Positions 1-64,000 of a stretch of DNA of 64,000 nucleotides are shown in pieces. This DNA is from an uncultured Bizionia sp. (GTDB taxonomy: Bacteria > Bacteroidota > Bacteroidia > Flavobacteriales > Flavobacteriaceae): positions 2,111 through 66,110 of the forward strand of contig CANMCF010000023.1 in assembly GCA_947496215.1 (NCBI GenBank). Reading direction: 5' to 3'. The notes under the pieces were generated by a model. It saw nothing but the letters and a program-made list of their open reading frames with translations, had not been told where the DNA came from and did not search any database. How positions within the stretch are numbered: the first letter of the stretch is position 1; each line of letters opens with the position of its first letter. The translations under genes were made by a program, and so were the position numbers.

Positions 1-168
1 GTAAAACTGATGTTAAGAGGTGAATTTTTACAGATGAAATACACGCTTTTAAAGGTTTATAAGCTTTTTGTTTTATGAATAGTTTAATGAAATAAGAATA
101 AAAGAGGTTTAAAATATTGAAAAAACGCTAAAATTAGGTTTTTGCTGAAAATACTTCAAAAAAAAGAA

Positions 169-1029
169 CTACTTGCTTTTACCTACGTAAGTTATTAAAA
201 TCTCTACGCGACGATCGTGTTTTGCTTCTCCTCCTAGAGGGAATTTACGTCGCAAACCAACATATTTCATTCGCTTTTTGTTTATTCCTTTTTTGGCTAG
301 GTAATCATAGATGTATTTTGCACGTGCAACGGACAAATTACGTTTTCTTGTTTTTTTGTCTACTGCATCTCTACTCATTTGTGTACAACAAACATGACCT
401 TGTATGGTAAAATAGATGTTATCGTGTTCTAACAGAAGCTTAGCTATTTTCTCTAGGGTTTTCTTGGATTCTGAAGTAACGTAGCTATAACTCGTTTTAA
501 AGTATATTTTTTCCAGGCGTATCTTATCCCCTTTCTTTATGTTTCCTTTTTTAATGTCCTCTGTCGTCTTTGGTCCATCATCGAGGACTATATTTTCATC
601 TGTTGTGGCAGTTTCTTCAATCTCCGGTTGTTTTTTGGAAATGATGATCTCCACCTTTCTGTTTAAACCTCTAATCTTATGAACTTCGGTTTCATTCAAT
701 ATTTTCAATAGAATCTCTCCTTTTCCATTAACATTGGTAATTAAATTAGGGTCGATGCCATAACCGGAAAAAACCTCCTTTATTTTGTCTGCCCTATTTT
801 GGGATAACTCTAAATTATACTTGTCGGTACCTCGATCATCACAAAAGCCATAGATGGAAATTCTTTCTATTTCGATGTCGTCCAAAGATGAGATGAATAG
901 GAGCAATCTGTTTTCCTCTGTTAAAGGAACATCATATTTATCCGTATCAAAGTACACATCGTGTGTGATTTCATCTTGAGATGATGCAAGGTTCGAAATT
1001 AAGAATAATATTATAAATAGTCTTTTCAT
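169..1029 (-). CDS. OmpA family protein with signal peptide and two OmpA-like peptidoglycan-binding domains
   Basis: N-terminal signal peptide MKRLFIILFLISNLASSQ. Two OmpA_C-like motifs (LSQNRADKIKEVF...NRKVEI and LSVARAKYIYDYL...DRRVEI). Confidence 0.85.
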   Translation of the reverse strand: MKRLFIILFLISNLASSQDEITHDVYFDTDKYDVPLTEENRLLLFISSLDDIEIERISIYGFCDDRGTDKYNLELSQNRADKIKEVFSGYGIDPNLITNVNGKGEILLKILNETEVHKIRGLNRKVEIIISKKQPEIEETATTDENIVLDDGPKTTEDIKKGNIKKGDKIRLEKIYFKTSYSYVTSESKKTLEKIAKLLLEHDNIYFTIQGHVCCTQMSRDAVDKKTRKRNLSVARAKYIYDYLAKKGINKKRMKYVGLRRKFPLGGEAKHDRRVEILITYVGKSK

Positions 1030-1089
1030 GATTATAAGTACATCATTAAATATACCAAAATTTTATATGGCTGATGTTTTTTGTTTTCT

Positions 1090-2733
1090 CTATTTTAAAT
1101 ATTTGTTGTATTTGGATGGGTTTGCGAGTATTTCCGTTGCTTTTTTTATTTCTTCATTATGTACTTTGTAATAGTCATACAAACCTTCTCTATATACATA
1201 TCGTTTTACGATTTCATCCGTCAACAATCCAACCAACTGTACTTTGTTTTCATCGATGGCCTTTAATTTTGAGTTGTTTAAATTGGATATTAGCCTATTG
1301 TAATCTTTTTGTATGTCGTCATCCAACTTTTCAGTTTTGGCAACTTTTAAAACTTTCGACAATGATTTTTCTGTTTTTGTTTCAAAGGAGAAATTGGTTG
1401 TCTTGAGATAGTTTTTAAAATCGGAAAAATCGGAATCATTGAATTTAAATGTATTTATGTCTTCTATCTTATGGCTATAATGATACTTTGTGGCATAATC
1501 GAATATGCTTTGGTTGTTCAATATTGCTTTTGTTATTGCTGAATTCTTTGAATAAGCCAAAACCTCATCAGGAAAAACACCACCACCATCAAATACTTTG
1601 CGACCATTTTTTGTTTTGAACTCGTTGTAGTCTTTTTGTTCCACGCGAATGGCATTTCCCTTGTCATCCTTGTTCCAATAGTCCAAAGCTTGTATACAGC
1701 GTCCAGAAGGCGTATAATAGCGGGAAATGGTAACCTTTAGTTGTGTGCCATACGTTAGTTTCTTTGGGCGTTGAACCAAACCTTTTCCAAAACTCCTTGA
1801 GCCGACCACTACGGCACGATCCAAATCTTGTAGTGTTCCGGATACTATTTCACTAGCAGAGGCACTACCTCCATTTATCAATACTACAACCGGTATTTCG
1901 GTATCTATGGGATCTTTTTTTGTGTAATAGGTCCTGTTGTATTTTTTAACCTTGGATTTTGTGGTTACCACCAACTGTCCTTTGGGAACAAATAGGTTTA
2001 CTACATTTACGGCTTCACGAAGCAAACCTCCAGGATTTCCTCTTAAGTCCAGAATAATTCTTTCTGCCCCTTGCGCCTTTAAATCTTTCAAGGCATAGCC
2101 AGTTTGTGAGGATGCTTTGGTGTTGAACTTTCTAAGAACGATATAACCAGTTTTTTCATCTACCATCGAAAAATGAGGTACGGCATCAATTTCTATTTCA
2201 GAACGTTTTACAGTGGCTGTGTTTTCTTTTCCTTGTCTTAGGTAGGTTACCTGAAAAGAGGAGTTGGGAGCGCCTTTCAAAAGGTTTGAGGCATCATCTT
2301 TGTATGTGGATATCAATATGTCCCCTACTTTTATGATTTCGTCTCCGGCTTTTAAACCCGCCTTGTCTGCTGGATAATCCTTGTATGGCTCTATGACTAC
2401 GAGCTTGTCTTTCAATGTTCTTATTCTTGCTCCTACACCAGTATAGTCGCCAGTTCGTTTTATACGTTCGGCTTCAACGTCCTGTTCATTGTAAAAACGT
2501 GTATATGGATCCAATTCATTAAGCATATTCTTAATGGCGTTGTCCATTAAATCACCAGGGTTTGTCTCATCGACATAGTTCATGTTCAACTCTTTGAACA
2601 ATGTGGTGAAAATTTCTATTTGCTTGGCAATTTCAAAGAAATCGTTGTTATAGGCCTTGAATGCGGTTCCGGTTAATAAGATAGAGAGCGCTAGGGTCGG
2701 AATGATTAGTTTGCGTTTCAGAATTGTTTTCAT
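1090..2733 (-). CDS. S41 family carboxy-terminal processing peptidase (PDZ domain)
   Basis: PDZ-like segment (AGLKAGDEIIKVGD), LRGNPGGLL, and the catalytic-serine region GGSASASEIVSG. The ORF extends to 2796, but MKTILKRKL with a signal-like helix at 2733 is the more plausible start. Confidence 0.9.
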   Translation of the reverse strand: MKTILKRKLIIPTLALSILLTGTAFKAYNNDFFEIAKQIEIFTTLFKELNMNYVDETNPGDLMDNAIKNMLNELDPYTRFYNEQDVEAERIKRTGDYTGVGARIRTLKDKLVVIEPYKDYPADKAGLKAGDEIIKVGDILISTYKDDASNLLKGAPNSSFQVTYLRQGKENTATVKRSEIEIDAVPHFSMVDEKTGYIVLRKFNTKASSQTGYALKDLKAQGAERIILDLRGNPGGLLREAVNVVNLFVPKGQLVVTTKSKVKKYNRTYYTKKDPIDTEIPVVVLINGGSASASEIVSGTLQDLDRAVVVGSRSFGKGLVQRPKKLTYGTQLKVTISRYYTPSGRCIQALDYWNKDDKGNAIRVEQKDYNEFKTKNGRKVFDGGGVFPDEVLAYSKNSAITKAILNNQSIFDYATKYHYSHKIEDINTFKFNDSDFSDFKNYLKTTNFSFETKTEKSLSKVLKVAKTEKLDDDIQKDYNRLISNLNNSKLKAIDENKVQLVGLLTDEIVKRYVYREGLYDYYKVHNEEIKKATEILANPSKYNKYLK

Positions 2734-2832
2734 CTGTTCTTTTTTATTGTTTTTAATAGTCAGATGGAATTTGCCAAAATTATGATCTCGGCTCATTTCA
2801 TAGCTTGGTATTTCCGAATATTAGGATAATTT

Positions 2833-3201
2833 CTAAATATTGGAAATATGGACCTTAAATTTACTAAATAAAGCTTTCATTTTGGTGTTTAATAGCTTAA
2901 AATCTGGCTTTTCTTTGCCAATGTATAAAATCATAAACGAATAACCATAAATGTTGTTGTCTATTAACATATTTTTATTAAGTCTGTAATTTTCACGCAA
3001 TAAGCGCTTTATCATAATACGATCCACAGCTTTTTTAAAATTTCGCTTACTTACGGAAACTCCTACCTTCAAGCCAATGGTTTCGTTCTTTAGATAAACC
3101 AATCGCAAAGGATATGCCGAAATGCTCTGACCTTCGGTAAACAATTTACCGATGGCTTTCTCGTTTTTAAGTTTTTCGGTCTTGTTATAGGTAAACTTCA
3201 T
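2833..3201 (-). CDS. rnpA: Ribonuclease P protein component
   Basis: 122-aa basic protein. It has the RnpA-type motif VSVSKRNFKKAVDRIMIKRLLRENYR and typical size. Confidence 0.85.
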   Translation of the reverse strand: MKFTYNKTEKLKNEKAIGKLFTEGQSISAYPLRLVYLKNETIGLKVGVSVSKRNFKKAVDRIMIKRLLRENYRLNKNMLIDNNIYGYSFMILYIGKEKPDFKLLNTKMKALFSKFKVHISNI

Positions 3202-3224
3202 AGGTTTTAGAGATGTGCTAGGGT

Positions 3225-4037
3225 CTAATTTCTCAAAGCTTTGTTACTAATGGATTCCTTTAGTTCCAACAACTGGCTTTCCAATTCATGAAGCCTATCA
3301 TAGACATCCACAGGTTCTGGCATTTGTTTTGAGGCAAACATCGTGACGTACCACACTTCCATGATGTCCTCGATGTCTATGGTGTAGGTTGGATAGTTAC
3401 CATCCTTGTTGTCACTCTTTAGAATTAACTTTCCTCGTTTGTCTATTCTGTTTATTACACGTTTTAGGACAATCCCATCATTCTTGCTTACAATGACGTA
3501 GACACGTCCGTCTTTTACTTCATTCAAGTCCTCTACATATTTTCCAAAAACCAAATCACCATCGAAAAAAGTACGCACCATGGAGTTACCTTGTACCTCG
3601 AAGCACCTGAAGGTCCCATTGGTAAGTTGTGGCATATGGAAAGATGGCAATGTTTCTATGTATTCCGTGTCTCCATACCCATCCAAGTATCCCGCACGAG
3701 CTTTAATTGGAACATAAACGACGTTTTCTTCGTTGTCTTGGTTGACGGCTATAACTTGAGGTACTCCAGAATATGTTTGAATTTGAGGCACTTCATCTTT
3801 TAACATTATAGTACTTCTTCCAAAAAGGTAATCCGGATTTATATCGAATTCTTCAATTATTGCAGATAGGACATCATATCCAGGTTTTGTTTTTTTTCGA
3901 GAACCATCAGATTGAGGTCTTCCATTGACTATGCTATCTATGGTAGTTCCCGTAACTCCTATGCGTTTTGAAAAAGAAAAGTTGTTTAGTTGGAAGTGAT
4001 TAATAATCGCTTTTATTTTATCATCTATGGTCTCCAT
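3225..4037 (-). CDS. HTH + peptidase S24 (LexA / phage CI-like) transcriptional repressor
   Basis: N-terminal HTH-like region (FSFSKRIGVTGTTIDSIVNG). C-terminal S24 fold signature with the GNSM serine motif (VQGNSMVRTF) and a downstream Lys (IVLKRV). Divergent from the large gene at 4387. Confidence 0.8.
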   Translation of the reverse strand: METIDDKIKAIINHFQLNNFSFSKRIGVTGTTIDSIVNGRPQSDGSRKKTKPGYDVLSAIIEEFDINPDYLFGRSTIMLKDEVPQIQTYSGVPQVIAVNQDNEENVVYVPIKARAGYLDGYGDTEYIETLPSFHMPQLTNGTFRCFEVQGNSMVRTFFDGDLVFGKYVEDLNEVKDGRVYVIVSKNDGIVLKRVINRIDKRGKLILKSDNKDGNYPTYTIDIEDIMEVWYVTMFASKQMPEPVDVYDRLHELESQLLELKESISNKALRN

Positions 4038-4066
4038 AAGCTATTTCAAATTAAATTAAACTTTTT

Positions 4067-4110
4067 ACAGAATACACTGTAAAATGTTTGTTTTTATTTG
4101 TAAAATGTTT
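4067..4110 (+). promoter_or_regulatory. Bacteroidota-type promoter (-33 TTTG at 4077-4080, -7 TATATTTG at 4101-4108) overlapped by two direct TGTAAAATGTTT boxes (4069-4080, 4089-4100)
   Basis: The sequence ctgtaaaatgtttgtttttatttgtaaaatgttttatatttgta matches the TTTG/TAnnTTTG consensus with about 20 nt spacing. The same architecture recurs at 13090-13152 and 22420-22463. Confidence 0.6.
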
Positions 4111-4386
4111 TATATTTGTACTGCAATAATGTTGCTAATATACAAAATTATCTATAAATCAAACATTTGTATAAAAACAGAGCAACAATTTCTTGATTTT
4201 ACATAAAAGACGTCTTGAAAAATCAAAACGACGGATAACTATTCAAACATTTTTTTGAATAGGGTGGAGAGTTATGCCTTTCATTATTAAGGCTTTGTAT
4301 TGAGGTTTACCTGTTGGAAAAGCGAAATGAAGACAGTTCTTGATAACAAGAACCCAATAATGATTATAAATTTTAAAACAATTAGA
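4111..4386 (+). promoter_or_regulatory. Long conserved 5' leader of large gene 1, containing a 9-bp-stem hairpin (4239-4247/4254-4262) and a 9-codon uORF MPFIIKALY (4274-4303)
   Basis: About 235 nt (from 4158) are nearly identical to 13187-13418, with roughly 14 differences by eye. The coding sequence that follows is clearly more diverged than that. Confidence 0.5.
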
Positions 4387-7300
4387 ATGAGAAAAGAGAT
4401 TAAACAAAACCTATTTAGATTCGTAACCTTACGTAATCCACAATTAATAGACAAAAAGGAAAGCCATCCGGGATTTGTGTATCATCCAGACGATAATTAT
4501 GAAAGAAGTGTTTATTCTGAGGTGCTTTCAGAGACAGATGAAGCAAGTAAAATGGCCTTGTCAAAAGCAGTGTCAGATGAATTTGTTCCTTTGAAGGGAA
4601 GAAAAGGCGTAAAAGACTATAGGCAAACCATATATGACTTTTCATTATGGTTGATGCGTAACAAAAACCATTTGTCGTACAAAAGCATAAAATCAAATGC
4701 ACAAGGAGTAGATAATTTGACGACAGAAGCACTTTTGGTTATCTGGGACAATTTGATATATCAAACGATAAACAAGAAATCCGTCTATGTGAGGGAAGCT
4801 TTGATACAAGTCTTGATAGCAGATCAATTCTTTAAGGCGTTCAAAGATTTCTCTGCTGGTTTATCTGGAGATATCTTGTTCACGGAAGATCAAGAAAAGG
4901 AGTTTGTTCGTAGAGCCAATGCGAGTGTTGTAATTTCGAAGGCATTATTGGCTGCAACGACGATAAAACCAACAACAAAGGAAAAAAGGGTAAGCATATC
5001 TAAAATCAAAGAGCTTGAAAATGCTACTGATGTTGCGTTGGCAAAAGAGCGAGTACAAAGATACCAAACCTTGGTTGAAGAGTTGAAAAGTGTCGAGACC
5101 AAGTATAAAAATGAGAATCAAGTCAAGTATGAAAAAGCTTTGACTGACTATAACCAGACGATTGAAAACCTTTTGAAAAAGGTGGAACCGGTAATTGTAG
5201 AGGAAACCAATACCAAAGGAGAGGTTTCAAAAATAGAAACATATCCAAATTTGGATTTGCCAAAATTTGTTTACAACAAGGAAGCGGCAATCAACAAGGA
5301 ATATTTGACGAACAAGATTTCCAAAGACTCATTGGCTATTTTGGAGGAACAAGGATTGGATGTCCATAAGGATTTTTCAGAAGTGTTTGATGCAGTAAAA
5401 ACAAAAGTCAAAGATGAAAATGAAATTATTCTTGGCAAGGCGCCTAAACAAATAAAAACGCTCAAAGTAGGAGGGGCAAGCGTTACCGTCAATCCGAGTT
5501 TGGAATCCGAACCATATGACTATAACATTAGTCCATTGCATTCTATAAATCCAGGAGGGTTGAGAAATATCAACATGTTGATATTCAATTACGTTCAAGA
5601 TTCTCAAATAACGGATGTATCCTATAAGATAACTTTTAACAATGGTACGGAAAAAACAAGTACGGATTTCACCATATTCAATTCAGGAACAACGCAAATT
5701 TTAAGATTGTTTCCAAACTTGATTGCTTTTCCATTTGGGACGCTGTCATACACATTAGAAGGGGAGATCACATTGGAAGATCAAACAAAGCTTAGCTTTA
5801 GTAAGCTTGTAAAAATGAAAAGCAGACACAACTTTGGAATGTTTGATTTGCAAAATGATGATTCTGGTGACAACCCTGTGGATTCTCAGGTATTTGGAGT
5901 TACCAACCTGGGAATAGCCGACTTTAGACGTGTGGAACAAGAAGTATGCTGTTATGTGCCTGGGGAAGTGTCCCATATAGAAAACATCATGGCGCGAGAA
6001 TACAAAGAACGTGCAACGAGAAGTTTGAACAGCATAGAGACCACCAGTGAAGAAACCTCGGAGCGTGAAACGGAAAAACTTACAGATACCACAACAACGG
6101 AGCGTAATGAAATGCAAAGTGAAGTATCTTCTGTAATCAATGAAGACAAATCCAAGAACTATGGGGCAAACGCAAGTGTAAGTGGCAAGTTTGGTACCAC
6201 AAGTTTCAATGCAGGAGCACATTTCGATGCATCATCATCCAGTTCCACATCAAACTCCAACAGCCAAGCACAGACGTATGCACAGGAAGTCACGGAAAGA
6301 GCCATGGAGCGTATTGTGCAAAAGGTGAGCAGCAAGCGTACATCCCGTATATTGAAGGAGTTTGAAGAAAACAACAAGCATGGTTTCGATAACACGAAGG
6401 GAGACAAACATATTACAGGAGTATATCGTTGGGTGGATAAAATCTACAAGAATAAATTGATAAACTATGGTAAACGTCTAATGTATGAATTTGCTATTCC
6501 AGAACCTGCAAGATTCTTAAAAGATGCATTGATTAAAAAAGCAGACGATGGGCAATTGGATTCAGGTATCATTTTACCGGTAGAGCCAGTAAAACCAAGT
6601 ACGATAGGGTTGAATTCAGCGACCAACATAAATGAAAGCAGCTACCAAGGATTTGCATCCAAATATGCTGCCGAAGTTAGTGCTCCAGTAGATCAATACT
6701 TGAAAATTGGTCGCGCTTTCTCCAAAGACGATCAGAGTTATGATGCCAAAGGATATGCATTTAACGACATTGATGTTCCAGAAGGATATTATGCAACGTC
6801 GGGAACAGTTAATTGGGCTGTGATCCAGAAGAACAATTCGCATAAGTTCATGTCCATTGGGTTGGGAGATTCAAGACATTCTGTAATTGGAGGATCTGGA
6901 AGTACGTCTTTTTATAATTTTTCTGACATCTATAAAAAGAATATCCCATTCTCATTCAACACTTGGTACATTCACTCAGGGCATTTCAATGTTACGATAA
7001 ACTGTACAAGAAGCAATGAAGAGTACAAGCAATGGCAAAATGAAACATATACTGCCATCATGGATGCCTACAACGATCGTTTGCGTGAGTATAACGAAGC
7101 TATGGCCGCAAACAACATTGTTCCAGACAACGATGAGAAAGTTTCTTTCAATCCGGCCTTCAATAGAAGTCTTGAGAAAAAAGAGTTGAAACGCATTGCC
7201 ATCGAGTTGTTGATAGATCAAGACAGAGTATCCAAAAACGATTATGTGGACGATTCTTTGGTCAAGGTTAAAAACGATGAAGCCTTCCATGCACATGCGG

Positions 7301-8337
7301 CTACGGTGAAGTTCTTTGAGCAAGCCTTCGATTGGGACATCATGGCTTATGTCTTATATCCGTATTTCTATGCGAAGCAATCGGATTGGAAGACATTGTT
7401 CCAAGAAACAGACGTTGCAGATCCTATTTTCCAAGCCTTTTTACAGTCGGGTATGGCAAGAACGGTTGTTCCTGTGCGTCCAGGGTTCGAAGATGCGGTA
7501 AACTGGTACATGTCCACGGGCGAAATCTGGAATGGGGAAGGATTGATCACAGATCAAGACGATGATCTTTACGTGTCCATCTCAGAAGAAATGGAAACTG
7601 TGGAAGGAGTAGTGGAAGAGACTTGGGAAACACGTTTGCCTACGAGTTTGACGGTGATACAAGCTGGGTCCATAGGTTTGAATGTGGAAGGCCTACCATG
7701 CAATGTGGATTGTGATGACTTTGCGTTGTTCGATTCTGATGGAAACCCAGTATTGGATTCAAACGGAAACCCATTGACAAACAACCCTATAGAGCAAACC
7801 GATGTTTTGATTGGAGGAGCCTCTGGGGTAGGAGGAACTGGTACAGAGGAACTTAAAATGGTCGAGTTTACCTTTGTGGACAACACGGGAAGCAATTTTG
7901 CCAATATAGGGGAGTATGATGCAGAAGGAGCCTTTCCTTTGGTTTTCAAATGCATGGATCAAAAAATAGAGATTCAAAGAGAAGCCCAATGGCATGCCTC
8001 AAACAGCGTTGGTGTAATCTATCAGAAATTGGCGGAACAAGTGTCTTTGATTTCAGGGATTCAGGCAAATCAAGTCTTTAGTAAGAAAGGAGATCCATTG
8101 GGAATTAGATTCAAGGTAGAGATAGCCAAAATTCCAACATTCACATTTGAGAAATTCGTTGAAAAAGGAGCGTTCTCCGAACCAAACCACGATTTATTGA
8201 AGCTAATCATCAATGATACTGCTGTAAAGGTGATATCTCCTACCGTGTATTTGGATAGAATCTTCGATAAAGCAAATACAGGGCTCAAGGAAGCAGAATT
8301 AAACATCAATTTACCTATCGATAGGTTTTTGGTATGA
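4387..8337 (+). CDS. Giant protein 1 of an unrecognised family (about 1316 aa). No signal peptide. Mosaic of conserved and variable modules.
   Basis: Uninterrupted ORF 4300-8337; the track start is a TTG, and ATG 4387 (MRKEIKQNLFRFVTLRNPQLI) aligns with the paralog. Paralog of 13419-17081. I recognise no known domain signature. Confidence 0.85.
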   Translation: MRKEIKQNLFRFVTLRNPQLIDKKESHPGFVYHPDDNYERSVYSEVLSETDEASKMALSKAVSDEFVPLKGRKGVKDYRQTIYDFSLWLMRNKNHLSYKSIKSNAQGVDNLTTEALLVIWDNLIYQTINKKSVYVREALIQVLIADQFFKAFKDFSAGLSGDILFTEDQEKEFVRRANASVVISKALLAATTIKPTTKEKRVSISKIKELENATDVALAKERVQRYQTLVEELKSVETKYKNENQVKYEKALTDYNQTIENLLKKVEPVIVEETNTKGEVSKIETYPNLDLPKFVYNKEAAINKEYLTNKISKDSLAILEEQGLDVHKDFSEVFDAVKTKVKDENEIILGKAPKQIKTLKVGGASVTVNPSLESEPYDYNISPLHSINPGGLRNINMLIFNYVQDSQITDVSYKITFNNGTEKTSTDFTIFNSGTTQILRLFPNLIAFPFGTLSYTLEGEITLEDQTKLSFSKLVKMKSRHNFGMFDLQNDDSGDNPVDSQVFGVTNLGIADFRRVEQEVCCYVPGEVSHIENIMAREYKERATRSLNSIETTSEETSERETEKLTDTTTTERNEMQSEVSSVINEDKSKNYGANASVSGKFGTTSFNAGAHFDASSSSSTSNSNSQAQTYAQEVTERAMERIVQKVSSKRTSRILKEFEENNKHGFDNTKGDKHITGVYRWVDKIYKNKLINYGKRLMYEFAIPEPARFLKDALIKKADDGQLDSGIILPVEPVKPSTIGLNSATNINESSYQGFASKYAAEVSAPVDQYLKIGRAFSKDDQSYDAKGYAFNDIDVPEGYYATSGTVNWAVIQKNNSHKFMSIGLGDSRHSVIGGSGSTSFYNFSDIYKKNIPFSFNTWYIHSGHFNVTINCTRSNEEYKQWQNETYTAIMDAYNDRLREYNEAMAANNIVPDNDEKVSFNPAFNRSLEKKELKRIAIELLIDQDRVSKNDYVDDSLVKVKNDEAFHAHAATVKFFEQAFDWDIMAYVLYPYFYAKQSDWKTLFQETDVADPIFQAFLQSGMARTVVPVRPGFEDAVNWYMSTGEIWNGEGLITDQDDDLYVSISEEMETVEGVVEETWETRLPTSLTVIQAGSIGLNVEGLPCNVDCDDFALFDSDGNPVLDSNGNPLTNNPIEQTDVLIGGASGVGGTGTEELKMVEFTFVDNTGSNFANIGEYDAEGAFPLVFKCMDQKIEIQREAQWHASNSVGVIYQKLAEQVSLISGIQANQVFSKKGDPLGIRFKVEIAKIPTFTFEKFVEKGAFSEPNHDLLKLIINDTAVKVISPTVYLDRIFDKANTGLKEAELNINLPIDRFLV

Positions 8338-8681
8338 GTCAAGTAAAATTGGAAATGATATGGCAACACGAGAAAGTGTTGCCATACATTCTCAATGATC
8401 TAAAAAAGCAAGTAGAGACCATCACAACAGTACATGGTATTGTGTTGTATGGTAGTCGTGCAAAAACGAACATTGAGAATTGGGACACTTTAAAAGGCAA
8501 GGATTGGGATGTTGTGGTGGTAACAGATTTTCCAATAGTCAATACTCAAATATGGACTCAGGATGAAAACTACCATATAGACTTGAGGGTCATTGATAAA
8601 AAAAGAGCGGATGAAATACTGGGGTTTTTGAAACAGACCATAGAATTATATCCTGTGAATCAATTGAAACAGCCTTTTTAA
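8334..8681 (+). CDS. Small Pol-beta-superfamily (minimal) nucleotidyltransferase-like protein
   Basis: VLYGSRAKTN...KDWDVVVVTD fits the G-S...DxD minimal NTase pattern. Its start overlaps the giant gene stop (ATGA), which suggests translational coupling. Confidence 0.45.
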   Translation: MSQVKLEMIWQHEKVLPYILNDLKKQVETITTVHGIVLYGSRAKTNIENWDTLKGKDWDVVVVTDFPIVNTQIWTQDENYHIDLRVIDKKRADEILGFLKQTIELYPVNQLKQPF

Positions 8682-8718
8682 CTCAAAAATTTCAAGTGTA
8701 ATTTAAAAAAAAGAAAGA

Positions 8719-11088
8719 ATGAACAATACAATATACAATGAAACGATTAGAGATATGACACATGTGAGCAAGTTGGCGTCTCAAAAGTTTTATAATAGGA
8801 CGGCTCCGGAAATCTCACAAATCTACTTCCCACAATCTGACCAAAAAAAAATCAAGAACATCGTGGTTGAAACAGATGTGGATACAAGTGGCAAGCTGTT
8901 GGAATATGTGACGAAACGGGTGTATTTCTATGACAAGAACAACAACAACAAGCTGGATGATGATGAACAGTTGGCCTACAATGCTTACATATACACGTCA
9001 ACAGATGCCATAAAGTTGAAAGAGACATATGAAGTGGCCGAAGCAGGGGAAGACGATGTCTTGATTTTTGTAGAAGACAACCAAGGAGACGTAAGTTCCC
9101 AGTTTTGTAGAGCTAGAGTTGGAAAAAATGTTTTGAGCAATTTAAAGAATGCAGGCCATTTATACAACAACAGGAAACTTTTGGCAAGAATAAACGAACA
9201 TGCCCCTATCGATGAAGCCGTTTTAAATGAATTGTTGAAAAAGGGAAAGATAGAGAATACCACGTTGAAGGTGTTGGAATTCTTGTTTGCAGTTCCGGAT
9301 TATCTAGGCCCTTTCAGTCCAAATACTTTTGTAATGAAAGGCTTGGGAACTATATGTGAGGAGATTGCAAAGTTTATAAACAAGGCAAAAGTAGACGATT
9401 ACAGGTGGAACCCCCAAGCTAAAAAACGCAATGAGGATGGGACAGAAGATGAAACACATGAGTTTGCTCCTTTCCTGTTTCCCTTTGTGACAGAAGCATT
9501 GGATAGCATTGATGATTCCAAGGTAAATGGATATATGCAAAAATCCATTGCAGAATTGAAAAGTTTATACGCTTCTCAAGATCAAGCCATTCAAAATTAC
9601 GTTAAGAATGTGGATGTCGGCCGCTTGGGCAATGTGCCAATTTATTTTCCCTATGGAGGTTACGTGAACGTGGAAGTGGATTTGGTTCCGGATTCCATAG
9701 AACTGTTTTTGTTTAACAAGTACTTGCAAGTGAAAAAAGTGATAGATGCGGTATTCGAGAAATTGGAAGGGTTTGATTTCACGGACCTCATCAAAAAAGG
9801 GATTACCACGGCCAATGCATTCCTATGTGGTGTTTGGAATGGTTTGGTAGATGCCATTTCCGGTATTTTCGTGCTTTTGGAAATGGTGTTCAAAGCCGCC
9901 GCTGCAATGAATGATTTCAGGCAAAACTTCAGTACGGAATTTCCAATATTGTTGGAGTATATCGATAACTTTACGGAAGCATTGAGCAGTATAGATTTCA
10001 AAGAGCTCTATACACATCTAAAAACAAAGTTGTCAGATGCATCCATAGGAAGCATATCTTTGGAAACGATTGCTTATTTTAGTGGAGCGTTCATTGGGTT
10101 TGTAATAAGTTTGGTTATTGAAATAGTCGTAGGGATTCTATTTACAGGTGGTACGTTGAGTGTGGCAGCTGTAATAGAAAAGCTAGCGGCCATATTTTCA
10201 GGATTGCTCAGAGCAGGAGCCAAGGTTTTGAAAAAGACTTTTGATTTTTCAAAAAAATTGGTGGTCAACACCTTCAAGGGGTTCAAAAAGTTGTTGCAAG
10301 GAATGATAACTCTTTTGCGTAAGGGAACAGCTGGTTTCAAAGTAATGATAGATGACATATTCAAGGCATTCGGAATTTATGCCAAGGAAGCATTGAGTAA
10401 TGCAAATTCAGGATTGATACCGTTGTTGACAAAAGCAGAATTAAACCTCTACAAGAATTTGGCAAAAGCTTTTTTCAAGCCATTCAAAAAGTTGCTTTTA
10501 AGATATGCGGATAATGCAAGGGTGTTAAGGAGGTGGAGAAAGTTGAACCCTATGGATAGTCTATTAAAAGTTGATATAGACGAACTTTTAAGACTTAGGT
10601 CTTTAAATAAAAGAGGTTACAACAAAAATACTGCAACTATGAAAGCTCAAGTAGAGGTAAATGGAGAAGTTCTTGAGTTGGAATATAAAGCTTTGGCTGG
10701 TAATAAGACTAGTGGAGAAGGATTGCTTGGTAATGTGAATAAAGACTATATAGCTAAGCAATTAGGTATTAGTATAGAAGATTTAATGAAACATTTTGAT
10801 GATATTGCTGATGATGATTTGATAAGAAGGTTTCATGATAGTGAGCATAAGATCTTTAGTGCTTTCGATGATGATGTGTTGAAGCTTCAAACCCGTTATG
10901 GTAAAGAAAGTGTAAATGTTAAGAGTGTAAACTTTAAAACACTTTACGAACCATGTATATCTTGTAAACGTCAAATGATCATTCGTCAAGAAATGCACGA
11001 ATTTTCACTTAAAGTTCAGGCAATATTAATAAAAGGTAAGAATTACGCAAAAAATAATTCAGACTTACAAAGTTTAATGTTAAAATAA
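8719..11088 (+). CDS. Membrane-module protein with polymorphic C-terminal toxin domain (deaminase-like)
   Basis: Central hydrophobic helices (GVWNGLVDAISGIFVLLEMVFKAAAA; IAYFSGAFIGFVISLVIEIVVGILFTGG) are shared with 17278-19125. The C-terminus has FHDSEHKIF followed about 35 aa later by LYEPCISCKRQM, resembling the deaminase HxE...PCxxC layout. An immunity gene starts 6 nt downstream. Confidence 0.6.
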   Translation: MNNTIYNETIRDMTHVSKLASQKFYNRTAPEISQIYFPQSDQKKIKNIVVETDVDTSGKLLEYVTKRVYFYDKNNNNKLDDDEQLAYNAYIYTSTDAIKLKETYEVAEAGEDDVLIFVEDNQGDVSSQFCRARVGKNVLSNLKNAGHLYNNRKLLARINEHAPIDEAVLNELLKKGKIENTTLKVLEFLFAVPDYLGPFSPNTFVMKGLGTICEEIAKFINKAKVDDYRWNPQAKKRNEDGTEDETHEFAPFLFPFVTEALDSIDDSKVNGYMQKSIAELKSLYASQDQAIQNYVKNVDVGRLGNVPIYFPYGGYVNVEVDLVPDSIELFLFNKYLQVKKVIDAVFEKLEGFDFTDLIKKGITTANAFLCGVWNGLVDAISGIFVLLEMVFKAAAAMNDFRQNFSTEFPILLEYIDNFTEALSSIDFKELYTHLKTKLSDASIGSISLETIAYFSGAFIGFVISLVIEIVVGILFTGGTLSVAAVIEKLAAIFSGLLRAGAKVLKKTFDFSKKLVVNTFKGFKKLLQGMITLLRKGTAGFKVMIDDIFKAFGIYAKEALSNANSGLIPLLTKAELNLYKNLAKAFFKPFKKLLLRYADNARVLRRWRKLNPMDSLLKVDIDELLRLRSLNKRGYNKNTATMKAQVEVNGEVLELEYKALAGNKTSGEGLLGNVNKDYIAKQLGISIEDLMKHFDDIADDDLIRRFHDSEHKIFSAFDDDVLKLQTRYGKESVNVKSVNFKTLYEPCISCKRQMIIRQEMHEFSLKVQAILIKGKNYAKNNSDLQSLMLK

Positions 11089-11094
11089 TAAAAA

Positions 11095-11574
11095 ATGGAA
11101 ATACAATTTTTACAAAAATTAAAACAGAATCCTAAGATTGGTGTAAGAGAAATAAAAGGAGTTTTGGAATCAGAGATCTTTGAGGTAGAGAATAAACTTA
11201 ATATTAGTTTTCCAAAATCGTATAAAGAGTTTTTATTTTTAGCAGGAGAGTCTTGTGGAGCATTACAAATATTGGATACTACAGATTTGAAAACTATTTC
11301 TTCAGATTGGCATAAAGAAATACAAAAAGAAGAATTAGAATCTACAAGGACTGAATTTGATGGACCTTTTTGGTTGTTTGCTGAAAGCAATGGATGTGAG
11401 GTTTTTCATTTCTTTTATTTGGAAGATGGTATTGATGATCCAGTGGTATTTTCTGTAGACTATGATATATATGATGATAATAAACGTATAATTAAGACCA
11501 GTGATAAAAAATTCAGCGTATTTATTGAAAATAAGATAAAATCGGCTATAAGAATAGATAAACAAGGATATTAA
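11095..11574 (+). CDS. SMI1/KNR4 (SUKH-1) family immunity protein
   Basis: N-terminal pattern ESEIFEVENKLNISFPKSYKEFLFLAGESCG is typical of SMI1_KNR4. It lies immediately after the toxin gene. Confidence 0.8.
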   Translation: MEIQFLQKLKQNPKIGVREIKGVLESEIFEVENKLNISFPKSYKEFLFLAGESCGALQILDTTDLKTISSDWHKEIQKEELESTRTEFDGPFWLFAESNGCEVFHFFYLEDGIDDPVVFSVDYDIYDDNKRIIKTSDKKFSVFIENKIKSAIRIDKQGY

Positions 11575-11627
11575 TTAGTAAAGTATTCAAAACAAAAAGC
11601 CGAACTCTAGCCAGGTTTAAGAATAAA

Positions 11628-11876
11628 ATGATTATGAAAAAAACATTTATTTGTACTGGATATATTGAAACGAGTTTGGATAGTATCATCTCAATTTTAA
11701 AAACTTTTTTAGATGCATCCAATATTACAGATAGATATGCTGTAGATATAGAAAGAGAAGTTAAATATAGAGATGAAAAAATAGACATTTACTCATACAA
11801 GTACTCAGAAAAAGGGAGTTTATTTCAAGTAGAACTCAACGGAACGAAGAAGCTCAAAGCTTTATTGATACAATAA
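11628..11876 (+). CDS. Small hypothetical protein, possibly the 5' part of a frameshifted gene extending to 11986
   Basis: 82-aa ORF. A different frame stays open from about 11770 to 11986 and reads protein-like (EEAQSFIDTITEKLREDSIVHQFEWNEVDENEDQVGEEFEIRFPED) but has no start codon. Confidence 0.35.
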   Translation: MIMKKTFICTGYIETSLDSIISILKTFLDASNITDRYAVDIEREVKYRDEKIDIYSYKYSEKGSLFQVELNGTKKLKALLIQ

Positions 11877-12038
11877 CTGAAAAATTAAGAGAGGATTCAA
11901 TAGTTCATCAATTCGAATGGAATGAGGTTGATGAAAATGAGGATCAAGTAGGAGAAGAGTTTGAAATTCGATTTCCAGAAGATTAATTTCCAGGTTATTA
12001 AGTAATAGTTATGCTTTGCTAATAAAACATAAAGCCTA

Positions 12039-12075
12039 AAAAAGCTCTTACATCTTATAGTAAGAGCTTTTTTAA
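12039..12075 (+). terminator. Rho-independent terminator
   Basis: aaaaagctcttac / 8-nt loop / gtaagagcttttttt: a GC-containing 11-13 bp stem followed by a T-run. Confidence 0.65.
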
Positions 12076-12098
12076 ATATTTTGTAGACTTTTAAAAAG

Positions 12099-12404
12099 AT
12101 GACCTTAACAGAAGAAAAAGCAATACAATTAGGAAAGAAGATAATGTCTGACATTAATTTCGATTATGATAAAGAGGCGGAAATAACAGCTAAGTTTGTT
12201 GAAGAAAGTGATGAAGCTTTAGTTATTCCAAATAAATCTTGGTTGGTTAGTTTTCCATATGGATATGAGGATTTTGGAAGATATGTTAGAGGACATTTAA
12301 TAATTTTGGATGAAAATATGATTGGTGTAGATGTTTCAATAAGAAATGGTAGTATTAAATTGGAATATAATTCAGGTGAAGACAGGTATTATGTTAAAGA
12401 GTAA
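12099..12404 (+). CDS. Small hypothetical protein (candidate orphan immunity protein)
   Basis: 101-aa acidic ORF located between the two SUKH genes. No recognisable motif. Confidence 0.45.
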   Translation: MTLTEEKAIQLGKKIMSDINFDYDKEAEITAKFVEESDEALVIPNKSWLVSFPYGYEDFGRYVRGHLIILDENMIGVDVSIRNGSIKLEYNSGEDRYYVKE

Positions 12405-12493
12405 TTGTAATGTCAATTTATTTTTTCAGAGATAAAATCATATAGAATCTGTAATATGGTTAAGCGTTATCGTATGATGACTTGTTGGATACA

Positions 12494-12976
12494 ATGAATA
12501 TAGAATATTTAAATAGTTTAAAAGAAAACTCAGAAATTGGAAATAGAAAAATTAAAGGAGTTTCCGAATCAGAGATAACAAGTGTAGAACAAAAACTAAA
12601 TATTGCTTTCCCAAAATCATATAGGGAGTTTTTGTTTTTGGCTGGGGAATCTTGTGGGGCTTTGCCTTTATTGGAATCTGCAGATTTAAAGACATTGTCA
12701 TCAGATTTTTACAAGGAGGTTTTGGAAGAAGACATGAAAGACACCAACACTGTTATAGAGCGACCATTTTGGGTTTTTGCAGACAGTATTGGGGACCAAG
12801 GATTTTGGTTTTTCTATCTTGATGAAGAATCAGAAGATCCGCAAACCTATTATTATGCATATAAAGAAACTGAGCCTTATGAAGCGGTCATTGGTTCTCA
12901 TGAATTGATCTTTAGTGAGTTTATTGATGGAAGAATAGACTTTGGTAATCAAATAGAAAAAGAAGGTATTTGGTAA
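12494..12976 (+). CDS. SMI1/KNR4 (SUKH-1) family immunity protein, paralog of 11095-11574
   Basis: ESEITSVEQKLNIAFPKSYREFLFLAGESCGALPLL aligns with the first SUKH protein. The track start at 12482 is a TTG; ATG 12494 is more likely. Confidence 0.8.
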   Translation: MNIEYLNSLKENSEIGNRKIKGVSESEITSVEQKLNIAFPKSYREFLFLAGESCGALPLLESADLKTLSSDFYKEVLEEDMKDTNTVIERPFWVFADSIGDQGFWFFYLDEESEDPQTYYYAYKETEPYEAVIGSHELIFSEFIDGRIDFGNQIEKEGIW

Positions 12977-13000
12977 CTTAAAATCATTTAATATATCAAT

Positions 13001-13040
13001 AAAAAAAGCCGAACTCTAATCTGAGTTCGGCTTTTTTATT
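13001..13040 (+). terminator. Rho-independent terminator closing locus 1
   Basis: Stem gccgaactc (13008-13016) pairs with gagttcggc (13023-13031). An A-run precedes it and a T-run follows. Confidence 0.75.
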
Positions 13041-13089
13041 TTGAATGTATATGTATATATCATATGTTTGATTGTGTTAAAACCATTAT

Positions 13090-13152
13090 AAACATTTTAC
13101 AAAACAAATAGTGTTGTAGTTGCTTTTGTTTGTAAAATGTTGTATATTTGTA
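13090..13152 (+). promoter_or_regulatory. Second copy of the promoter/operator. The upstream TGTAAAATGTT box is inverted here (13091-13101). A direct box at 13131-13142 abuts the -7 element TATATTTG at 13143-13150.
   Basis: aaacattttacaaaacaaa ... tttgtttgtaaaatgttgtatatttgta forms a 17-18 nt inverted repeat around an approximately 19-nt spacer. Confidence 0.55.
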
Positions 13153-13418
13153 ATGTAATAAGGCTGCTAATGTGCTGAAAAACTATAAATCAAACATTTG
13201 TATAAAAACAAAGCAGCAATTTCTTGATTTTACATAAAAGACGTCTTGAAAAATCAAAAACGACGGATAACTATTCAAACATTTTTTTGAATAGGGTGAA
13301 GAGTTATGCCTTTTATTATTAAGGCTTTGTATTAAGTTAAACCTGTTGGAAAAGCGAAACGATGACAGTTCTTAAAGACAAGAACCTAATAATAATTATA
13401 AATTTTAAAACAATTAGA
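13153..13418 (+). promoter_or_regulatory. Second copy of the conserved 5' leader, including the same hairpin and the uORF MPFIIKALY (13306-13335)
   Basis: Near-identity to 4111-4386. Within the uORF the only differences are ttc to ttt (synonymous) and tga to taa (stop to stop). Confidence 0.5.
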
Positions 13419-16400
13419 ATGAGCAAAGAGATTAAACAAAACCTATTTAGGTTTGTAACCCTACGTAATCCACAATTAATAGAAGACAAAAAAGAACATC
13501 CAGGTTTTGTATATCATCCAAGTGAAGATTATGACGGGAGTGCATACAGAACCATGCTTACAGAAACAGATGTTGCAAGTAAAAAAGCATTGTCTAAAGT
13601 CGTTTCGGATGAATTCACCCCTTTAAAAGGTCGTAAAGGTGTAAAGGACTATTCACAAGCAATGTATGACTTTTCGTTGTGGTTGATGCGCAATAAGAAC
13701 CATTTGTCTTATCAAAGCATAAAATCCAATGCAGAAGGAGTTGGCAATTTGACAACAGAGGCACTTTTGGTTGTTTGGGACAATTTAATATATCAAACAA
13801 TAAACAAAGAATCCGTTTATGCGCGAGAAGCTTTGATACAAGTTTTAATTGCAAATCAATTTTTAAAGGCATTTAAAGGTCTTTCAATAGGAATGGAAGA
13901 ATTTACAGATGACACTGAAAAGGAGTTTGTGCGAAGAGCAAATGCAAGCGTTGTAATTTCGAAATCCTTATTTGTTGAGAATGGAGAGAAAAGTCAATCT
14001 AAAAAAAGATTGACAGAATCTCAAGAAAAAGCAATGCTTAAAGTGATTGAAACAGAAGAAGCCAAGGAGAATTTGGCAGCTTATAAAAAATTGAATGCTG
14101 AGCTTAAAGGAATAGAGATAGGTTACAACAAGGAATCTCAAAGATCATACGATAATACTTTAAAAACGCACAAAGCATCTATAGCTAAAATATTGGCGTC
14201 AACAGAACCTGTAGTAGTTAGTGAGACAGACCCAAGAACAGGAGTTGTTAAAAAAGTTAAAACATATCCAAACTTGGAACTGCCATCGTTTAACTTTGAA
14301 AACACAAAAGCAATAGATTCCAAATACTTGAAAGAGCGATTGTCTCCAGAATCTATGCAGGTTTTCGATGCAGTAGAGTTAGGGGTTTACGATGATTTTT
14401 CTGAAGTGAACAACGCTATTAATAATCAAATTCAGCTTGTAAATCAAACGATTCTAAATAACGATTCTTCAACATCAGGAACGGTATTGGTTGGGGGAAC
14501 CACAACTACCGTAAGTGAAAACATGGCAACTTTAGACCCTTATTGCTTTTTTGTTTCTAGGTTGAGTTCAATAGGAAACCCCGGATTGACCATGTTTTTA
14601 GGAACTGGGTACTTGGGAGCTTTAGCATCGAATGCGTCTTACACTTTGGAAAACTTGGATTCTAACATAAAGTATGAAGGAACAGTAATACAAACAAATT
14701 CTAGTTTCAACAATACAAGTACGCGTTTGTTTTTTCCAATAGCTCATCCTATAGACAATAATGGGAGTTATCGTTTTTCGGGAAAATTCACATTGGATAA
14801 TGGCGTGACATTAAGTTTCGATGTTACAAACGACGTATCTAAACGAGGTGTGAGATTTAATGGTTGTTGTGATGCCGTAAAAGGAGATGATACTACAGAT
14901 CCAGCAGGAGGAGAGGTTAAGCCACAAGTGTTTGGAGTCACCAATTTAGGTATTGCGGATTTCAGACGTGTAGAACAAGAGGTGTGCTGCTATGTGCCTG
15001 GAGAAGTGTCACACATAGAAAATATCATGGCACGTGAATACAAAGAACGTGCAACAAGAAGTTTGAACAGTGTAGAAACTACCAGTGAGGAAACGACAGA
15101 ACATGAAACAGAAAACTTAACAGATACAACTACAACCGAGCGCAATGAAATGCAGAGTGAAGTTGCTTCCGTTATTAATGAGGATAAATCTCAAAACTAT
15201 GGAGCAAATGCAAGTGTGAGCTATAGTCCTACAAAAGCATTGTCCATAAATGCAGGAGGTTATGCGGATTTTTCATCATCAAGCTCTACGTCAAACTCCA
15301 ATAGTCAAGCTCAAACCTATGCACAAGAAGTGACTGAGAGAGCAATGGAGCGTATTGTTCAAAAAGTAAGCAATAAACGTACTTCTCGTATTTTAAGAGA
15401 GTTCGAAGAGAATAACAAGCATGGTTTTGACAATACCAAAGGCGATAAGCATATTACAGGTGTGTACCGTTGGGTTGATAAGATTTACAAGAATAAATTA
15501 ATCAATTATGGTAAGCGTTTAATGTATGAATTTGCGATACCGGAACCAGCTAAATTTTTTAAGGAGGCATTATGGAAAAAGTTCAAAAACGATGAATTGG
15601 GGGCTGAGGTTGTATTGCCTATAAAACCAGCTCATCCAAGAGACATTGGTGTGACTTCTCCAACGAGTATTATAGAGTCGACTTACCAATTAAAGGCGGC
15701 TGAATACAATGCAGAGGTTATTGCAGCTCCAGAAAAATACGATTATGTCGGTACGTCGTTTACTAAATCGCAACAAGGTGGAGACGGCGGAGATAACACC
15801 AATAAATCTGCCAAAGATGTCATTAAAATCCCAAAAGGATATAAAAGCATTGCAGCAAAAACAACAGGAAGACAAAAAAATGGTGCAGTTTTAATTTCTG
15901 TTGCCGGTGAAGACTTTCCTGTTAATAGTTCGTACTATTCTACAATAACTCCTCATTTGGACGAATTACCTGTTTCTGTTTCTTTTGAATGGAACTGGGT
16001 GACGAATGTAAATATAGATGTAAAGTGTGAGAGAACGGATGGAGCCTACAAACAATGGCAAAATGAGACGTTCAATGCTATCATGGAAGCTTATAATGAC
16101 CGTTTGCGAGAGTATAACGAATCGATTATTGCAAATGAGATCAACCAGAATGCCAGTGGTGAAAAATTAAAATTCAATCCATTGTTCAATAGAAGTATAG
16201 AAAAGAAAGAGTTAAAACGTATTGCGATTGAATTGATCATTGATCAAGACAGGATTTCCAAAAACAATTATAATGCAATCAATGATGCTACAGGTTTGTC
16301 AAAAGTGATGAAAACACAAGGTTTGCAAGATCATGCAGCTACCGTTAAATTCTTTGAGCAAGCATTCGATTGGGATATCATGTCATACATCTTTTATCCA

Positions 16401-17081
16401 TATTTTTATGCTAATGAAGAGAATTGGAAAGACTTGTTTCAGTCTCAAGATGCAGCAGATCCGTTATTTCAAGGTTTCTTGCAATCCGGTATGGCTAGAA
16501 CAATTGTTCCTGTTCGCCCAGGGTTTGAAGACGCAATGAACTGGTATATGTCTACTGGAGAAATCTGGAATGGTCAAGGATTGATCACGGATCAAGATGA
16601 TGACCTTTATGTGTCCATTGCAGAAGAAATGCAAACCGTGGAAGGAGAAGTGGAAGATACGTGGGAAACACGTTTGCCAACCAATTTAACTGTAATACAA
16701 GCAGGTTCAATAGGTTTAAATGTGGAAGGGTTGCCATGTAACATTGATTGCGACGATTTTGCGTTGTTTGATTCTGATGGCAAGCCAATTTTGGATGACA
16801 ATGGAAAGCAGGTGACTGAAAACCCGATAGAGCAAACCAATACAATGGTTGGGGGCGAGCTTGATCCAACCGAGTTGGAAAAGGTACAAAGCCGCTTGAT
16901 CGAAAATGTAGACATAGACAATGGTTACCTTAAACTGACCACAGAAGGAAGCAACAGGCAGACAGTTGCACAAATTTCCGTGGAAGCAATCAAACGAGCC
17001 ATAGATGAGTCGGTAGCTACTACGACGACCAGAACGTCTACCCTTGAAAAAGGCTCTGAAACAACTACGGCTTCAAGATAA
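13419..17081 (+). CDS. Giant protein 2 of the same unrecognised family (about 1220 aa)
   Basis: Uninterrupted ORF 13362-17081. ATG 13419 (MSKEIKQNLFRFVTLRNPQLI) aligns with protein 1. The N-terminal, core and C-proximal modules are shared, while two internal regions and the tail differ. Confidence 0.85.
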   Translation: MSKEIKQNLFRFVTLRNPQLIEDKKEHPGFVYHPSEDYDGSAYRTMLTETDVASKKALSKVVSDEFTPLKGRKGVKDYSQAMYDFSLWLMRNKNHLSYQSIKSNAEGVGNLTTEALLVVWDNLIYQTINKESVYAREALIQVLIANQFLKAFKGLSIGMEEFTDDTEKEFVRRANASVVISKSLFVENGEKSQSKKRLTESQEKAMLKVIETEEAKENLAAYKKLNAELKGIEIGYNKESQRSYDNTLKTHKASIAKILASTEPVVVSETDPRTGVVKKVKTYPNLELPSFNFENTKAIDSKYLKERLSPESMQVFDAVELGVYDDFSEVNNAINNQIQLVNQTILNNDSSTSGTVLVGGTTTTVSENMATLDPYCFFVSRLSSIGNPGLTMFLGTGYLGALASNASYTLENLDSNIKYEGTVIQTNSSFNNTSTRLFFPIAHPIDNNGSYRFSGKFTLDNGVTLSFDVTNDVSKRGVRFNGCCDAVKGDDTTDPAGGEVKPQVFGVTNLGIADFRRVEQEVCCYVPGEVSHIENIMAREYKERATRSLNSVETTSEETTEHETENLTDTTTTERNEMQSEVASVINEDKSQNYGANASVSYSPTKALSINAGGYADFSSSSSTSNSNSQAQTYAQEVTERAMERIVQKVSNKRTSRILREFEENNKHGFDNTKGDKHITGVYRWVDKIYKNKLINYGKRLMYEFAIPEPAKFFKEALWKKFKNDELGAEVVLPIKPAHPRDIGVTSPTSIIESTYQLKAAEYNAEVIAAPEKYDYVGTSFTKSQQGGDGGDNTNKSAKDVIKIPKGYKSIAAKTTGRQKNGAVLISVAGEDFPVNSSYYSTITPHLDELPVSVSFEWNWVTNVNIDVKCERTDGAYKQWQNETFNAIMEAYNDRLREYNESIIANEINQNASGEKLKFNPLFNRSIEKKELKRIAIELIIDQDRISKNNYNAINDATGLSKVMKTQGLQDHAATVKFFEQAFDWDIMSYIFYPYFYANEENWKDLFQSQDAADPLFQGFLQSGMARTIVPVRPGFEDAMNWYMSTGEIWNGQGLITDQDDDLYVSIAEEMQTVEGEVEDTWETRLPTNLTVIQAGSIGLNVEGLPCNIDCDDFALFDSDGKPILDDNGKQVTENPIEQTNTMVGGELDPTELEKVQSRLIENVDIDNGYLKLTTEGSNRQTVAQISVEAIKRAIDESVATTTTRTSTLEKGSETTTASR

Positions 17082-17277
17082 CGTTTGGCACATTTCCTAA
17101 TGCTGGGAAAATAAATGTTTAATCCATCTTACTTGTCATTTTAGGTAACCTCAAACTTAATCAGCAGGTTCCAAAATAAGATTCCTCATTCTTTTTTTCA
17201 AAGGAGAATGAGGAAACAGGTAAGGTGTGTTTAAATGTTGCCAGACAAATGTTTAACAATTGAAAAAAGAATAAATA

Positions 17278-19125
17278 ATGAGTAATATAAATGAGAACAA
17301 TCCATTGGAGGGAATCGATTTCCCGGATGGTGTTTCAAATGCCTCTAACCTCTTTGCTGCAAATGCACCGATTTCGAATTCCATATTTCAAACTTGTACT
17401 ACAGATAATTTTTTGAATTACTTCTTTCAAGGAGCAGAGCGTAAGGATGTCGTGGAAAAAATGGGAGCTTTTGGAGGCAAGATAGTAGAAGAAACTTATG
17501 TTGGAGGAGGAATCGAAAAAGTATATAGGACAAACCGATATGTCAAAAAAGATGGAATTAGGCAAGAAGCGGGAACAGTGGTTTTGATTATTGGTACAGA
17601 TGGAGCAGAAATACTGAAGACCCATAATGGCTTGGTGCCAAAAAAAGGGGAACAAATTATCCTTCTGGAAAAAAATGACAATGATTTCTCTGGAGCCATA
17701 ATGCGTTTTAAACAGGATACAAGTATAAACATCAACAAATCCGCAGTTTCATTGACCAGTTTCATCAATAAACGCTATGAGATCACATTGGATCAATTTA
17801 AAGACATTGTCAATAGGGTAGACAACACCTCTGCTCTGGAAAGTTTGGTGATCTCGATACTTGACAATACCAAAACAGTTAGAACCGTGGCAACGGTAGG
17901 TTTGGCATTGGCAGGTAAAATGATAGACTCAGCCATAAAGGGGTTTGATGAATTTGTGGATGGTTCGCTAAAGATCGATCCTAGTTTTTGGAACCCGGAC
18001 CATAAGGATTTCAAACAGAAGGTAAATGTAACATCAGAACAAATAAAGGAGTTAACAGCCTCTTTGGATGTTATTGGTGGAAAAGTGGATGGATTGAGTT
18101 TTAAAAGCGTGGTTGCTGCCGGAGGAGCTGCATCTGTGGCAGCAGGACCGTTTGCACTTGCATTTCTGGCTCCCGGAGCAGTGGCATACAAATTATATTC
18201 CGAAGAAATAGAATTGGTGTTCGATAAGATGAAGGCTCAAATAAAAAGCGCCCTAAAGACTCTTAAGGAATTTTTGAACAATACGTTGGAAAGCCTGATA
18301 AAAGGCATAAATACGACAATAAATGTCGTATTGGCTTTTATTTCCGGAGTTTGGTCAGGTTTGGTGGACTTTGTTGCAGACATCATAAGGCTCTTCCTGT
18401 TCTTGGTGAAATTGGCTGTGGCCGGTGCAGGAAAAGTAAATGAGGTGATTGGTGTTAAAGAAGGGGATTCCAAAGCATTTGTAAAGAACTTTGGGTTGTA
18501 CTATAACCTCATCTTGGAAAACATAGATAATACGTTGCAAGGTTTGGGAGCAGTAAACTGGTTGGAATTCTTCAAGGAATCCTTTTTAAAGTTCGAACTG
18601 TTGAAAATACGTATCCTAGCCAAGATCTTCGATAAGGCCGGGAAGACTCTGGACGGATTGAATTATGCTGAGTGGGCCTATTACATAGCCTATGCCATAC
18701 TATTGATTGCAGATATCATATTGTCCTTCTTCTTTCCTGGTCTGTTGGCAACCAAAATAGCCAAATTAGGCAAGGCAGGAAAGGTGTTGGCGAAAATCAT
18801 TGTAGCTGTGCAGGATGCTATGGCACTTGTATTTAAAATAGGGTTTAAGACAGTTGCCTTTGGTGTGAAAAGCATTATAGGTGTTTGGTCCAGCATTGTA
18901 GGTATTTTAAGAAAGGGAACTAAAAAACTCTTGGAGTTTTTGGATGTAGTGTTCGCTAATCTGGCAAAGGTGTTCGATGAGGTTATTACTGGGGTGTCTA
19001 AAGCGGCAGAAAAGGCTTACAAGTCTTTGTTTAATGTAACTGAACGAAGTTTGATAGATAAGTTGGGCTTAAAGGTAAGTAAATACGAGGATGACATATT
19101 AACACTTTGTCCGATAGGCAAATAA
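17278..19125 (+). CDS. Membrane-module protein, paralog of the central part of 8719-11088
   Basis: LAFISGVWSGLVDFVADIIRLFLFLVKLAVAGAG and GILRKGTKKLLEFLDVVF align with GVWNGLVDAISGIFVLLEMVF and LLRKGTAGFKVMIDDIF of the 789-aa protein. The N- and C-termini are unrelated. Confidence 0.7.
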   Translation: MSNINENNPLEGIDFPDGVSNASNLFAANAPISNSIFQTCTTDNFLNYFFQGAERKDVVEKMGAFGGKIVEETYVGGGIEKVYRTNRYVKKDGIRQEAGTVVLIIGTDGAEILKTHNGLVPKKGEQIILLEKNDNDFSGAIMRFKQDTSININKSAVSLTSFINKRYEITLDQFKDIVNRVDNTSALESLVISILDNTKTVRTVATVGLALAGKMIDSAIKGFDEFVDGSLKIDPSFWNPDHKDFKQKVNVTSEQIKELTASLDVIGGKVDGLSFKSVVAAGGAASVAAGPFALAFLAPGAVAYKLYSEEIELVFDKMKAQIKSALKTLKEFLNNTLESLIKGINTTINVVLAFISGVWSGLVDFVADIIRLFLFLVKLAVAGAGKVNEVIGVKEGDSKAFVKNFGLYYNLILENIDNTLQGLGAVNWLEFFKESFLKFELLKIRILAKIFDKAGKTLDGLNYAEWAYYIAYAILLIADIILSFFFPGLLATKIAKLGKAGKVLAKIIVAVQDAMALVFKIGFKTVAFGVKSIIGVWSSIVGILRKGTKKLLEFLDVVFANLAKVFDEVITGVSKAAEKAYKSLFNVTERSLIDKLGLKVSKYEDDILTLCPIGK

Positions 19126-19138
19126 AACCGATACATGT

Positions 19139-19960
19139 ATGAAACAGACAATAAAAAAACTGTGCTTGTATTGGCAAGCCAAAAAAGTAGAAGCCAAAGC
19201 AATTAAAAAAATTGTTGATTTACCAATGTTAAAAGTGGTATATAAAAAAGATACTAGTATAACATTGGGTTGTTTAACGACAGGAATGTCCAATAGCAAA
19301 CCGACTTTGTCATGGAATAGTGTGGAACTATTGGTCAAAAACAAAACTGGAGATGTCAGGGATTTTTTTAAAAAGGTTTATAAGGAATCCAAGGCCAAAA
19401 ATATCTCTCCACAAAAGTATTTGGATGAGTTGGCTGAATTAACTGAAAAAGCTAATTTACGTAGGATAGCTTTAGGGAAATGGGCTAATAAGTTTGATTC
19501 TAGTTTTTTCAATCATCTGAGCGGAGATGTTGGGACTGAGAAAATAACAATTTTTTTTAAAGAATTAGTTTATGTTGCCCCTAAAGGGCAAGGAGGACAT
19601 TGGCTTAATAAATTTTTAAAAGTAGATCAGGTTACTTTTCCTCCAGGAATTAGCAAGGTTAGTCAAATAGCAGATGATGTTCCTTTTAAAGCAAAAGTTA
19701 CCATTAAATCTGCAAAAGGTAAAGTATTTCCAAAAACAGCAGAGTCTTCTATGTTTCCTAAAAATTGGAGTAAAACAAGAATACAGGAAGAAATTGCTTG
19801 GGTTTATGAAAATACTGTAGTTAAAAATATTAATAGAAAAATAAAAGGACCAAACGATTTATTTAATAAGTTTGAAGGAGATACAACAACTGGGTTTAAA
19901 GTATTGTTAGAGGTTGATGACTTAGGAAAAATTGTTAATGCATATCCAATTATTATTTAA
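19139..19960 (+). CDS. Stand-alone toxin with C-terminal bacterial EndoU-like RNase domain
   Basis: GQGGHW ... SSMFPKNWSKTRIQEEIAWVYEN ... GKIVNAYPI matches my recollection of the EndoU_bacteria pattern (GGH ... FFP..WS ... I.taYP). Confidence 0.6.
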   Translation: MKQTIKKLCLYWQAKKVEAKAIKKIVDLPMLKVVYKKDTSITLGCLTTGMSNSKPTLSWNSVELLVKNKTGDVRDFFKKVYKESKAKNISPQKYLDELAELTEKANLRRIALGKWANKFDSSFFNHLSGDVGTEKITIFFKELVYVAPKGQGGHWLNKFLKVDQVTFPPGISKVSQIADDVPFKAKVTIKSAKGKVFPKTAESSMFPKNWSKTRIQEEIAWVYENTVVKNINRKIKGPNDLFNKFEGDTTTGFKVLLEVDDLGKIVNAYPIII

Positions 19961-19970
19961 AAAAACAAAA

Positions 19971-20327
19971 ATGAATTATAAGTTTTATAAAGAAGAAATA
20001 GACGGAATTATTACTTTAGGCGTAATGCCTGAAAAAAAAGAGTATAATATATTGTTTAGGTTTGGTAACTATGGTTGGACATCATTAAAGGCGCAGGAAA
20101 TAATAGATGGAGTTCAAGAAAGCAAAGAAAAACCTAAAGGAGAAGAATATGTTTGGGCAAACGAGGATGTTACATTGTATTCTAATGAAAATGGAATATT
20201 GTTGATTGATGACATCTCTCAAAGAGCAGGAGAAAAGAATCCTGAAAAATTGAATTTTGGCATTGGTACTGACGAGTTTATTGTATTTATGCAAGAGTTT
20301 AAGTTGTTCATTGAGGAGAATAGTTAA
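19971..20327 (+). CDS. Small cytoplasmic protein, candidate cognate immunity protein for the EndoU-like toxin
   Basis: 118-aa ORF (MNYKFYKEEIDG) starting 10 nt after the toxin stop. The track start at 19932 overlaps the toxin gene and is less likely. Confidence 0.5.
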   Translation: MNYKFYKEEIDGIITLGVMPEKKEYNILFRFGNYGWTSLKAQEIIDGVQESKEKPKGEEYVWANEDVTLYSNENGILLIDDISQRAGEKNPEKLNFGIGTDEFIVFMQEFKLFIEENS

Positions 20328-20368
20328 ATATCGTTGGGTTACCATTTAAGTAAACCAAATGATTAAAT

Positions 20369-20399
20369 AAAAAGAGCGCCAACATTGGCGCTCTTTTTA
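20369..20399. terminator. Bidirectional terminator between convergent genes
   Basis: aaaaagagcgccaacattggcgctcttttt: a GC-rich palindrome flanked by an A-run and a T-run. Confidence 0.75.
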
Positions 20400-20416
20400 T
20401 TTATGTTCTAAAACTT

Positions 20417-21655
20417 TTAGTTTCCGGCGATGTTGTTTGTGTCTTTCCTTGACGTTGCATGTCTGAAATCCGGAGCGTCTTTCAAATTTGGGTTTATGAA
20501 AAAGCGGGTTATTGAATCATCTGTTATATTGATGCCTTCATTGCTGTTGGCTACAAAGTGATTTTCACAATGACTTATTTTTAAATCTTTCAATTTCAGA
20601 AACTCCTTAAGCTCTTTTTTTGGTAGTTGCCTAGCTATGATCAAGAAATCTCTAAAGCCGTAAGCGATGCTGTTTTCAAAAGTCAAATGACTATTTTCAC
20701 CTAGATGGATGGCTTCCTTGATCAAGCCTTGATCGTTATCCTCGACATTTACCAAAGTGATGTTGGTTGCTTTTACATTTGTCTTGTCTCCATTCGGGTT
20801 GAAATCTTCAAATTTTTTGTAGGTGTCTATCTCAAAAGCCCTGGATTTTCTATTGTCCGAAGAATAAGGATGTCTTATGGCAATGCTATTGCTTATGATC
20901 GATTGAGCACCTTTTGTGAAATCGAAGTCGTCATCGGTTGCCCTATACGAAATCAAGTTTTTCATTTTTACGTCACCTCCATAGAATTCGAAAGAGTCGT
21001 CGTTGGAGAAGCTTATCTGAATGTTTTCTATTGTCGTCTTGTTTCCCACACCGGCAAACGAAATTCCATTCAACTCTTTTTTCAAGCTTAGCTTTCTTCC
21101 ACAATACTCCACTCTCACGTATTTTAAGGTTCCAGACGAACTCTCGGGGTTATTTCCCCCATAGACTTTGAATTCTGGTTTTAAATCAAATCCTAGGACT
21201 CCCAGTCCGCCGTAGGCATTTACAGGAGCGTCACCCATGATTATGATTCCTCCCCAATCCCCTGGCCTTCTGGAATAGGTGTTTTTATTGGATGTAAATA
21301 CAATGGGGCTTACATCTGTGCCTTCGGCAATTATTTCGGATCCTTTCGTCACGACCAAGGTTCCACAGGACTTGTAGTCACCTCTAATGATCGTGCCTGG
21401 TTCTATTGTCAAAGTGGCATTGTTTGTGACATAGACAACGCCTTGCAATAAGTATGTGTGTCTACTGGATAGAGTAGTGTCTTCGGTTATGATGCCCGCC
21501 AAGGTCTTGTTTGTTTTTCTGTATTCTTGCTTCATGGGATTGAAATTGGTCCAATTTTCAAACCAATTCTCTTCACCAAAAATACCTGGGTTTACTTGTG
21601 AATGACTTAATACACAGCTTAAAACTACGCTAAATGCTAAAATGATCTTCTTCAT
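20417..21655 (-). CDS. Secreted hypothetical protein (signal peptide; possibly beta-helix-like)
   Basis: Signal peptide MKKIILAFSVVLSCVLSHSQ. Long ORF with no catalytic motif that I recognise. Confidence 0.6.
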   Translation of the reverse strand: MKKIILAFSVVLSCVLSHSQVNPGIFGEENWFENWTNFNPMKQEYRKTNKTLAGIITEDTTLSSRHTYLLQGVVYVTNNATLTIEPGTIIRGDYKSCGTLVVTKGSEIIAEGTDVSPIVFTSNKNTYSRRPGDWGGIIIMGDAPVNAYGGLGVLGFDLKPEFKVYGGNNPESSSGTLKYVRVEYCGRKLSLKKELNGISFAGVGNKTTIENIQISFSNDDSFEFYGGDVKMKNLISYRATDDDFDFTKGAQSIISNSIAIRHPYSSDNRKSRAFEIDTYKKFEDFNPNGDKTNVKATNITLVNVEDNDQGLIKEAIHLGENSHLTFENSIAYGFRDFLIIARQLPKKELKEFLKLKDLKISHCENHFVANSNEGINITDDSITRFFINPNLKDAPDFRHATSRKDTNNIAGN

Positions 21656-21871
21656 GGTACTTGCTTGTTATTTGGAATGTAAAGCTATTGCTTATCCATT
21701 ATGCTAGTATTTGGATAGGTTTATGCTTACGTTACCATAGATTGCTCAATGCGAAATAATTGTTAAATCTAGGCATGTGTAAATGAAAAAGGTATTGAGA
21801 ATATGTTTTCAAAATACAAGTTTGTCCATGGCTATTGCATAAGTTTGCATACACCATAAAACCAGATTCAG

Positions 21872-22372
21872 ATGTTATTGGCTCTAGATGTCCATTATAA
21901 AGAGAATTATGCGAAAAGCGTTGGAGTGATTTTCAATGCCACAGAGGGCACTTTGCAAGCTAGCCTCATAGAGATCATAGATGAGGTTGAGGATTATGTG
22001 TCTGGACAATTCTACAAACGCGAACTGCCATGTTTGTTGAAGGTTGTGGATAAGGTAAATTTGACGACTATTGATGCAATTGTCGTAGATGGTCATGTAT
22101 ATGTGGACAATGATTGCAATCTGGGGTTGGGCGGACACTTGTACAAGGCATTGGATGAACAAATACCAATTATTGGGGTTGCCAAACGCTCTTTTCATGA
22201 CACTGAGGCTGTTTCAAAGGAGGTCTTCAAAGGGAAAAGTAAGAATCCGCTTTATGTTTCTGCGATTGGCATGGATTTACAGGATGCCATAAGCATTATC
22301 TCTCAGCTTCATGGGGAGCATAGAATACCAACGATTCTCAAGGCGTTGGACGATATTACAAAAGAAGCATGA
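21872..22372 (+). CDS. nfi: Endonuclease V family protein
   Basis: Aligns by eye with E. coli Nfi: LDVHY vs ADVGF, YVSGQFYKRELPCLL vs YIPGFLSFREYPALL, VVDGH...IPIIGVAKRSF vs FVDGHG...VPTIGVAKKRL, and NPLYVS vs NPLFIA. Confidence 0.75.
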   Translation: MLLALDVHYKENYAKSVGVIFNATEGTLQASLIEIIDEVEDYVSGQFYKRELPCLLKVVDKVNLTTIDAIVVDGHVYVDNDCNLGLGGHLYKALDEQIPIIGVAKRSFHDTEAVSKEVFKGKSKNPLYVSAIGMDLQDAISIISQLHGEHRIPTILKALDDITKEA

Positions 22373-22419
22373 TTGCAAGATTCTGTCTTAAAACAAATTA
22401 CAAAAAACAATAAATTAAT

Positions 22420-22463
22420 CTGTAAAATGTTTGTTTATTTTCTGCAAAATGATTATATTTGTA
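22420..22463 (+). promoter_or_regulatory. Third copy of the promoter/operator (boxes tgtaaaatgttt 22421-22432 and tgcaaaatgatt 22443-22454; -7 TATATTTG at 22454-22461)
   Basis: ctgtaaaatgtttgtttattttctgcaaaatgattatatttgta has the same architecture as 4067-4110. The downstream leader is unrelated. Confidence 0.55.
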
Positions 22464-22623
22464 TTCGCTTTTCTAACAACGGTTTACCGAAGTTAAAATT
22501 AATTCGTGTTAAGTAGAAACCCAAAAACCTAGGCTTAATCTATATCTGATTAAGAAAAAACAAGCAATGGAAGTCTTTGGTCAGTGGTTTGGTCTACTTG
22601 AAGTTAAAAAATCAAACATATGT

Positions 22624-23061
22624 ATGAGTATAATTAATAAAGCGCTATCCGAGTATGGCGTTAAGGAAATTGTAGGCTCCAAAGACAACCTTAGAATCTT
22701 GAAGTATTTTGATGAAATAGGTTTCAATGGCTCAAAATTACATGACGAGACAGCTTGGTGTAGTGCTTTTGCAAATTGGGTTGCAAAAACCTCAGGTCAT
22801 GAGTATTCCAAGAAGTTGAATGCTAGAAGTTGGCTGGCTGTTGGAGACTCCACTAACAGACCCAAGGTGGGAGATGTAGTGGTACTTTGGCGAGAAAGCC
22901 CAAACAGCTGGAAAGGGCATGTTGGGTTCTTTGTCAAGGAGACCAAGAATTTCGTGTATGTCTTGGGAGGCAACCAACGTAATATGGTATGTATCAAGGC
23001 TTACCCAAAAAGTCGTGTGTTAGACTATAAAAAACTCAAAAAAAATAACAAATTAAAATAG
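22624..23061 (+). CDS. TIGR02594-type NlpC/P60-CHAP-like peptidoglycan hydrolase (endolysin-like)
   Basis: GVKEIVGSKDN..ILKYF...DETAWCSAFANWV...ARSW...GDVVVLWR...KGHVGFF...VLGGNQRNMV matches the TIGR02594 family pattern. Confidence 0.8.
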   Translation: MSIINKALSEYGVKEIVGSKDNLRILKYFDEIGFNGSKLHDETAWCSAFANWVAKTSGHEYSKKLNARSWLAVGDSTNRPKVGDVVVLWRESPNSWKGHVGFFVKETKNFVYVLGGNQRNMVCIKAYPKSRVLDYKKLKKNNKLK

Positions 23062-23068
23062 ATGAGAT

Positions 23069-23503
23069 ATGGACAGAGTAATCAAATTAATGTTTTGGTT
23101 GCTTACGCTCTTGTCTCCTGTTAATGGTGTTATGGTAACTATGGTTTTTTTAATTGTAGTCGATTTTATAACAGGATCGTATGCAGCTATCAAAAATCAC
23201 ATCCCTATTAGAAGTTCACGAATTGGACATACCATTTCTAAATTTTTTATTTATAACCTGGTTATTCTGGCTGCATTCTTTTTAGAGAAGCACATCGTGG
23301 ACGAAGTGCCTTTTTTAAAGATAATAGCAGGCTTTATAGCGATAACCGAAATAAAATCGGTTTTGGAGAACTTTAATAAAATTTATGGAGTAAATCCTTT
23401 TAAAGCTTTGGTCAACTTGATAAAGATGACACCTTTGAAGGATACGATAGAAACACTTACAGAAGATGAAGACGCTTCGAAAGAAGCTTCCAAGAAGGCG
23501 TAA
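23069..23503 (+). CDS. Phage_holin_4_1-type holin
   Basis: Multiple TM helices with VVDFITGSYAAIKNH...SSRIGHTISK...ITEIKSVLENFNKIYG, a pattern typical of this holin family. Confidence 0.75.
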   Translation: MDRVIKLMFWLLTLLSPVNGVMVTMVFLIVVDFITGSYAAIKNHIPIRSSRIGHTISKFFIYNLVILAAFFLEKHIVDEVPFLKIIAGFIAITEIKSVLENFNKIYGVNPFKALVNLIKMTPLKDTIETLTEDEDASKEASKKA

Positions 23504-23625
23504 AAAACTAAAACCAAACCTTTCAAAAGCAAGAAATCCTTCCTAAGAAGCTTAGGAAGGAGGCTTTTGATTGTTTAAACAATGAGATTCCTCTGAGATG
23601 GGGATTGAATAAAAAACTTTTTTCG

Positions 23626-24228
23626 ATGATACAATTTTCAATAAAAACAGAAAGATTGCTCTTGTTGATCATACTGGCATTGGTAATCTGCAATTTACTT
23701 TTAAAACAGTGTCGTGGTGGGGAACCCATTGAAAAACCTGTGGTGACCATTAAAAGAGATACGGTTTGGCAAACTAAGGTAGACACGTTCAAGTTGCAAA
23801 CGGTGAAATATGAAACAGTTTATGTAAAAAAGGATGATGTCTCGGACATCGTTGAAGATGCAACCAAAATAGTTGACCTGTCCCTTTATGATAAAGCAAG
23901 GATTTACAAAGACACTCTGAGTAACGATGACATAGATATATATAGTTATAATTTACTCGATGGAAATTTACTGGATGGCCAATTGTCCTATAAATTGAAA
24001 GTGCCTCGGGAAATAACCGTTACAAAGACGATAGAGCACCCAAAGAGCTTCAGGAGTGGATTATATGTGTTTAGTGAGGTTGGTGGCAACGTGAGTACTT
24101 TAGACAACCTTAGTTTGGGTTTGCAATACAATAGAAAAGGGAATTGGTTTGCGAGCTATAGATTGAATTTTAATAGCTTGAGACAGCCAACACACAATGT
24201 AGGCATAGGTGTACGGTTGTTCAAGTAG
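23626..24228 (+). CDS. N-terminally membrane-anchored hypothetical protein (third gene of the lysis cassette; spanin-like role possible)
   Basis: TM anchor LLLLIILALVICNLLL followed by a beta-rich region. Preceded by the hairpin 23537-23561 (tccttcctaag/cttaggaagga). The function is an inference from position only. Confidence 0.45.
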   Translation: MIQFSIKTERLLLLIILALVICNLLLKQCRGGEPIEKPVVTIKRDTVWQTKVDTFKLQTVKYETVYVKKDDVSDIVEDATKIVDLSLYDKARIYKDTLSNDDIDIYSYNLLDGNLLDGQLSYKLKVPREITVTKTIEHPKSFRSGLYVFSEVGGNVSTLDNLSLGLQYNRKGNWFASYRLNFNSLRQPTHNVGIGVRLFK

Positions 24229-24271
24229 GTCTTCTTTGGAAGAATCCCGTGAACATTTCATAGTTAATAAT

Positions 24272-24305
24272 AAAAAGCCTCATCTTGAAGATGAGGCTTT
24301 TTATT
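24272..24305. terminator. Bidirectional terminator
   Basis: aaaaagcctcatcttgaagatgaggcttttt palindrome located between convergent genes. Confidence 0.75.
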
Positions 24306-24321
24306 CTATGAAAAAGAAATA

Positions 24322-26145
24322 TTAATTCTTGTTGTTTTCCCGATTTATATCGGCCATCAACCCTTTTGAGTCTATTTCAACGGATTTCACGGCTTTTTTT
24401 GCCTCAAAGGAATAGGTGGGGTGTGCCCAAGCCCAATCTGCTATTCTGGTCGCAGAGCTTGGTTTTTCCCCACGCATCATTTGTAGAGGGATGTAGATGT
24501 CCTCCTTGGAGCCATCTTCGTAGCTCACGGTCAAGTCCAAAGGCATTGGCATTGTACCAATACGTTCCAAGGTAACCGTCTTGTTGTCCACGCTTTTTAC
24601 GGCGTAGTCAATGGTGTTGGTCGTTTGTGTCCAATCCGTCAAGTACCAATCCAATTCCAGTCCAGATACTTTTTCTGCACAACGAATGAAATCGTTTGGA
24701 GTAGGGTGTTTAAACGCCCAGTCGTCAAAGTATTTCTTTATGGTCTTCTTTAGGTTGTCTTGGCCAATCACATAGCCCAATTGGGAAAGGAATACAGAGC
24801 CTTTGTTATAGGCTGCAATGCCGTAGGCCATGTTGGAGTCAAAACGATCGGCGTGAGTTGTCTGTGGTCTTTCTTTTCCAGATTTCGCCAAATAGTCATA
24901 ACCACGATATGCTCCCAAGTTTGGGACATCCTTGTTGGAGCCCATGATTTCATTCATGGCGTGGTCGCTTATGTAACTTGTAAAGCCTTCATCCATCCAT
25001 TCGTGTTTACCTTCATGTGTAGCCAATAAGAATTGAAACCAAGTATGTGCCAACTCATGTGCAGTTACACCTACCAAGCTTCCAAACTTGCGTTTACCAG
25101 TGATCAAAGTACACATGGCATATTCCATTCCTCCATCACCTCCTTGAATGACGGAATATTGCTTGTATGGATATTTACCGATGTTGGCGCTGAAGTATTC
25201 CATTAATTGAACTGTTTTTGGTTGAAGGTCTTTCCAGAACTTCAAGTTTTCCGTTGGCAATGTTTTCTTGTAATAGAAATGAAGCATTGGGCCATTTGGA
25301 ACTTGCATCGTATCATGAACATATTCAGGATCTGCAGCCCAAGTGAAATCATGCACATTTGGAGCAATGAAATGCAGTGTTTTTTTGTTGCCTTTGATTT
25401 CCGTATCGTTTTGAAGATATCCAGAACCTCCAACGACGTAGTCTTTGTCTATGGTCAACTTCAAGTCGAAATCCCCCCAAACACCGTGGAATTCCCTTCC
25501 TATGTATGGGTCTGCATGCCATCCTTGAAAGTCGTACTCAGCCAATTTCGGGTACCATTGTGTCATGGACAAGGCAACACCTTCTTTGTTGTTCCTTCCC
25601 GAACGACGAATTTGTACAGGTACCTGTGCATTGAAAACCATGTCGAAGGTTACGCGTTCACCAGGTTGAATGGGTTTAGCCAACTCTACCTCCAATACAG
25701 TTCCCGCTGTTTCGTGTTTTACCACGGCACCGTTTTGCTTTAACGAGGTGACTTTTATGTAACCAATCTCATTGGGTTTCAATGTGCTTATTCTGCTTCC
25801 TACCCTTGGGTCGGCATCTTCGATGGTTCTCGAACGCACATCCATTTCGCTTCCAGGTTGGAAGGCATTGAAATGCAAGTGATAAAAGACCTTGTTTAAG
25901 ACATCCGGTGAATTGTTGGTGTAAATTAATTTTTGTGTGCCTTGATATTGGAAATTGTTTACATCCATATCAATTTCCATCTTGTAATCTGCATGTTGTT
26001 GCCAATATGTGGATTTTGAGATGGTGTTTGTGCTAGGGGCTTTTACAGGATTGTTGTTGGATGCAGTGTCTGTTGTACTTTTGGAAGCATCGCAAGAACT
26101 TAGCAACAAAGAGGCGGAAAAGCCATACAATAAAATCTTTTTCAT
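24322..26145 (-). CDS. M1 family metallopeptidase (aminopeptidase N-like), lipoprotein signal
   Basis: HELAHTWF (HExxH) followed by WMDEGFTSY. Signal peptide ending with SSC. Confidence 0.9.
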   Translation of the reverse strand: MKKILLYGFSASLLLSSCDASKSTTDTASNNNPVKAPSTNTISKSTYWQQHADYKMEIDMDVNNFQYQGTQKLIYTNNSPDVLNKVFYHLHFNAFQPGSEMDVRSRTIEDADPRVGSRISTLKPNEIGYIKVTSLKQNGAVVKHETAGTVLEVELAKPIQPGERVTFDMVFNAQVPVQIRRSGRNNKEGVALSMTQWYPKLAEYDFQGWHADPYIGREFHGVWGDFDLKLTIDKDYVVGGSGYLQNDTEIKGNKKTLHFIAPNVHDFTWAADPEYVHDTMQVPNGPMLHFYYKKTLPTENLKFWKDLQPKTVQLMEYFSANIGKYPYKQYSVIQGGDGGMEYAMCTLITGKRKFGSLVGVTAHELAHTWFQFLLATHEGKHEWMDEGFTSYISDHAMNEIMGSNKDVPNLGAYRGYDYLAKSGKERPQTTHADRFDSNMAYGIAAYNKGSVFLSQLGYVIGQDNLKKTIKKYFDDWAFKHPTPNDFIRCAEKVSGLELDWYLTDWTQTTNTIDYAVKSVDNKTVTLERIGTMPMPLDLTVSYEDGSKEDIYIPLQMMRGEKPSSATRIADWAWAHPTYSFEAKKAVKSVEIDSKGLMADINRENNKN

Positions 26146-26162
26146 GATAAATATATTAAAAA

Positions 26163-26196
26163 CAAAAAAGCCTCAACGTTAAATATTGAGGCTCTT
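26163..26196 (-). terminator. Terminator downstream of the S8 peptidase gene
   Basis: agcctcaa ... ttgaggct stem, followed by a T-run on the minus strand. Confidence 0.6.
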
Positions 26197-26210
26197 TAGA
26201 TATGTTTAAG

Positions 26211-27824
26211 TTATTTGGATAATTGTGCTGCCATTATCAAGGCATTGTAAGCATTTACCATCTTTGTGGATTTGCTTAATTCTGCAAAAGGTCTTACATC
26301 GTCGGCATTGCCTCCAACTACTACTTTCGAGGAAACCGGCAAACCGGAATCCATGATGATTTGTTTTACCTGGGCAGCCGTCAATTTTGGATATTGAGAC
26401 CAAACCAAAGCAGCAACACCGGCTACGGCTGGTGCAGCCATCGAAGTACCACCTTTAGTGTCATATTCGTTTTTTGGAGTAGTGGAATATACTTGAGCTC
26501 CTGGAGCAAATACATCAACATTCTTTTTACCGTAGTTGGAGAAGCCAGCTACCATTTCACTACCATATTTTGGAGCCAATGCACCTACTCTTATGTAAGT
26601 GTTGGAAACTTCCACATAGTCAACGTTGTCATCTGGGAAATTAGGTTCGGTATCCACATCCTTGCTGTCGTTTCCAGCAGCATGAACAAAAATGACATTG
26701 TTGTCACTTGCATATTTGATTGCATCTCGTACCCAATCGGCATGAGGAGAAAAGCTCTTTCCAAAACTTCCATTGATTACCTTTGCACCATTGTCAACCG
26801 CATAACGGATTGCCTTTGCTACGTCCTTATCGTATTCGTCACCGTTAGGTACTGCACGAATGCTCATGATCTCAACGTTGTTTGCAACACCATTGGCACC
26901 CAAACCGTTATTGCGTTCTGCAGCAATAATACCGGTAACGTGTGTACCATGGCTTTCGGATTTCTTTACAGGGATGACATTTCCGTTTCCGTAACCTGGT
27001 TTATCTCCAAAAATATCTGGGTTGTCTCCAGTCTTACGACCTTTGAATTCTTTATTGTAATTATAGTTCAAGCCATCTGTAACTTGTTCGATACCACCTT
27101 TTATTTCTTTTTTTGCTTGTGTAACGCTTTCTAATCCAAAACCATAGATTTGTTTAATGACAGCAACGTGTTTCAATAATTCCTCATCCGTAGTTTCAAT
27201 GGCATTTACCTCATCTTTGGAATAGGTTTCCTTTTTCAAATGTTTTGAAACAGCTTCATCTGCTGCTAAAAGAGCACTATAAATTTGCTCATACTGTCCT
27301 TTGATTTGTGTATAGCGTTGTGTGGTCTTGTCAAATTGTGCTTGAGCCTCTTCATAACGAGGATTGCTAGTGTCTCCGCTAGCCAATAAACGTGTTAATT
27401 CCAATTGCTCGTCGTAGCCATCTCCAAGGAAGTTCCAACCGTGGATGTCATCGACATATCCATTGTTGTCATCATCTTTTCCGTTACCCGCTATCTCCTT
27501 TTTGTTAGTCCAAAGAACACCATCCAAATCCTCATGTTCTATGTCGATCCCAGAATCGATGACAGCAACGATTATCGTCTTTCCTTTTTTTCCTTTGATT
27601 ATTTCTGCATAGGCCTTGTCTACGCTCATTCCTGGAATGGTGTCTTTCACCAAGTCCAAATGACCCCAGTTGTGCTTTTCAGCTTCGGTTAATTCCGACT
27701 CTTTCAAAGGTGTGGTGTCAATGTTTTCAATTGGAGTTGATAGAATGGGAGCTCCACCACCACAACTGGAGAGCATTACAGCCGAAATAGCTGAAAATAG
27801 CACTGTTTTATTAATTAGCTTCAT
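26211..27824 (-). CDS. S8 family (subtilisin-like) serine peptidase
   Basis: Catalytic-triad motifs VAVIDSGID, HGTHVTGIIAA and GGTSMAAPAVAG. Confidence 0.9.
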   Translation of the reverse strand: MKLINKTVLFSAISAVMLSSCGGGAPILSTPIENIDTTPLKESELTEAEKHNWGHLDLVKDTIPGMSVDKAYAEIIKGKKGKTIIVAVIDSGIDIEHEDLDGVLWTNKKEIAGNGKDDDNNGYVDDIHGWNFLGDGYDEQLELTRLLASGDTSNPRYEEAQAQFDKTTQRYTQIKGQYEQIYSALLAADEAVSKHLKKETYSKDEVNAIETTDEELLKHVAVIKQIYGFGLESVTQAKKEIKGGIEQVTDGLNYNYNKEFKGRKTGDNPDIFGDKPGYGNGNVIPVKKSESHGTHVTGIIAAERNNGLGANGVANNVEIMSIRAVPNGDEYDKDVAKAIRYAVDNGAKVINGSFGKSFSPHADWVRDAIKYASDNNVIFVHAAGNDSKDVDTEPNFPDDNVDYVEVSNTYIRVGALAPKYGSEMVAGFSNYGKKNVDVFAPGAQVYSTTPKNEYDTKGGTSMAAPAVAGVAALVWSQYPKLTAAQVKQIIMDSGLPVSSKVVVGGNADDVRPFAELSKSTKMVNAYNALIMAAQLSK

Positions 27825-27835
27825 ATAATTAGAGT

Positions 27836-28708
27836 TTAATGTAAAATATCTTTACAAGTGAATGTTTCTTTTAATCGTACGCCTTTGTCAGTATGTTTCA
27901 CGGTGATGATTTCGTTATGGGCATCGTGTTCCAAAAATAAGTAATAATTATTGTCTGCTGCCAAGTTTAGAAATTTTTCTTTTTCTCCAATGGTCAGTAA
28001 AGGCCTTGTGTCGTAACCCATTACAAACGGAATTGGCAAATGTCCAGCGGTTGGCAATAGATCTGCCATGAAACAAATTGTCTTTCCCTTGTAGTTGATC
28101 ATGGGAATCATTTGTTTTTCAGTATGCCCATTGGCAAAGAAAATGTCAAAACCAAGTTCGGAGTTTTTTAATATGTCGTCTTTGGGAAGGGAGGTAAAGT
28201 TCAAATGACCACTTTCTTCCATTGGCAAGATGTTCTCTTTTAGAAAAGAGGCAACTTCACGACGATTTGGCTGTATTGCCCATTGCCAATGTTTTTTGTT
28301 GCTCCAAAGCTTGGCGTTTTTAAAGGCAGGTTCCAACAATGTTCTGTCTTTGTTGTATTTTATGGTTCCGCCACAGTGATCAAAGTGGAGATGCGTCATA
28401 AACACATCAGTGATGTCATCGCGATTAAAACCATGTAGAGCCAATGATTTGTCTAGGGTGTGATCTCCCCAAAGGTGATAATAACCATAGAATTTGTCGC
28501 TTTGCTTGTCTCCCATTCCTGTGTCTATCAAAATAAGTCTGTTTCCATCTTCGATTAATAGGCATCGTGCAGCAATGTCAATCATGTTGTTGCCATCTGC
28601 GGGGTTCGTTCTGGTCCATAAGGATTTTGGGACGACGCCAAACATTGCGCCTCCATCCAATTTAAAATTACCAGCAAGTATTGGATATAAGTTCATATTG
28701 CTCCGCAA
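27836..28708 (-). CDS. MBL-fold metallo-hydrolase
   Basis: THLHFDHCGG (HxHxDH) motif. Confidence 0.85.
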   Translation of the reverse strand: MRSNMNLYPILAGNFKLDGGAMFGVVPKSLWTRTNPADGNNMIDIAARCLLIEDGNRLILIDTGMGDKQSDKFYGYYHLWGDHTLDKSLALHGFNRDDITDVFMTHLHFDHCGGTIKYNKDRTLLEPAFKNAKLWSNKKHWQWAIQPNRREVASFLKENILPMEESGHLNFTSLPKDDILKNSELGFDIFFANGHTEKQMIPMINYKGKTICFMADLLPTAGHLPIPFVMGYDTRPLLTIGEKEKFLNLAADNNYYLFLEHDAHNEIITVKHTDKGVRLKETFTCKDILH

Positions 28709-28820
28709 AGTACTAAAATACCTTGTAAAATTGGAAAACGTTAAGAATTTATTAAGAGACGAGTAGCATGATGAAAAGCAAATAGGTTAAATTTGCGGCC
28801 ATATTTAATTTATTGTTCAA

Positions 28821-29207
28821 TTGAAAATTTATTTTACATACATTTTATTTCTTGCCTTTTCATTGAGGCCTGCATATAATTTGGGGTATGTTGCTTATTT
28901 CGAGTTGAATATAGATTATATCATTGAGACGTACTGCGTCAACAAGGAAAAACCAGAACTTGAATGCAATGGAAAATGCCATTTGGCCGATCAATTGTCA
29001 ATAACGGTTGATGGTCCGGATGACAATACATCACATTCAGCCACTTTTTTCGAAGCCTTTTTCCCTGTTTATTTTCAACAATGCAATTACAATTATAGAT
29101 TGGGGACCAATGTAACATCCAATTGTAGCAATTGGAATTACAGCGCTCAATTCACTTCTTTGTTCAAACAATGTTTGGATCCACCTCCAAGAGTATGTTT
29201 TACATAA
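28821..29207 (+). CDS. Small Cys-containing hypothetical membrane protein upstream of a TonB-dependent receptor
   Basis: ORF with an N-terminal hydrophobic segment. TTG start in the track. No recognisable motif. Confidence 0.4.
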   Translation: MKIYFTYILFLAFSLRPAYNLGYVAYFELNIDYIIETYCVNKEKPELECNGKCHLADQLSITVDGPDDNTSHSATFFEAFFPVYFQQCNYNYRLGTNVTSNCSNWNYSAQFTSLFKQCLDPPPRVCFT

Positions 29208-29381
29208 ATGATTAGGATTTTTTCAATGCAGACTGTTTCAAGGTTGTCATTGAGAACACCTATTTCGTATGCATACCAAATAAAATTTCAATTTTAAAAT
29301 AGATGAACCATAATCTTAGATCGTAAAGATCGAAGAGATTGCTGGTCAATTCTTGTAATAAACAAAATACATAAAGAACGA

Positions 29382-31721
29382 ATGAAAAACATATTACTGC
29401 TAGTTATGGCTCTTGTGAGCTCATACCTACATGCGCAGAATAATTACAATGGAAAAATAGTGGACGAAAACAACAACCCCTTGGGAGGGGCTACAATACA
29501 TTCCAAGACGAACTTGAACAATATGGTTGTTTCGGATTGGGAGGGAAACTTTTCCATAAGCCTTCAAGGTAGTCAGGATGTCATTGTCAGATTCGTTGGT
29601 TTCACAACGGTTGAAAAAACACTTCTGTCATCCAATAACACAATCATATTGACAGAAAATGACGAACTTTTGGACGAGGTGGTTATTTCTGCCAGCAGAG
29701 AATCACAGCAAAGAAAAGAAGTGCCGGCTTCTATTTCTGTAATCTCAGCCAAGGAAATAGATGCATCGAAGGCCTTTGGAATAGATCAGTTGGTAAATGA
29801 CGTGCCTGGGGTTGTAATGTCTACTTCCAGAGCAGCAAGCAACGAGCAACATTTTATGTCAGTGCGTTCACCGATATCTACAAAATCCTTGTTTTTGTAT
29901 GTGGAAGATGGCTTGCCAATTCGTCCAACGGCAGTGTTCAACCATAATGCATTGTTGGAAATGAATGACCTTTCGTACAACCGCGTTGAGGTTTTAAAGG
30001 GGCCAGCATCCAGCATTTATGGAAGTGAAGCCATTGGAGGAAGTTTCAACTTCATAACAAAGAATCCGACTAGAGACTTTTCAGGTAGTGCGGGTTTTCA
30101 AATCAATGATCTTGGATTGACGCGTTATGATTTCGAGTTGTCCAAATATGCAGGGGAAAACGTTGGTTTTTATTTGGGAACACAATATGTGCAGAGAGAA
30201 GATGGCCCAGTACAACATAGTGATTACGAAAAATTCGCGTTGACATTCAAGAATGTGAACCACTTGTCTCCAAAATTGGATTGGACAAATGTGTTCAACT
30301 TGATAGATTATAGATCGGATATGTCTGGTTCTCTAAGTGAAGACGATTATACAGGAGGGAATTTTGAGAGCGATCAAACATTTACTGAGCGTGAAGCTTT
30401 GGCGTTTAGAATAAGAAGTACCGTAAACAAAAGATGGAACAACAAAAACAAGACGACTTTCAATTTCGTTTTCAGAAACAATGAAATGGGGCAAAATCCA
30501 TCTTACCGCATCCGCCAATTTAGGGATCAAGGACAATTGACAGGTTTTGGAAGTGGAGAAATCAACAACAACGCATTTAAAAGTTATGTTGGATTGATAC
30601 AACATAAAGTAGATTTTGACTATGCAAAGTCCTCATTGATCGTAGGATCTTCGTTGGATTATTCTCCGCAAGACTATGTAGCAGAAACATTGTCTGTAAT
30701 TGTAAATCCCGAAACAGGGCAGAATATTGATTTTACCATCAATTCAGGGGATTATATATTAAACTATGATGCCAGCATTTTAAATTATGCAGGGTATTTG
30801 CAATATGAAATAAATCCAACTGAAGCCTTAAAGCTGACAGCAGCATTGAGGTATGATGGCTTTGAATATGATTACAACAATTTGGTGGACGGCATAGCTG
30901 GGCCAAAAGACTCCAAAAACAGCTACGATAACATATCACCTAAATTAGGATTGAATTACAATGTTAACAAAGATCTTGGCCTATATGCCAATTATTCCAA
31001 TGGATTCACACCACCACAAACATCAACGTTGTATCGAAATAGTTTTGTTGGAGTGGGAGGAGATGTTTTCGATTTGAAACCTAGCAGTTATGATAATTTT
31101 GAATTGGGAACCTATTTCAAGATTCCGAACACCTTGCAAGCCGATGTGGCGGTATATCTTTTGGAAGGTAAGAACACATTGATAACATTGAGAGATGAGA
31201 ATGATGAGTTTTTTAATGCAAATGCTGGAAAAACAAGGTCTTTTGGTATAGAATATGGGATAAGATACAACCCAATCGAAGCACTGACCATTAGCCATAA
31301 TGGAAGTTTCGCGAGGCATGGATACGTAGATTTCTTCGAGAGGGGAGTCGACTATTCTGATACCGACAGGGCAACTGCACCAAAACTTTTGGGAACATCG
31401 AAAATAACTTATAGACCCGATGCAATAAAGAACCTTACAGTAAGTATGACACACGAATTGGTTGGTAAGTACAACACCAGTTTTGAAGGGCAAGTAGCTA
31501 ATGATGATGGTTCCTTTGGTACGGCAATCTACAATGGGCACAACATATTCAATGTCTTGGCTTCCTATGAGATCAAAGGAGTGAATGTTTGGGTTCACGC
31601 ATTGAACATTTTCGATGAGCTGTATTCGGCAAGAGCATCGTATAATAGATTTAGAAGTGCCAACACATATACTATCGGGAACCCGAGAGCTTTTCATTTT
31701 GGAGTAAAATACAAGTTTTAA
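29382..31721 (+). CDS. TonB-dependent receptor (CarboxypepD_reg + plug + barrel)
   Basis: Signal peptide, plug motifs (VEVLKGPASSIYGSEAIGG), and a C-terminal aromatic terminus (FGVKYKF). Confidence 0.9.
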   Translation: MKNILLLVMALVSSYLHAQNNYNGKIVDENNNPLGGATIHSKTNLNNMVVSDWEGNFSISLQGSQDVIVRFVGFTTVEKTLLSSNNTIILTENDELLDEVVISASRESQQRKEVPASISVISAKEIDASKAFGIDQLVNDVPGVVMSTSRAASNEQHFMSVRSPISTKSLFLYVEDGLPIRPTAVFNHNALLEMNDLSYNRVEVLKGPASSIYGSEAIGGSFNFITKNPTRDFSGSAGFQINDLGLTRYDFELSKYAGENVGFYLGTQYVQREDGPVQHSDYEKFALTFKNVNHLSPKLDWTNVFNLIDYRSDMSGSLSEDDYTGGNFESDQTFTEREALAFRIRSTVNKRWNNKNKTTFNFVFRNNEMGQNPSYRIRQFRDQGQLTGFGSGEINNNAFKSYVGLIQHKVDFDYAKSSLIVGSSLDYSPQDYVAETLSVIVNPETGQNIDFTINSGDYILNYDASILNYAGYLQYEINPTEALKLTAALRYDGFEYDYNNLVDGIAGPKDSKNSYDNISPKLGLNYNVNKDLGLYANYSNGFTPPQTSTLYRNSFVGVGGDVFDLKPSSYDNFELGTYFKIPNTLQADVAVYLLEGKNTLITLRDENDEFFNANAGKTRSFGIEYGIRYNPIEALTISHNGSFARHGYVDFFERGVDYSDTDRATAPKLLGTSKITYRPDAIKNLTVSMTHELVGKYNTSFEGQVANDDGSFGTAIYNGHNIFNVLASYEIKGVNVWVHALNIFDELYSARASYNRFRSANTYTIGNPRAFHFGVKYKF

Positions 31722-31727
31722 TCATAA

Positions 31728-31762
31728 AGCAAGGGAGTAAATAACTCCCTTGCTAAATTTTT
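31728..31762 (+). terminator. Hairpin/terminator between the TonB-dependent receptor gene and the PepSY gene
   Basis: agcaagggagt / loop / actcccttgct followed by aaatttttt. Confidence 0.6.
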
Positions 31763-31768
31763 TCAAAG

Positions 31769-33016
31769 ATGTTTAAAAAGAACAATAAATTGAATCAATG
31801 GCTGTGGAAATGGCACTTTGTTGCAGGATTGGTATCGTTGCCATTTGTGCTGGTATTGGCCATTACTGGTGGAATCTATCTCTTCAAGGACAATTACGAA
31901 GCGTCGAAGCAACAACATATAAAAACCGTAAAAAAAGAAGGGGATCCCATTTCATTTCAAAAACAATGGAAGCTAGCAAAGGCAGCCATGCACAAGGAAC
32001 CAAACATCATGGTTATTCCTGAAGGTGAAAACCTAGCGACAGAATTTGTCTCTGGGAGGTTTAGTCACAAGAACAGCACATATGTGAACCCATACAATTC
32101 AGAGATCACTGGTACGATCAATCCAAAGGATTCCAACATGCATACCGTTAGAAAGTTGCACGGGGAGTTGCTTTTGGGGAAATTTGGAACCAAGATAGTC
32201 GAACTCATAGCAAGTTGGATGATCGTATTGATCATTACGGGAATATATGTGTTTTGGCCAAGTAAAAAACAGGGTTTCAAAGCTTTTTTCACCATACGAT
32301 TAAAACAGGGTAAACGTATTCTATTTCGCGATTTACATACTGTTTTCGGGTTTTGGACCTCGGTTTTGCTATTAATCACATTGGCTGGAGGCTTGCCTTG
32401 GACCGATGTTTTTGGAGATGGCTTCAAATGGGTGCAGAAGGTAACCGATACAGGTTACCCGAAGACTTGGGATGCTCGAGGATTGCAATCTAAAGTTACA
32501 GGAGAAGCTATTGCTTTAGATGATATGGTTATCCTTGCAAAATCAATGAACTTGGCAGGAGAGTTAAGCATAGGATTGCCAAAGGGAGAGAAAGGAGTGT
32601 ACAGCATTTTTAATACCACTTTGGATTTTGGTGCCCAAAAGCGTTTTCATTTCGATCAATACTCTGGTGAACAATTGGTGGAGCACGACTGGGGGGATGT
32701 TGGAGCTTTGATGAAAGGTAGATTGTGGTTGATGGCTTTTCATCAAGGAGAATTTGGAAGATGGAATTGGTTTTTAATGCTAGGTGTCGCCATCTTGTTG
32801 TTGTTTATTGGCATAGCAGGATTGTTGTCTTATTCAAAACGTAAGAAAAAGGGGAATTGGGGTACGCCAAAAGTGCCAGAAACGCTTAAAATAGGTTATG
32901 GTATCGTCATTTGCATTTTTGTCTTGGGTATTGTATTTCCTTTGTTTGGAATAAGTGTGATACTAATTGCTTTGGTAGAATACATGAAAACCAAAAAGAA
33001 ACAAAAGTCAGTTTAG
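31769..33016 (+). CDS. PepSY-associated TM helix domain protein
   Basis: WKWHFVAGLVSLPFVLVLAITGGIYLF and repeated TM/PepSY_TM architecture. Located next to the TonB-dependent receptor. Confidence 0.8.
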   Translation: MFKKNNKLNQWLWKWHFVAGLVSLPFVLVLAITGGIYLFKDNYEASKQQHIKTVKKEGDPISFQKQWKLAKAAMHKEPNIMVIPEGENLATEFVSGRFSHKNSTYVNPYNSEITGTINPKDSNMHTVRKLHGELLLGKFGTKIVELIASWMIVLIITGIYVFWPSKKQGFKAFFTIRLKQGKRILFRDLHTVFGFWTSVLLLITLAGGLPWTDVFGDGFKWVQKVTDTGYPKTWDARGLQSKVTGEAIALDDMVILAKSMNLAGELSIGLPKGEKGVYSIFNTTLDFGAQKRFHFDQYSGEQLVEHDWGDVGALMKGRLWLMAFHQGEFGRWNWFLMLGVAILLLFIGIAGLLSYSKRKKKGNWGTPKVPETLKIGYGIVICIFVLGIVFPLFGISVILIALVEYMKTKKKQKSV

Positions 33017-35208
33017 GAAAGCACGGCCCTTAGACGTTTGCCAAAATCGAAAAGGGCTTTTATTTCCTTGATGCTCGCTTGGCGTTCACGTCCAAAAATC
33101 AGTAGACAGCTTCCGTTGGACTCAATGTGGTAATAAGGATTGCTTTCGAAGAAATGAGTCAGGTCATCATTAAAAAGCGCTTTTATCCTATCCTCGTCTT
33201 CTCCCAATAGATAAAAACGTTTCGAGAAGTCGTTGTGATTTTGGATGGGAATGTCACTGAAGCCGGCAAAGGCATATATCTTTTCCAAGAAACCTTCCCT
33301 ATCCAATGTGAATTCTGGAATGTCTTTGTTCAAATTAATGTAGAACATTGTGGAACGCACTACTTCTTTGGCAATGAACTCACCTTCGGAAAACTCAATG
33401 TCAAAAAGGTTCAATGCACCATTGTCTGCGGTCAGTTGATTGTAGATATGATTTATTTTCTTGGTTCTGAAGAACAGGAAGTTATTTAAGAACCCTATTT
33501 CCTTTTGTTTTTCGTGTGTATAATTTAGTTTGTAATCAACAGCCAATTCCTCGATCGACGTTTGTCTTCTTGTTAAATTGTTTTTGATGATGTTGGGTAC
33601 TGGAAGTAAACGCCTCAAGGCAAAAGGGTGTTTGGAATCTGTATCATGCATGTCCAAACCTACGACTTCGAATGACCCTCCTCTTTTTTTGAACAACTCT
33701 TGATAGTTGTTGAGGTTTTCCATTACAGTATGGTCTACGAACGCACAAAGCGAGAAATCGATGATCACATTTTCATCTTCGGGAATGGCGTCTATTTTTT
33801 CCTTTAACTTGTAATAATTCAGAAAACTACAAAAGTGCTTTACACTCAAATAATAGTTGTTTTCCCCTTTATCTTCCTTAAACATCAGTACATTCGGCTT
33901 TAGCACATTTTTTGCAAACAATGAGAAATCACGATTAATCACGATGTGAATGATAAACGTAACCAACACACCAGAGGTAATACCGGTGATTAATCCAATT
34001 TTCAATGTCACGAAGAGGGTTACAAAGAAGATAATGAGTTGTTCCCTACCAATGGAAAAAATATTGCGAATGGTGCTTGGCGAAGCCAACTTGTAACCCG
34101 TATAAACCAATATGGCCATCAACGCGGGCAATGGAATTCTCGTTAATTGTGAGCTGAACAATACTATGAATACGACCAAAAAGGTGGCGTGGAAAAAGTT
34201 GGAAGAACGGTTGCTACCACCATTGTTGACATTTACAGAACTTCTGGCAATAACGGTTACTACATTCAACCCTCCTAGAAAACCACTTCCGACAGTTGCC
34301 AATCCCAAAGCTTTCAAATCCCTATTAACATTGGATCGACGTTTTTCCGGATCGAGCTTGTCTACGGCTTTAATACTCAACAAGGACTCAATGCTTGCAA
34401 TTAGCGTCAAAGCCAAAACACTTGTCCAAAAGGGTAGGCTTCCTATTTTACCAAAGTCTATCGTTGGTAGTTGTGCTATGATTTCAGAGAATTGAGGTAT
34501 ACCGGAAATCATATAATTAGGATCTATGGGATTGCTTTCATGTGCTACTAATTCAAAATAATAACTAAAGGTAATAGACAAAATAACAATCCACATTGGA
34601 GCGGGAATAAGCTGTAAATACTTATTCCTGATTTTTGAATAGAATATCATGATTGCAAAACTTAAAACACCTGCAATTGCTGCATAGATAAGCCCTGTAT
34701 TATCATAGTGAATGGCATCGTTTATAGTATATGGAATCTCTAAAAGATAATCGATGGTGTCTTCTCGTTTTATTTTATGCGCTAGCATGATATGAAATTG
34801 CTTTCCTAGAATAATTAAGCCAATGGCAGCTAACATACCTTGAATTGCAGAAGAAGGGAAAAAATCCGCCAACTTGCCTAGACGAAGGAAACCCAGTATC
34901 AAAAGAAGAACACCGGAGCAAATGATTGCCGCATAGGCACTCTCTATGCCCAATGTCGTAATGGCAATTAAAAGGACGCCAACCAAACCGTTTCCGGGAC
35001 CAGCGATGGTAACGTTGCTTCCACCCAGCAAGGAGACGACAAAACCACCTATCACAGCTGCAATTATACCGGATATTGGAGGGGCTTCACTGGCCATGGC
35101 CAATCCCAACCCTAGAGGTAATGCTATTAGACTAACAACAAAGCCTGAAAATATGTTTTTTGGCAATGCTTTGAAAAAATGGACTATGTTATCCTTCTTT
35201 GGGCTCAT
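33013..35208 (-). CDS. SulP family inorganic anion transporter with C-terminal STAS region and extension
   Basis: Multi-TM N-terminal half with a SulP-like start (LPKNIFSGFVVSLIALPLGLGLAMASEAPP). Confidence 0.85.
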   Translation of the reverse strand: MSPKKDNIVHFFKALPKNIFSGFVVSLIALPLGLGLAMASEAPPISGIIAAVIGGFVVSLLGGSNVTIAGPGNGLVGVLLIAITTLGIESAYAAIICSGVLLLILGFLRLGKLADFFPSSAIQGMLAAIGLIILGKQFHIMLAHKIKREDTIDYLLEIPYTINDAIHYDNTGLIYAAIAGVLSFAIMIFYSKIRNKYLQLIPAPMWIVILSITFSYYFELVAHESNPIDPNYMISGIPQFSEIIAQLPTIDFGKIGSLPFWTSVLALTLIASIESLLSIKAVDKLDPEKRRSNVNRDLKALGLATVGSGFLGGLNVVTVIARSSVNVNNGGSNRSSNFFHATFLVVFIVLFSSQLTRIPLPALMAILVYTGYKLASPSTIRNIFSIGREQLIIFFVTLFVTLKIGLITGITSGVLVTFIIHIVINRDFSLFAKNVLKPNVLMFKEDKGENNYYLSVKHFCSFLNYYKLKEKIDAIPEDENVIIDFSLCAFVDHTVMENLNNYQELFKKRGGSFEVVGLDMHDTDSKHPFALRRLLPVPNIIKNNLTRRQTSIEELAVDYKLNYTHEKQKEIGFLNNFLFFRTKKINHIYNQLTADNGALNLFDIEFSEGEFIAKEVVRSTMFYINLNKDIPEFTLDREGFLEKIYAFAGFSDIPIQNHNDFSKRFYLLGEDEDRIKALFNDDLTHFFESNPYYHIESNGSCLLIFGRERQASIKEIKALFDFGKRLRAVLS

Positions 35209-36053
35209 TGAATAATTAAGACGTCGGTTGGTAATTCAGTTAGGATATGTTCAATATCATGTGGAAACAAACGATCCCAAAAAGTCATCTTCGAAGGAGC
35301 GTTCATCACCAATAGATCGGCACGCGAGATTTGTGCATAATGACCAATGGAATAACCTTGCTTCCCAAAGATCGGTTGTGATTTTATGGCTATGTCATTG
35401 GTATACTTCTCGGGAATGTGTTCAATTATTTCTTTGACCCGAGATTCTTCTCTAAGTTTTATGCGCTCTTTGAAAATAGCAGCTTTTCTCAGCGATTTGT
35501 CATCATTTACTTTTATGGAAACTTCGTTTTGTTTGATTTCCTCAACGATGGTGATGCGATCTGCTCGTAATTGTTTGGCAATATAAAAGGCCGTAGATAT
35601 GGTTTGTTCCGTTTTTGGATCTTTCAATCCGTTCACTACGATATGTTCACAAGGAATCCGTTCTATGGAAGGTTTTATCAACAAAAGAATGGAGCATTTT
35701 GCTTTTCTGGTGATTTTTCGAGCAATTGAACCCACATAGTACTTTAGAAAGTTTTCACGCTGGAGTGCTCCTAGAACCAACAAGTCTATTTTTTTCTCGT
35801 CGGAAATCGATAGAATGACATCGACAGGGTCTCCAGTTTTGAATACGACTTCGTAATCTAGGAGATCTCTTTTGAAAGCACTTAATATGAGGGCCAAAGC
35901 CTCTGTTTTTTCTTTGGAGGCATCGCCAACATGAATCAAAATCAATTTTGATTTTAAAAATAAGGACAATCGTGCCGCCTCATAGAGGTTGGCTTTCAGG
36001 TTTGGTGAAAATGCGACACCAATACCAATGGTTTTGAAGGGTTTTAAGTTCAC
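35205..36053 (-). CDS. Universal stress protein (tandem Usp domains)
   Basis: Two Usp-like halves (ILIHV...LLVLG and ADLLVMN...). Overlaps the SulP start by 4 nt. Confidence 0.7.
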   Translation of the reverse strand: MNLKPFKTIGIGVAFSPNLKANLYEAARLSLFLKSKLILIHVGDASKEKTEALALILSAFKRDLLDYEVVFKTGDPVDVILSISDEKKIDLLVLGALQRENFLKYYVGSIARKITRKAKCSILLLIKPSIERIPCEHIVVNGLKDPKTEQTISTAFYIAKQLRADRITIVEEIKQNEVSIKVNDDKSLRKAAIFKERIKLREESRVKEIIEHIPEKYTNDIAIKSQPIFGKQGYSIGHYAQISRADLLVMNAPSKMTFWDRLFPHDIEHILTELPTDVLIIQ

Positions 36054-36211
36054 GAATTTAATTAATTTCTCAAAAATTGAAAGATAACGTTTTTTTCAAT
36101 CTAAAAAAATGTTGAGGGGAGACGCTTTTGATTAATTTAAATCTATTTTTCAATTAATTTCATTTTCATTGTCCTTGTAAATTGCTAATTTCACGAAAAA
36201 AACAATAATAA

Positions 36212-38053
36212 ATGTTAGCATTAGGAGGAATAATCATTTTAGGTATATTGGCACAATGGGTGGCTTGGAAGTTTAAGATTCCGGCTATTTTACCCTTGAT
36301 ATTGATAGGGCTTTTGGTAGGGCCGATCGCTGCCGAATTTTTAAGCAATGATGGTACGAAATGGATTGAACCGATTTGGAATGGTAAGGAAGGCTTGTTT
36401 CCAGGGGAAAGCTTATTTTACTTTGTCTCATTGGCAATAAGCATTATATTGTTCGAAGGAGGTTTGACTTTAAAGATGGGAGAGATAAAGAATGTTGGAC
36501 CTGTAATTACAAAACTAATATCCATAGGTTCTTTGGTTACTTTCATTGGGGCGGCGGTTGCAGCTCACTTTATTTTTAGTCTGAGTTGGGAGATTTCATT
36601 TTTATTTTCAGGTTTGATCATTGTTACTGGGCCAACGGTTATTACGCCCATTCTAAGAAACATACCTCTAAAGAAAGATGTGTCGGCAGTATTGAAATGG
36701 GAAGGTATCTTGATAGATCCCATAGGAGCTTTGGTTGCAGTTTTGGTTTTCGAATTCATAAGTGTTGATGCTGGTGGGGAGTTTACCAAGACGGCCTTTA
36801 TAGAATTCGGTAAGATCGTGCTGTTTGGTACAACTTTTGGTTTTACGTTTGCACATGCCATGAATTTCATTATAAATAGGAAATGGGTGCCTCATTATTT
36901 ACTGAACGTCTTTGCATTGGCTGCTGTCCTTGGTGTATTCATCTTGTCCGATAGTTTTGCTCATGAATCCGGATTGTTGGCGGTAGTTGTGATGGGTATG
37001 GTTTTGGGTAATTCCAATTCCCCATATTTGAAAGAGCTGTTGTATTTTAAAGAATCGTTGAGTGTCTTGTTGATCTCCATTCTATTCATCTTGCTTGCAG
37101 CAAATATAAATATGGAGGACCTATATCTTATCTATACATGGAAGACTGCACTTTTATTCGTAGTCGTAATTCTTTTGGTAAGGCCTTTGGGAGTGTTTTT
37201 AAGTACATCGGGATCTAGCCTTAAACTAAAGGAGAAAGTATTCATAAGCTGGGTTGGGCCTAGAGGTATCGTGGCAGCTGGAATAGCATCTCTTTTTGGA
37301 TTGAAGTTGGCTAAAAATGGTGTCGTAGATGCAGAATACATTACCCCTTTGGTATTTATGATCGTATTGGGTACTGTATTGCTTAATGCAACGACTGCAA
37401 GATTTTTTGCCAAGTTGATTGGTGTGTTCTTGACTAAATCCGATGGTATCCTAATAGTAGGAGCTTCAAAAGTATCCCGTTTGTTGGGACACTACCTTGA
37501 GTCCAATGGGAGACATGTCGTATTGATTGACAGCAATCAATCAAATGTTTCAAAAGCAAAGGAATTGGGTTTGGAGGCCATCAATACAGATATCTATTCT
37601 GATAATCTGTTAGATAACATAGAACTAAATCACATGGGGTATTTAATGGCGTTGACGGGCAATGCGGACATCAATAAATATGCGATCAATAAATTCAGCA
37701 AGCAATTTGGTGAAAACGGGTCTTTTCGATTGGTTTCGGTAGATGAGATGAAGGACGAAAACAACAACCCAAAAGAAGGATTGTTTTCCCATACGGACGA
37801 TTTTACGACTTTGACGAATACCACGCGAAAATACCCAAGTATCCAAGAGATTGTAATAAGAAACAAGGAGCATTATGAAACCTTGATTGACATCACTAAC
37901 AAGGACAAGGACATAATTCCACTTTTCATAAAAGATGTGGAGGGGGAATTAATCATCATTTCCTCTTACAATACGGCTATTGAAAATGTTGGAGAGGATT
38001 GGAGTTTGGTGTATTTGGGGAAACCCTTTGATGTGGAAGTCGGGACAAGTTGA
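36212..38053 (+). CDS. Cation:proton antiporter (CPA1 Na+/H+ exchanger) with C-terminal TrkA-N/RCK-like domain
   Basis: About 12 TM segments, followed by ILIVGASKVSRLLGHYLESNGRHVVLID (Rossmann-like). Confidence 0.85.
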   Translation: MLALGGIIILGILAQWVAWKFKIPAILPLILIGLLVGPIAAEFLSNDGTKWIEPIWNGKEGLFPGESLFYFVSLAISIILFEGGLTLKMGEIKNVGPVITKLISIGSLVTFIGAAVAAHFIFSLSWEISFLFSGLIIVTGPTVITPILRNIPLKKDVSAVLKWEGILIDPIGALVAVLVFEFISVDAGGEFTKTAFIEFGKIVLFGTTFGFTFAHAMNFIINRKWVPHYLLNVFALAAVLGVFILSDSFAHESGLLAVVVMGMVLGNSNSPYLKELLYFKESLSVLLISILFILLAANINMEDLYLIYTWKTALLFVVVILLVRPLGVFLSTSGSSLKLKEKVFISWVGPRGIVAAGIASLFGLKLAKNGVVDAEYITPLVFMIVLGTVLLNATTARFFAKLIGVFLTKSDGILIVGASKVSRLLGHYLESNGRHVVLIDSNQSNVSKAKELGLEAINTDIYSDNLLDNIELNHMGYLMALTGNADINKYAINKFSKQFGENGSFRLVSVDEMKDENNNPKEGLFSHTDDFTTLTNTTRKYPSIQEIVIRNKEHYETLIDITNKDKDIIPLFIKDVEGELIIISSYNTAIENVGEDWSLVYLGKPFDVEVGTS

Positions 38054-38073
38054 TCAGCAGTTAAGTTACGTAT

Positions 38074-38109
38074 AAAAAAAATGCCTCCATAATTGGAGGC
38101 GTTTTTTTT
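38074..38109. terminator. Bidirectional terminator
   Basis: aaaaaaaatgcctccataattggaggcgtttttttt. Confidence 0.75.
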
Positions 38110-38112
38110 ATA

Positions 38113-39909
38113 TTAGTCATTCAACTTCAATACGGCCATAAATGCCTCTTGAGGTATTTCAACGTTACCTACTTGACGCATACGTTTCTTTCCTTTTTTC
38201 TGTTTTTCCAGCAACTTACGCTTACGGGAAATATCACCACCGTAACACTTGGCTGTTACATCTTTACGAAGAGCCTTTGTGGTTTCACGAGAAATTATCT
38301 TTGCTCCAATTGCAGCCTGGATTGGGATGTCGAACTGTTGTCTTGGAATCAATTCCTTTAATTTTTCACACATCTTTTTTCCAATCGTATGTGCGTTGTC
38401 AGCATGAATCAATGCAGAAAGGGCATCCACGGGTTGTGCATTCAATAAGATGTCGACACGCACCAATTTTGATTTACGCATTCCTATAGGAGAATAGTCG
38501 AACGAGGCATAACCCTTGGAAACGGTTTTCAAACGATCATAAAAGTCGAAGACTATTTCTGCCAGAGGCATATCGAAAGTCAATTCGACGCGCTCGGTCG
38601 TCAAATAGGTTTGATTTGTTATTAGTCCACGTTTTTCGATACACAATGACATGACATTACCAACAAAATCAGATTTTGTGATGATGGTAGCTTTTATGTA
38701 TGGCTCTTCCACACGGTCCAAGCTCGAAGGATCTGGTAGATCCGTTGGATTGTTTACGATGATGACCTCTTCTGTGTTCTTTCTGGTGAAGGCATGGTAG
38801 CTTACATTGGGAACCGTCGTTATTACAGTCATGTTGAACTCACGCTCTAAACGTTCTTGGATAATTTCCATATGCAACATTCCCAAGAATCCACAACGGA
38901 AACCAAAGCCTAAGGCTGCAGAGCTTTCGGGAGCAAAAATCAATGAAGCATCATTTAATTGTAGCTTCTCCATAGAGTTGCGAAGCTCTTCATATTCATC
39001 TGTGTCCACAGGATAGATACCTGCAAAAACCATTGGTTTTACATCTTCAAAACCATCAATGGCGTTGGTTGTAGGAGTTTTTGCATCGGTAATGGTATCA
39101 CCTACCTTTACTTCCTTGGCTTCTTTTATACCTGTGATCAAGTAGCCAACATCACCAGCCTTGATTTCTTTTTTTGGTTCTTGCGTAAGTTTTAGAGTTC
39201 CAACTTCATCTGCGCCATAGGTCTTGCCAGTGGCTATGAATTTTATTTCTTGATTTTTTTTGATCGAACCGTTTATGACTCTAAAATAAGTTTCGACTCC
39301 TCTAAACGGGTTGTAGACAGAATCGAATATCAAAGCTTGTAGAGGCTCATCTATGTTTCCTTTTGGAGCAGGAACTCGTTCTATGATGGCAGTCAAGATA
39401 TCCTCGATACCCAAGCCGGTTTTAGCACTGGCCGGTATGACTTCTTCAGGGTCGCAGCCCAAAAGATCGACGATGTCATCAGTTACCTCCTCAGGGTTAG
39501 CACTCGGTAAATCCACTTTGTTGAGTACTGGTATGATTTCCAAATCGTTTTCCAATGCCAAATAAAGGTTGGAGATTGTTTGTGCTTGTATGCTTTGTGC
39601 TGCATCCACGATAAGCAATGCGCCTTCACAGGCAGCAATGGATCGTGATACCTCATAGGAGAAGTCCACGTGACCAGGAGTATCAATGAGGTTTAGAACA
39701 TACTGTTCCCCTTTGTGAGTGTACTCCATTTGTATGGCGTGGGACTTTATGGTAATACCACGTTCGCGTTCCAAGTCCATACTATCTAAAAGTTGATCTT
39801 GTTTTTCACGATCTGTTACGGAACCTGTAAAATCAAGCAATCTATCTGCAAGTGTACTTTTTCCGTGATCTATATGTGCAATGATGCAAAAATTTCTAAT
39901 GTTCTTCAT
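38113..39909 (-). CDS. lepA: Translation elongation factor 4
   Basis: [32 protein letters not shown], and the LepA C-terminal region. Confidence 0.97.
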
Positions 39910-40045
39910 AGTCTAAAATCTTCCCAAAAGTAAGATGGTGCAAATATAAAGTATTTATTAAGCTTTTTTCGAATTTTATTTTCCATAGTAAAGCCTTGAA
40001 ATTTACGGTTTTTACCGTAATGGAAAGTAATAAACAAGTAGTATC

Positions 40046-42493
40046 TTGCAATGGAATTTAATATTGTCATTTTTGAAGCTCTCTCTCCACATATTTTTAT
40101 TCTTTTACTTTCCCTTGGCTTTTTCTCAAAATTTCACTGTTTCCGGCACCTTGGTTAACGAATCCAATGAGCCGATAGCTTATGCAAATGTCTTGCTTTT
40201 CAAATCGGTAGTAGAAGATTTGAACATTAGTTCGGGCTTTGACAAGCCAATAGGAACGACGACAGATGAAAAGGGTTATTTTAAGTTCGATGACTTGGGA
40301 GGATGGGGATATGCATTGGAAACCAGTTTTATAGGGTATAAGACAACAAGGCAACAATTTCAATTATCGAACGACATAGAACTAAACTTAACCTTGAAGG
40401 AAACAATGGAAAACATAGGGGAAGTGGTAATTACCTCCAAAAGGCCGACCTTGAAGAAGGAGGTAGATAGGTTGATTTTCAACGTTGCAGATACAGCTTT
40501 GAGTGAAGGGACGATTTTAGATGTGTTGAGAAGTACACCAGGTGTTCTGATATTGGACAATAAGATTTCAATCAAGAATACGATGCCAACCGTCTATATA
40601 AATGATAGAAAGGTCAATCTATCATTTGGAGAGCTAACACAGTTGTTGGAAAGTTCATCGGCCAATAGCATTCAAAAAGTTGAGGTTATAACAAACCCTC
40701 CTGCAAAATACGATGCAGAAAGTGGAGCTGTCCTAAATATCGTTATGCTTAAAAACTTGGTTACGGGCTATAGGGGGAATGTCTTCACCAATTATACTCA
40801 AGGTATTTTTCCTAGATACAACGCAGGAATAAATCAGTTTTACAAAACCAAGAAGATCAATGTCAATGTCAATTATGGTTTTACCAGAAACAAAATTGAC
40901 AGAAATAGTGAAGACCAAATAAACTATATGGACGACAATGGGGTTTATGAACGCTGGAATACCAAGTTGGATCGGAATACATGGTCTAAAACCCATAATT
41001 TAAACTTTAATTTCGATTTTTTCATAAATGACAAAAACACGTTGAGTTTGTCATCCAATTTATTGTTTTTGCCATATTTCAAGTATTTGACAAGAGGAAA
41101 ATCAATGGTTTTCGATGAGATGAATGACTTGGGGTATCATTTCGATTCTCACAACTTGTCTCGGGACAAAAAGCATAACCTAGGTTTTGATTTGGATTTC
41201 GTGCACCATTTCAATGACAAATCGAAGTTGTCCTTTAATAGTCATGTCACGGAATACGACTATAATAGGAATCAAGATGTGAATAGCAATTATTTTGACG
41301 AGAATGACGCTTTCGACTTCAGTACGGCATTCAATACCAAAAACAACCAGAGCACGACAATATTCACATCCCAATTGGATTACGAATTACCAATGGGAGA
41401 GGGTGCTTCTTTCAGTGTGGGAGTGAAATCGTCCCATATTGAAGTGATAAGTGACATCATACAATTCGATGTCGATACAAATACGAACGAGCAATCGTTA
41501 AACATTGAAAATACCAACAACTATCATTATGATGAGTCTATTTTTGCAGGTTATGTAAGTTTTTCGAAACGCTGGGAAAAATGGAATGCCTCTGCAGGTG
41601 TTCGAGTAGAACAGACTAGTATTAAAGGCATATCCATAACGACTAATGATAAAAACACACAGGATTACCTTGAGTTGTTTCCAACATTCAATCTAAGCTA
41701 TCGGCTTTCTGAAAAAACGGATGTCTATGCAAATTACAAACGAAGCATAGGAAGGCCAGGTTACAAGAACCTTAATCCGTTTAATTTTTTCTTGAATGAC
41801 AATACCATAGTTTCTGGAAACCCGAAGCTGCAACCTGCCTTTACAGGTCATATGACAATTGGGACTTCCATATCCAAATTCACCTTCGAAGTGTATCATA
41901 AGGAGATTAAATCCAATATCCTCGAACTCCCATTGCAGAACAACGAAGAAAACGTTATCGTATATTCTCCTGCGAACCTGAAAAAGACAAAGGAGTTTGG
42001 GGTTGATTTCATCACCTCTTTCGACATGCTTAAGAACTGGTCTGTCTATTTTCTCACATCATTTTACAATGTCCAAGATGAGTCTATTATCGATGAAATT
42101 CCGTTGAAGAGAAGTCAATGGTCCAACTACTCTACTTTGAGCAATAGTTTTTCCTTTTTGAAGGACAAGAGTTTGAGTGCTAACCTATCATTGATATACA
42201 GCAGTAAGAATCAATATGGATTTAGAATTACTGAAAGAAGGTTGACCTCCAACCTGTCCATAAAAAAGAAAGTACTCAAAACAAAGGGAGTGATCTCCTT
42301 GTCCGTAGCGGATTTGTTTGATACCCAGGATTATGAAATCACTTCCAAATATGCTAATCAAGACAATTTCAATCTAACGGATTTGGATACACGCCGAATA
42401 AGGTTGGGATTCAATTACAAATTTGGCAATACCAATTTGAAAACCAACGCACGCACAAAATCCACAAATGAGCGAGATAGGTTGAACAACTAG
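40046..42493 (+). CDS. Outer membrane beta-barrel / TonB-dependent receptor-like protein
   Basis: CarboxypepD_reg-like N-terminus, a plug-like segment and long beta-rich barrel region. Confidence 0.8.
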   Translation: MQWNLILSFLKLSLHIFLFFYFPLAFSQNFTVSGTLVNESNEPIAYANVLLFKSVVEDLNISSGFDKPIGTTTDEKGYFKFDDLGGWGYALETSFIGYKTTRQQFQLSNDIELNLTLKETMENIGEVVITSKRPTLKKEVDRLIFNVADTALSEGTILDVLRSTPGVLILDNKISIKNTMPTVYINDRKVNLSFGELTQLLESSSANSIQKVEVITNPPAKYDAESGAVLNIVMLKNLVTGYRGNVFTNYTQGIFPRYNAGINQFYKTKKINVNVNYGFTRNKIDRNSEDQINYMDDNGVYERWNTKLDRNTWSKTHNLNFNFDFFINDKNTLSLSSNLLFLPYFKYLTRGKSMVFDEMNDLGYHFDSHNLSRDKKHNLGFDLDFVHHFNDKSKLSFNSHVTEYDYNRNQDVNSNYFDENDAFDFSTAFNTKNNQSTTIFTSQLDYELPMGEGASFSVGVKSSHIEVISDIIQFDVDTNTNEQSLNIENTNNYHYDESIFAGYVSFSKRWEKWNASAGVRVEQTSIKGISITTNDKNTQDYLELFPTFNLSYRLSEKTDVYANYKRSIGRPGYKNLNPFNFFLNDNTIVSGNPKLQPAFTGHMTIGTSISKFTFEVYHKEIKSNILELPLQNNEENVIVYSPANLKKTKEFGVDFITSFDMLKNWSVYFLTSFYNVQDESIIDEIPLKRSQWSNYSTLSNSFSFLKDKSLSANLSLIYSSKNQYGFRITERRLTSNLSIKKKVLKTKGVISLSVADLFDTQDYEITSKYANQDNFNLTDLDTRRIRLGFNYKFGNTNLKTNARTKSTNERDRLNN

Positions 42494-42497
42494 TCAC

Positions 42498-43598
42498 CTA
42501 GTCTTGCCACTCTGCAATAAATAGATTGGTATCACGCCCACCACCGTTGTTTCTATTGGAGGAAAAAGCCAGCTTTTTTCCATCGTTGGAAAAGACTGGG
42601 AAGGCATCGAAGGTTTCACCATGAGTAATACGTTTCAGGTTTTTTCCATCGATGTCTATAAGGTATAGATTAAAAGGAAAACCACGTTCGGATTCAAAGT
42701 TTGAGGAAAACAATATCTTCTTTCCGGAAGGGTGGAAGAATGGGCTCCAATTGGCATTTCCCAAATCCGTCAATTGTTGTAATTCGCTGCCATCCGCATT
42801 GCATATGTAAAGCTCCATTTCAGTAGGTTCCACCAAGCCTTCTGCCAACAAACCTTTGTAATCTTTGACTTCTTCATCTGTTTTCGGGCGAGAAGAACGA
42901 AAAATCAATTTAGTCCCGTCTGGAGAGAAAAACGCTCCACCATCGTACCCTAGTTCATTTGTGATCTGTTTGACATCGCTACCATCGATGTTCATCGTGT
43001 ATAATTCTAAATCACCACTTCTGGTTGAGGTAAAGACTATTTTATCTCCTTTTGGAGAAACCGTAGGTTCTGCATCATAACCAATTTCATTTGTTAATTG
43101 CTTGACTATGTTTCCTTCCAGATCTGCCACAAAAATATCGTAGGAGTCGTAGATTGGCCAAATGTATTTCCCGTTCTTACGTAAGGGGGTATCTGGGCAT
43201 TCTTCAGCTCCTAAATGTGTCGAGGCATATATGATATGCTTGTTGTCTGGCAAAAAATAAGCACAGGTAGTACGTCCTTTTCCCGTACTTATCATTGGAG
43301 GTATTTTGTCTTTGAATGTTTCATTTGCATTCATCAAAAACATTTGATCACAACCAACGTTCCATTTTGCATTGTTGGATTGAAACACCAATTGTTTGTC
43401 ATCGAAACTCCAATAGGCTTCTGCGTTGTCGCCTCCATAGGTTATTTGGCGTATGTTCTTGAAATGAGTTTCCTCTGGGTAGATCAACGGATTTGTAATT
43501 TTCGAAGTTTCAATGGAAGATTTTGATTCTTCTGGTTTTTCTTTCGTTTTGCAAGAAACAAACAACAAAGAAAGTAGTAAAAAGTGAGTAAATCGCAT
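42498..43598 (-). CDS. PD40/WD40-like beta-propeller (TolB-like) protein
   Basis: Repeated PD40 motifs (SPDGTKLIF, SPKGDKIVFTS, SNDGKKLAFSS). Confidence 0.85.
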   Translation of the reverse strand: MRFTHFLLLSLLFVSCKTKEKPEESKSSIETSKITNPLIYPEETHFKNIRQITYGGDNAEAYWSFDDKQLVFQSNNAKWNVGCDQMFLMNANETFKDKIPPMISTGKGRTTCAYFLPDNKHIIYASTHLGAEECPDTPLRKNGKYIWPIYDSYDIFVADLEGNIVKQLTNEIGYDAEPTVSPKGDKIVFTSTRSGDLELYTMNIDGSDVKQITNELGYDGGAFFSPDGTKLIFRSSRPKTDEEVKDYKGLLAEGLVEPTEMELYICNADGSELQQLTDLGNANWSPFFHPSGKKILFSSNFESERGFPFNLYLIDIDGKNLKRITHGETFDAFPVFSNDGKKLAFSSNRNNGGGRDTNLFIAEWQD

Positions 43599-43654
43599 AA
43601 TGGGTGAAAATGATAATTAATGCCTAATTTTGTATAAAATTAATACTTCTAGAA

Positions 43655-44878
43655 ATGAAATATGGCATTGCTTTCCTTTTTTTAATGTTTTTAATGAGTT
43701 GTAAAACAGAGGTAAAGTCTGTTTTGAGCATGAAAGACGATGTCACCTTTTTGGCTTCGGATGCTTTGGAAGGGCGTCAGACTGGAAGCAATGGAGAACA
43801 GAAAGCGGCCGAATACATAGCGAAGCGTTTTGAAGACTTGGGATTGGAAGCCAAAGGGACGAATGCCTATTTCCAGACTTTTTCCTTCAAGCCAAAGACG
43901 GATCCACACCAAGAAATAAACTATGTCGTAAAGGATGGAGATAGCACGATTACTGGGACAAATGTTGTTGGTTACATTGATAACAAGGCTAAGAATACCA
44001 TAATCATAGGGGCACATTATGACCATTTGGGACTAGGAGCGGAGGGGTCTTTACATAGAGGCGAGAAGGCCATTCACAATGGTGCCGATGACAATGCAAG
44101 TGGTGTGGCTGTAATGTTGGATTTGGTAAACAGGTTAAAAGCAACAAACACAGGGAGCAATTATTTGTTCATAGCTTTTTCTGGAGAGGAAATGGGGTTG
44201 TTGGGATCCAATTATTTTGTGAAAAACCCGACAATAGAGATCAAGCAAGCTAATTACATGATTAATATGGATATGGTTGGACGTTTGAAAAAGGACAGTA
44301 CCTTGGCGGTTTATGGTGTAGGAACTTCTCCAATATTGAAACAAACGCTCAAAGCCCACAACAAGGGTTTTAAATTGATTCAAAGAGAATCTGGGGTAGG
44401 GCCAAGCGATCATACTTCTTTCTATAATGTGAATATCCCTGTTTTGCATTTCTTCACAGGACAACACGGAGACTATCATAAGCCAGGGGATGACATTGAA
44501 AAACTGAATTATCAGGGAATGCAAAAAATCTCCGATTATATATTTGAGATCATTTCAGATTTGGATGACAATGGCAAACTGTCCTTCAGGAAAACCAAGA
44601 ATGAGAGCGACTTGGTGCCTCGTTTTGAAGTTGGATTGGGCGTTACACCAGATTATTTGTTTGATGGCAAAGGGATGCGCATAGATGGCACGAGAGACGA
44701 AACTCCAGCTGTAAATGCAGGATTGCAAAAAGGAGACGTCGTGATAAAGTTGGGTGCATTTGAAATCACGGACATGACGACTTATATGCAAGCATTGTCC
44801 ACTTTCAAGAAAGGCGACACGACGAATATAACTGTAAATAGGAATGGTGAGCAAATTAATGCTGAGGTGACATTTTAA
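43655..44878 (+). CDS. M28 family peptidase with C-terminal PDZ domain
   Basis: GAHYDHLG, GADDNASG, EEMGLLGS, and a PDZ-like segment AGLQKGDVVIKLG. Confidence 0.85.
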   Translation: MKYGIAFLFLMFLMSCKTEVKSVLSMKDDVTFLASDALEGRQTGSNGEQKAAEYIAKRFEDLGLEAKGTNAYFQTFSFKPKTDPHQEINYVVKDGDSTITGTNVVGYIDNKAKNTIIIGAHYDHLGLGAEGSLHRGEKAIHNGADDNASGVAVMLDLVNRLKATNTGSNYLFIAFSGEEMGLLGSNYFVKNPTIEIKQANYMINMDMVGRLKKDSTLAVYGVGTSPILKQTLKAHNKGFKLIQRESGVGPSDHTSFYNVNIPVLHFFTGQHGDYHKPGDDIEKLNYQGMQKISDYIFEIISDLDDNGKLSFRKTKNESDLVPRFEVGLGVTPDYLFDGKGMRIDGTRDETPAVNAGLQKGDVVIKLGAFEITDMTTYMQALSTFKKGDTTNITVNRNGEQINAEVTF

Positions 44879-44902
44879 ATATATGATTCAATTTCAGTAC
44901 TT

Positions 44903-45919
44903 TTGCAGCCTTATATAATAGATTTGGTAAAGATAGACAACATAGAACTTCCTGATTTTCCATTGCTTTTGGCTCCAATGGAGGATGTTAGCGATCCGCC
45001 TTTTCGTGCATTGTGCAAGGAGCAAGGGGCAGATGTCGTGTATACGGAATTTATTTCCAGTGAAGGATTGATACGAGATGCAGCCAAAAGTGTCATGAAA
45101 CTCGATATCTACGAAAAGGAAAGACCAGTAGGGATTCAAATTTTTGGAGCCAATTTGGATAGTATGCTTCAAACAGTGGATATCGTTGAGAGATCCAAAC
45201 CAGACATCATAGACATCAATTTTGGATGCCCGGTAAAAAAAGTGGTATCCAAAGGAGCTGGAGCGGGTATTTTAAAAGACATAGATCTAATGGTATCCCT
45301 GACGGAGGCGATGGTGAAGAGAACGCATTTACCAATTACCGTGAAGACACGGTTGGGTTGGGATCATGATTCCATAAAAATAGTCGAGGTTGCAGAGCGA
45401 TTGCAGGATGTTGGTTGCAAAGCTATTTCGATTCATGGACGAACGCGAGCACAAATGTATAAAGGTGATGCAGATTGGAAACCAATTGCAGCGGTTAAAA
45501 ACAACCCTAGAATGCATATTCCCGTATTTGGCAATGGAGACATCACCAGTCCAGAACGAGCTATGGAAATGCGTGATGACTACGGGTTGGATGGAGCTAT
45601 GATTGGTAGGGCTACCATTGGTAACCCTTGGTTTTTCAAACAGGTAAAGCATTTTTTCGAAACAGGTGAGCACTTGGCTCCGATTTCTATCAAGGAACGT
45701 GTAGAGGCTGCTCGCAGGCACTTGCAGATGTCCATAGATTGGAAAGGGCCGGTTTTAGGTGTTTTGGAAACGAGAAGGCACTATACCAATTATTTCAAAG
45801 GAATTCCGCATTTCAAGGAGTACAGAACAAAGATGGTGACCAGTGATGATGCAAAAGATGTTTTTAATGCCTTGGATGAGGTATTGGAAAAATTCGCAGA
45901 ATATCAATTTGAGAGATAA
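44903..45919 (+). CDS. dusB: tRNA-dihydrouridine synthase
   Basis: LAPMEDVSDPPFR, DINFGCP and GRTR motifs of the Dus family. The start codon is uncertain (TTG in the track). Confidence 0.9.
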   Translation: MQPYIIDLVKIDNIELPDFPLLLAPMEDVSDPPFRALCKEQGADVVYTEFISSEGLIRDAAKSVMKLDIYEKERPVGIQIFGANLDSMLQTVDIVERSKPDIIDINFGCPVKKVVSKGAGAGILKDIDLMVSLTEAMVKRTHLPITVKTRLGWDHDSIKIVEVAERLQDVGCKAISIHGRTRAQMYKGDADWKPIAAVKNNPRMHIPVFGNGDITSPERAMEMRDDYGLDGAMIGRATIGNPWFFKQVKHFFETGEHLAPISIKERVEAARRHLQMSIDWKGPVLGVLETRRHYTNYFKGIPHFKEYRTKMVTSDDAKDVFNALDEVLEKFAEYQFER

Positions 45920-45921
45920 AG

Positions 45922-47124
45922 TTACCCTTTAATCAGATTTCTTGTAATTCTTGCCGAAGCCATTTTTGAGGCAATGATTCCCAAAACGGATATCGTGATG
46001 AAAACAATAAGAAAGTTCTCCAAGTTCAAGGACATTGGGTAAGGAAGTTTTTGTGTTATCATTACCAGGGAAAACTGTTGTTGCATGATCACTACGATGA
46101 ATCCTATAAATAGACCAATTGCAGTGCCAACCACTGTCATTGTCACACCTTGATAAAAGAAGATGCGACGAATGTTCTTTAAAGTCGTACCAAGGCTAAA
46201 AAGTGTATTCAAAGTTTTCTTCTTGTCCAGAATCATCATGATGAGTGAACCAATGACATTGAATATCAGTATTATGGATACCAATGTGAGTATCAAATAG
46301 ACTGCAAGGTTTTCGGTGTTCAACATCTTGTACAGCGCATCGTTCAGCTGTACCCTGTTCCTAATACGAATCTTGTCACCTAAAATGATTTGTATTCGAG
46401 ATCTTACGAGATCCTCGTCTGCACCTTCATCCAATTTGAATTCTATGCCAGTTACTTGATTTTGAGAATAATTCAACAACTCCCTAGCCAAACCGATGGA
46501 CGAATAGATATAAGTATCGTTTAATTTTTCATTGACATCGAAAATACCGACGTTTACGGAACTTAATTGTTTAAAGGCTTGCTTGGTCGAGGTTATTTGT
46601 CCTTTTCCAGGTCTGGGCACATAAAGGTGTACGCGCCTGCCGTAATCCAACACTCCAACGGATAAACTGTTGGAAACCCCTAATCCGACGACTATTTGAT
46701 TGGTGTTTTGGATGAGCCAACTACCATATTTAACTATGGAATCCACGGTGTTTACCTTATTGTAATTTTCGTCTACGCCTTTAATGAAGGCAGGGTGCTT
46801 GTTGTCGTCAAAAGAAGCCAAGACACGTTCCTTGACAATTTTAGAGTATGATACAATGCCGTCTACTTCAAGTAGTTCATTCTCATTGTCTTGAGTTAGT
46901 ACGAAAGATTTTCCAACTGTTGCTTCCACTTTTAGATCTGGATCAATAATGGTAGAGAATTCCAAGGTGAACACCTTTAAACCTGCAAATCCGGACAATA
47001 CCACAAATAGCGAAGCAGAACCAAGAATGATACCGACAATGGCTATGTAAGTGATGAAATTAATGGCATTGTTGCTGCTTTTTGAGCGTAGATACCGTTT
47101 TGCAATGTAATAGGAGACATTCAT
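45922..47124 (-). CDS. FtsX-like ABC transporter permease (LolC/E-like)
   Basis: N-terminal TM segment, large periplasmic loop and three C-terminal TM segments. IAKRYLRSK start typical of the family. Confidence 0.85.
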   Translation of the reverse strand: MNVSYYIAKRYLRSKSSNNAINFITYIAIVGIILGSASLFVVLSGFAGLKVFTLEFSTIIDPDLKVEATVGKSFVLTQDNENELLEVDGIVSYSKIVKERVLASFDDNKHPAFIKGVDENYNKVNTVDSIVKYGSWLIQNTNQIVVGLGVSNSLSVGVLDYGRRVHLYVPRPGKGQITSTKQAFKQLSSVNVGIFDVNEKLNDTYIYSSIGLARELLNYSQNQVTGIEFKLDEGADEDLVRSRIQIILGDKIRIRNRVQLNDALYKMLNTENLAVYLILTLVSIILIFNVIGSLIMMILDKKKTLNTLFSLGTTLKNIRRIFFYQGVTMTVVGTAIGLFIGFIVVIMQQQFSLVMITQKLPYPMSLNLENFLIVFITISVLGIIASKMASARITRNLIKG

Positions 47125-47204
47125 AGTTTATAATATTATAAAAAAATAATGATATTATGAATGTAAAGGTGAATCATTAAGAGCAATGAAGTTGATATGT
47201 GAGA

Positions 47205-47606
47205 TTAGGATTTTTTTCGTTTTCCCAAAAGATCTGGATCATTTATAGGGTCGTCTTTTCCTTTTAGGGATTGTTCAATCTTATCAATGTACTCCAAGGA
47301 ATCATCGATGAAGAATTGCAATTGGGGCATACGTCTCAATTGGTTTTTCGTGCGTTGTGCCAATTCGTGCTTAATAAACGGCTGATTGGATCTAATGCCA
47401 ACTATGAGCTCTTGCGCCTTGTCGTTTGGGAAAATGCTTAAATATACTTTTGCCATGGACAGGTCCACGGTAACCGACACTTTGGAAACAGATATGATTA
47501 CGCCTCTCATACCTCCTTGAGTAGCAGCTCCTTGTAGGATGTCTACTAAATCACGTTGCAATACCGAAGCTATTTTCTTTTGTCTTTGACTTTCTTCCAT
47601 CTTCAT
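47205..47606 (-). CDS. rbfA: Ribosome-binding factor A
   Basis: SQRQKKIASVLQRDL...ISVSKVSVTVDLSMAKVYLS, an RbfA pattern. Confidence 0.9.
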   Translation of the reverse strand: MKMEESQRQKKIASVLQRDLVDILQGAATQGGMRGVIISVSKVSVTVDLSMAKVYLSIFPNDKAQELIVGIRSNQPFIKHELAQRTKNQLRRMPQLQFFIDDSLEYIDKIEQSLKGKDDPINDPDLLGKRKKS

Positions 47607-47813
47607 TAAAATTTAAAATCCCATTGCTTTGTAATTGTCTATATTTTAGTACAATGGCTTTGGTAAATACCAGTTATTGGGTTTCTACGATGCAAAAATA
47701 GATGTTATTTAAAGATTATCTTACTTTTGGAGCAAAATTCGTACCTTAAAAGGTAATATATAAGTATAATAAAAGGGATTTTCACTAAAGTGAGAATGAA
47801 AAATATTTTTTTG

Positions 47814-48218
47814 ATGAACAAAATTGAACACATAGGCATAGCTGTAAAGAACTTGAAAAACTCCAACGAATTGTTCGCTAAACTTTTTGGAGAGCCACAT
47901 TATAAGGTTGAAGAAGTAAAAAGTGAAGGGGTAAACACCTCTTTTTTCAGAGTAGGAGAAAATAAAATAGAATTGTTGGAAGCTACGAAAGAAGATAGTC
48001 CCATTGCAAAGTTCATAGATAAAAAAGGAGAAGGAATACACCATATCGCTTTTGATGTGGATGACATAGAAGCTGAAATAAAGCGACTTAAGTCGGAAGG
48101 GTTCATCGTGTTGAACGAGATACCAAAAAAAGGTGCTGACAATAAGTTGGTGGCCTTTTTACATCCAAAATCATCAAACGGAGTATTAATTGAGCTTTGT
48201 CAAGAGATAAAGGAATAA
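47814..48218 (+). CDS. Methylmalonyl-CoA epimerase (VOC family)
   Basis: IEHIGIAV...GEGIHHIAFDV...HPKSSNGVLIEL. The ORF extends to a GTG at 47790. Confidence 0.85.
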   Translation: MNKIEHIGIAVKNLKNSNELFAKLFGEPHYKVEEVKSEGVNTSFFRVGENKIELLEATKEDSPIAKFIDKKGEGIHHIAFDVDDIEAEIKRLKSEGFIVLNEIPKKGADNKLVAFLHPKSSNGVLIELCQEIKE

Positions 48219-48266
48219 AAAATCTTGTAAGGTTATAAAAATAATATTAGATTTGCACCCGATTTC

Positions 48267-48340
48267 GGTCCCATAGCTCAGTTGGTTAGAGCACCTGACT
48301 CATAATCAGGTGGTCCTTGGTTCGAGCCCAAGTGGGACCA
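48267..48340 (+). tRNA. tRNA with anticodon CAU (elongator Met, or Ile2 if lysidinylated)
   Basis: Cloverleaf readable by eye: acceptor ggtccca/tgggacc, anticodon stem cctga/tcagg with loop ctCATaa, and T-arm ggttcgagcc. Confidence 0.9.
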
Positions 48341-48345
48341 CGCTT

Positions 48346-48375
48346 AAAACCCTTCTTTTAAAGAAGGGTTTTTTG
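48346..48375 (+). terminator. Terminator after the tRNA gene
   Basis: aaaacccttcttttaaagaagggtttttt. Confidence 0.7.
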
Positions 48376-48980
48376 TTTTTGTAATCTTACACAAGAGGAA
48401 GTGTTCTTTTAACTAGGGAGTAGTGGCATCAATGAATTACTTGAAATGCGCATCACCTAAAAGAAAAAGCAAGGCATCATGCCAAACGAAAACACACACT
48501 AAAGTGTTTTTGCAATGTGGCTCAATAATTTTATTTGACTTACTCAATGCGGCACTCTCGTCAAATACAAAGCCCTAGAATACCATACTAGAACTTGTAA
48601 GGACTTCAAAGCTCAAGATGAGATGTTGGAAATAACTTATAACTGATTTGAGTTATAGCTTCTTTCGGCTCGAAATCCATTTTTTTACTGAAATATCATT
48701 AAAGCTTAGACAATATGTCTTGACATCACCTAATTTACCATACTACGATTTGAAGAAGCCTTATTTTAAAACCTCTAACAAACTTTTGTTCAAAGAACGT
48801 TAAAAAGGTAATTGTTTTCTAATCCAAATGCTGGTTCTCAGTATTCAGACGATGCCCTTTTTTAGTTACGATACTCGTGTGATTAATTTAGGGTTATTTC
48901 ATAATTGCCTGTTTTATAAATAGATGGATGCTGAGAAATGTTGCGATTACAGAAATTGGTTTAACTCTAAATATAAAATT

Positions 48981-51176
48981 ATGAAACAAACAACTACATT
49001 ATTAAGAAAGGGTATTTGCATGATATTCGCATTAGTCTTGAGTAGCTTTGCCTATGCACAACACAAGAAGACCGATTGGATTGAGCAAGATTTAAAAGAT
49101 CAAAAAAATACCGAAGAAACCATTATGAATCAACTTCCAACGCATTATGCGGTTTGGAAAATATTTACAGAAAAATTCACCAATGACATGCGTAAAGTTG
49201 GTACGCAGGAAATCATTTTTCCAACACCAAATGGTGAGTTTGAAACATATGTTATTTCCCCATCTAAGGTGGTGGCAGATGAAGTGGCTCACTTATATAC
49301 GATCCAAACATTTACAGGTTATAAAAAAGATGATCCTACAACTCTTGTTTCTTGCGATATAAGTAATGCTGGTTTTCATGCAGCTGTCTATAATGCTCAG
49401 GAAACATTTTTTATAGAGCCAATGTATAGGAATGCATCAGAAACGGTTATCGCCTATTATAAAAAGGACAATGTTTCCGATAAACTAAAATGTAACACTG
49501 CAAGTTCGTATGCAAGGAATCAAATTGAAAATATTACAAATTTTAGAACGCCAACCTCCAAAAAAACATTTAGATTGGCAATAGCCGCAGCTGGGGAATA
49601 TTCACAACAGTTTGGTGGAAGTCCAGTTAATACTACGGATGTATTGAATGCTTTGGCATCTGGTGTAAATATGATAAACCCTGTTTTTTTAAGAGATTTG
49701 GGAGTAGAATTCACCCTTGTCAGCAATGCCGCTTTGGTTTATCCAGATCCAAACACAGACCCATTTAATGTCGGGGATGACGTTTCGGCAGCCAACACGG
49801 CTTGTTTAAATGCTTTAGGTGCTTCGGGTTTCGATGTCGGGCATATGGTTATTTGGGCCAATACCGGAGGTGCTGCAGCCTTTGAGGTTGTATGCAATGA
49901 TGCTCAAAAAGGGTTGGGTTTTTCGGGTATAAATACTAGTATTACTACGTTATGGATAGATTATGTGGCTCACGAAATAGGACATCAATTTGGCTCCGAA
50001 CACAATTTTGTAGCTCAAGAGTGTGGGACATCTGTAGGTGGTTTCAGATACGAGCCGGGAGAAGGGTCTTCAATTATGTCCTATGCCAATGTATGTGGTC
50101 CACAATCTCAATATGCGCCAGGCTCCGATCCATTTTTTCATTATGCATCCATTCTTCAAATGCAAACATTTATCAACACTACAAGTTGTGCTGTAACTGA
50201 TGCTTCTGGCAATACGGCATCTCCAGAAGCCAATGCCAATGCAGATTTGACCATACCAAAACAAACACCGTTTATTTTGGTCGGCACTGGTACTGATGCA
50301 AATGATGCAGTTAACAATTTAACCTACGATTGGGTTCAGTACGATGGTTCAAGTCCAGCTGTAACAGGTTCTCCCAATTGCAATTCTACAAATGCGCCAA
50401 TGTTTAGATATCGTCCTGCAGTAAGTGACAATTATCGTAGCTTTCCACAATATGATGATATTTTAGCAGGTAATAATGACCAGCAATGGGAAAAGTTGCC
50501 TTGCGCAGCTAGAACAATGAATTTTTCTTTGACCGTGAGAGATAACAATACCTCTTTTGGTAGAATTGGAGAAGACAAAACTGTAGTTACCGTGGCTAAC
50601 ACGGGACCATTTGATGTTACAAGTCCAAATGGAGGTGAAACATTGACAGGGAATACTTCCCATACAGTGACATGGACGGTAAATGGTACCGATTCGCATT
50701 GCAATAACGTAGATGTCTTGGTTTCTACAGATGGCGGCGCAAGTTACACGGTAGTGGCAGATGCGACGACCAACGATGGAACAGAAAGCATTACCATACC
50801 TAATGTTGCAACCACCACAGCAAGAGTTTTGGTTAGATGTGATGTTGCCGGAGGCTTTAGGGCAGCATCTACTTTTTATGATGTATCCAACGCTAATTTT
50901 ACCATAGATGAAAACTTAAGTGTGGATGATGTTGAGGCTTTAGGCATTTCGATTTATCCTAACCCAGCATCTAGTGAAGTGTTTATCAATTTGGCAAACC
51001 CTGAAAATTATTCGTATAGTTTGGTCGATATTAGAGGAAGAAGTGTCCTAAAAGGACAATTTGACAATTCTACACGTATTCAAACAAGTTACTTGCATGC
51101 AGGAGTCTATTTTTTGGAATTGCATAAAGAACGCTCTAGAAGAACTGTTGTCAAGAAACTTGTCATTCAGAATTAA
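48981..51176 (+). CDS. Secreted metzincin-type zinc metalloprotease with T9SS C-terminal sorting domain
   Basis: HEIGHQFGSEHNF (HExxHxxGxxH), signal peptide from MKQTTTLL, and a T9SS type A CTD (SIYPNPASSEVFINL...GVYFLEL). Confidence 0.85.
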   Translation: MKQTTTLLRKGICMIFALVLSSFAYAQHKKTDWIEQDLKDQKNTEETIMNQLPTHYAVWKIFTEKFTNDMRKVGTQEIIFPTPNGEFETYVISPSKVVADEVAHLYTIQTFTGYKKDDPTTLVSCDISNAGFHAAVYNAQETFFIEPMYRNASETVIAYYKKDNVSDKLKCNTASSYARNQIENITNFRTPTSKKTFRLAIAAAGEYSQQFGGSPVNTTDVLNALASGVNMINPVFLRDLGVEFTLVSNAALVYPDPNTDPFNVGDDVSAANTACLNALGASGFDVGHMVIWANTGGAAAFEVVCNDAQKGLGFSGINTSITTLWIDYVAHEIGHQFGSEHNFVAQECGTSVGGFRYEPGEGSSIMSYANVCGPQSQYAPGSDPFFHYASILQMQTFINTTSCAVTDASGNTASPEANANADLTIPKQTPFILVGTGTDANDAVNNLTYDWVQYDGSSPAVTGSPNCNSTNAPMFRYRPAVSDNYRSFPQYDDILAGNNDQQWEKLPCAARTMNFSLTVRDNNTSFGRIGEDKTVVTVANTGPFDVTSPNGGETLTGNTSHTVTWTVNGTDSHCNNVDVLVSTDGGASYTVVADATTNDGTESITIPNVATTTARVLVRCDVAGGFRAASTFYDVSNANFTIDENLSVDDVEALGISIYPNPASSEVFINLANPENYSYSLVDIRGRSVLKGQFDNSTRIQTSYLHAGVYFLELHKERSRRTVVKKLVIQN

Positions 51177-51201
51177 TTATATTTTGATAAATTGTTCAGA
51201 T

Positions 51202-51645
51202 ATGTTAAATGTGAGTTTACATAAAGTAGTTTTTATAATGACAATGTCTTTGTTGTTATTCTACGGTTGTTCTTCTTTAAATGTCAAAAAGTCGAATTTT
51301 CAAGTCTCTTATGTAAAATCCAAGGGGAGGCTCTTAACAAAACCACATTTTACAATTAAGCTAGAAGGCGATTCCGTTTATTATAATGGAATCGCTAATA
51401 TGCTTGTTTTAGGTGAGCGAAATTTCACGATTTCAAAAGTAGAGTTAGAGGAAATTGAAGAAGCCTTTGAACAAAGCGATTTTTCTGATTTCGATGAACT
51501 TTATCAAGGAAACATAAGGGATTTGCCATTGACCTCAATGATTTACAACAATCATGAGGTAAGGTTTCAAGACAAACAAGCACCTGAAAAACTAAAGAGG
51601 CTAGAGCACTTGTTAGAAGGCTTGATAACACGTATTGAAGAATAG
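51202..51645 (+). CDS. Hypothetical lipoprotein
   Basis: Lipobox LLLFYGCSS. The track ORF starting at 51061 overlaps the preceding gene and is unlikely to be the real start. Confidence 0.5.
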   Translation: MLNVSLHKVVFIMTMSLLLFYGCSSLNVKKSNFQVSYVKSKGRLLTKPHFTIKLEGDSVYYNGIANMLVLGERNFTISKVELEEIEEAFEQSDFSDFDELYQGNIRDLPLTSMIYNNHEVRFQDKQAPEKLKRLEHLLEGLITRIEE

Positions 51646-51770
51646 ACCACATCATAATTAAGTATATAATATGGTCTTTGTTTTTTTATTTGATCGTTCT
51701 TACCGCCACAAGAAAAATTCTAGTGGTAGCCATACTGGGGAGAGTTGAGGCTCTTATTAGTCAAATAACG

Positions 51771-53237
51771 TTAAACTCTAGGTAGATCATCATCGGACTT
51801 CAATGGTAATATTGAGTTTCCCATCAAATACCTGTCAACGTGGTGCGCAACATGTCGACCTTCGGAAATGGCCCAGACAATTAATGATTGCCCTCTTCTC
51901 ATATCGCCAGCCGCAAAGATTCCCGTAATGTTTGTCTTGTAGTTTTTGGTCGTAGCTCTTATGTTGTTTCTAAAATCCAATTCCAAATCAAATTGCTCAG
52001 CCAAGGTCTTTTCAGAGCCAGTAAAGCCCAGTGCCAATAGGGCTAGGTCACAATCCCAGATTTTTTCGGTATTGGGAACTTCTTTTAACTCAGGTCGTTC
52101 ACCTTCTTTGAAGATCCATTCGACTTCAACAGTTTTCAAAGCTTTTAAGTGGCCATTCTCGTCACCAATGAATTCCTTTGTGGAAATGCTGAAGAAACGC
52201 TCCACGCCTTCTTGGTGAGACGAGCTGGATCTTAACCTCATAGGCCAATAGGGCCAAGGTTGATGTGCTGGACGCCCTTCTGTGGGTTTGCTCAATATTT
52301 CAAAATTCACAATGGATCTTGCGCCTTGACGATTGGAGGTTCCAATGCAATCCGATCCTGTGTCGCCTCCTCCAATCACAATTACGTTTTTGTCGGTTGC
52401 CAGAATTACATTTTTAAAATCATTGATGCCGTCTACACGTTGGTTGTTCTGTTTCAAGAAGTCCATGGCCTGGACGACTCCTTTCAAGTGTGTTCCCTTT
52501 ATGGGGATACTTCTTCTAACGGTTGCTCCACCACATAGTACCACCGCATCATAATTGTCTTTCAATCTTTTCACACTTACGTTTTTTCCGACGTGTGCAT
52601 TGGTTTCAAATAGGATGCCTTCTTCCTTTAAAATGTCCAATCGCCTGTCTATGACATTTTTTTGGAGTTTGAAATCGGGGATGCCATAACGTAACAATCC
52701 ACCAACTTTAGCATCACGTTCGAAAACCGTTACCAAATGGCCTACTCGATTCAGTTGTTGCGCTGCTGCCAAACCAGAAGGGCCAGAACCTACGATTGCT
52801 ACTTTTTTTCCTGTGCGTTCCTTTGGTGGTCGTGCGGTGATCCATCCTTCTGAAAAGGCGGTTTCCACTATGTTTTTCTCAATGTTTTCAATGGAAACGG
52901 GATCTTCGTTGATACCTAAAACGCAGGCCTCCTCGCAAGGAGCTGGACACAGGCGCCCCGTAAATTCCGGGAAGTTGTTTGTTGTATGTAGTATTTGCGC
53001 TGCTTGTTTCCAATGCCCCTTGTAGACGAGGTCGTTGAAATCTGGAATCAAATTACCCAGTGGACAACCGCTGTGACAAAATGGGACACCACAATCCATA
53101 CAACGTGCTCCTTGGTCTTTCAACTCCTTTTCTTGCATCGGAATTGTGAATTCCTTATAGTTCTTGAGTCTATTCTCTACGGTGTCCAGAGCATCTACTT
53201 GTCTATTGATTTCTAAAAATCCTGTTGTCTTTCCCAT
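51771..53237 (-). CDS. gltD: Glutamate synthase small subunit (NADPH)
   Basis: CMDCGVPFCH, VAIVGSGPSGLAAA and GDTGSDC motifs. Confidence 0.95.
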   Translation of the reverse strand: MGKTTGFLEINRQVDALDTVENRLKNYKEFTIPMQEKELKDQGARCMDCGVPFCHSGCPLGNLIPDFNDLVYKGHWKQAAQILHTTNNFPEFTGRLCPAPCEEACVLGINEDPVSIENIEKNIVETAFSEGWITARPPKERTGKKVAIVGSGPSGLAAAQQLNRVGHLVTVFERDAKVGGLLRYGIPDFKLQKNVIDRRLDILKEEGILFETNAHVGKNVSVKRLKDNYDAVVLCGGATVRRSIPIKGTHLKGVVQAMDFLKQNNQRVDGINDFKNVILATDKNVIVIGGGDTGSDCIGTSNRQGARSIVNFEILSKPTEGRPAHQPWPYWPMRLRSSSSHQEGVERFFSISTKEFIGDENGHLKALKTVEVEWIFKEGERPELKEVPNTEKIWDCDLALLALGFTGSEKTLAEQFDLELDFRNNIRATTKNYKTNITGIFAAGDMRRGQSLIVWAISEGRHVAHHVDRYLMGNSILPLKSDDDLPRV

Positions 53238-53241
53238 CTTG

Positions 53242-56200
53242 CTATGCGCTTGCTTTTTGTTCTTTTTTTAATCTAATCAATGCTTGTTTGTATTCTTCTG
53301 GCAATACTTTGATGAATTTTGTTCGCTCTTTTTTCCAATTTTCAAGAATACGCTGTGCCAATGGACTCAGGGTTGCATTGTAATGGTTTTCTATGAGTCG
53401 TTTTAACGAAGTCACATCTTCGGAAAGATCGACAGGAATCAAATTCAACCCTTTTTGGTTGCATCGTGCTTCGAAGGTTTTGTTCTTGTCGTAGACATAG
53501 GCTATTCCTCCACTCATTCCCGCTCCGAAGTTTCGTCCGACTTCACCAAGGATAACTGCTGTTCCTCCAGTCATGTATTCGCAACCATGATCCCCGATAC
53601 CTTCAACAACGGCAATTGCACCCGAGTTTCTAACACAAAAGCGCTCTCCTGCCTTTCCGTTTACATATACTTCTCCAGATGTAGCACCATATAGGGCAAC
53701 ATTGCCAATGATGATGTTCTCTTCAGGAATGATCGTTGCTTCCTCTGGTACCTTTACAATCACTTTTGCACCAGATAGTCCTTTGCCCAAGTAATCGTTG
53801 GAACTTCCGTTGAGAATCAAAGTCAAGCCTTTGGTCGCAAATGCGGCAAAGCTTTGTCCAGCGGAACCGGTAAAGTTGATTTTCAATGTGTTTTCAGGTA
53901 AGCCCTGTGCGCCATGGATCTTGGAAATCTCGTTGCTTAAAATCGCCCCAAAGGCTCGATCCATATTTGTGATTTTGGAATCTATGACTGTTTTTTCCTT
54001 TCTGAATAATGCTGGGTGTGCTTGATGGATGATTTTGAAATCCAATGCTTTTTCAAGATTGTGATCTTGTAATTCCGTATTGTATAGTTTTGTGCCTTCC
54101 GAAACTTCTACCTTATGTAGAATGGGAGATAGGTCCAAACCATTGGACTTGTAGAAATCAATGGTTTGATTCCTGTCTAATTTTTGTACTTGCCCAACCA
54201 TTTCATCAATTGTCCTGAAACCAAGTTTAGCCATTATTTCACGCAATTCTTGAGCAACGAAATACATGAAATTTACTACGTGTTCTGGTTTTCCTTTGAA
54301 CTTTTTACGTAATTCAGGATTTTGAGTTGCTATGCCGACCGGGCATGTGTTTAGATGGCACACACGCATCATCACGCAACCGGAAGCAACCAATGGGGCT
54401 GTAGCAAAACCAAACTCCTCGGCTCCTAGAAGACATGCTATTGCTACGTCTCGTCCTGTTTTTAATTGTCCGTCGCACTCTAAGGTTACGCGATTTCTCA
54501 AGTTGTTCATCACCAGGGTTTGTTGCGCTTCTGCCAGACCCAACTCCCATGGGAGGCCAGCGTGTTTCAATGATGTTAGTGGAGAGGCGCCAGTTCCTCC
54601 ATCGTGGCCAGAAATGAGAATGACATCCCCTTTGGCTTTGGCAACTCCTGCTGCTACTGTGCCTATGCCGACTTCGGAAACTAATTTCACATTGATTCTT
54701 GCTTCTCTGTTGGCAGATTTTAAATCGTAGATTAATTGAGAAAGGTCTTCAATGGAGTAGATGTCGTGATGAGGTGGTGGTGAAATCAACCCAACATAAG
54801 GTGTGGAATTTCTTGTTTTGGCGATCTCCGGATTCACTTTTGAGCCTGGCAATTGTCCTCCTTCTCCAGGTTTTGCTCCTTGAGCCATCTTTATTTGGAT
54901 TTCTGAAGCGTTCGTCAAATAATTTGAGGTAACTCCAAAACGACCGGAAGCGACTTGTTTGATTGCTGAGTTTTTCCAGTCTCCATTGGAACCTTTGTAG
55001 AAACGATCTTCATCCTCTCCTCCCTCTCCAGAGTTGCTTTTCCCTCCAATTCGATTCATAGCTATCGCTAGATTCTCATGGGCTTCCTTGCTAATGGAGC
55101 CATAGGACATGGCTCCCGTTTTAAAGCGTTTTACTATTTCTGTCCATGGCTCTACATCATCCAAGGGGATAGGATCGAAATTGGTAAATTCGAACAAACC
55201 TCTAATGGTCATCAATTGTTTGGTTTGCTCATTTACCAGTTTGGAGTATTCCTTGTAACTGCTATGTTTGTTACTGCGAACCGATTCTTGTAGTTTTGCT
55301 ATGGTCAGTGGGTTGAACAAGTGTTTTTCCCCATTGCGTCTCCATTTGTATTGTCCACCGAATTCTACGCCAAGAGTCGTCTTATACGCTTTTTTATGAC
55401 GTTTGTAAATCTCTTTTTCAATTTCCCTGAGGCCGATACCTTGAATCCTTGTAATGGTATTTGGGAAATAATCGTTTACCACTTTGGAGCTTAAACCAAT
55501 GCATTCGAAGAGTTGTGAGCCGCGATAGGAGTTTAAAGTGGAAATTCCAATCTTGTTCATTACCTTCAAGATTCCCATTCCGATTGCCTTGTTGTAGTTT
55601 TTAATTGCTGTTAGATAGTCCAAACCTTCAATGTCATTGCCCTCAACTTGATCGTAGACGATTTCGTTTACTATATAAGGATTGACTGCGCTTGCACCAT
55701 AACCGAACAACAAGGCAAAATGATGTACTTCACGAGGTTCGGCAGATTCTATGATCAAGCTTGCCTTTGCGCGTTTTCCTAATTTGTGCAATTCATGATT
55801 TACATATGAACAAGCCAACAAGGCTGGGATTGGGGCGTGTTTTTCGTCTACGCCCCTATCTGATAGGATAATGATGTTTCCTCCTTTGTCTATGGCCTTG
55901 CTTGCTTGTTCTACCAGCTTTTCCAAAGCGTGTTCCAATTCATTTAAGCCGTTTCCAATCTTGTATAGCATTGGAATGGTAGTGACTACAAAATTTGGAT
56001 TATGGGTGTAGTTCTTGATCTTGTCCAGATCGTGTTTTGAAATTACGGGGTTTTGAATTTTAAGTTTGCGACACTGATCTTCGTTTATTTTGAAAAGGTT
56101 GGTGTCGCTACCCAGTGTAAGACTAATGTCCGTGATGAGTTTTTCACGGATGCCATCCAATGGAGGGTTTGTTACTTGAGCGAACAATTGTTTGAAGTAA

Positions 56201-57732
56201 TTGTAGATTAACTGGGGTCTTTCAGATAAAATGGCGATTGGCGTATCGTTTCCCATGGATCCAATGGGTTCCTTTGCCAATTGTGCCATTGGCTTAATAA
56301 TGGTGTTCAAGTCTTCTTCTGTATAACCGAAAACGATTTTTCGTTTATTCAAGCTATCTTCATTGTGTCGTATAACCCCTTTCTTTGCTGGAATGTCTGC
56401 CAAGTGAATCAAGTTTTCATCTAACCATTTCTCATAGGGATGTTTGGAAACGATATCTTCCTTTATTTCTTCATCTTTGATGATTCGACCTTTGTTCATG
56501 TCTACCAGAAACATCTTTCCAGGTTCCAATCTACCGTGGTGTTCTATGTTTTTTGGATCGATGTCTATTACGCCTGTTTCAGAAGACATGATGACATAGC
56601 CATCTTTTGTTACCGAATAACGAGATGGACGTAAACCATTTCTATCCAAGACAGCTCCAATGTAGTTTCCGTCGGTAAATGGTATCGATGCAGGGCCATC
56701 CCAAGGCTCCATAATGCATGAGTTATATTCGTAAAAGGCTTTTTTTGATGCAGACATATGTGGGTTTTTCTCCCAAGCTTCAGGAACCAACATCATCATT
56801 GTTTCTGGTAGTGAACGCCCTGTCATCAATAACAACTCCACGACCATGTCCATTGATGCCGAATCTGATTTTCCAGGGAGTATTATTGGGAACAGGCTTT
56901 TTATGTTGCCATCGAACCATTTGCTTTCCATTAATTCCTGGCGAGACAAGGTACGTGTTACATTTCCACGAAGTGTATTGATTTCACCATTGTGACACAT
57001 ATAACGAAATGGTTGTGCCAAATCCCAAGTTGGAAACGTATTCGTCGAAAAACGTTGGTGTACCAATGCCAATCGTGTCACTAGTGAGGGGTCTTGTAAT
57101 TCCTTGTAAAACAACTTGATGTCCTCGGGTATTAATAGACCTTTGTATATTATGGTTTTTGATGATAGGCTAGGTAGATAAAAACGAGCGCTTTCCGACA
57201 GTTTTGAATTGGATATGTGATGCTCTACTTGTTTTCTGGCGGAGAATAACTTTAAGTTGAACTGAAAATCTTCTTGATTCTTTTCTGCCTTGCCTATGAA
57301 TACTTGTTTTATGAAAGGAACGGTTTTAGCTGCCACACTTCCAATGACTGATTCATCCACTGGTACATTTCTCCAGCCTAAAACTTCCAACCCTTGTTCT
57401 TTGACATGGAATTCAAATTGACGAATGCAATAATCTCTTTGGTTTTCTTTCTGTGGAAGGAATACGTTGCTTACTGCATAATCTCCTGCTTTAGGTAAAT
57501 CGAAGTTGCAATTTTTCACAAAGAAATCATGGGGAATGTCTATTAGGATACCAGCTCCATCACCCGTTTTTCCATCACTGCTAACTGCTCCTCGATGTTC
57601 AAGCTTTTCTAAAATTTCAAGAGCTTTGTGGATGATGTCATTGGAGGTGTTGCCTTTTAAACTACAAATAAAACCTGCGCCACAATTTTCGTGTTCAAAT
57701 TCTGGTAGATAAAGTCCTTGTTTTTTCAGCAT
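53242..57732 (-). CDS. gltB: Glutamate synthase large subunit
   Basis: N-terminal Ntn amidotransferase start (CGAGFI), FMN/Fe-S central domains and a GXGXG C-terminal domain. Confidence 0.97.
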   Translation of the reverse strand: MLKKQGLYLPEFEHENCGAGFICSLKGNTSNDIIHKALEILEKLEHRGAVSSDGKTGDGAGILIDIPHDFFVKNCNFDLPKAGDYAVSNVFLPQKENQRDYCIRQFEFHVKEQGLEVLGWRNVPVDESVIGSVAAKTVPFIKQVFIGKAEKNQEDFQFNLKLFSARKQVEHHISNSKLSESARFYLPSLSSKTIIYKGLLIPEDIKLFYKELQDPSLVTRLALVHQRFSTNTFPTWDLAQPFRYMCHNGEINTLRGNVTRTLSRQELMESKWFDGNIKSLFPIILPGKSDSASMDMVVELLLMTGRSLPETMMMLVPEAWEKNPHMSASKKAFYEYNSCIMEPWDGPASIPFTDGNYIGAVLDRNGLRPSRYSVTKDGYVIMSSETGVIDIDPKNIEHHGRLEPGKMFLVDMNKGRIIKDEEIKEDIVSKHPYEKWLDENLIHLADIPAKKGVIRHNEDSLNKRKIVFGYTEEDLNTIIKPMAQLAKEPIGSMGNDTPIAILSERPQLIYNYFKQLFAQVTNPPLDGIREKLITDISLTLGSDTNLFKINEDQCRKLKIQNPVISKHDLDKIKNYTHNPNFVVTTIPMLYKIGNGLNELEHALEKLVEQASKAIDKGGNIIILSDRGVDEKHAPIPALLACSYVNHELHKLGKRAKASLIIESAEPREVHHFALLFGYGASAVNPYIVNEIVYDQVEGNDIEGLDYLTAIKNYNKAIGMGILKVMNKIGISTLNSYRGSQLFECIGLSSKVVNDYFPNTITRIQGIGLREIEKEIYKRHKKAYKTTLGVEFGGQYKWRRNGEKHLFNPLTIAKLQESVRSNKHSSYKEYSKLVNEQTKQLMTIRGLFEFTNFDPIPLDDVEPWTEIVKRFKTGAMSYGSISKEAHENLAIAMNRIGGKSNSGEGGEDEDRFYKGSNGDWKNSAIKQVASGRFGVTSNYLTNASEIQIKMAQGAKPGEGGQLPGSKVNPEIAKTRNSTPYVGLISPPPHHDIYSIEDLSQLIYDLKSANREARINVKLVSEVGIGTVAAGVAKAKGDVILISGHDGGTGASPLTSLKHAGLPWELGLAEAQQTLVMNNLRNRVTLECDGQLKTGRDVAIACLLGAEEFGFATAPLVASGCVMMRVCHLNTCPVGIATQNPELRKKFKGKPEHVVNFMYFVAQELREIMAKLGFRTIDEMVGQVQKLDRNQTIDFYKSNGLDLSPILHKVEVSEGTKLYNTELQDHNLEKALDFKIIHQAHPALFRKEKTVIDSKITNMDRAFGAILSNEISKIHGAQGLPENTLKINFTGSAGQSFAAFATKGLTLILNGSSNDYLGKGLSGAKVIVKVPEEATIIPEENIIIGNVALYGATSGEVYVNGKAGERFCVRNSGAIAVVEGIGDHGCEYMTGGTAVILGEVGRNFGAGMSGGIAYVYDKNKTFEARCNQKGLNLIPVDLSEDVTSLKRLIENHYNATLSPLAQRILENWKKERTKFIKVLPEEYKQALIRLKKEQKASA

Positions 57733-58208
57733 GATTGTCCGTTTTTAGGGGTTCGTTTTGTCTCTTGACTGACACTAATGTATAATGAAGAATTCGCAAT
57801 ATGAAATTTGGTATCAATTATTCCGAAATTGAAGAAATAAGCCTTTTAAAACATTGATTTGCTATTTTTAGGTATCAAATTTTATCAAATGAGTATCATA
57901 TATCTTGAGAAAACAATTGAGTTCATTTTTAAATATTATTTATTTTTGTGTTCAAATTGATGTGTATTTTTTGTTAAAATGCTGGAATTTTTAGCAATAG
58001 TGCAAAGTGGGTTGTTTGAAGGATTATGATCAAAAGTAGTTTGTTCTTGCAGAATGAATAAAAGGATGGGTGTTAATTTCGATATTGCATAATTGGATCA
58101 ATTCTCCTTAAATTGAGACTAGTGAACCACTAAATAAACCAAAATGGCCATTCTGTCCAGATCTTAAAGTCTCTATGATGGACGCAAATTTATTGTTACA
58201 TTGATTTT

Positions 58209-58565
58209 TTAACAGACCACGATCTCTTCCAGAAAGAGAAACTCAAATAGAATTTTTATAATTATGCTTTTCATAATTAGTCCTCTAACGTAAATGGTTG
58301 TTCCTTCAAAATCCAAATTTAAGAAGCCTCTTGTTTTAACAATTTTTTCATCATATTTATCAGGGTGATCAATAAGTTCTTTAATTGAAACAAACATTAT
58401 TTCCTCTGAAGAATTCTCTTTATTCTCTTGAATAAATTTTTTTAAAGCATTTTTTCTTGACTTGAAGAAAAAGAGACAATGGATAAAAGGATGATCAGCA
58501 ACAATGACTTTTTCATAAGGAGTTTGTCGGCTTTGTTCAGAATAAACAAACGGAAACGAGAGCAA
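58209..58565 (-). CDS. Doubtful small hypothetical ORF
   Basis: ORF only. The central part (IKELIDHPDKYDEKIVKTRGFLNLDFEGTTIYV) looks protein-like, but the ends are low-complexity. Confidence 0.25.
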   Translation of the reverse strand: MLSFPFVYSEQSRQTPYEKVIVADHPFIHCLFFFKSRKNALKKFIQENKENSSEEIMFVSIKELIDHPDKYDEKIVKTRGFLNLDFEGTTIYVRGLIMKSIIIKILFEFLFLEEIVVC

Positions 58566-58629
58566 AATATTTCAATTTAGCGTAAAAAAAGAAACAACTG
58601 GACTATAAGTATTAGGTCTTAAAATAAAC

Positions 58630-61209
58630 TTATGCCGAATTCCGGCTGGCATTTATGTTTCCAAACAATGAGCGGGTAACCAATTTCTCAAAGATGGCGA
58701 TACGTTCTGTATCTTTTACTTCTGCTTTTTCAAGTTCTTGAATTTGTTTCAAGGCAAATTGCTGTATGGTCAACAATGGCAATACGATGGATTCTCGAAT
58801 GTTGATTGATGCTTTGCCAGCTGGTTCTTCCTGCATTAGATCAGTATATCCCGTCAGTTTCAAAATGAGACGTTTCGTGGTTTTGTATTCTGTGAAGATG
58901 ATAGTCCAGAATTCACCATACTCAGCATCTTCACTCATATATTTCGTTAAATCGAAAAACGACTTGGATAGGGACATCATGCTGTTTTCAATCAATGTCT
59001 TGAAGAAACTCGAGGTTTTGAATAGTTTTTGCACTTTTTCAAATTCACCAGAATTTTCATAATGCTTCAAAGCTGTACCTACACCAAAAAAGCCAGGTAC
59101 GTTTTGTTTCAATTGACTCCATGATCCAACAAATGGGATTGCCCTTAAATCTTCAAACACCAAACCGTCAGCCTTGCCTCTTTTGGAAGGGCGGCTACCA
59201 ATGTTGGTTTTTGCATAGTACTTTAAAGTACTCATATGTTCCAGATATGAAATGAATTTTGGATGTTGCTTGAAATCGACATAAGCCTTGTAGCTGAGCT
59301 TTGCCAAGTTGTCCATTACGGTTCTGTTTTCTGGTAGCATCCTCAAATCTGAATCACTCAAACTATTGTGTATGCCTGAGCTGATGAGTTGTTCCAAGTT
59401 GTATTGGGAGGAATCCAAAGTTCCGAAATTAGAACTTATTGTTTGTCCTTGAATGGTCAGTTGTACTTCTTTGTCCTCAATCGTAGGGCCTAATGAGGCA
59501 TAAAAATTATGTGTTTTCCCACCTCCTCTGGCTGGCGGTCCACCACGACCATCAAAAAATATTACAGTAATGCCATATTGCCTTGAAATTGTAGTTAATC
59601 GTTCTTTGGCTTTGTATATAGCCCAATTAGCCATCAAATATCCTCCATCTTTGGTTCCATCGCTAAAACCAAGCATTATGGTTTGCTTGTTTCCTCGTTT
59701 TGCCAAATGTGCACTGTATTCTGGGTTGGTATATAGTTCCTCCATTACCAAATGTGCGTTTTCCAAGTCGGTAATGGTTTCAAAAAGGGGACCGATGTCT
59801 ACGGTTAATTCATCCTGAAAGGCAACCAATTTCAACATGGCAAACAATTGCATTACGTTTAGTGTGGTTTGGTTGTTGCTAATGATATAGCGGTTTGCCG
59901 CACGTTCTCCGTTGGTTTCTTGAATGGTCTTTATGGCTTTCATCGTGTTCAATGCCTTCAATGTGTCTTCGTCTTCTATCAACGACAAATCCACTGTTCC
60001 CTTTATTTTGGATAGAACTTGTACTTGCTCGCTTTCAGGAAGATCGTAATAGTTTTCAGGAAAGATGTCGTTTCCATTCTTGGCCAAGGCACTTACCATG
60101 TTGTTGAAGGTTTTGTCATGTGCTCGACTATCTTGCCTAATGTCCAATGTCGAGAAATGAAAGCCAAACAAATGGATTTTGTTGAGTAGACTTGTGATTT
60201 CTGAAACGTAAAGCGATTGATGTTTGTCTATAACCAATTGCTTGATGTCTTTCAATTCTGAAACGAATTGCTCTAAGGTTAGCTCGGATTCCTTGTGAAG
60301 CAAAGTAGAATACAATCCTCTTTCTAGTTTGGCAATGCGGTTTTCAACACCTTCAAATGTTAGTTTTCTCTTTAATTTTCGAATATCCCTATAATAGTTT
60401 TTGATTATGGTTTCATGGAGGCGAGCTGCGACTTTCAATGTCGTTTCTGGAGTCACGAATGGGTTGCCATCTCTATCGCCTCCGGGCCAAAAGCCAATGT
60501 TTACAATGTCGTTGTCTATTTGTTCTCCGTTGAATATGTTTTGTTGAATGTAATCGTAAATCTTTCCGAAGGACTGATAGAATACATTTTCCAAATACCA
60601 AATCAAACTCACAGCCTCGTCATAAGGCGTTGGTTTCTCATGTTTGAAAAATGGTGTTTTCCCCAATTGCGCCAAAAGGTCGTTTATCATGAGTAGATCA
60701 TTGTCTTTTATGGCTTCCGTCAAATCGGTAATGATACCCAAAACCGAACCTGGATAAAATTGTGTAGGATGGGCAGTCAATACGATACGAACCTTAAACT
60801 CTTCCAAATAGCTGCGTAAGGTATCCAACTTGTTTTCGGCAGAGGCAGTTTCTTTCAAACTGCGCAAGGTGCCAATGCCATCCATGTTGTTTATTACTGG
60901 AAAGGCTGCATCTTCGATGGCATCAAACAATACTACCTGACGTTCTATGTATTGTATGAAGCGAAAGAGCAGATTTATTTGGCTTTCTGGTGTACGTCTA
61001 GCTTGGTATTTTTCAAAAAAATCATTGACAATCGACGTTGGGTCGTCTCCTTTGGAAAATCCTTTTGTACATGTTTCGTGAAATAGTGGTAGCAATACAC
61101 CTGTTTTTGTAATGGTATCAAAGGGTAAAGTCATAAATATGCTGTTGTATATTTGATATTTCGACAATACATTTTGATTGAAACGAGTTAATTTTGGTTG
61201 AGTTGCCAT
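58630..61209 (-). CDS. ppc: Phosphoenolpyruvate carboxylase
   Basis: VLTAHPTQ, GFSDGTKDGG, FDGRGGPPARGGG, and a C-terminal NASRNSA-type end. Confidence 0.95.
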   Translation of the reverse strand: MATQPKLTRFNQNVLSKYQIYNSIFMTLPFDTITKTGVLLPLFHETCTKGFSKGDDPTSIVNDFFEKYQARRTPESQINLLFRFIQYIERQVVLFDAIEDAAFPVINNMDGIGTLRSLKETASAENKLDTLRSYLEEFKVRIVLTAHPTQFYPGSVLGIITDLTEAIKDNDLLMINDLLAQLGKTPFFKHEKPTPYDEAVSLIWYLENVFYQSFGKIYDYIQQNIFNGEQIDNDIVNIGFWPGGDRDGNPFVTPETTLKVAARLHETIIKNYYRDIRKLKRKLTFEGVENRIAKLERGLYSTLLHKESELTLEQFVSELKDIKQLVIDKHQSLYVSEITSLLNKIHLFGFHFSTLDIRQDSRAHDKTFNNMVSALAKNGNDIFPENYYDLPESEQVQVLSKIKGTVDLSLIEDEDTLKALNTMKAIKTIQETNGERAANRYIISNNQTTLNVMQLFAMLKLVAFQDELTVDIGPLFETITDLENAHLVMEELYTNPEYSAHLAKRGNKQTIMLGFSDGTKDGGYLMANWAIYKAKERLTTISRQYGITVIFFDGRGGPPARGGGKTHNFYASLGPTIEDKEVQLTIQGQTISSNFGTLDSSQYNLEQLISSGIHNSLSDSDLRMLPENRTVMDNLAKLSYKAYVDFKQHPKFISYLEHMSTLKYYAKTNIGSRPSKRGKADGLVFEDLRAIPFVGSWSQLKQNVPGFFGVGTALKHYENSGEFEKVQKLFKTSSFFKTLIENSMMSLSKSFFDLTKYMSEDAEYGEFWTIIFTEYKTTKRLILKLTGYTDLMQEEPAGKASINIRESIVLPLLTIQQFALKQIQELEKAEVKDTERIAIFEKLVTRSLFGNINASRNSA

Positions 61210-61497
61210 AAAAAGGAATTTACATTAAAAGTACTAAAGATTAACTAGGTAGTCTGGTCGATTGACCATTTTTACGAATATTCGTATAATCGTTTGAAGA
61301 AATAAGGAAATGGTAAAAAAGCACTACGAATAATTCCATATTTTCATTTTGGGTTTGCGCCCTTGTTGTTTCAAAAAACCATTCGTCGACACTTAAACGT
61401 CATTCACCGATACTAAAAACGGATTAAACGAAACCTAAAAGCAATTCAATCTTATTTATGTTATTTTCCATGGATTAATCCAATAATAAACTCCTTA

Positions 61498-61914
61498 ATG
61501 AATAAGATTTTAAATGTTCTTTTAATAGAAGACGACACAATAGAAATAATGAAATTGAATAGAACGATTTCATCATTGAAACTCAATCATAACGTTATTG
61601 AAGCAAACAATGGGGAAGATGCATTGAAAATTCTAGAAAAAAAAGATACGCTTCCCGACATTATTTTATTAGATTTAAACATGCCTAAGATAAATGGCGT
61701 AGAATTTTTGTCTATTTTGAAGAATGACAGCCTATTAAAACACATCCCTACCATAGTGTTGACAACCTCCAACAACCAAAAAGATTTGTTGGAGTGCTAT
61801 AAAATAGGCATTGCAGGTTATGTATTGAAACCATTGCGTTATGAAGATTATGTTTCCAAGATGGAAATACTATTGTCATATTGGGCCATTAACGAGTTAA
61901 CAAAAGAAATATAA
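61498..61914 (+). CDS. Single-domain response regulator (CheY-like receiver)
   Basis: VLLIEDD...DIILLDLNMPKING...LTTS...K receiver motifs. Confidence 0.9.
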   Translation: MNKILNVLLIEDDTIEIMKLNRTISSLKLNHNVIEANNGEDALKILEKKDTLPDIILLDLNMPKINGVEFLSILKNDSLLKHIPTIVLTTSNNQKDLLECYKIGIAGYVLKPLRYEDYVSKMEILLSYWAINELTKEI

Positions 61915-62454
61915 ATGAAAGGTATAGTTTTTACAGAGTTCTTGGATTTGGTGGAAAAAAAATTTGGGTTGGAAATGGTGGATAGCATCATCAGTGGATC
62001 TCAATTGGAGTCTGAAGGCGTTTATACAGCAGTTGGAACGTACAAGTTTTCAGAAATGCTACAATTGCTTAAGAATTTAAGCGAAAACACTGGACTCTCC
62101 ATCGATGATTTGTTACTTGTCTATGCCGAGCATTTTTTCAGTGTCCTAAAAATTAGTTACCCAGGATTGTTGGCTACATACAAGGATCCAATAGAAATGC
62201 TGGCATCCATAGAAAATCACATACATGTGGAGGTGAGAAAAATATATCCAGATGCAGAGTTGCCAACCTTTGTAGTAGAGGAAAAAACGAAAAATTCCCT
62301 AATAATGATCTATAAGTCAAGTCGGGCAATGCATCATTTTGGTTTGGGATTAATGAACAAAACCTTTGAACACTTCAACGAAACAGCCACAATTACCCTA
62401 GAAAAAATAAAAGAAGACGGAACAGAGGTGAAATTCATTGTCAATAAAAATTAA
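61915..62454 (+). CDS. H-NOX (heme NO/O2-binding) domain protein
   Basis: MKGIVFTEFLDLVE start and the YxSxR motif (YKSSR). Confidence 0.85.
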   Translation: MKGIVFTEFLDLVEKKFGLEMVDSIISGSQLESEGVYTAVGTYKFSEMLQLLKNLSENTGLSIDDLLLVYAEHFFSVLKISYPGLLATYKDPIEMLASIENHIHVEVRKIYPDAELPTFVVEEKTKNSLIMIYKSSRAMHHFGLGLMNKTFEHFNETATITLEKIKEDGTEVKFIVNKN

Positions 62455-64000
62455 TGAGTCAAAACCAGATTGACATATTGCAGCGGGCATTGAATCGTGA
62501 AAAATTAGCCAGGAAGCAAGCTGAAAAAATTCTTGAGGATAAATCGTTGCAACTATACAATATTGCTCAAGAACTAAAGCTGGCCAATGAAAAATTAGGC
62601 GAACTCCTAGATGAGAAGACGTCACAATTGCAAGGGATATTCGAAAATATAAATGATGCTTATCTGGTTATGGACTTTAGAGGGAATGTTCTAAAAATGA
62701 ATGATGCAGCAATAGATCTCTTTGGCTACGACATAGATGAAGAAGACCTTAATGTGATTAATCTCATTTACAAGGAAGACTATACCTATGCAATGGAATC
62801 CTTCATGCAGTTAAGGGAGGAAGGTTTTTTTACAGATTATACAGCCCGTGTCTTTACCAGGCGAAAGGAAGTGAAGTGGGTACATATTAATGCCAGCGTT
62901 GTTTACGACAAACAAAATAAGCCAATAGCAGCCCAAGGTGTAGTAAGAGACATTACTGAAACAAAATATACTACAGAGTTAATTGAAGAGCAAAAAAAGC
63001 AATTGGATGTCATAGTCGAAAATGCACCATTTGGCATAGCGTTGACACAATTTGGAAAGATGTTAAAAACCAATAGGGCATTTCAAAACCTATTGGGATA
63101 TACGGAAGAAGAGCTTAAAGTTACCACGGTAAAAGATATTTCTGTAGTTGAAGACTATCCAGAATCTAGAATTCAAATGGAAAAAATGAACTCGGGAGTC
63201 ATCGACAATTTCGTCATAAACAAAAGATACAAAAAGAAGGATGGTTCTATAATATGGGCAAAAACCAATGTGAATGCTGTTAGAGATCAATTGGGAAATA
63301 CAAAATATCAAGTAGCCTTAATAGAGGACATTACCTCAGAAAGAGAAAAGACATTGATCATAGACATGATCAATGAAGTTGCCAAATCCATTTTGGGAAA
63401 GGTAGACATCTATGAGATAGCTTGGGAAATAACCAACAGCATAGCCAAGTTTTTGGGAACTGAAGATTGTGTTATTTATTTGGTAAACAACAAGGAAAAG
63501 ACGATAGAGCAAATTGCAACTTATGGTGAAAAGTTAAATGAGAAGAACCAAATTGCCAATAAGATGACATTGCATCTTGGGCAAGGCATAGTGGGAATGG
63601 TAGCGCAAACTGGAAAGGCGCAAATTGTAAACGACACCTCAAAGGATGACAGGTATGTTGTGGATGGAAAAAGGAGGTTATCGGAAATAACGGTGCCAAT
63701 TTTAAGAGACGGGGAGGTTATCGGAATAATAGATGCAGAGCACAACGATAAAAACTATTATACGAAAGAACACCTAAGAACGATACAGAACATTGCAAAT
63801 TTGGTGGCAATGCAACTGAAGAGTGCCATCAATTTGAGAGAACGTGAAAAAGCCGAATCACAAAATGTAGAGTTGCTGAAGGCATTGGAGAAGAGGAATA
63901 ATGAACTGCAAGAGTATGCACATGTTGTTTCACATGATTTAAAGTCTCCATTGCGTAGTATCAATGCTTTGACAGCCTGGATCAAAGAAGACAACAAAGG
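62454..64000 (+). CDS. Sensor histidine kinase (coiled coil, 2 PAS, GAF, HisKA), truncated by the window end
   Basis: My translation from the ATG that overlaps the H-NOX stop (TAATG) shows PAS-like repeats, a GAF region (GIVGMVAQTGKAQIVND) and the H-box HVVSHDLKSPLRSI. This ORF is not in the track because no stop is reached. Confidence 0.85.
   Translation, partial: MSQNQIDILQRALNREKLARKQAEKILEDKSLQLYNIAQELKLANEKLGELLDEKTSQLQGIFENINDAYLVMDFRGNVLKMNDAAIDLFGYDIDEEDLNVINLIYKEDYTYAMESFMQLREEGFFTDYTARVFTRRKEVKWVHINASVVYDKQNKPIAAQGVVRDITETKYTTELIEEQKKQLDVIVENAPFGIALTQFGKMLKTNRAFQNLLGYTEEELKVTTVKDISVVEDYPESRIQMEKMNSGVIDNFVINKRYKKKDGSIIWAKTNVNAVRDQLGNTKYQVALIEDITSEREKTLIIDMINEVAKSILGKVDIYEIAWEITNSIAKFLGTEDCVIYLVNNKEKTIEQIATYGEKLNEKNQIANKMTLHLGQGIVGMVAQTGKAQIVNDTSKDDRYVVDGKRRLSEITVPILRDGEVIGIIDAEHNDKNYYTKEHLRTIQNIANLVAMQLKSAINLREREKAESQNVELLKALEKRNNELQEYAHVVSHDLKSPLRSINALTAWIKEDNK

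Follow-up and report, generated by a model that had tools for sequence, protein, structure and literature searches.

We found that positions 3225-24305 of a 64-kb stretch of DNA from a marine flavobacterium (Bizionia; we refer to the whole stretch analysed as the window) contain two toxin/immunity gene sets, each led by a giant protein, together with one lysis cassette, and that all three transcription units share an operator. On balance, this locus probably represents a damage-induced, lysis-released interbacterial toxin system, chromosomal and bacteriocin-like, with polymorphic toxins and a two-gene core consisting of a giant and its partner. The features of the locus are as follows:

3225..4037, minus: HTH-S24 (CI/LexA-like) repressor, 270 aa, divergent from G1
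4057..4120, plus: promoter/operator P1, with sites 4059-4069 (minus), 4078-4088 (plus), and 4099-4109 (plus); repeats D10, D11
4121..4386, plus: G1 leader, ~270 nt, with conserved hairpins
4387..8337, plus: giant G1, 1316 aa, uncharacterised family; no family match, 118 close homologues
8334..8681, plus: nucleotidyltransferase-like ORF, 115 aa, overlapping the G1 stop codon; weak Polbeta match, E 5e-3
8719..11088, plus: partner toxin 1, 789 aa, with an N-terminal domain, hydrophobic helices at ~aa 368-490, and a C-terminal deaminase-like domain
11095..11574, plus: SUKH immunity protein, 159 aa; SMI1_KNR4 E 9e-9
11628-11876 and 12099-12404, plus: two small ORFs, candidate orphan immunity genes, no family match
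12037-12074: bidirectional terminator between two small ORFs, from a terminator scan
12482..12976, plus: second SUKH immunity protein, 164 aa; SMI1_KNR4 E 3e-10
13002..13037, plus: strong intrinsic terminator closing unit 1, with a 15-bp stem and a T run after it
13089..13152, plus: promoter/operator P2, with sites 13091-13101 (minus) and 13131-13141 (plus)
13153..13418, plus: G2 leader; repeats D1, D9; hairpin 13308-13325
13419..17081, plus: giant G2, 1220 aa, paralogue of G1
17278..19125, plus: partner 2, 615 aa, a membrane module that lacks a toxin domain
19139..19960, plus: EndoU-family toxin, 273 aa, as a separate gene; EndoU_bacteria E 6e-11, above the Pfam cut-off
19932..20327, plus: small ORF 3' of the EndoU gene, a putative immunity protein judged solely by its location, matching no family
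22395..22566, plus: promoter/operator P3 and conserved leader, with exact site 22421-22431, degenerate sites on both sides, and -7 box TATATTTG
22567..23061, plus: TIGR02594/CHAP peptidoglycan hydrolase, 164 aa; TIGR02594 E 3e-32, CHAP E 4e-8, PHROG 1259 E 4e-30
23069..23503, plus: holin, 144 aa; Phage_holin_4_1 E 3e-11
23605..24228, plus: protein of 207 aa, with a transmembrane helix at the N-terminus and a beta-rich C-terminal part whose last residue is aromatic

Both copies run from giant to partner, then to a toxin domain (deaminase-like or EndoU) and to SUKH or small immunity genes; judging from the sequence, the leaderless giant appears to be the first core gene and the partner the second, with cognate and orphan immunity genes next to them. 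As the first-pass annotation had proposed, the giants are paralogues of 1200-1300 aa, with 58% identity over residues 1-1146; identity is 98% at aa 501-550 and 651-700 versus 6-26% in two beta-sandwich regions, as expected for specificity domains. The ATG start of G1 at 4387 is conserved, and the mechanically called ORF opens at TTG 4300. Reading of the sequences revealed no N-terminal hydrophobic signal in the giants, in line with the reported lack of a signal peptide, and NCBIfam revealed no T9SS C-terminal domain. The giant had zero matches in Pfam, NCBIfam, PHROG, and PDB sequences, and a literature search found no paper on the family; for these resources, the description of the delivery scaffold as an undescribed family therefore stands.

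The membrane-module proteins noted after each giant are the two partners, which are 23% identical and share a GVWxGLVD segment and central hydrophobic helices. Of the toxin domains initially reported, the EndoU domain was recovered clearly; the Toxin-deaminase match of partner 1 (E 1.2e-3 to 3e-4) falls under the Pfam cut-off, so that "deaminase-like" is a weak call for the first toxin of the window. Both SUKH genes match SMI1_KNR4, as claimed, and the 115-aa nucleotidyltransferase-like ORF is accessory, present only in Bizionia (locus L006). Of the 85 related loci, 74 have a partner gene after the giant, and partner C-termini match 11 different polymorphic-toxin Pfam families; the 73 C-termini include Tox-MPTase4 (8), WHH (6), EndoU (4), Toxin-deaminase (4), YwqJ-deaminase (3), and Colicin-DNase (3), as well as Col-Pyo DNase, ADP-ribosyltransferases, Gln_amidase, and LHH. 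The next two ORFs past the partner contributed 21 SMI1_KNR4 and 6 SUKH-3 proteins, Imm22, Imm35, and orphan WHH and colicin-DNase fragments. The linkage of giant, partner, toxin, and immunity genes is thus real and recurrent.

This arrangement resembles the polymorphic toxin systems, a framework reportedly set out by Zhang, Aravind and co-workers in 2012, in pairing a conserved N-terminal part for trafficking with exchangeable toxins at the C-terminus (WHH, EndoU, deaminases, colicin DNase, and Tox-MPTase4) and in having an immunity gene directly downstream (SUKH, Imm22, or Imm35) as well as orphan cassettes. Unlike those systems, the locus lacks T5SS/TPS, T6SS PAAR/VgrG, T7SS LXG/WXG, MafB, Rhs, MuF, and PVC modules, and it has an obligatory adjoining giant of an uncharacterised family. 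The partners have at least two unrelated body types, and in two Olleya strains an N-terminal 20-aa motif is common to otherwise unrelated bodies, which fits a candidate docking peptide. A partner would appear to combine a short conserved N-terminal peptide, glycine-zipper-like hydrophobic helices, and a swappable C-terminal toxin, which is either part of the same protein or the product of the following gene. A T6SS DNase needs a glycine zipper to enter target cells (PMC10240207).

Some features could instead point to phage descent. The partners match phage tape-measure PHROGs weakly (E 6.5e-6 for partner 1 and 7.5e-6 for partner 2), the beta-sandwiches of the giant look like viral jelly rolls and tail-fibre domains, and both the regulator and the lysis genes are of phage type; the giant might then work on the producer side or help to form a particle, such as a minimal tailocin-like or capsid-like assembly from which a tape-measure-like partner is ejected. 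We regard this as improbable, given that a tblastn search of G1 against 50,697 phage genomes gave no match, that tube, sheath, baseplate, portal, and terminase genes are absent in and near the locus, and that the Foldseek matches reach a TM of only ~0.1 and are limited to single beta-sandwich domains.

TGTAAAATGTT repeats are the building blocks of the promoter/operator common to all three units. The 44-nt element recovered by repeat search (family D10) lies at 4077-4120, 13109-13152 (75%), and 22420-22463 (77%), and the 64-kb window has exact TGTAAAATGTT copies at 4078, 4099, 13091 (minus strand), 13131, and 22421 and nowhere else, which corroborates the ~44-bp element previously read at the three units; the remaining matches in the window are isolated and carry one mismatch each. 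Across the 85 related loci, TGTAAAATGTT-like sites have a density of 5.85 per kb in the 420-nt regions that precede giant and CHAP genes, compared to 1.12 per kb elsewhere, placing the element beyond chance, and 36 of 37 CHAP upstream regions contain at least two sites. The operator consists of one inverted site and direct sites ~20 and ~41 nt downstream, overlapping -33/-7 boxes; in P1 these hexamers, which we assign by the published Bacteroidetes promoter consensus, are presumably -33 TTTG (4087-4090) and -7 TAtaTTTG (4111-4118). The P1 layout recurs in other genera: in Olleya, Psychroserpens, Winogradskyella, Kordia, Tenacibaculum, and Pseudotenacibaculum, the giant genes and the lysis genes are both preceded by three such sites, and this conservation supports the suggestion that giant and lysis units are co-regulated.

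The leaders are also conserved. Positions 4152-4228 of the G1 leader are 97% identical to the G2 leader (repeat D9), and a scan for terminator-like structures identified a hairpin at 4276-4293 followed by TTTGTATT. Three helices in the G1 leader are 93.5% paired versus 41-51% in slid controls, with both-sided changes at 5 pairs and a covariation score reached by 0 of 500 shuffles. The P3 promoter and leader are almost invariant from Bizionia to Kordia and Tenacibaculum.

The gene divergent from the first unit matches Peptidase_S24 (E 5e-10), PHROG 4 "transcriptional repressor" (E 2e-22), and, weakly, HTH_19 (E 6e-4), in agreement with its annotation as an HTH-S24 repressor, and its sequence contains an Ala-Gly motif (KARAGY), the GNSM serine, and the LKR lysine. 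The non-canonical LexA of the same phylum is built alike, from a CI-like HTH fused to an S24 peptidase, with an Ala-Gly site for cleavage and a dyad of Ser and Lys; its sites upstream of repair genes are GGA-N5-TCC or CTAA-N5-TTAG palindromes (PMC8565304), whereas the sites of the locus are TGTAAAATGTT repeats, confined within the window to the three units. Such operators appear to wire the core, in Bizionia as in many marine Flavobacteriaceae, to the S24 repressor and a phage-derived cassette of hydrolase, holin, and 207-aa protein.

The S24 gene adjoins the giant divergently in 42 of 77 loci. When presence was scored within 10 kb of the giant in 81 Flavobacteriales loci, 32 had both S24 and lysis genes, 19 S24 only, 1 lysis only, and 29 neither; the S24 gene is thus present in 32 of 33 lysis-bearing loci, and the S24-plus-lysis module is accessory, missing from about a third of giant loci, where release cannot rely on the cassette. 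This co-travel and joint absence, together with the arrangement in Kordia, where the S24 gene adjoins the lysis cassette and the giant is far off, would also suit three units that are independent members of a DNA-damage regulon, with the S24-plus-lysis module a domesticated prophage remnant or autolysis module and the toxins exported otherwise. We consider this unlikely, since giant promoters retain operators even where the S24 gene is distant, as in Kordia, and in most S24-positive loci the toxin/immunity arrays lead straight into the lysis genes on their downstream side. The proteins are moreover leaderless, and domain-profile searches of the locus proteins detected no T6SS, Rhs, CDI, LXG, or MafB domains, consistent with the earlier reading that these delivery hallmarks are lacking.

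Both assignments for the third unit, a TIGR02594 hydrolase and a holin, were upheld. The 207-aa protein accompanies CHAP and holin in many loci, has no family match in Pfam, NCBIfam, or PHROG, and is a candidate outer-membrane disruptor or spanin analogue. Tc toxins are released via a holin/endolysin cassette, as in the type 10 secretion (holin/endolysin/spanin) of Yersinia entomophaga (PMC10847048), and the locus resembles them in its huge leaderless components beside a phage-less holin-hydrolase cassette and in its pairing of a carrier with a component that has a hypervariable toxic C-terminus. Unlike Tc toxins, it lacks TcA, TcB, and TcC/Rhs domains and has its cassette under an S24 repressor, and its immunity genes imply that its targets are bacteria and not insects. 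The locus also shares features with colicins induced by the SOS response and with S-type or tailocin pyocins: a damage-responsive repressor logic of the S24 type (LexA; PrtR), lysis genes for release, an immunity protein, nuclease domains for killing (colicin/pyocin DNase in homologous loci), and variable receptor-binding parts. Here, however, carrier and killing functions are on two proteins, the operator is not a LexA box, and the carrier of 1200-1300 aa has neither the translocation nor the receptor domains of colicins.

An anti-phage abortive-infection or defence system would likewise combine a damage-type repressor with toxic effectors and lysis genes; the giant would then be the sensor of infection or damage, and the infected cell would be killed by the toxins and the lysis cassette. 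The giant core is also common on plasmids beside effector-like genes, such as a patatin phospholipase. Such a defence role seems very unlikely, as the co-transcribed SUKH/Imm genes and orphan toxin-immunity cassettes are characteristic of polymorphic toxins directed at other bacteria and would render a suicide effector harmless, and PADLOC gave no significant match.

The locus is flanked in many genera by rnpA on one side and an M1 peptidase gene on the other, and no integrase or phage genes were found at its edges. It is therefore a conserved chromosomal hotspot and not an obvious mobile island, and the initial label "composite island" is not retained; Olleya has a minimal single-copy version at the same site.

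AF2 models of the giant are mediocre (pLDDT ~68.5, falling below 50 in the conserved central region, and pTM 0.43-0.47). A conserved hairpin of alternating hydrophobic and polar residues (aa 590-600 and 607-615) is amphipathic and Ser/Thr/Gly-rich with long flanking strands, and Foldseek searches of the core model gave weak matches to the iota-toxin Ib pore and CDTb, with a TM of only ~0.10. These features may recall binary AB translocases (anthrax PA, iota Ib, and CDTb), in which a large separate "B" protein adjoins the enzymatic component, although the giant lacks sequence similarity to them, PA14, and Binary_toxB, and its oligomerisation and pore formation are putative.

For the interbacterial toxin system that we favour, we infer that DNA damage would lead to RecA-stimulated self-cleavage of the S24 repressor and joint derepression of both giant/toxin operons and the lysis cassette, and that lysis of a subset of cells would then release giant-partner complexes. 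The two hypervariable beta-sandwich domains of the giant would bind target cells, and the giant would breach the envelope, possibly as an oligomer via the amphipathic beta-hairpin. The toxin domain would enter the target through the membrane module of the partner and kill it, while immunity proteins would shield sister cells.

Clustered at 50% identity, the giant family comprises at least 4189 clusters, and it extends beyond Bacteroidota, with the core also present in Bacillota, Actinomycetota, Pseudomonadota, Cyanobacteriota, and one haloarchaeon. Recognisable toxin or immunity genes are absent among its partners in these other phyla and the archaeon, which suggests that the ancestral role of the core may not be interbacterial toxin delivery. 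In Bizionia, given that a shared damage-type switch joins two giant-led toxin sets to a lysis cassette, the locus looks like a new route for toxin release and delivery against rivals.

Checks of the open reading frames (ORFs) against Pfam, NCBIfam and PHROG bear out the gene map that the first-pass annotation had drawn for the three transcription units, two of which are headed by the paralogous giant genes G1 and G2, each with a gene for a partner protein after it, while the third is a lysis cassette. At 99% identity, the window matches a metagenome-assembled genome of a Bizionia sp., and it contains the following features.

3225-4037, minus strand: HTH-S24 repressor gene (S24), divergent from G1
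4121-4386: leader of G1 (about 270 nt)
4387-8337: G1, 1316 aa
8334-8681: nucleotidyltransferase-like ORF of 115 aa, overlapping the G1 stop codon (ATGA), with a weak Polbeta match
After the 115-aa ORF: partner 1, 789 aa; hydrophobic helices in the middle, weak match to Toxin-deaminase at the C-terminus
3' of partner 1, in this order: SUKH gene, two small ORFs, second SUKH gene
13002-13037: strong terminator closing unit 1
13153-13418: leader of G2 (about 270 nt)
13419-17081: G2, 1220 aa, heading the second unit
After G2: partner 2 (615-aa membrane-module protein), then a separate EndoU toxin (E 6e-11), then a small ORF
20417-21655, minus strand: gene for a protein of 412 aa that carries a signal peptide; separates toxin locus 2 from the endonuclease V-like gene
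21872-22372: short endonuclease V-like gene (166 aa), directly 5' of the lysis-cassette promoter
22464-22566: leader of the lysis cassette
Third unit: TIGR02594/CHAP hydrolase (E 3e-32), holin (E 3e-11), 207-aa membrane protein

Among the loci compared, the 115-aa ORF occurs in the Bizionia locus only and could encode an accessory factor or an antitoxin of the MNT type; the 412-aa protein, which matches no family, was likewise seen in Bizionia only (L010). The endonuclease V-like gene keeps its position 5' of the lysis promoter in at least 10 related loci.

We fetched 85 giant loci from Flavobacteriales (81 non-redundant) and searched them with the proteins of the window. A gene of 450-900 aa follows the giant gene in 74 of the 85 loci, and eleven toxin Pfam families were detected among 73 partner C-termini; domains in the C-terminal 300 residues include Tox-MPTase4, WHH, EndoU, Toxin-deaminase and YwqJ-deaminase, as well as colicin/pyocin DNase, ADP-ribosyltransferase, Gln_amidase and LHH. 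Taking the next two ORFs downstream of each partner (125 in total), we found SMI1_KNR4 (21) and SUKH-3 (6) together with Imm22, Imm35 and orphan WHH or colicin-DNase fragments, and the window itself has two SUKH genes by Pfam. This enrichment of SUKH and Imm genes, with the recurrence of the partner, upholds the linkage of giant, toxin and immunity genes that had been proposed from the window. Judged by domain content, toxin C-termini with downstream SUKH, Imm and orphan toxin fragments are the signature of a polymorphic toxin locus. As in known polymorphic toxin systems, variable C-terminal toxins lie behind a conserved N-terminal region (the partner bodies cluster into families), an immunity gene lies directly downstream, and orphan cassettes are present. 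These loci share the defining features of such systems except for a recognised trafficking module: in agreement with the earlier claim that known delivery hallmarks are missing, Pfam and NCBIfam returned no TPS, PAAR/VgrG, LXG/WXG100, MafB-N, Rhs or MuF domain, signal peptide or T9SS CTD in giants or partners. The co-transcribed immunity genes also disfavour an abortive-infection defence system, which we regard as highly improbable.

Both window partners belong to one family, which accounts for 39 of the 74 partners and is related to a second through a hydrophobic module (hhalign probability 98.9%); a third family of 22 members has a different body. A word-based homologue search with the 615-aa partner returned four proteins only, and the N-terminus of the EndoU protein has no similarity to partner 1. 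In some loci of Kordia and relatives (L021-L023, L026), the protein after the giant is 440-500 aa long and starts with LKSYFExGDFPTxxQFxDLIDS, a motif found at the N-terminus of phage tail-fibre-like proteins; these proteins have no similarity to the other partner families. Two Olleya strains encode unrelated partner bodies with a common peptide, MSNTFQFAERxGFEPPFEF, in the first ~20 residues (13663-13725 in L001 and 13635-13697 in L007), which we read as a candidate signal for docking to the cognate giant. GxxxG spacings occur in the hydrophobic segment of the partners, and a T6SS DNase that needs a glycine zipper to cross the target membrane (PMC10240207) provides a useful precedent. The same segment gives weak matches to tape-measure PHROGs, confined to that segment, as might be expected if the locus encoded a phage-derived particle that ejects a tape-measure-like protein. 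On sequence, kinship with phage tape measure proteins is marginal at best. We consider such a particle very unlikely: none of the tail genes that would accompany a tape measure protein lie nearby, and tblastn against phage genomes returned no match to the giant, which also argues against the giant being a phage structural protein.

The locus is flanked by housekeeping genes, with OmpA-family, S41 peptidase and rnpA genes on one side and genes for M1 and S8 peptidases, an MBL-fold protein and a TonB-dependent receptor on the other. Olleya sp. YS has, likewise between rnpA and the M1 peptidase gene, a minimal single-copy version (S24, giant, 753-aa toxin with Gln_amidase, Imm35, CHAP, holin, 200-aa protein), and the rnpA or M1-peptidase neighbourhood was also found in Psychroserpens, Winogradskyella, Lacinutrix, Kordia and Flavobacterium. 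Low GC is confined to the toxin C-terminus and immunity stretch (0.31 vs 0.37-0.42). The housekeeping flanks, the recurrence of the site across genera and this restricted drop in GC thus point to a conserved chromosomal hotspot at which the toxin and immunity tips turn over, and not to an obvious mobile element, so the description of the locus as a composite island has to be revised.

The earlier proposal of a promoter/operator common to the three units holds, as a 44-nt element occurs three times in the window (4077, 13109 and 22420; 75-77% identity) and the same layout recurs in other genera. Exact TGTAAAATGTT words in the 64-kb window are found at the three units only. The operator layout comprises one inverted TGTAAAATGTT-like site and, ~20 and 41 nt further downstream, direct copies, the farther of which overlaps a -33 TTTG / -7 TAnnTTTG promoter of the Bacteroidetes type. 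This layout lies 5' of both giant and CHAP genes in Olleya, Psychroserpens, Winogradskyella, Kordia, Tenacibaculum and Pseudotenacibaculum. The density of TGTAAAATGTT-like sites is 5.85 per kb upstream of giant or CHAP genes vs 1.12 per kb elsewhere, and of the 37 regions upstream of CHAP genes, 36 contain two or more. In Kordia, S24 adjoins the lysis cassette and the giant gene, ~5 kb away, still has the operator, an arrangement that speaks for a genuine shared regulon. The S24 protein combines an N-terminal HTH with a C-terminal S24 domain (Pfam, PHROG), and its translation contains KARAGY (Ala-Gly cleavage site), GNSM (Ser) and LKR (Lys) motifs; the conservation of operators next to S24 suggests that the protein may bind them and be cleaved after DNA damage. 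We also considered whether it is the host's non-canonical LexA. The published motifs of that Bacteroidetes regulon are GGA-N5-TCC or CTAA-N5-TTAG palindromes (PMC8565304), whereas by reading the three promoters contain neither palindrome in complete form and have TGTAAAATGTT repeats instead, and we rejected this identification. S24 is thus probably a dedicated CI-like regulator and not the host SOS repressor.

The third unit combines a holin (Phage_holin_4_1) and a hydrolase (TIGR02594/CHAP) outside any prophage, between housekeeping flanks and at the same site in other genera, a gene content that matches the lysis cassette of type 10 secretion. A candidate for a spanin or another outer-membrane disruptor is the 207-aa transmembrane protein, which co-occurs with CHAP and holin and matches no family. 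A Tc toxin is released by such a cassette (PMC10847048), but the TcA, TcB and TcC domains (Rhs/YD, SpvB, TcdB-type) are absent from giants and partners by Pfam. S24 adjoins the giant gene divergently in 42 of the 77 loci with enough upstream sequence, and CHAP and holin lie inside the locus in 33 of 63. These accessory parts go together, with both in 32 loci, S24 only in 19, lysis genes only in 1 and neither in 29. Release by the lysis cassette is therefore not universal, and the three units could be independent members of one damage regulon in which the cassette is unrelated to export; we think this quite unlikely.

The upstream regions of G1 and G2 are alike over ~330 nt (83-nt promoter block, 77%; 77-nt leader block, 97%; last 293-nt block, 87%), so that what the two genes share extends beyond the promoter into a long leader. 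Similar leaders occur in L001 (9741-10000) and other loci. The giant leader is conserved more strongly than coding DNA (97% over 4152-4228). The G1 copy has a terminator-like hairpin at 4276-4293, with TTTGTATT after it, and another hairpin at 4337-4354; compensatory changes across genera occur in both. Three leader helices are 93.5% paired vs 41-51% in slid controls, and the covariation score was reached by 0 of 500 shuffles in a narrower alignment with hand-drawn helices. RNAalifold recovered no structure from a 12-genus alignment, probably owing to poor alignment, and Rfam has no family for the leaders. The giant leader may function as an attenuator or represent a cis-regulatory RNA of a new type. 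An invariant leader block, ATCAAACATTTGTA (4160-4172 and 13191-13203), resembles the operator half-site AACATTTTACA minus one base, and may act as a fourth site for the repressor, past the transcription start, or belong to the S24 promoter that points the other way. The lysis-cassette leader (16476-16560 in L001, 22100-22190 in L002; also Kordia L062 and L084) has near-invariant blocks from Bizionia to Kordia and Tenacibaculum, namely TATTCGCTTTTCTAACAA (directly after the -7 box), GTGTTAAGTAGAAAC and TCTGGTTAAGAAA, which are more strongly conserved than the operators themselves.

The giants gave nothing significant in Pfam, NCBIfam, PHROG or PADLOC (sole match ZorA, E 0.007), and PDB sequence searches with G1 and profiles A2 and A3 gave nothing either, the best result being a ULP protease over 100 residues (E 0.046), which we judged to be chance. 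A profile search nevertheless recovered at least 4189 clusters at 50% identity (E up to 1e-3; 2580 at E up to 1e-30), and all database homologues are labelled 'hypothetical protein'. The core (aa ~485-1065) occurs on plasmids of Bacillus thuringiensis, Sinorhizobium/Ensifer, Tsukamurella, Streptomyces, Cupriavidus, Aulosira and the haloarchaeon Natronorubrum, and the N-terminal LFRFxxLR motif is also present in distant bacterial phyla and the haloarchaeon. Motifs retained across phyla are the N-terminal LFRFxxLRxxQ, GEVAHIENVL, HGxDNTxG..GVYRWVDK, FFEQAFEW and ARVVVPVRPGFE. In the six non-flavobacterial plasmid records that we inspected, a 'hypothetical' giant is followed by an unannotated partner ORF or a patatin phospholipase, the latter in Natronorubrum. 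The plasmid records (L086-L092, from B. thuringiensis, S. meliloti, Natronorubrum, Tsukamurella, Streptomyces, Aulosira and Chryseobacterium) yielded no Pfam domain, and partners from other phyla have no sequence similarity to flavobacterial ones. Among the papers searched, none describes the family or the locus arrangement. We see the locus as a bacteriocin or polymorphic toxin, probably induced by damage and released by lysis, that is built around an undescribed and very widespread family of putative carriers.

AF2 models of the giant are of moderate quality (pLDDT 68.6 and 68.5) and predict, in order, a helical domain, a 60-residue helix, a beta-sandwich, very long strands, a second beta-sandwich (pLDDT >90 in the second model) and a helical or alpha-beta C-terminal domain. 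The long-strand region has low confidence yet is highly conserved, and a deeper alignment for the second model, of the core, left the central region no better. G1 and G2 are 98% identical at aa 501-550 and 651-700 vs 6-26% in the two sandwiches, a contrast that, as read from the alignment, is the pattern of swapped specificity domains. Foldseek with the 1-1150 model against PDB and BFVD gave low-TM matches or, for the sandwiches, matches to single jelly-roll-type domains, and nothing else; the core model gave weak matches to the iota-toxin Ib pore (9jsg; E 1.6e-4, probability 0.63, TM 0.10) and CDTb. Set against the binary-toxin translocases (PA/Ib/CDTb), which are marked by PA14 and Binary_toxB domains and a heptameric beta-barrel pore, the giant has no sequence match to PA14/Binary_toxB and the weak match to the Ib pore just given. 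It does have a conserved amphipathic hairpin (aa 590-600 and 607-615), alternating hydrophobic and polar family-wide and rich in Ala, Gly, Ser and Asn. In composition this hairpin resembles those that beta-pore-forming toxins insert into membranes, which is a lead and not a demonstration. A bolder reading would see in the giant the founder of a new class of machines for toxin delivery or translocation that spans phyla: released by lysis without a leader, it would oligomerise through the long-strand and hairpin core into a beta-barrel conduit, functionally like a binary-toxin B component, find targets with swappable beta-sandwiches and dock the partner by the short N-terminal peptide, so that polymorphic toxins would enter Gram-negative rivals. 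The same two-gene core would serve other payloads in Bacillota, Actinomycetota, Pseudomonadota, Cyanobacteriota and haloarchaea. We regard this as unlikely.

The account that we favour, and hold to be probable, is damage-induced and lysis-released toxin delivery. Damage-induced cleavage of S24 would derepress both giant/toxin operons and the lysis cassette, and lysis of a subpopulation would release the leaderless giant and its partner. The giant would then recognise the target and perhaps serve as a conduit, the membrane module of the partner would take the toxin into the target, and immunity proteins would protect kin. This account starts from the observed gene content, common operator and linkage, and we infer each functional step by analogy with colicins, pyocins and Tc release by a lysis cassette (PMC10847048). 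If correct, it would constitute a new route of interbacterial toxin delivery that dispenses with an envelope-spanning secretion apparatus and relies on altruistic lysis controlled by a damage switch. Function could then also be approached for the first time in a very large 'dark' family, spread over several bacterial phyla and archaea, that has no Pfam or NCBIfam entry and no solved structure. SOS-type control is a recent finding in Bacteroidota, for which the conserved operators and structured leaders offer a compact model of regulation, and the locus provides a testable bacteriocin-like system for marine Flavobacteriaceae, among them Tenacibaculum, a genus of fish pathogens.

Follow-up and report, generated by a model that had tools for sequence, protein, structure and literature searches.

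In a 64-kb window (the whole stretch of DNA analysed here, 64,000 nt, from a marine flavobacterial chromosome), three promoters share one phased set of 12-base boxes, and these boxes are real and non-random. The promoters are those of two large toxin operons and of a cell-lysis cassette. Comparison with orthologous loci supports the view that a small conserved regulon uses the boxes as its specific cis-regulatory sites. A neighbouring HTH-S24 protein, here termed Rep, is the obvious candidate for the box binder, as inferred from its co-localisation and co-conservation with the boxes. It is fairly likely, on the sequence evidence, that the boxes are operators of this S24 repressor, gating the polymorphic-toxin operons together with the lysis cassette.

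Box sets and promoters in the window

Exact copies of TGTAAAATGTTT are found at positions 4078–4089 (+), 4099–4110 (+), 13090–13101 (−) and 22421–22432 (+). The promoters also contain two copies with one mismatch, 4058–4069 (−) and 13131–13142 (+), and two copies with two mismatches, 22443–22454 (+) and 22391–22402 (−). At one mismatch or fewer the window shows seven matches with 1.92 expected, a count that none of 100 shuffles of the window reaches, and six of the seven are within the three promoter regions. At two mismatches the whole window yields 29 matches with 26.9 expected, which is chance level. Thus the signal consists of the clustering and not of loose matches. The core 8-mer TGTAAAAT displays mild enrichment only (14 vs. 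7.7 in the window). A weight-matrix scan of the 64 kb found no further multi-box site beyond the three promoters; besides these there are six isolated single matches, three of which are situated inside open reading frames.

The promoters show a common layout. Box C is situated at the −7 element TATATTTG, box B is 21–22 bp upstream, and an inverted box A is approximately 41 bp upstream (52 bp in the lysis promoter). The sequence-only reading had the downstream box adjoining the −7 element in every case, and box C indeed abuts TATATTTG or overlaps it by 1 nt at all three promoters (−7 positions 4111–4118, 13143–13150 and 22454–22461). It had also assigned the −33 TTTG to the upstream box of the two direct-repeat units, and box B does supply it, at 4087–4090 in unit 1 and 22430–22433 in unit 3.

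Unit 1 reads A(−)/B(+)/C(+), the boxes following one another at distances of 20 and 21. Box A1 (TGTAAAAAGTTT, 4058–4069, −) is an inverted copy with one mismatch that precedes box C1 by 41 bp. Box B1 (4078–4089, +) is exact, its 3′ end forming the −33 TTTG of the promoter of Big1, the first gene of toxin operon 1. Box C1 together with TATATTTG spans 4099–4118 (+), the box itself (4099–4110) being exact, and from the sequence the Big1 transcription start is inferred at about 4123–4125. The direct copies of this unit had been placed at 4069 and 4089, 20 nt apart; the correct positions are 4078 and 4099, a distance of 21 nt. In unit 2, box A2 (13090–13101, −) is exact and inverted, 41 bp upstream of box C2, as had been proposed for the upstream copy. 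Box C2 with TATATTTG occupies 13131–13150 (+), with one mismatch in the box (13131–13142), and box B is degenerate. Unit 3 consists of box A3 (TGTAATTTGTTT, 22391–22402, −, two mismatches), which is inverted and 52 bp upstream of box C3, an exact box B3 (22421–22432, +), and box C3 (TGCAAAATGATT, two mismatches), which with TATATTTG spans 22443–22461 (+) and overlaps the −7 element by 1 nt. The two direct copies of this unit are 22 nt apart, as first described. In units 1 and 3 the pair first described is preceded by a third box, which is inverted.

Units 1 and 2 are paralogous duplicates, with large proteins (Big1 and Big2) that are 59% identical and leaders of approximately 260 nt that are nearly identical. 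Unit 3 is the sole independent instance within the window.

The promoter of rep itself had been assigned to the interval 4038–4130. It is probably at 4134–4169 on the minus strand, face-to-face with the toxin promoter. A candidate promoter found here, element E (CAAATGTTTG-N17-TATATTAGC), has a −33 TTTG at 4160–4163 and a −7-like TATATTAG at 4135–4142, and it tracks rep across loci. Element E is present upstream of rep in 71 of 80 orthologous loci, about 90–100 nt from the ATG in 65 of these. It stays with rep in four island-less loci (L027, L044, L046 and L060) and also in Kordia, despite a different divergent gene. It is absent from stand-alone Big promoters, as seen in Kordia, and is decayed in unit 2.

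Conservation across the Flavobacteriaceae

The comparison set consists of 80 orthologous loci (1.53 Mb), each with rep and up to 10 kb on each side, from about ten Flavobacteriaceae genera. These loci contain 251 box matches with one mismatch or fewer, and 191 of them are found upstream of rep (106), CHAP–holin (62) or a Big gene situated elsewhere (23). The remaining 60 occur at approximately the rate predicted from the shuffles of the window, which supports a reading of the boxes as specific sites and not a generic promoter feature. Taking the window and the 80 loci together, no genes are marked by the boxes other than rep, Big, CHAP–holin and a 51-aa open reading frame in Kordia.

An alignment of the rep–Big intergenic region from 39 genomes displays boxes A and C, the −33 and the −7 as conserved blocks. 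Box A is among the best conserved; box C with the −7 element is kept in nearly all 39 genomes, and the −33 TTTG is kept in nearly all genera but box B in some genera only. With 99 distinct box-C/−7 promoters, a direct partner box is at a spacing of 21/22 in 43 of 50 and an inverted partner box at 40–43 in 58 of 59. The A/B/C arrangement recurs in non-homologous contexts, i.e. CHAP promoters and stand-alone Kordia Big promoters, and the box A3 block AAACAAATTACAAAA is kept upstream of CHAP in other genera. The synteny of rep, Big and CHAP–holin is conserved across genera. The four island-less loci retain rep, and boxes upstream of rep are absent; thus autoregulation via the boxes is not universal. 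Dokdonia carries TGCAAAAT boxes (T-to-C) together with SK(E/Q)IGV, which replaces SKRIGV in the HTH (R-to-E/Q), a covariation of HTH and box found in this single lineage.

A search of metagenomes for the box-C/−7 composite showed 30 matches. Four of these belong to rep–Big loci and have an inverted partner box. Unrelated contexts account for the other 26, with no partner box at 21/22 or 40–43 spacing, and thus one box alone is not diagnostic; by a rough estimate their number is about that expected by chance in a very large AT-rich collection. The one unrelated match inspected is a Gram-positive-like pilin/sortase contig. In viral contigs a single match to the operator composite was found, with no related genes, and is read as chance. 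With this single viral match and with 26 of 30 metagenomic matches that have no phased partner, the idea of a motif widespread among phages or in the Bacteroidota was rejected.

Rep, the toxin operons and the leader element

Rep (3225–4037, −) is a 270 aa HTH(XRE/CI-type)-S24 repressor by Pfam, PHROG and homology. It matches Pfam Peptidase_S24 (E-value = 5e-10), HTH_19 (E-value = 6e-4, below the Pfam cut-off) and the PHROG 4 transcriptional repressor (E-value = 2e-22), the PHROG 4 and 8 repressor profiles lying over residues 1–80; some orthologues have a precomputed PF12844 or PF01381. Residues 101–263 share a 40% identity (E-value = 2e-41) with the C-terminal part of WP_025606010.1, an experimentally validated non-canonical LexA from Pontibacter actiniarum. 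The Ala-Gly cleavage site (KARAG|Y), GNSM and VLKRV, with the Ser/Lys dyad intact, are invariant in the 80 Rep orthologues. Judged by its sequence, Rep is a paralogue within the non-canonical LexA family of the Bacteroidetes. It is 38% identical, over 91% of its length, to a protein from Elizabethkingia phage TCUEAP3 and is matched more weakly by repressors of Leeuwenhoekiella and Bacteroides phages. The neighbours of rep are rnpA and an S41 protease gene, in conserved chromosomal synteny. Domain searches detected no further DNA-binding domain in the island. In Kordia a conserved extra 51-aa HTH open reading frame, found in this genus only, is beside and divergent from rep, and its product could act at the box promoters too.

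SOS-type regulators of the Bacteroidota were identified only in 2021, and many paralogues were left with no motif or regulon (PMC8565304). Three non-canonical LexA members bound dyad-N5-dyad palindromes in EMSA (Sanchez-Osuna et al., NAR 2021, PMC8565304). Rep orthologues were listed in that work only as unknown-motif regulators; the Tenacibaculum orthologue appears in Table S10 as a regulator lacking CTAA-N5-TTAG, and AACA-TAAAA-TGTT, 13 nt from the start codon, is proposed for the Tenacibaculum mesophilum orthologue (PMC8565304). Neither GGA-N5-TCC nor CTAA-N5-TTAG is found in 4038–4300 near rep, and matches elsewhere in the window are at chance level.

Big1 (4387–8337, +) is a 1316 aa protein with a variable C-terminus, of an uncharacterised family; its start was taken from the annotated homologue P0121 and a conserved ATG. 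Further downstream are a 789 aa protein (8719–11088, +) with a deaminase-like C-terminus (Toxin-deaminase E-value = 1.8e-4, below the Pfam cut-off) and a SUKH immunity gene (11095–11574, +; SMI1_KNR4/SUKH E-value = 9e-9). Toxin operon 2 (13419–20327, +) consists of Big2 (1220 aa), a 615 aa protein, an EndoU nuclease toxin (19139–19960, +) and a 131-aa open reading frame. In all, there are two SUKH immunity genes in addition to the EndoU toxin and the deaminase-like C-terminus, and together with CHAP and holin this set of genes is what a system for toxin release would be expected to have. Big shows no sequence match in Pfam, NCBIfam, PHROG or PDB, and several other island open reading frames show no significant family in Pfam, NCBIfam, PHROGs and PDB sequence searches. 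For a homologue of Big, AlphaFold gives a model of mean pLDDT 65.6, with long low-confidence beta-hairpins at positions 500–700. The best Foldseek hits of this model are the iota Ib pore, CDTb and aerolysin, with TM-scores of 0.12 or less, a weak hint of likeness to beta-pore-forming toxins or translocases. Big is flagged as a large, widespread protein family with no assigned role.

The lysis cassette (22567–23503, +) codes for a CHAP-domain peptidoglycan hydrolase (22567–23061, +; Pfam CHAP E-value = 4e-8) and a phage-type holin (23069–23503, +; Phage_holin_4_1 E-value = 3e-11), with PHROG matches to tail lysozyme, endolysin and holin. The label of lysis cassette, given at first from the letters of the DNA, was therefore right. 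Phage relatives are found only for Rep and the lysis genes. Big has no match among 50,697 phage records, the survey of open reading frames and domains in the window shows no tail or sheath genes, and structural, replication or integration genes are absent from the locus. The absence of Big from the phage records and the conserved chromosomal synteny rule out a prophage origin.

Unit 3 had been thought to share nothing with the other units outside approximately 44 bp. This is incorrect, since the 15 nt at 22464–22478 are the reverse complement of 4312–4326 and 13344–13358. A conserved element of 13–21 nt (15 nt in the window) makes the leaders of the toxin operons complementary to the 5′ end of the lysis mRNA. 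The Big1 leader element (TGTTGGAAAAGCGAA, 4312–4326, +) falls within the loop of a hairpin that is conserved and, as with the Big2 leader copy (13344–13358, +), is complementary to the 5′ end of the lysis mRNA, where the lysis leader element (TTCGCTTTTCTAACA, 22464–22478, +) is situated at about +1 of the CHAP–holin transcript. RNAduplex with whole leaders gave z = −1.5 but is uninformative because of long AU-rich spurious duplexes. RNAalifold gave no consensus for the leader hairpins because MAFFT misaligned the variable stems; single-sequence folds do show hairpins. An Rfam scan of the whole window yielded one tRNA only, the leaders being empty. The inverted 15-mers do not appear to mark an invertible promoter, as the domain searches detected no recombinase and every locus has Big and CHAP in the same direction. 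A possible mRNA–mRNA coupling of toxin and lysis genes is flagged here. The full scheme is a doubtful one: a conserved chromosomal two-layer suicide toxin-release island of marine Flavobacteriaceae, in which Rep, phased asymmetric operators and a face-to-face promoter switch would be joined by pairing in trans of the leader loop with the lysis 5′ end, so that lysis would be coupled to the accumulation of toxin mRNA or follow it, with Big as a new family of large secreted toxins or translocases.

Proposed control, alternatives and known systems

Rep would most likely bind the 12-bp boxes as a specialised non-canonical LexA paralogue. Two or three boxes, two and four helical turns apart, would lie on one face of the DNA, with box C filling the spacer beside the −7, box B over the −33, and the inverted box A upstream. 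Cooperative occupancy would then occlude the near-consensus housekeeping promoters of Big1, Big2 and CHAP–holin. With the Ala-Gly site and the Ser/Lys dyad kept, damage-triggered self-cleavage would be expected; DNA damage (RecA*) would lead to self-cleavage of Rep, derepression of the toxins and then lysis, by which the toxins would leave the sacrificed cell. The conservation of the boxes across about ten genera, next to the gene of a LexA/CI-like repressor with predicted self-cleavage, points to a switch of the colicin kind, in which the cell would make toxin and then burst. The putative rep promoter would face the Big1 promoter and all three boxes would be in the early transcribed rep region, and thus negative autoregulation may proceed by roadblock and promoter interference, not by simple overlap, the two promoters being mutually exclusive. 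The box is asymmetric and is not a dyad-N5-dyad palindrome. In view of the palindromes of the family, a different binding mode must be assumed.

The same asymmetry, set against the palindromes bound by the family members tested, is one argument for a different regulator, coded elsewhere or by an uncharacterised island gene, for which the boxes would be operators or activator sites, while Rep would bind another site such as element E or a short dyad close to the start codon. AACA-TAAAA-TGTT is indeed found in L040, L050, L052, L055 and L064, Kordia has its conserved 51-aa HTH open reading frame divergent from rep, and several island open reading frames have no assignable function. However the AACA dyad is limited to one Tenacibaculum subclade whereas boxes A and C are found in nearly all genera, the 51-aa open reading frame is restricted to Kordia, no other DNA-binding domain is detected in the island, and Rep alone is syntenic with the boxes across genera. 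A different regulator is thus considered unlikely.

Lower still is the probability of an intrinsic promoter module (such as an extended −33/−7 or UP-like element in a strong housekeeping promoter) that was spread by duplication or gene conversion and has no dedicated binder. Such a module would fit the inclusion of the −33 TTTG in box B and the position of box C against the −7, the like layout of element E (AAATGTTTG...TATATTxG), the duplication of units 1 and 2, and the box-C/−7 composite in 26 unrelated metagenomic sequences. These metagenomic matches have no partner at 21 or 41, however, and their number is roughly that of chance. The inverted box A, at a fixed 40–43 bp and upstream of the −33, is among the most conserved blocks, which argues against a sigma-factor element because such an element would fail when inverted. 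Beyond the six isolated matches (three in open reading frames) no other promoter of the 64-kb window is boxed, the 80 loci have just 60 matches outside the three promoter classes, near the shuffle rate, and the CHAP promoter keeps its boxes across genera with no other same-orientation homology. Chance clustering of an AT-rich word in AT-rich intergenic DNA would agree with the two-mismatch count (29 vs. 26.9) and the 8-mer count (14 vs. 7.7), but has a negligible probability, as none of 100 shuffles matches the count at one mismatch or fewer and the sites are kept at orthologous and non-orthologous promoters in about ten genera with fixed spacing.

The locus can be compared with known systems. 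Like the non-canonical LexA proteins, Rep has an N-terminal HTH of the CI/XRE type in place of the LexA winged helix, followed by an S24 autopeptidase and a helix at the C-terminus. In place of the 13-bp dyad of that family, the Rep locus displays asymmetric 12-bp boxes in phased arrays, and in place of error-prone polymerases and repair genes, the putative targets in the window and the 80 loci comprise toxin operons and a lysis cassette. If the proposal is true, a LexA-family paralogue would be assigned a binding-site architecture unlike the known dyads of the family, and its role would be to gate a lysis cassette domesticated from phage along with operons for polymorphic toxins.

Phages P2 and 186 have face-to-face lytic and lysogenic promoters, and the P2 C repressor acts on direct repeats about 22 bp apart. 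The locus appears similar in its putative face-to-face rep and Big promoters, whose starts, judged by conservation, would be a few nt apart, and, as in P2, in direct-repeat boxes about two helical turns apart that straddle core promoter elements. Neither P2 C nor 186 CI is known to be an S24 autopeptidase; the locus, unlike P2 and 186, is no prophage, and the phage records contain no homologue of Big. Holin/endolysin-dependent toxin export ("type 10 secretion") is known from the Serratia chitinase and the Yersinia Tc toxins. Here too a domesticated phage lysis cassette is situated beside large chromosomal toxin genes, but regulators and cargo differ, and we know of no type 10 system gated by a common S24-repressor operator set. 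A search of the literature for this toxin–lysis module found nothing relevant, and none described in the flavobacterial group.

Colicin operons have tandem LexA boxes and a lysis gene, and Pseudomonas pyocins have the S24 repressor PrtR and a holin/lysin. The features in common are a predicted self-cleaving S24-type repressor, multiple putative operators over the promoter, toxin and immunity genes, and a dedicated lysis function through which a dying, damaged cell would let out its toxin, the CHAP–holin promoter carrying the same boxes in the window and in other genera. The differences are another phylum, a −33/−7 promoter type, and a main cargo that is an uncharacterised family of about 1,200 aa with no homology to colicin, pyocin or BRP proteins in Pfam, NCBIfam, PHROG and PDB sequence searches. 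Further, the repressor would be a dedicated paralogue and not the main LexA of the cell, the lysis genes are under their own promoter and not downstream in the toxin operon, and control is apparently direct, with no intermediate activator such as PrtN. If the proposal holds, the gating of toxins and lysis would be common to marine genera of ecological importance: Tenacibaculum, with fish pathogens among its members, Kordia, Dokdonia, Winogradskyella, Psychroserpens and Olleya. In that case colicin-like altruistic lysis, well-known in Proteobacteria, would become directly testable in flavobacteria.

Box arrays and their promoters

The exact 12-mer TGTAAAATGTTT is found in the window at 4078(+), 4099(+), 13090(−) and 22421(+), with one mismatch at 4058(−) and 13131(+), and with two mismatches at 22443(+) and 22391(−). 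These boxes mark the promoters of Big1 and Big2, the large first proteins of two toxin operons (units 1 and 2), and of a CHAP-holin lysis cassette (unit 3). With one mismatch or fewer, the window gives 7 matches to TGTAAAATGTTT where 1.92 are expected, a number reached by 0 of 100 dinucleotide shuffles, and six of the seven fall within the three promoter regions. At two mismatches the count across the window is at chance level; thus the signal lies in the clustering. Each box site terminates in a Bacteroidota-type promoter: −33 TTTG at 4087–4090 and −7 TATATTTG at 4111–4118 in unit 1, −7 at 13143–13150 in unit 2, and −33 at 22430–22433 with −7 at 22454–22461 in unit 3. There are only eight perfect TTTG-N19-21-TAnnTTTG sequences in the window, units 1 and 3 among them.

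In unit 1 the order is A(−)/B(+)/C(+), spaced by 20 and 21, where box A is the inverted upstream copy, box B the direct copy at −33 and box C the direct copy abutting −7. Unit 2 carries A and C, 41 bp apart, with B degenerate, and in unit 3 the spacings of A′, B and C are 30 and 22. A sequence-only reading had put the direct copies of unit 1 at 4069 and 4089, 20 nt apart, about 10 nt off their true positions of 4078 and 4099, 21 nt apart. The same reading missed the inverted third box at 4058–4069 and 22391–22402. No further multi-box sites are present in the 64-kb window. The second SUKH immunity gene (12482) is preceded at about 20 nt by a lone box-like site, 12450–12461 (TGTAATATGGTT), which could mark an internal promoter for immunity or be a chance match.

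The box observation is real, and comparative genomics strengthens it greatly. Rep, the 270 aa HTH-S24 protein of the gene rep (3225–4037, minus strand), is 76–94% identical across Olleya, Lacinutrix, Psychroserpens, Winogradskyella, Dokdonia, Kordia, Aquimarina, Tenacibaculum and others. The comparative set consists of 80 orthologous loci (1.53 Mb), each with up to 10 kb on either side of rep, and box matches were scored at one mismatch or fewer. Most loci show synteny of rep, the divergent Big operon and the CHAP-holin cassette; in a few genomes CHAP-holin directly adjoins rep, and in Kordia the Big genes are located elsewhere, away from rep. Of the 251 box matches, 106 lie within the 450 nt that precede rep, 62 precede CHAP and 23 precede relocated Big genes; 60 are found elsewhere, close to the figure of about 45 that the shuffled-window rate implies. 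When the rep-Big intergenic regions of 39 genomes are aligned, sharp conservation is seen at box A, the −33 TGTTTG, box C together with −7, and the two blocks of a further element, E; box B is conserved in some genera only.

Among 99 distinct promoters with box C and −7, direct partner boxes are at 21/22 bp (two helical turns) in 43 of 50 cases and inverted partners at 40–43 bp (four turns) in 58 of 59. CHAP promoters and the stand-alone Big promoters of Kordia show the A/B/C layout too. An unbiased scan of viral contigs and metagenomes with the 20-nt box-C/−7 composite gave one viral match, judged to be chance, and 30 metagenomic matches, of which four come from rep-Big loci and have an inverted partner. 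The remaining 26 lie in unrelated contexts with no partner at the 21/22 or 40–43 spacing, by our estimate about the chance number in so large an AT-rich collection. Thus the diagnostic feature is the phased array and not the single box, and the possibility that the box is a generic promoter feature is not supported. This motif architecture is new.

Genes of the three units and the island

The rep gene adjoins rnpA and an S41 protease. Its context is thus chromosomal and not that of a prophage. Big1 (1316 aa, 4387–8337, ATG at 4387) heads unit 1 and Big2 (1220 aa, 13419–17081) heads unit 2. Apart from their C-termini they share 59% identity, and their leaders, about 260 nt each, are almost identical; thus paralogy accounts for the resemblance between the promoters of units 1 and 2. 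The Big genes are followed by a 789 aa protein whose C-terminus resembles a deaminase (E = 1.8e-4, short of the Pfam cut-off), a pair of SUKH immunity genes, a 615 aa protein and an EndoU nuclease, and these units are polymorphic-toxin loci. Unit 3 consists of a CHAP peptidoglycan hydrolase and a phage-type holin.

Secondary polymorphic toxins occupy 8719–11574, 12482–12976 and 17278–20327, with SUKH or small open reading frames beside them as immunity candidates. The middle parts of the 789 aa and 615 aa proteins weakly resemble tape-measure proteins. Their toxic modules differ, the former ending in the deaminase-like segment and the latter being followed by the separate EndoU gene. An endonuclease V gene (21872–22372) is directly upstream of the lysis promoter, an adjacency kept in many other genera.

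Big proteins form a conserved family of 1,150–1,320 aa with a variable C-terminus. The 89 homologues found are all annotated as hypothetical, and no match or known domain was found in Pfam, NCBIfam, PHROG or PDB sequences. A near-invariant stretch, VCCYVPGEVSHIENIMAREYKER..., is predicted to form long beta-hairpins, which are low-confidence in a model of one homologue (pLDDT 65.6). The best fold matches of this model are beta-pore-forming toxins and translocases, with TM-scores of 0.12 or less, a very weak likeness that is a hint and not a result.

Four related genomes (L027, L044, L046 and L060) keep rep and its flanking genes but, compared with 4038–24300 of the window, the whole segment of about 20 kb from the Big operons to holin is absent, and there are no boxes upstream of rep. 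The segment is thereby marked as an island that is gained or lost, with rep and a 607 aa gene (24322–26145) at its borders. A limited literature search found no account of the rep/Big/CHAP-holin module, and the putative regulon, in which a lysis cassette joins polymorphic toxins and the large uncharacterised proteins, is new.

Complementary leaders of the toxin and lysis mRNAs

The Big leaders carry TGTTGGAAAAGCGAA at 4312–4326 and 13344–13358. Its reverse complement, TTCGCTTTTCTAACA (22464–22478), follows right after −7 at the predicted start of the lysis transcript. This complementarity of toxin and lysis leaders is new. Across genomes the element is 13–21 nt long, and both copies are kept in every genus examined and co-vary within genomes, e.g. 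Tenacibaculum shows GCAA in both and L028 and L058 have an identical 2-nt insertion in both. The motif is often in the loop of a CTGTT...AACAG hairpin in single-sequence folds, followed by a second hairpin with compensatory stems (GTTCTT/AAGAAC, TTCC/GGAG, GCTC/GAGC).

Pairing was scored over a 14-nt core in 22 within-genome pairs, giving 292 Watson-Crick cells and 14 differences compatible with G.U or U.G pairing, plus 1 incompatible transition and 1 transversion. The changes are not all independent and represent roughly 7–8 lineages. An orientation-independent DNA site is an alternative explanation of the complementary copies, but at a double-stranded protein site both kinds of transition are expected to be about equally frequent, unlike the 14 to 1 seen here. 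The pattern favours, without proving, a trans RNA-RNA contact of the toxin leader with the 5′ end of the lysis mRNA, which might couple lysis to toxin expression.

The Big1 leader as a whole (4125–4386, about 260 nt) shows several conserved hairpins, at 4241–4261 (TATTCAAACA...TTGAATA), 4275–4296 (ATGCCTT...AAGGCTT) and two around 4310–4360, the last with stems that change in a compensatory manner between genera; Rfam gives no match. The CHAP leader, at 22540–22556 and in other loci, contains a conserved CTG(A/G)TTAAGAAAA block resembling the Big leader motif, and could pair with the 5′ end of its own transcript in a competition or anti-antisense mechanism.

Rep as candidate binder and the putative facing promoters

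In Rep a weak XRE-type HTH accompanies the Peptidase_S24 domain; KARAG|Y, GNSM and VLKRV are invariant and a C-terminal helix is conserved. The S24 domain and C-terminal helix share 40% identity (E = 2e-41) with the non-canonical LexA of Pontibacter actiniarum, which is EMSA-validated (PMC8565304). For the Tenacibaculum mesophilum regulator F9Y86_RS07385 the same paper gives AACATAAAATGTT as a possible dyad, at a distance of 13 nt to the start codon (PMC8565304 Table S10). This exact sequence precedes the start of five Tenacibaculum rep orthologues (L040, L050, L052, L055, L064). Thus the rep family is already known, catalogued there among 'CTAA-group regulators lacking the motif'. The dyad proposed there is an unvalidated, clade-specific guess. 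Neither published family motif is present at the rep promoter here.

Rep is named as candidate binder of the boxes because boxes and rep co-localise strictly across genera, no other DNA-binding protein is detectable in the island, a nearly invariant HTH accompanies nearly invariant boxes, and the two change together in Dokdonia, where TGCAAAAT boxes occur with SK(E/Q)IGV instead of SKRIGV. Caution is needed mainly because the box is asymmetric, in contrast to the dyads of the non-canonical LexA family. S24-repressor operators with autoregulation, as the sequence-only reading had proposed, are the best-supported interpretation; from the sequences we infer Rep binding, its stoichiometry and induction by DNA damage. 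The C-terminal helix could, speculatively, mediate higher-order assembly on the phased sites.

Element E consists of two conserved blocks, GCTAATATACAAAA and AATCAAACATTTGT, at 4134–4169. On the minus strand it reads CAAATGTTTG-N17-TATATTAGC, the layout of the Big and CHAP promoters, with a −33 to −7 spacing of 17–18, shorter than the usual 19–21. Of the 80 loci, 71 have it upstream of rep, and in 65 of these it is about 90–100 nt from the ATG. Element E remains beside rep in the four island-less loci and in Kordia, whose rep-divergent gene is a 51 aa HTH open reading frame; it is missing at a stand-alone Kordia Big promoter, and the unit 2 copy is decayed (13166–13200). These four observations tie element E to rep and not to Big. 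The conserved, HTH-like Kordia open reading frame (L051 9576–9731, minus strand, MKRSKELLDKRKKF...ISEKTIYNILKQ, and 15 other Kordia loci) follows the same kind of box promoter and element E in a Cro-like position; the window has no copy of it.

Since element E is tied to rep, we infer that it is a candidate rep promoter, with transcription from about 4130(−) towards the Big1 start at about 4123(+). The earlier placement of the rep promoter within 4038–4130 is thus probably wrong in detail. A transcript from this start would have all three boxes inside its early transcribed region, and the facing starts would favour mutual exclusion of both promoters and roadblock-type autoregulation of rep. 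This putative face-to-face layout of rep and Big1 is new, and as an arrangement it would resemble the P2/186 switches.

Follow-up and report, generated by a model that had tools for sequence, protein, structure and literature searches.

Based on the comparison of homologous loci from several genera of Flavobacteriaceae, the leader of about 265 nt that precedes each of two giant genes of an uncultured Bizionia sp. is, as judged from sequence, a conserved and structured non-coding RNA element, in which five of the six predicted hairpins (P1-P4 and P6) carry compensatory changes. Additionally, this structured leader is quite probably an antisense partner, acting in trans, of the mRNA of a lysis cassette encoded further downstream, which would couple the production of the cargo to lysis. 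The whole stretch of DNA analysed, hereafter called the window, is 64,000 nucleotides long.

Genomic context and promoters

The features of the window that are needed to follow the argument (apart from the hairpins and the lysis genes, given below) are the following:

3225-4037, minus strand: divergent HTH plus peptidase S24 (CI/LexA-like) repressor gene (Pfam HTH_19 and Peptidase_S24; PHROG transcriptional repressor / CI-like repressor)
4063-4118, plus strand: promoter A, with operator-like repeats TTTTACAG-N6-CTGTAAAA (4063-4084), -33 box TTTG (4087-4090), TGTAAAATGTT, and -7 box TATATTTG (4111-4118)
4123-4386, plus strand: predicted leader RNA of giant gene A, about 265 nt, conserved 5' of homologous giant genes and without an Rfam family
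4387-8337, plus strand: giant gene A, 1316 aa
13155-13418, plus strand: predicted leader RNA of giant gene B, about 265 nt, with its -7 box at 13143-13150, motif at 13188-13201, P3 at 13271-13294, short upstream open reading frame (uORF) at 13306-13335, P5 core at 13344-13358 and P6 at 13368-13385
13419-17081, plus strand: giant gene B, 1220 aa, 58% amino-acid identity to copy A
22420-22461, plus strand: lysis promoter, the third copy of the promoter, with -7 box TATATTTG at 22454-22461

The promoter consensus of the Bacteroidetes is TTTG / TAnnTTTG, and it is by this consensus that we take the boxes listed above to be the -33 and -7 elements. The promoter 44-mer is found again at 13109-13152 and 22420-22463 and is conserved across genera, where the same HTH-S24 repressor gene adjoins promoter and leader; the shared promoter is probably repressed by this neighbouring CI/LexA-like protein. 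A further motif, CAAACATTT, occurs nine times in the window (2.9 expected), in both orientations around the promoters: two inverted copies lie at the -33 regions of promoter A and of the lysis promoter, four lie in the leaders, and a one-mismatch variant precedes the endolysin start. Its core, CAAA-CA-TTTG, is near-palindromic (a putative CI/LexA-like operator).

Judging from the promoter consensus, the transcript of giant gene A probably starts near 4123; position 4111, where the first-pass annotation let the leader begin, belongs to the -7 promoter box and not to the RNA. The giant genes themselves start at 4387 and 13419. Two in-frame ATGs further upstream (4327 and 13362) were rejected as starts, since the conserved N-terminus M-x-K-x-I-K-x-N-L-F-R-F-V-T-L-R, kept in more than 70 loci, begins downstream of them and is in many loci immediately preceded by a stop codon. 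Homologues of the giant gene number 104, mostly from marine Flavobacteriaceae. The giant protein has no sequence match in Pfam, PHROG or the PDB, and an AlphaFold model of residues 470-1120 of copy B was poor (pLDDT 53), with no Foldseek match to the PDB below E = 0.001. The island as a whole holds the CI-like repressor, the giant proteins, deaminase and EndoU toxins with SUKH immunity proteins, and an endolysin/holin pair; it is uncharacterised and occurs widely among marine Flavobacteriaceae, with Tenacibaculum, a genus of fish pathogens, among its carriers.

Conservation of the leader

The two leaders of the window resemble each other more than the coding sequences which follow them, as the first-pass annotation had noted. 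In 50-nt windows, their identity is 96-98% across 4166-4290 and 86-98% from there to the start codon, compared with 62-80% within the first 150 nt of the coding sequence and 40-55% deeper into it. By segment, it amounts to 84% from the transcription start to P1, 100% for P2-P3, 89% for P4-P5 and 90% from P6 to the ATG (84-100% overall), against 77% for coding positions 1-300 and 62% for 301-900. The roughly 14 differences counted by eye between 4158-4386 and 13187-13418 become about 15 substitutions and one indel upon pairwise alignment.

The leader is kept 5' of homologous giant genes in Bizionia, Lacinutrix, Psychroserpens, Olleya and Winogradskyella, and also in Tenacibaculum, Kordia, Dokdonia, Aureitalea and Pontimicrobium (80 of 356 genomic loci were sampled), although the giant proteins of genera sharing it are only 35-60% identical. 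Even in Dokdonia, with a leader of about 690 nt, the 5' domain is still present. The check proposed by the first-pass annotation, an alignment of homologous leaders from other genomes, thus finds both the leader and its P3 hairpin conserved across genera, with covariation.

This distribution bears on the alternative that the leaders are alike merely through recent duplication or gene conversion, without any function. Mosaicism between paralogous leaders does occur: giant gene A of the window and locus L004 have 100% identical coding sequences and only 90% identical P4-P5 segments, while the P4-P5 segments of the B leader, L004 and L006 are mutually 99-100% identical. Nevertheless, gene conversion, raised earlier as the competing explanation, cannot account for conservation of the leader in at least eight genera of Flavobacteriaceae and is not the main cause of the similarity, and its structure and its complementarity in trans have both been kept by compensatory change; a leader without function is almost certainly not what these loci hold.

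At gathering threshold, the sole Rfam 15 match in the window was a tRNA at 48267, and a search of 4040-4420 with E-values up to 10 returned chance matches to eukaryotic snoRNAs, miRNAs and lncRNAs (12-22 bits, against thresholds of 45-100). Literature searches returned no description of the leader or of the system. The giant-gene leader and the lysis leader define two RNA families absent from Rfam. A metagenome scan with a very degenerate pattern gave 120 stretches, two of them real, and two DNA-pattern scans of viral contigs gave chance matches or none; a protein scan of viral contigs gave one locus, so the system is essentially absent from IMG/VR.

Hairpins and covariation

The predicted hairpins of leader A are:

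4131-4186, plus strand: P1, GTTGCT (4131-4136) with AGCAAC (4181-4186) and ATAC (4140-4143) with GTAT (4169-4172)
4193-4226, plus strand: P2, TTGATTTT (4193-4200) with AAAATCAA (4219-4226), apex variable
4239-4262, plus strand: P3, CTATTCAAA-CATTTT-TTTGAATAG, found also at 13271-13294
4276-4280 with 4289-4293: P4, stem GCCTT with AAGGC
4306-4336, plus strand: P5 and antisense element, stem CTGTT (4311-4315) with GACAG (4332-4336), core CTGTTGGAAAAGCGAA (4312-4326)
4337-4352, plus strand: P6, TTCTTG with CAAGAA, where G4336 can pair with C4353 or alternatively close P5

RNAalifold, applied to a MAFFT alignment of 22 full leaders, predicted no structure at all, because the sequences are AU-rich and the helices change register between clades. 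The helices were therefore defined by hand and counted on sub-alignments.

P1 surrounds the invariant motif AATCAAACATTTGT (4157-4170). In copy B it carries the compensatory change GCTGCT/AGCAGC, and elsewhere unrelated sequences preserve it, as GTCG/CGAC, AATGCTAA/TTAGCATT, AATTGCTAA/TTAGCGATT, GTGTTATTA/TAATAACAC, or CTCT/AGAG together with TTA/TAA and a bulged C. A duplex between the flanks of motif 2 is predicted in 33/33 leaders (mean z -1.8) and brackets the motif as P1 does in 30 of them (not in L021, L027 and L266); P1b is paired in 85.5% of cells. In window-type leaders, P2 is a weak helix of AU pairs (z about -0.3 to -0.9); its covariation is seen in Tenacibaculum (AGATTTCAA/TTGAAATCT, GAGATTTTA/TAAAATCTC, AGGGTTTT/AAAACCCT).

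P3 is the perfect 9-bp hairpin recognized in the first pass (4239-4262 and 13271-13294); it is exact at both places, conserved across genera (present in Kordia, shorter in Dokdonia), and it covaries. Its sequence matches twice in the window, with 0.00 matches expected by chance, and its loop and upper stem hold a second copy of the motif, TTCAAACATTTT. At single positions the pairs are distributed as CG 8, GC 3, UA 3, AU 2 and GU 1, or as UA 10, UG 5 and AU 2. The covariation score of P3 with P1b was 0.265, compared with 0.146 in shuffles, none of 500 shuffles being as high, a count which (like the other shuffle and permutation counts given here) overstates the significance, since the leaders are phylogenetically related.

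In the 3' domain, P4 covaries to GTCTT/AAGAC and is paired in 94.5% of cells (CG 10, UA 3 and UG 2 at one position); it is missing from several Tenacibaculum leaders. The stem of P5 itself showed zero compensatory changes in a count over 15 leaders, and direct reading gives CUAUU/AAUAG in L045. For P6, both sides change in 5/6 pairs (e.g. GTTCC/GGAGC), with GCTCT/AGAGC by direct reading. Taken together, P4, P5 and P6 are paired in 91.5% of cells, against 36-57% with slid partners, and 0/500 shuffles reached this value, subject to the same shared phylogeny. A covariance model built on the 3' domain (R1) retrieved just the window-type leaders, L042 and L183; Tenacibaculum leaders without P4 escaped it. 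A scan of column pairs had hinted at long-range pairing between GCUAAUAUAC and the P5 loop; this was discarded, given that leaders with another P1 keep the P5 loop.

The upstream open reading frame

Both copies of the window contain an ORF for the peptide MPFIIKALY (ATG..TGA at 4274-4303, ATG..TAA at 13306-13335), which the first-pass annotation had described as a conserved 9-codon uORF. The peptide is indeed the same in the two copies, but it is not conserved elsewhere, where the ORF has 2-4 or 8 codons or is absent. Among the 19 leaders that keep the ATG, its length is 2 codons in eleven, 3 in one, 4 in two and 8 in one, and the 9-codon version occurs in four leaders with the peptide of the window and in one variant, all close relatives. 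In the two other matches of the 3'-domain model (L042 and L183) the ATG position reads AAA, and several Tenacibaculum leaders have no such segment at all.

That translation of MPFIIKALY regulates the giant gene is highly improbable. The start itself, ATG-(C/T)CT, is conserved in 19/21 matches of the 3'-domain model, so a minimal ORF of a start plus one codon remains conceivable; beyond M-(P/S), however, nothing is kept in an ORF of 2, 3, 4, 8 or 9 codons whose ATG or whole segment can be missing, and the stem beneath it, hairpin P4, which the claimed uORF overlaps, covaries as RNA. The leader likewise lacks the marks of a leader-peptide attenuator: no ORF is conserved in length, peptide or regulatory codons, and instead of terminator and antiterminator alternatives there is just the weak P4 hairpin followed by TTTGTATT, without a conserved alternative pairing. 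Moreover, P4 is dispensable in Tenacibaculum.

Complementarity between the leader and the lysis mRNA

The evidence for a role in trans comes from P5 and from the lysis genes of the same island:

22464-22623, plus strand: predicted lysis leader, about 160 nt, with a conserved long-range helix GTAGA (22511-22515) with TCTAC (22593-22597)
22464-22485, plus strand: candidate target TTCGCTTTTCTAACAACGGTTT, the first 22 nt or so of the predicted lysis transcript, complementary to P5 of both leaders
22610-22623, plus strand: motif AATCAAACATATGT, immediately 5' of the endolysin start codon
22624-23503, plus strand: lysis cassette, CHAP endolysin (22624-23061) and holin (23069-23503) (Pfam CHAP and Phage_holin_4_1; PHROG endolysin and holin)

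The ORF finder lists the endolysin from 22567, and its conserved N-terminus MSIINKALSEYGVKE places the start at 22624.

Over 16-22 bp, hairpin P5 (its core at 4312-4326 and 13344-13358, with the 5' flank) and the predicted lysis mRNA 5' end (22464-22485) are complementary. The latter lies 18 kb downstream of leader A and 9 kb downstream of leader B, and the lysis sequence complementary to P5 immediately follows the -7 box. The 15-mer of P5 has three matches in the window, where 0.05 are expected. In every genome the complementarity begins 2-5 nt past the last G of the -7 box; both transcription starts are placed by the promoter consensus, and a lysis start at least 5 nt further downstream would cost the duplex a few pairs. 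The P5 seed lies in a loop, and the RNAalifold consensus of lysis leaders leaves their 5' tail unpaired.

The predicted duplex energy with the lysis 5' end is -28.8 kcal/mol for copy A and -26.3 kcal/mol for copy B. For 25 leader/lysis pairs located on the same contig (from Tenacibaculum, Kordia, Winogradskyella, Psychroserpens and other genera), RNAduplex gives -20.4 to -31.7 kcal/mol, compared with about -9 to -11.5 (minimum -20.5) for shuffled targets. Cognate pairs average -27.5 kcal/mol and non-cognate pairs -20.9, and 0/20000 permutations did as well, a significance again inflated by common descent. Duplex prediction with the whole leader and the whole lysis leader yields one sloppy global duplex, poorly separated from shuffles.

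The two partners have changed together. Natural variants of P5 (AGAAAAGCG, AGAAAGCG, AAAUAAGC, UCAUUAG) are answered on the lysis side by substitutions (UGUUAG/CUAACA to UAUUAG/CUAAUA, UCAUUAG/CUAAUGA in Kordia and, with transversions included, AAAUAAGC/GCUUAUUU in L036), by indels (GCGAA/UUCGC to GCAA/UUGC, AAAA/UUUU to AAA/UUU) and in the flanks (AAACC/GGUUU to UAAAC/GUUUA to GAAC/GUUC). In a concatenated alignment, both sides change in 10/20 intermolecular pairs and the 14 core pairs are paired in about 99% of cells, against 41-51% for slid controls; the intermolecular covariation score was reached by 0/500 shuffles, which likewise overstates its significance among related sequences. The leader hence displays what characterizes a trans base-pairing RNA, namely complementarity beyond chance and compensatory change in both partners across species, from which we infer that the two RNAs would pair in the cell.

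The shared 16-22 bp could instead be a DNA element present in opposite orientations, either a site for a single protein (such as the CI-like repressor) or inverted repeats of a recombinase. The two copies do neighbour promoters of a single regulon, identical DNA sites would give the same impression of covariation, and another motif, CAAACATTT, occurs around these promoters in both orientations. The pairs within the helices, however, comprise 465 Watson-Crick pairs, 20 leader-G:lysis-U and two U:G wobbles; all core differences are A/G or C/U and leave G·U in the plus-strand RNAs, with no A·C or transversion mismatch in the core. Against co-variation of two DNA copies bound by one protein, only this bias speaks, and it rests on roughly 7-10 independent events; it favours RNA pairing. 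Sites for dimeric HTH proteins are usually palindromic, and this sequence is not; its leader copy is presented on hairpin P5. As for recombination, inversion would orient giant genes and lysis promoter in a way that makes no sense, and the island proteins scanned gave no recombinase-family match. We therefore consider a DNA element quite unlikely.

Besides P5, the invariant motif AAUCAAACAUUUGU occurs twice in the giant-gene leader and once directly 5' of the endolysin AUG and, as far as its sequence and placement indicate, is a second link between the leader and the lysis gene.

Proposed mechanism

In the mechanism we propose, the leader would be transcribed from a Bacteroidetes-type promoter which recurs 5' of both giant gene B and the lysis cassette, and would fold into six hairpins (with covariation for P1, P2, P3, P4 and P6). 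P5 would then present the 16-22-nt sequence CUGUU(A/G)GAAAAGCGAA with its flanks, and pair with the endolysin/holin mRNA at its extreme 5' end. The giant-gene mRNA would in this way act in trans on the lysis mRNA, tying suicidal lysis to the cargo, i.e. the giant protein and the downstream polymorphic toxins.

The direction of this effect is a weakly held guess. We lean slightly towards a duplex that buries the 5' terminus and thereby protects or activates the lysis mRNA, so that lysis would be licensed only with cargo mRNA present; the reverse, in which the antisense contact triggers decay or lysis is delayed, is almost equally likely. When nt 1-22 of the lysis leader were blocked in silico, the predicted accessibility of the endolysin start region did not change, and folding thus offers no mechanism for the direction of the effect. 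An activation of the endolysin by unmasking of its start was rejected on this result and because the predicted closure between 5' end and coding region is not conserved.

The first-pass annotation had proposed a cis-regulatory RNA for the giant gene. A conserved, structured non-coding element is indeed what is found, but the strongest evidence concerns its pairing in trans with the lysis mRNA 5' end, beside which a role in cis may well exist. A leader acting exclusively in cis on the giant gene (as a riboswitch, protein-binding leader, attenuator or processive antitermination element), with a functionless match to the lysis mRNA, is improbable in our judgement. Its hairpins do lie between promoter and start codon, a factor could bind the invariant motifs, which are single-stranded, and P4 followed by TTTGTATT passes loose terminator-scan criteria in both copies. 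Additionally, the invariant motif is near +35, in a promoter-proximal 5' domain, and the retention of this domain even in the long Dokdonia leader suits a promoter-proximal, transcription-level role. Such a leader would nevertheless fail to explain why, in 25 pairs, 16-22 nt have stayed complementary despite substitutions and indels. No terminator/antiterminator alternative proved convincing, P4 is missing in several Tenacibaculum leaders, and there is no Rfam riboswitch or leader match. Strong terminators occur at 12037-12074 and 13002-13037, and none separates the giant genes from the toxin genes in a manner requiring antitermination; the island proteins scanned against Pfam gave no NusG-like match. 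The leader could conceivably represent a new riboswitch class; its architecture is a row of separate hairpins without a conserved multi-helix junction, and no expression platform was found.

Going beyond the antisense partnership itself, we tentatively consider, with some doubt, that the leader could be an RNA hub licensing or timing the lysis that releases a previously undescribed, probably SOS-inducible weapon (giant protein plus polymorphic toxins). In this picture, the endolysin/holin mRNA would be caught at its 5' end by the P5 loop, and the leader's two copies of the motif from the endolysin start region would act as decoys for a factor of endolysin translation. If so, lysis would take place only in cells, and at times, with abundant cargo mRNA, and cargo and lysis would be coupled purely by mRNA-mRNA contacts.

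Comparison with known systems

Lysis-dependent release (of bacteriocins, tailocins or large toxins) kills the producer, and when lysis genes are switched on, and in which cells, is a central question that is only partly solved. If the pairing works, the cargo mRNA itself would report to the lysis mRNA, a simple and portable coupling device. In colicin E7, the lysis gene is repressed by CsrA. The lysis cassette of Yersinia entomophaga is reported to serve holin/endolysin-dependent release of large toxins, or type 10 secretion (PMC10101115). These systems resemble the present island in being SOS-type or otherwise regulated toxin loci, where release needs a lysis module that is separately restrained post-transcriptionally, and they differ in using proteins for this restraint (CsrA, a PhoB-like regulator). 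We know of no cargo-mRNA antisense element in colicin or type 10 lysis systems.

CopA/CopT, Sok/hok and P22 sar are loop-presented antisense RNAs, cis-encoded opposite their targets. As in these pairs, the recognition sequence occupies a hairpin loop and the 5' strand of its stem, with long and near-perfect complementarity, and the P5 loop opens with UUAG or UUGG, fitting the YUNR pattern of plasmid and phage antisense RNAs. Here, however, the partners are separate loci 9-18 kb apart, and their match is kept by co-evolution. In Listeria, SreA and SreB act on prfA, SreA being a terminated riboswitch fragment, and RNAIII of Staphylococcus is a dual-function mRNA which directs several C-rich loops to Shine-Dalgarno regions. 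Both share with our leader an element within an mRNA or leader which doubles as antisense regulator of a distant mRNA; unlike SreA, the leader has no evident ligand-binding core or terminator, and unlike for RNAIII, the target lies 140 nt 5' of the start codon.

To our knowledge, trans-acting RNA regulation is barely charted in the Bacteroidota, to which the proposed pairing, if true, would add a well-supported example between two mRNAs, with more than 20 natural compensatory variants. In Listeria monocytogenes, the 3' UTR of hly pairs with the 5' UTR of prsA2 and, by experiment, protects it from RNase J1 (Ignatov et al. 2020, PMC8722363). The regulator there is a 3' UTR and the target a chaperone, while here they would be a hairpin of a 5' leader and a lysis cassette, in the Bacteroidota and known from sequence alone. 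In Listeria, as would be the case here, a full-length mRNA (there for a secreted effector) pairs at the very 5' end of the mRNA of a functionally linked partner, coupling the expression of the two.

Conservation of the leader upstream of the giant genes

The two giant genes are paralogous (~58% identity between their products), and neither protein matched a family in Pfam, PHROG or the PDB; their start codons are confirmed by an N-terminus kept in more than 70 loci.

Promoter copies and giant genes
4087-4090, TTTG box of promoter A
4111-4118, TATATTTG box of promoter A
4387-8337, giant gene A (1316 aa)
13109-13152, second copy of the promoter A 44-mer
13419-17081, giant gene B (1220 aa)
22420-22463, third copy, preceding the CHAP endolysin and holin genes (the lysis cassette)

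The TTTG and TATATTTG boxes fit the Bacteroidetes promoter consensus. Compared in 50-nt windows, the regions upstream of A and B are 96-98% identical over 4166-4290, and identity is down to 40-55% a few hundred bases inside the coding sequence. By leader segment (P1-P6 being the leader hairpins, numbered 5' to 3'), identity is 84% from the transcription start to P1, 100% in P2-P3, 89% in P4-P5 and 90% from P6 to the ATG, against 77% in the first 300 coding bases and 62% in the next 600. The first-pass annotation was therefore right that the leader is more conserved than the coding sequence, and its 9-bp hairpin and nine-codon ORF lie where it placed them.

Of the loci that a giant-protein profile found in one-genome-per-species contigs, 80 were retrieved for comparison, and five were added later. 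At the equivalent position (about -300 to -1), BLASTN and nhmmer found the leader in Bizionia, Lacinutrix, Psychroserpens, Olleya, Winogradskyella, strain ALC-1, Pontimicrobium, Tenacibaculum, Pseudotenacibaculum and Aureitalea; in Dokdonia the 5' half alone was matched, and in Kordia the P3 hairpin and the P5 element. Alignment of homologous leaders, the check proposed earlier, thus shows a leader kept across genera, with covarying helices. Since the giant proteins of leader-bearing loci are just 35-60% identical to the query, gene conversion between the window copies, the alternative raised at first pass, is not the main cause of this conservation, although some recombination between leaders did occur. 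In giant gene A, the window and locus L004 are 100% identical, yet their P4-P5 segments match at only 90%; here the B leader is 99-100% identical to L004 and to L006, as these two are to each other. From P2 on, the B and L006 leaders are 99-100% identical, whereas the first 900 nt of the giant genes behind them (window 13419-14300, L006 993-1900) match at just 58-66%. This mosaic, together with the diverged B-locus coding sequence, indicates that part of the leader/coding contrast is due to an N-terminal gene region that is hypervariable and exchangeable. The window and L006 genomes are nearly identical (giant gene A at 100% over the 900 nt compared), yet their B-locus alleles differ behind a near-identical leader, which appears to be the conserved flank by which alleles of the hypervariable region are replaced.

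Several loci depart from this layout. In L266 (1960-3000) and L268 (2040-3000; Pontimicrobium sp.), the promoter nearest the repressor has nothing but P1 of the leader behind it, followed by ~650 nt (where gene calling gave no more than one short ORF, of 77 aa in L266 and probably spurious) and then by a second promoter, whose full leader precedes the giant gene. The Dokdonia leader (L022 5289-5991; also L017, L018, L033, L048 and L069) is ~690 nt long, holds no ORF of at least 50 aa and has only the 5' domain in common with the window; it contains P5-like elements (CACUUUAAGAAAAGAG, plus CACAUUAGAAAAGCGAG in L048 and L069), the lysis promoters of these loci lying outside the retrieved DNA. 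In Tenacibaculum L031 (2784-5671), the repressor, promoter and leader 5' domain lead into a DUF2589 gene and two genes without a Pfam match, and ahead of the giant gene stands another promoter, its leader degenerate, so that the module is not strictly tied to the giant gene.

Leader fold

The leader transcript is predicted to start at ~4123, and no family in Rfam 15 matches it.

Helices of the leader
P1: GTTGCT/AGCAAC and ATAC/GTAT, enclosing the invariant AAUCAAACAUUUGU
P2: TTGATTTT/AAAATCAA
P3: hairpin of the first-pass annotation; loop a repeat of UUCAAACAUUUU
P4: GCCTT/AAGGC
P5: CTGTT/GACAG, with the invariant loop (A/G)GAAAAGCGAA
P6: TTCTTG/CAAGAA

Conserved pairing argues for P1-P6 as RNA helices, with compensatory changes found in P1-P4 and P6. 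P1 differs between the window copies by a compensatory pair (GTTGCT/AGCAAC versus GCTGCT/AGCAGC), and in other genomes its loop is closed by unrelated sequences, such as AATTGCTAA/TTAGCGATT and GTGTTATTA/TAATAACAC. P3, already noticed at first pass, behaves as a covarying helix: one of its positions shows five pair types, a second one UA, UG and AU, and its score was reached by 0 of 500 shuffles. In P4, P5 and P6 together 91.5% of cells are paired, versus 36-57% with the partners slid, and P6 shows compensation at five of its six pairs. The G·U pairs, lying on the + strand, fix the transcribed strand.

The conserved nine-codon uORF (4274-4303 and 13306-13335) did not survive this comparison. 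Among the 21 leaders of the 3'-domain model, the ORF from the conserved ATG has two codons in 11, three in one, four in two, eight in one and nine in five close relatives; the ATG position is AAA in two leaders of that alignment, and the segment is wholly absent from several Tenacibaculum leaders. Because of this variability and these losses, and since the ATG sits in the 5' strand of the covarying P4 stem, we reject a conserved leader peptide.

Complementarity between P5 and the lysis mRNA

The segment TTCGCTTTTCTAACAACGGTTT (22464-22485), immediately 3' of the lysis promoter -7 box, is the reverse complement of both P5 elements (4306-4328 in A, 13338-13360 in B). Of their 15-mer core the window contains three copies, where 0.05 are expected. 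In all 25 non-identical pairs in which leader and lysis promoter were retrieved on the same contig, complementarity is kept; their duplexes are predicted at -20.4 to -31.7 kcal/mol, where shuffled targets reach about -10.

The two partners vary together: GCGAA/UUCGC versus GCAA/UUGC, four A·U pairs versus three (L020, L024), UGUUAG/CUAACA versus UAUUAG/CUAAUA (L032, L045), a UCA/UGA insertion on both sides in Kordia, AAAUAAGC/GCUUAUUU with transversions in both partners in Tenacibaculum sp. ZS6-P6, and flank variants AAACC/GGUUU, UAAAC/GUUUA and GAAC/GUUC. In the concatenated alignment, ~99% of cells are paired at the 14 core intermolecular pairs and 10 of 20 pairs show changes on both sides; slid registers pair in 41-51% of cells. 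The covariation score was reached by 0 of 500 shuffles, and cognate duplexes (-27.5 kcal/mol, versus -20.9 for non-cognate ones) were equalled in 0 of 20000 permutations, shuffle and permutation counts being inflated by the kinship of the genomes. Kinship does not touch the compensatory events taken one by one, which show that P5 and the lysis 5' end have co-evolved.

One DNA site present in opposite orientations would likewise appear complementary, but the core differences between copies all leave a G·U wobble in the + strand RNAs and never an A·C mismatch (20 leader-G:lysis-U and two U:G wobbles versus 465 Watson-Crick pairs). Moreover, the element is not a palindrome and sits on a hairpin, and lysis leaders leave the target tail unpaired in their consensus fold; on these grounds we favour pairing between two mRNAs over a duplicated DNA site.

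Possible effect on lysis

The target is the predicted extreme 5' end of the ~160-nt lysis leader. Although an ORF finder puts the CHAP start at 22567, it belongs at 22624, directly 3' of AATCAAACATATGT, as shown by the conserved N-terminus MSIINKALSEYGVKE and by stop codons in other genomes. With the target ~140 nt 5' of this AUG, direct occlusion of the start by the P5 duplex is unlikely.

Two outcomes are plausible, and folding with the target blocked, which leaves the predicted start-region accessibility unchanged, favours neither. The duplex could bury the lysis mRNA 5' terminus and so protect or activate it, lysis then being licensed only with the cargo mRNA; alternatively, it could lead to mRNA degradation or postponed lysis. 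We lean slightly to protection or activation, since in all genera pairing begins with the predicted 5' terminus. The hly-prsA2 duplex of Listeria (PMC8722363) likewise buries and protects the 5' terminus of its target mRNA.

AAUCAAACAUUUGU recurs in the P1 and P3 loops and immediately before the endolysin AUG, and promoter A and the lysis promoter both have it inverted in the -33 region; it shows no covariation. It may be an RNA site for a factor, the leader then being a decoy that mimics the endolysin start region, or may provide auxiliary DNA operators for the repressor.

The lysis leader itself (22464-22623; compared in the window and L001, L007, L016, L019, L020, L025, L029, L032, L037, L042 and L068) is conserved, with a purine-rich element, GGUUAAGAAA, and a covarying long-range helix, G(U/C)AGA/UCU(A/G)C (22511-22515 with 22593-22597), and is a candidate second RNA family outside Rfam.

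Island context and related systems

A gene for an HTH and peptidase S24 repressor lies divergent from promoter A, and adjoins promoter and leader in other genera too. Between it and promoter A stands a perfect inverted repeat, TTTTACAG-N6-CTGTAAAA (4063-4084), and TGTAAAATG is found again within each of the three promoters; the repressor probably uses these sequences as operators. The stretch 3225-24228 looks like one island inserted beside rnpA (2833-3201), comprising this CI/LexA-like repressor, the giant genes, the lysis cassette and the following features.

Other features of the island
8719-11088, 789-aa protein with C-terminal deaminase toxin domain
11095-11574 and 12482-12976, SUKH immunity genes
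12037-12074, strong intrinsic terminator, within operon A, 5' of additional "orphan" immunity-type genes (12099-12404, 12482-12976)
13002-13037, strong intrinsic terminator
17278-19960, 615-aa protein and EndoU toxin
20417-21655, - strand (opposite), 412-aa ORF, no Pfam or PHROG match
21872-22372, endonuclease V-like gene

The deaminase-toxin protein, SUKH genes and EndoU toxin all lie downstream of giant genes. Given the repressor, the toxins with their immunity genes and the lysis cassette, the locus looks like a toxin island, probably damage-/SOS-inducible, whose toxins may be released by lysis; it is almost absent from viral contigs.

In the literature and Rfam we found no described family or system matching the leader or island. 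Mechanistically, the P5/lysis pairing comes closest to mRNA-mRNA interactions (hly-prsA2), to trans-acting leaders (SreA) and to loop-presented antisense RNAs; by function, its nearest analogues are the post-transcriptional brakes known for bacteriocin lysis genes. The pairing proposed here is supported by unusually rich natural covariation.
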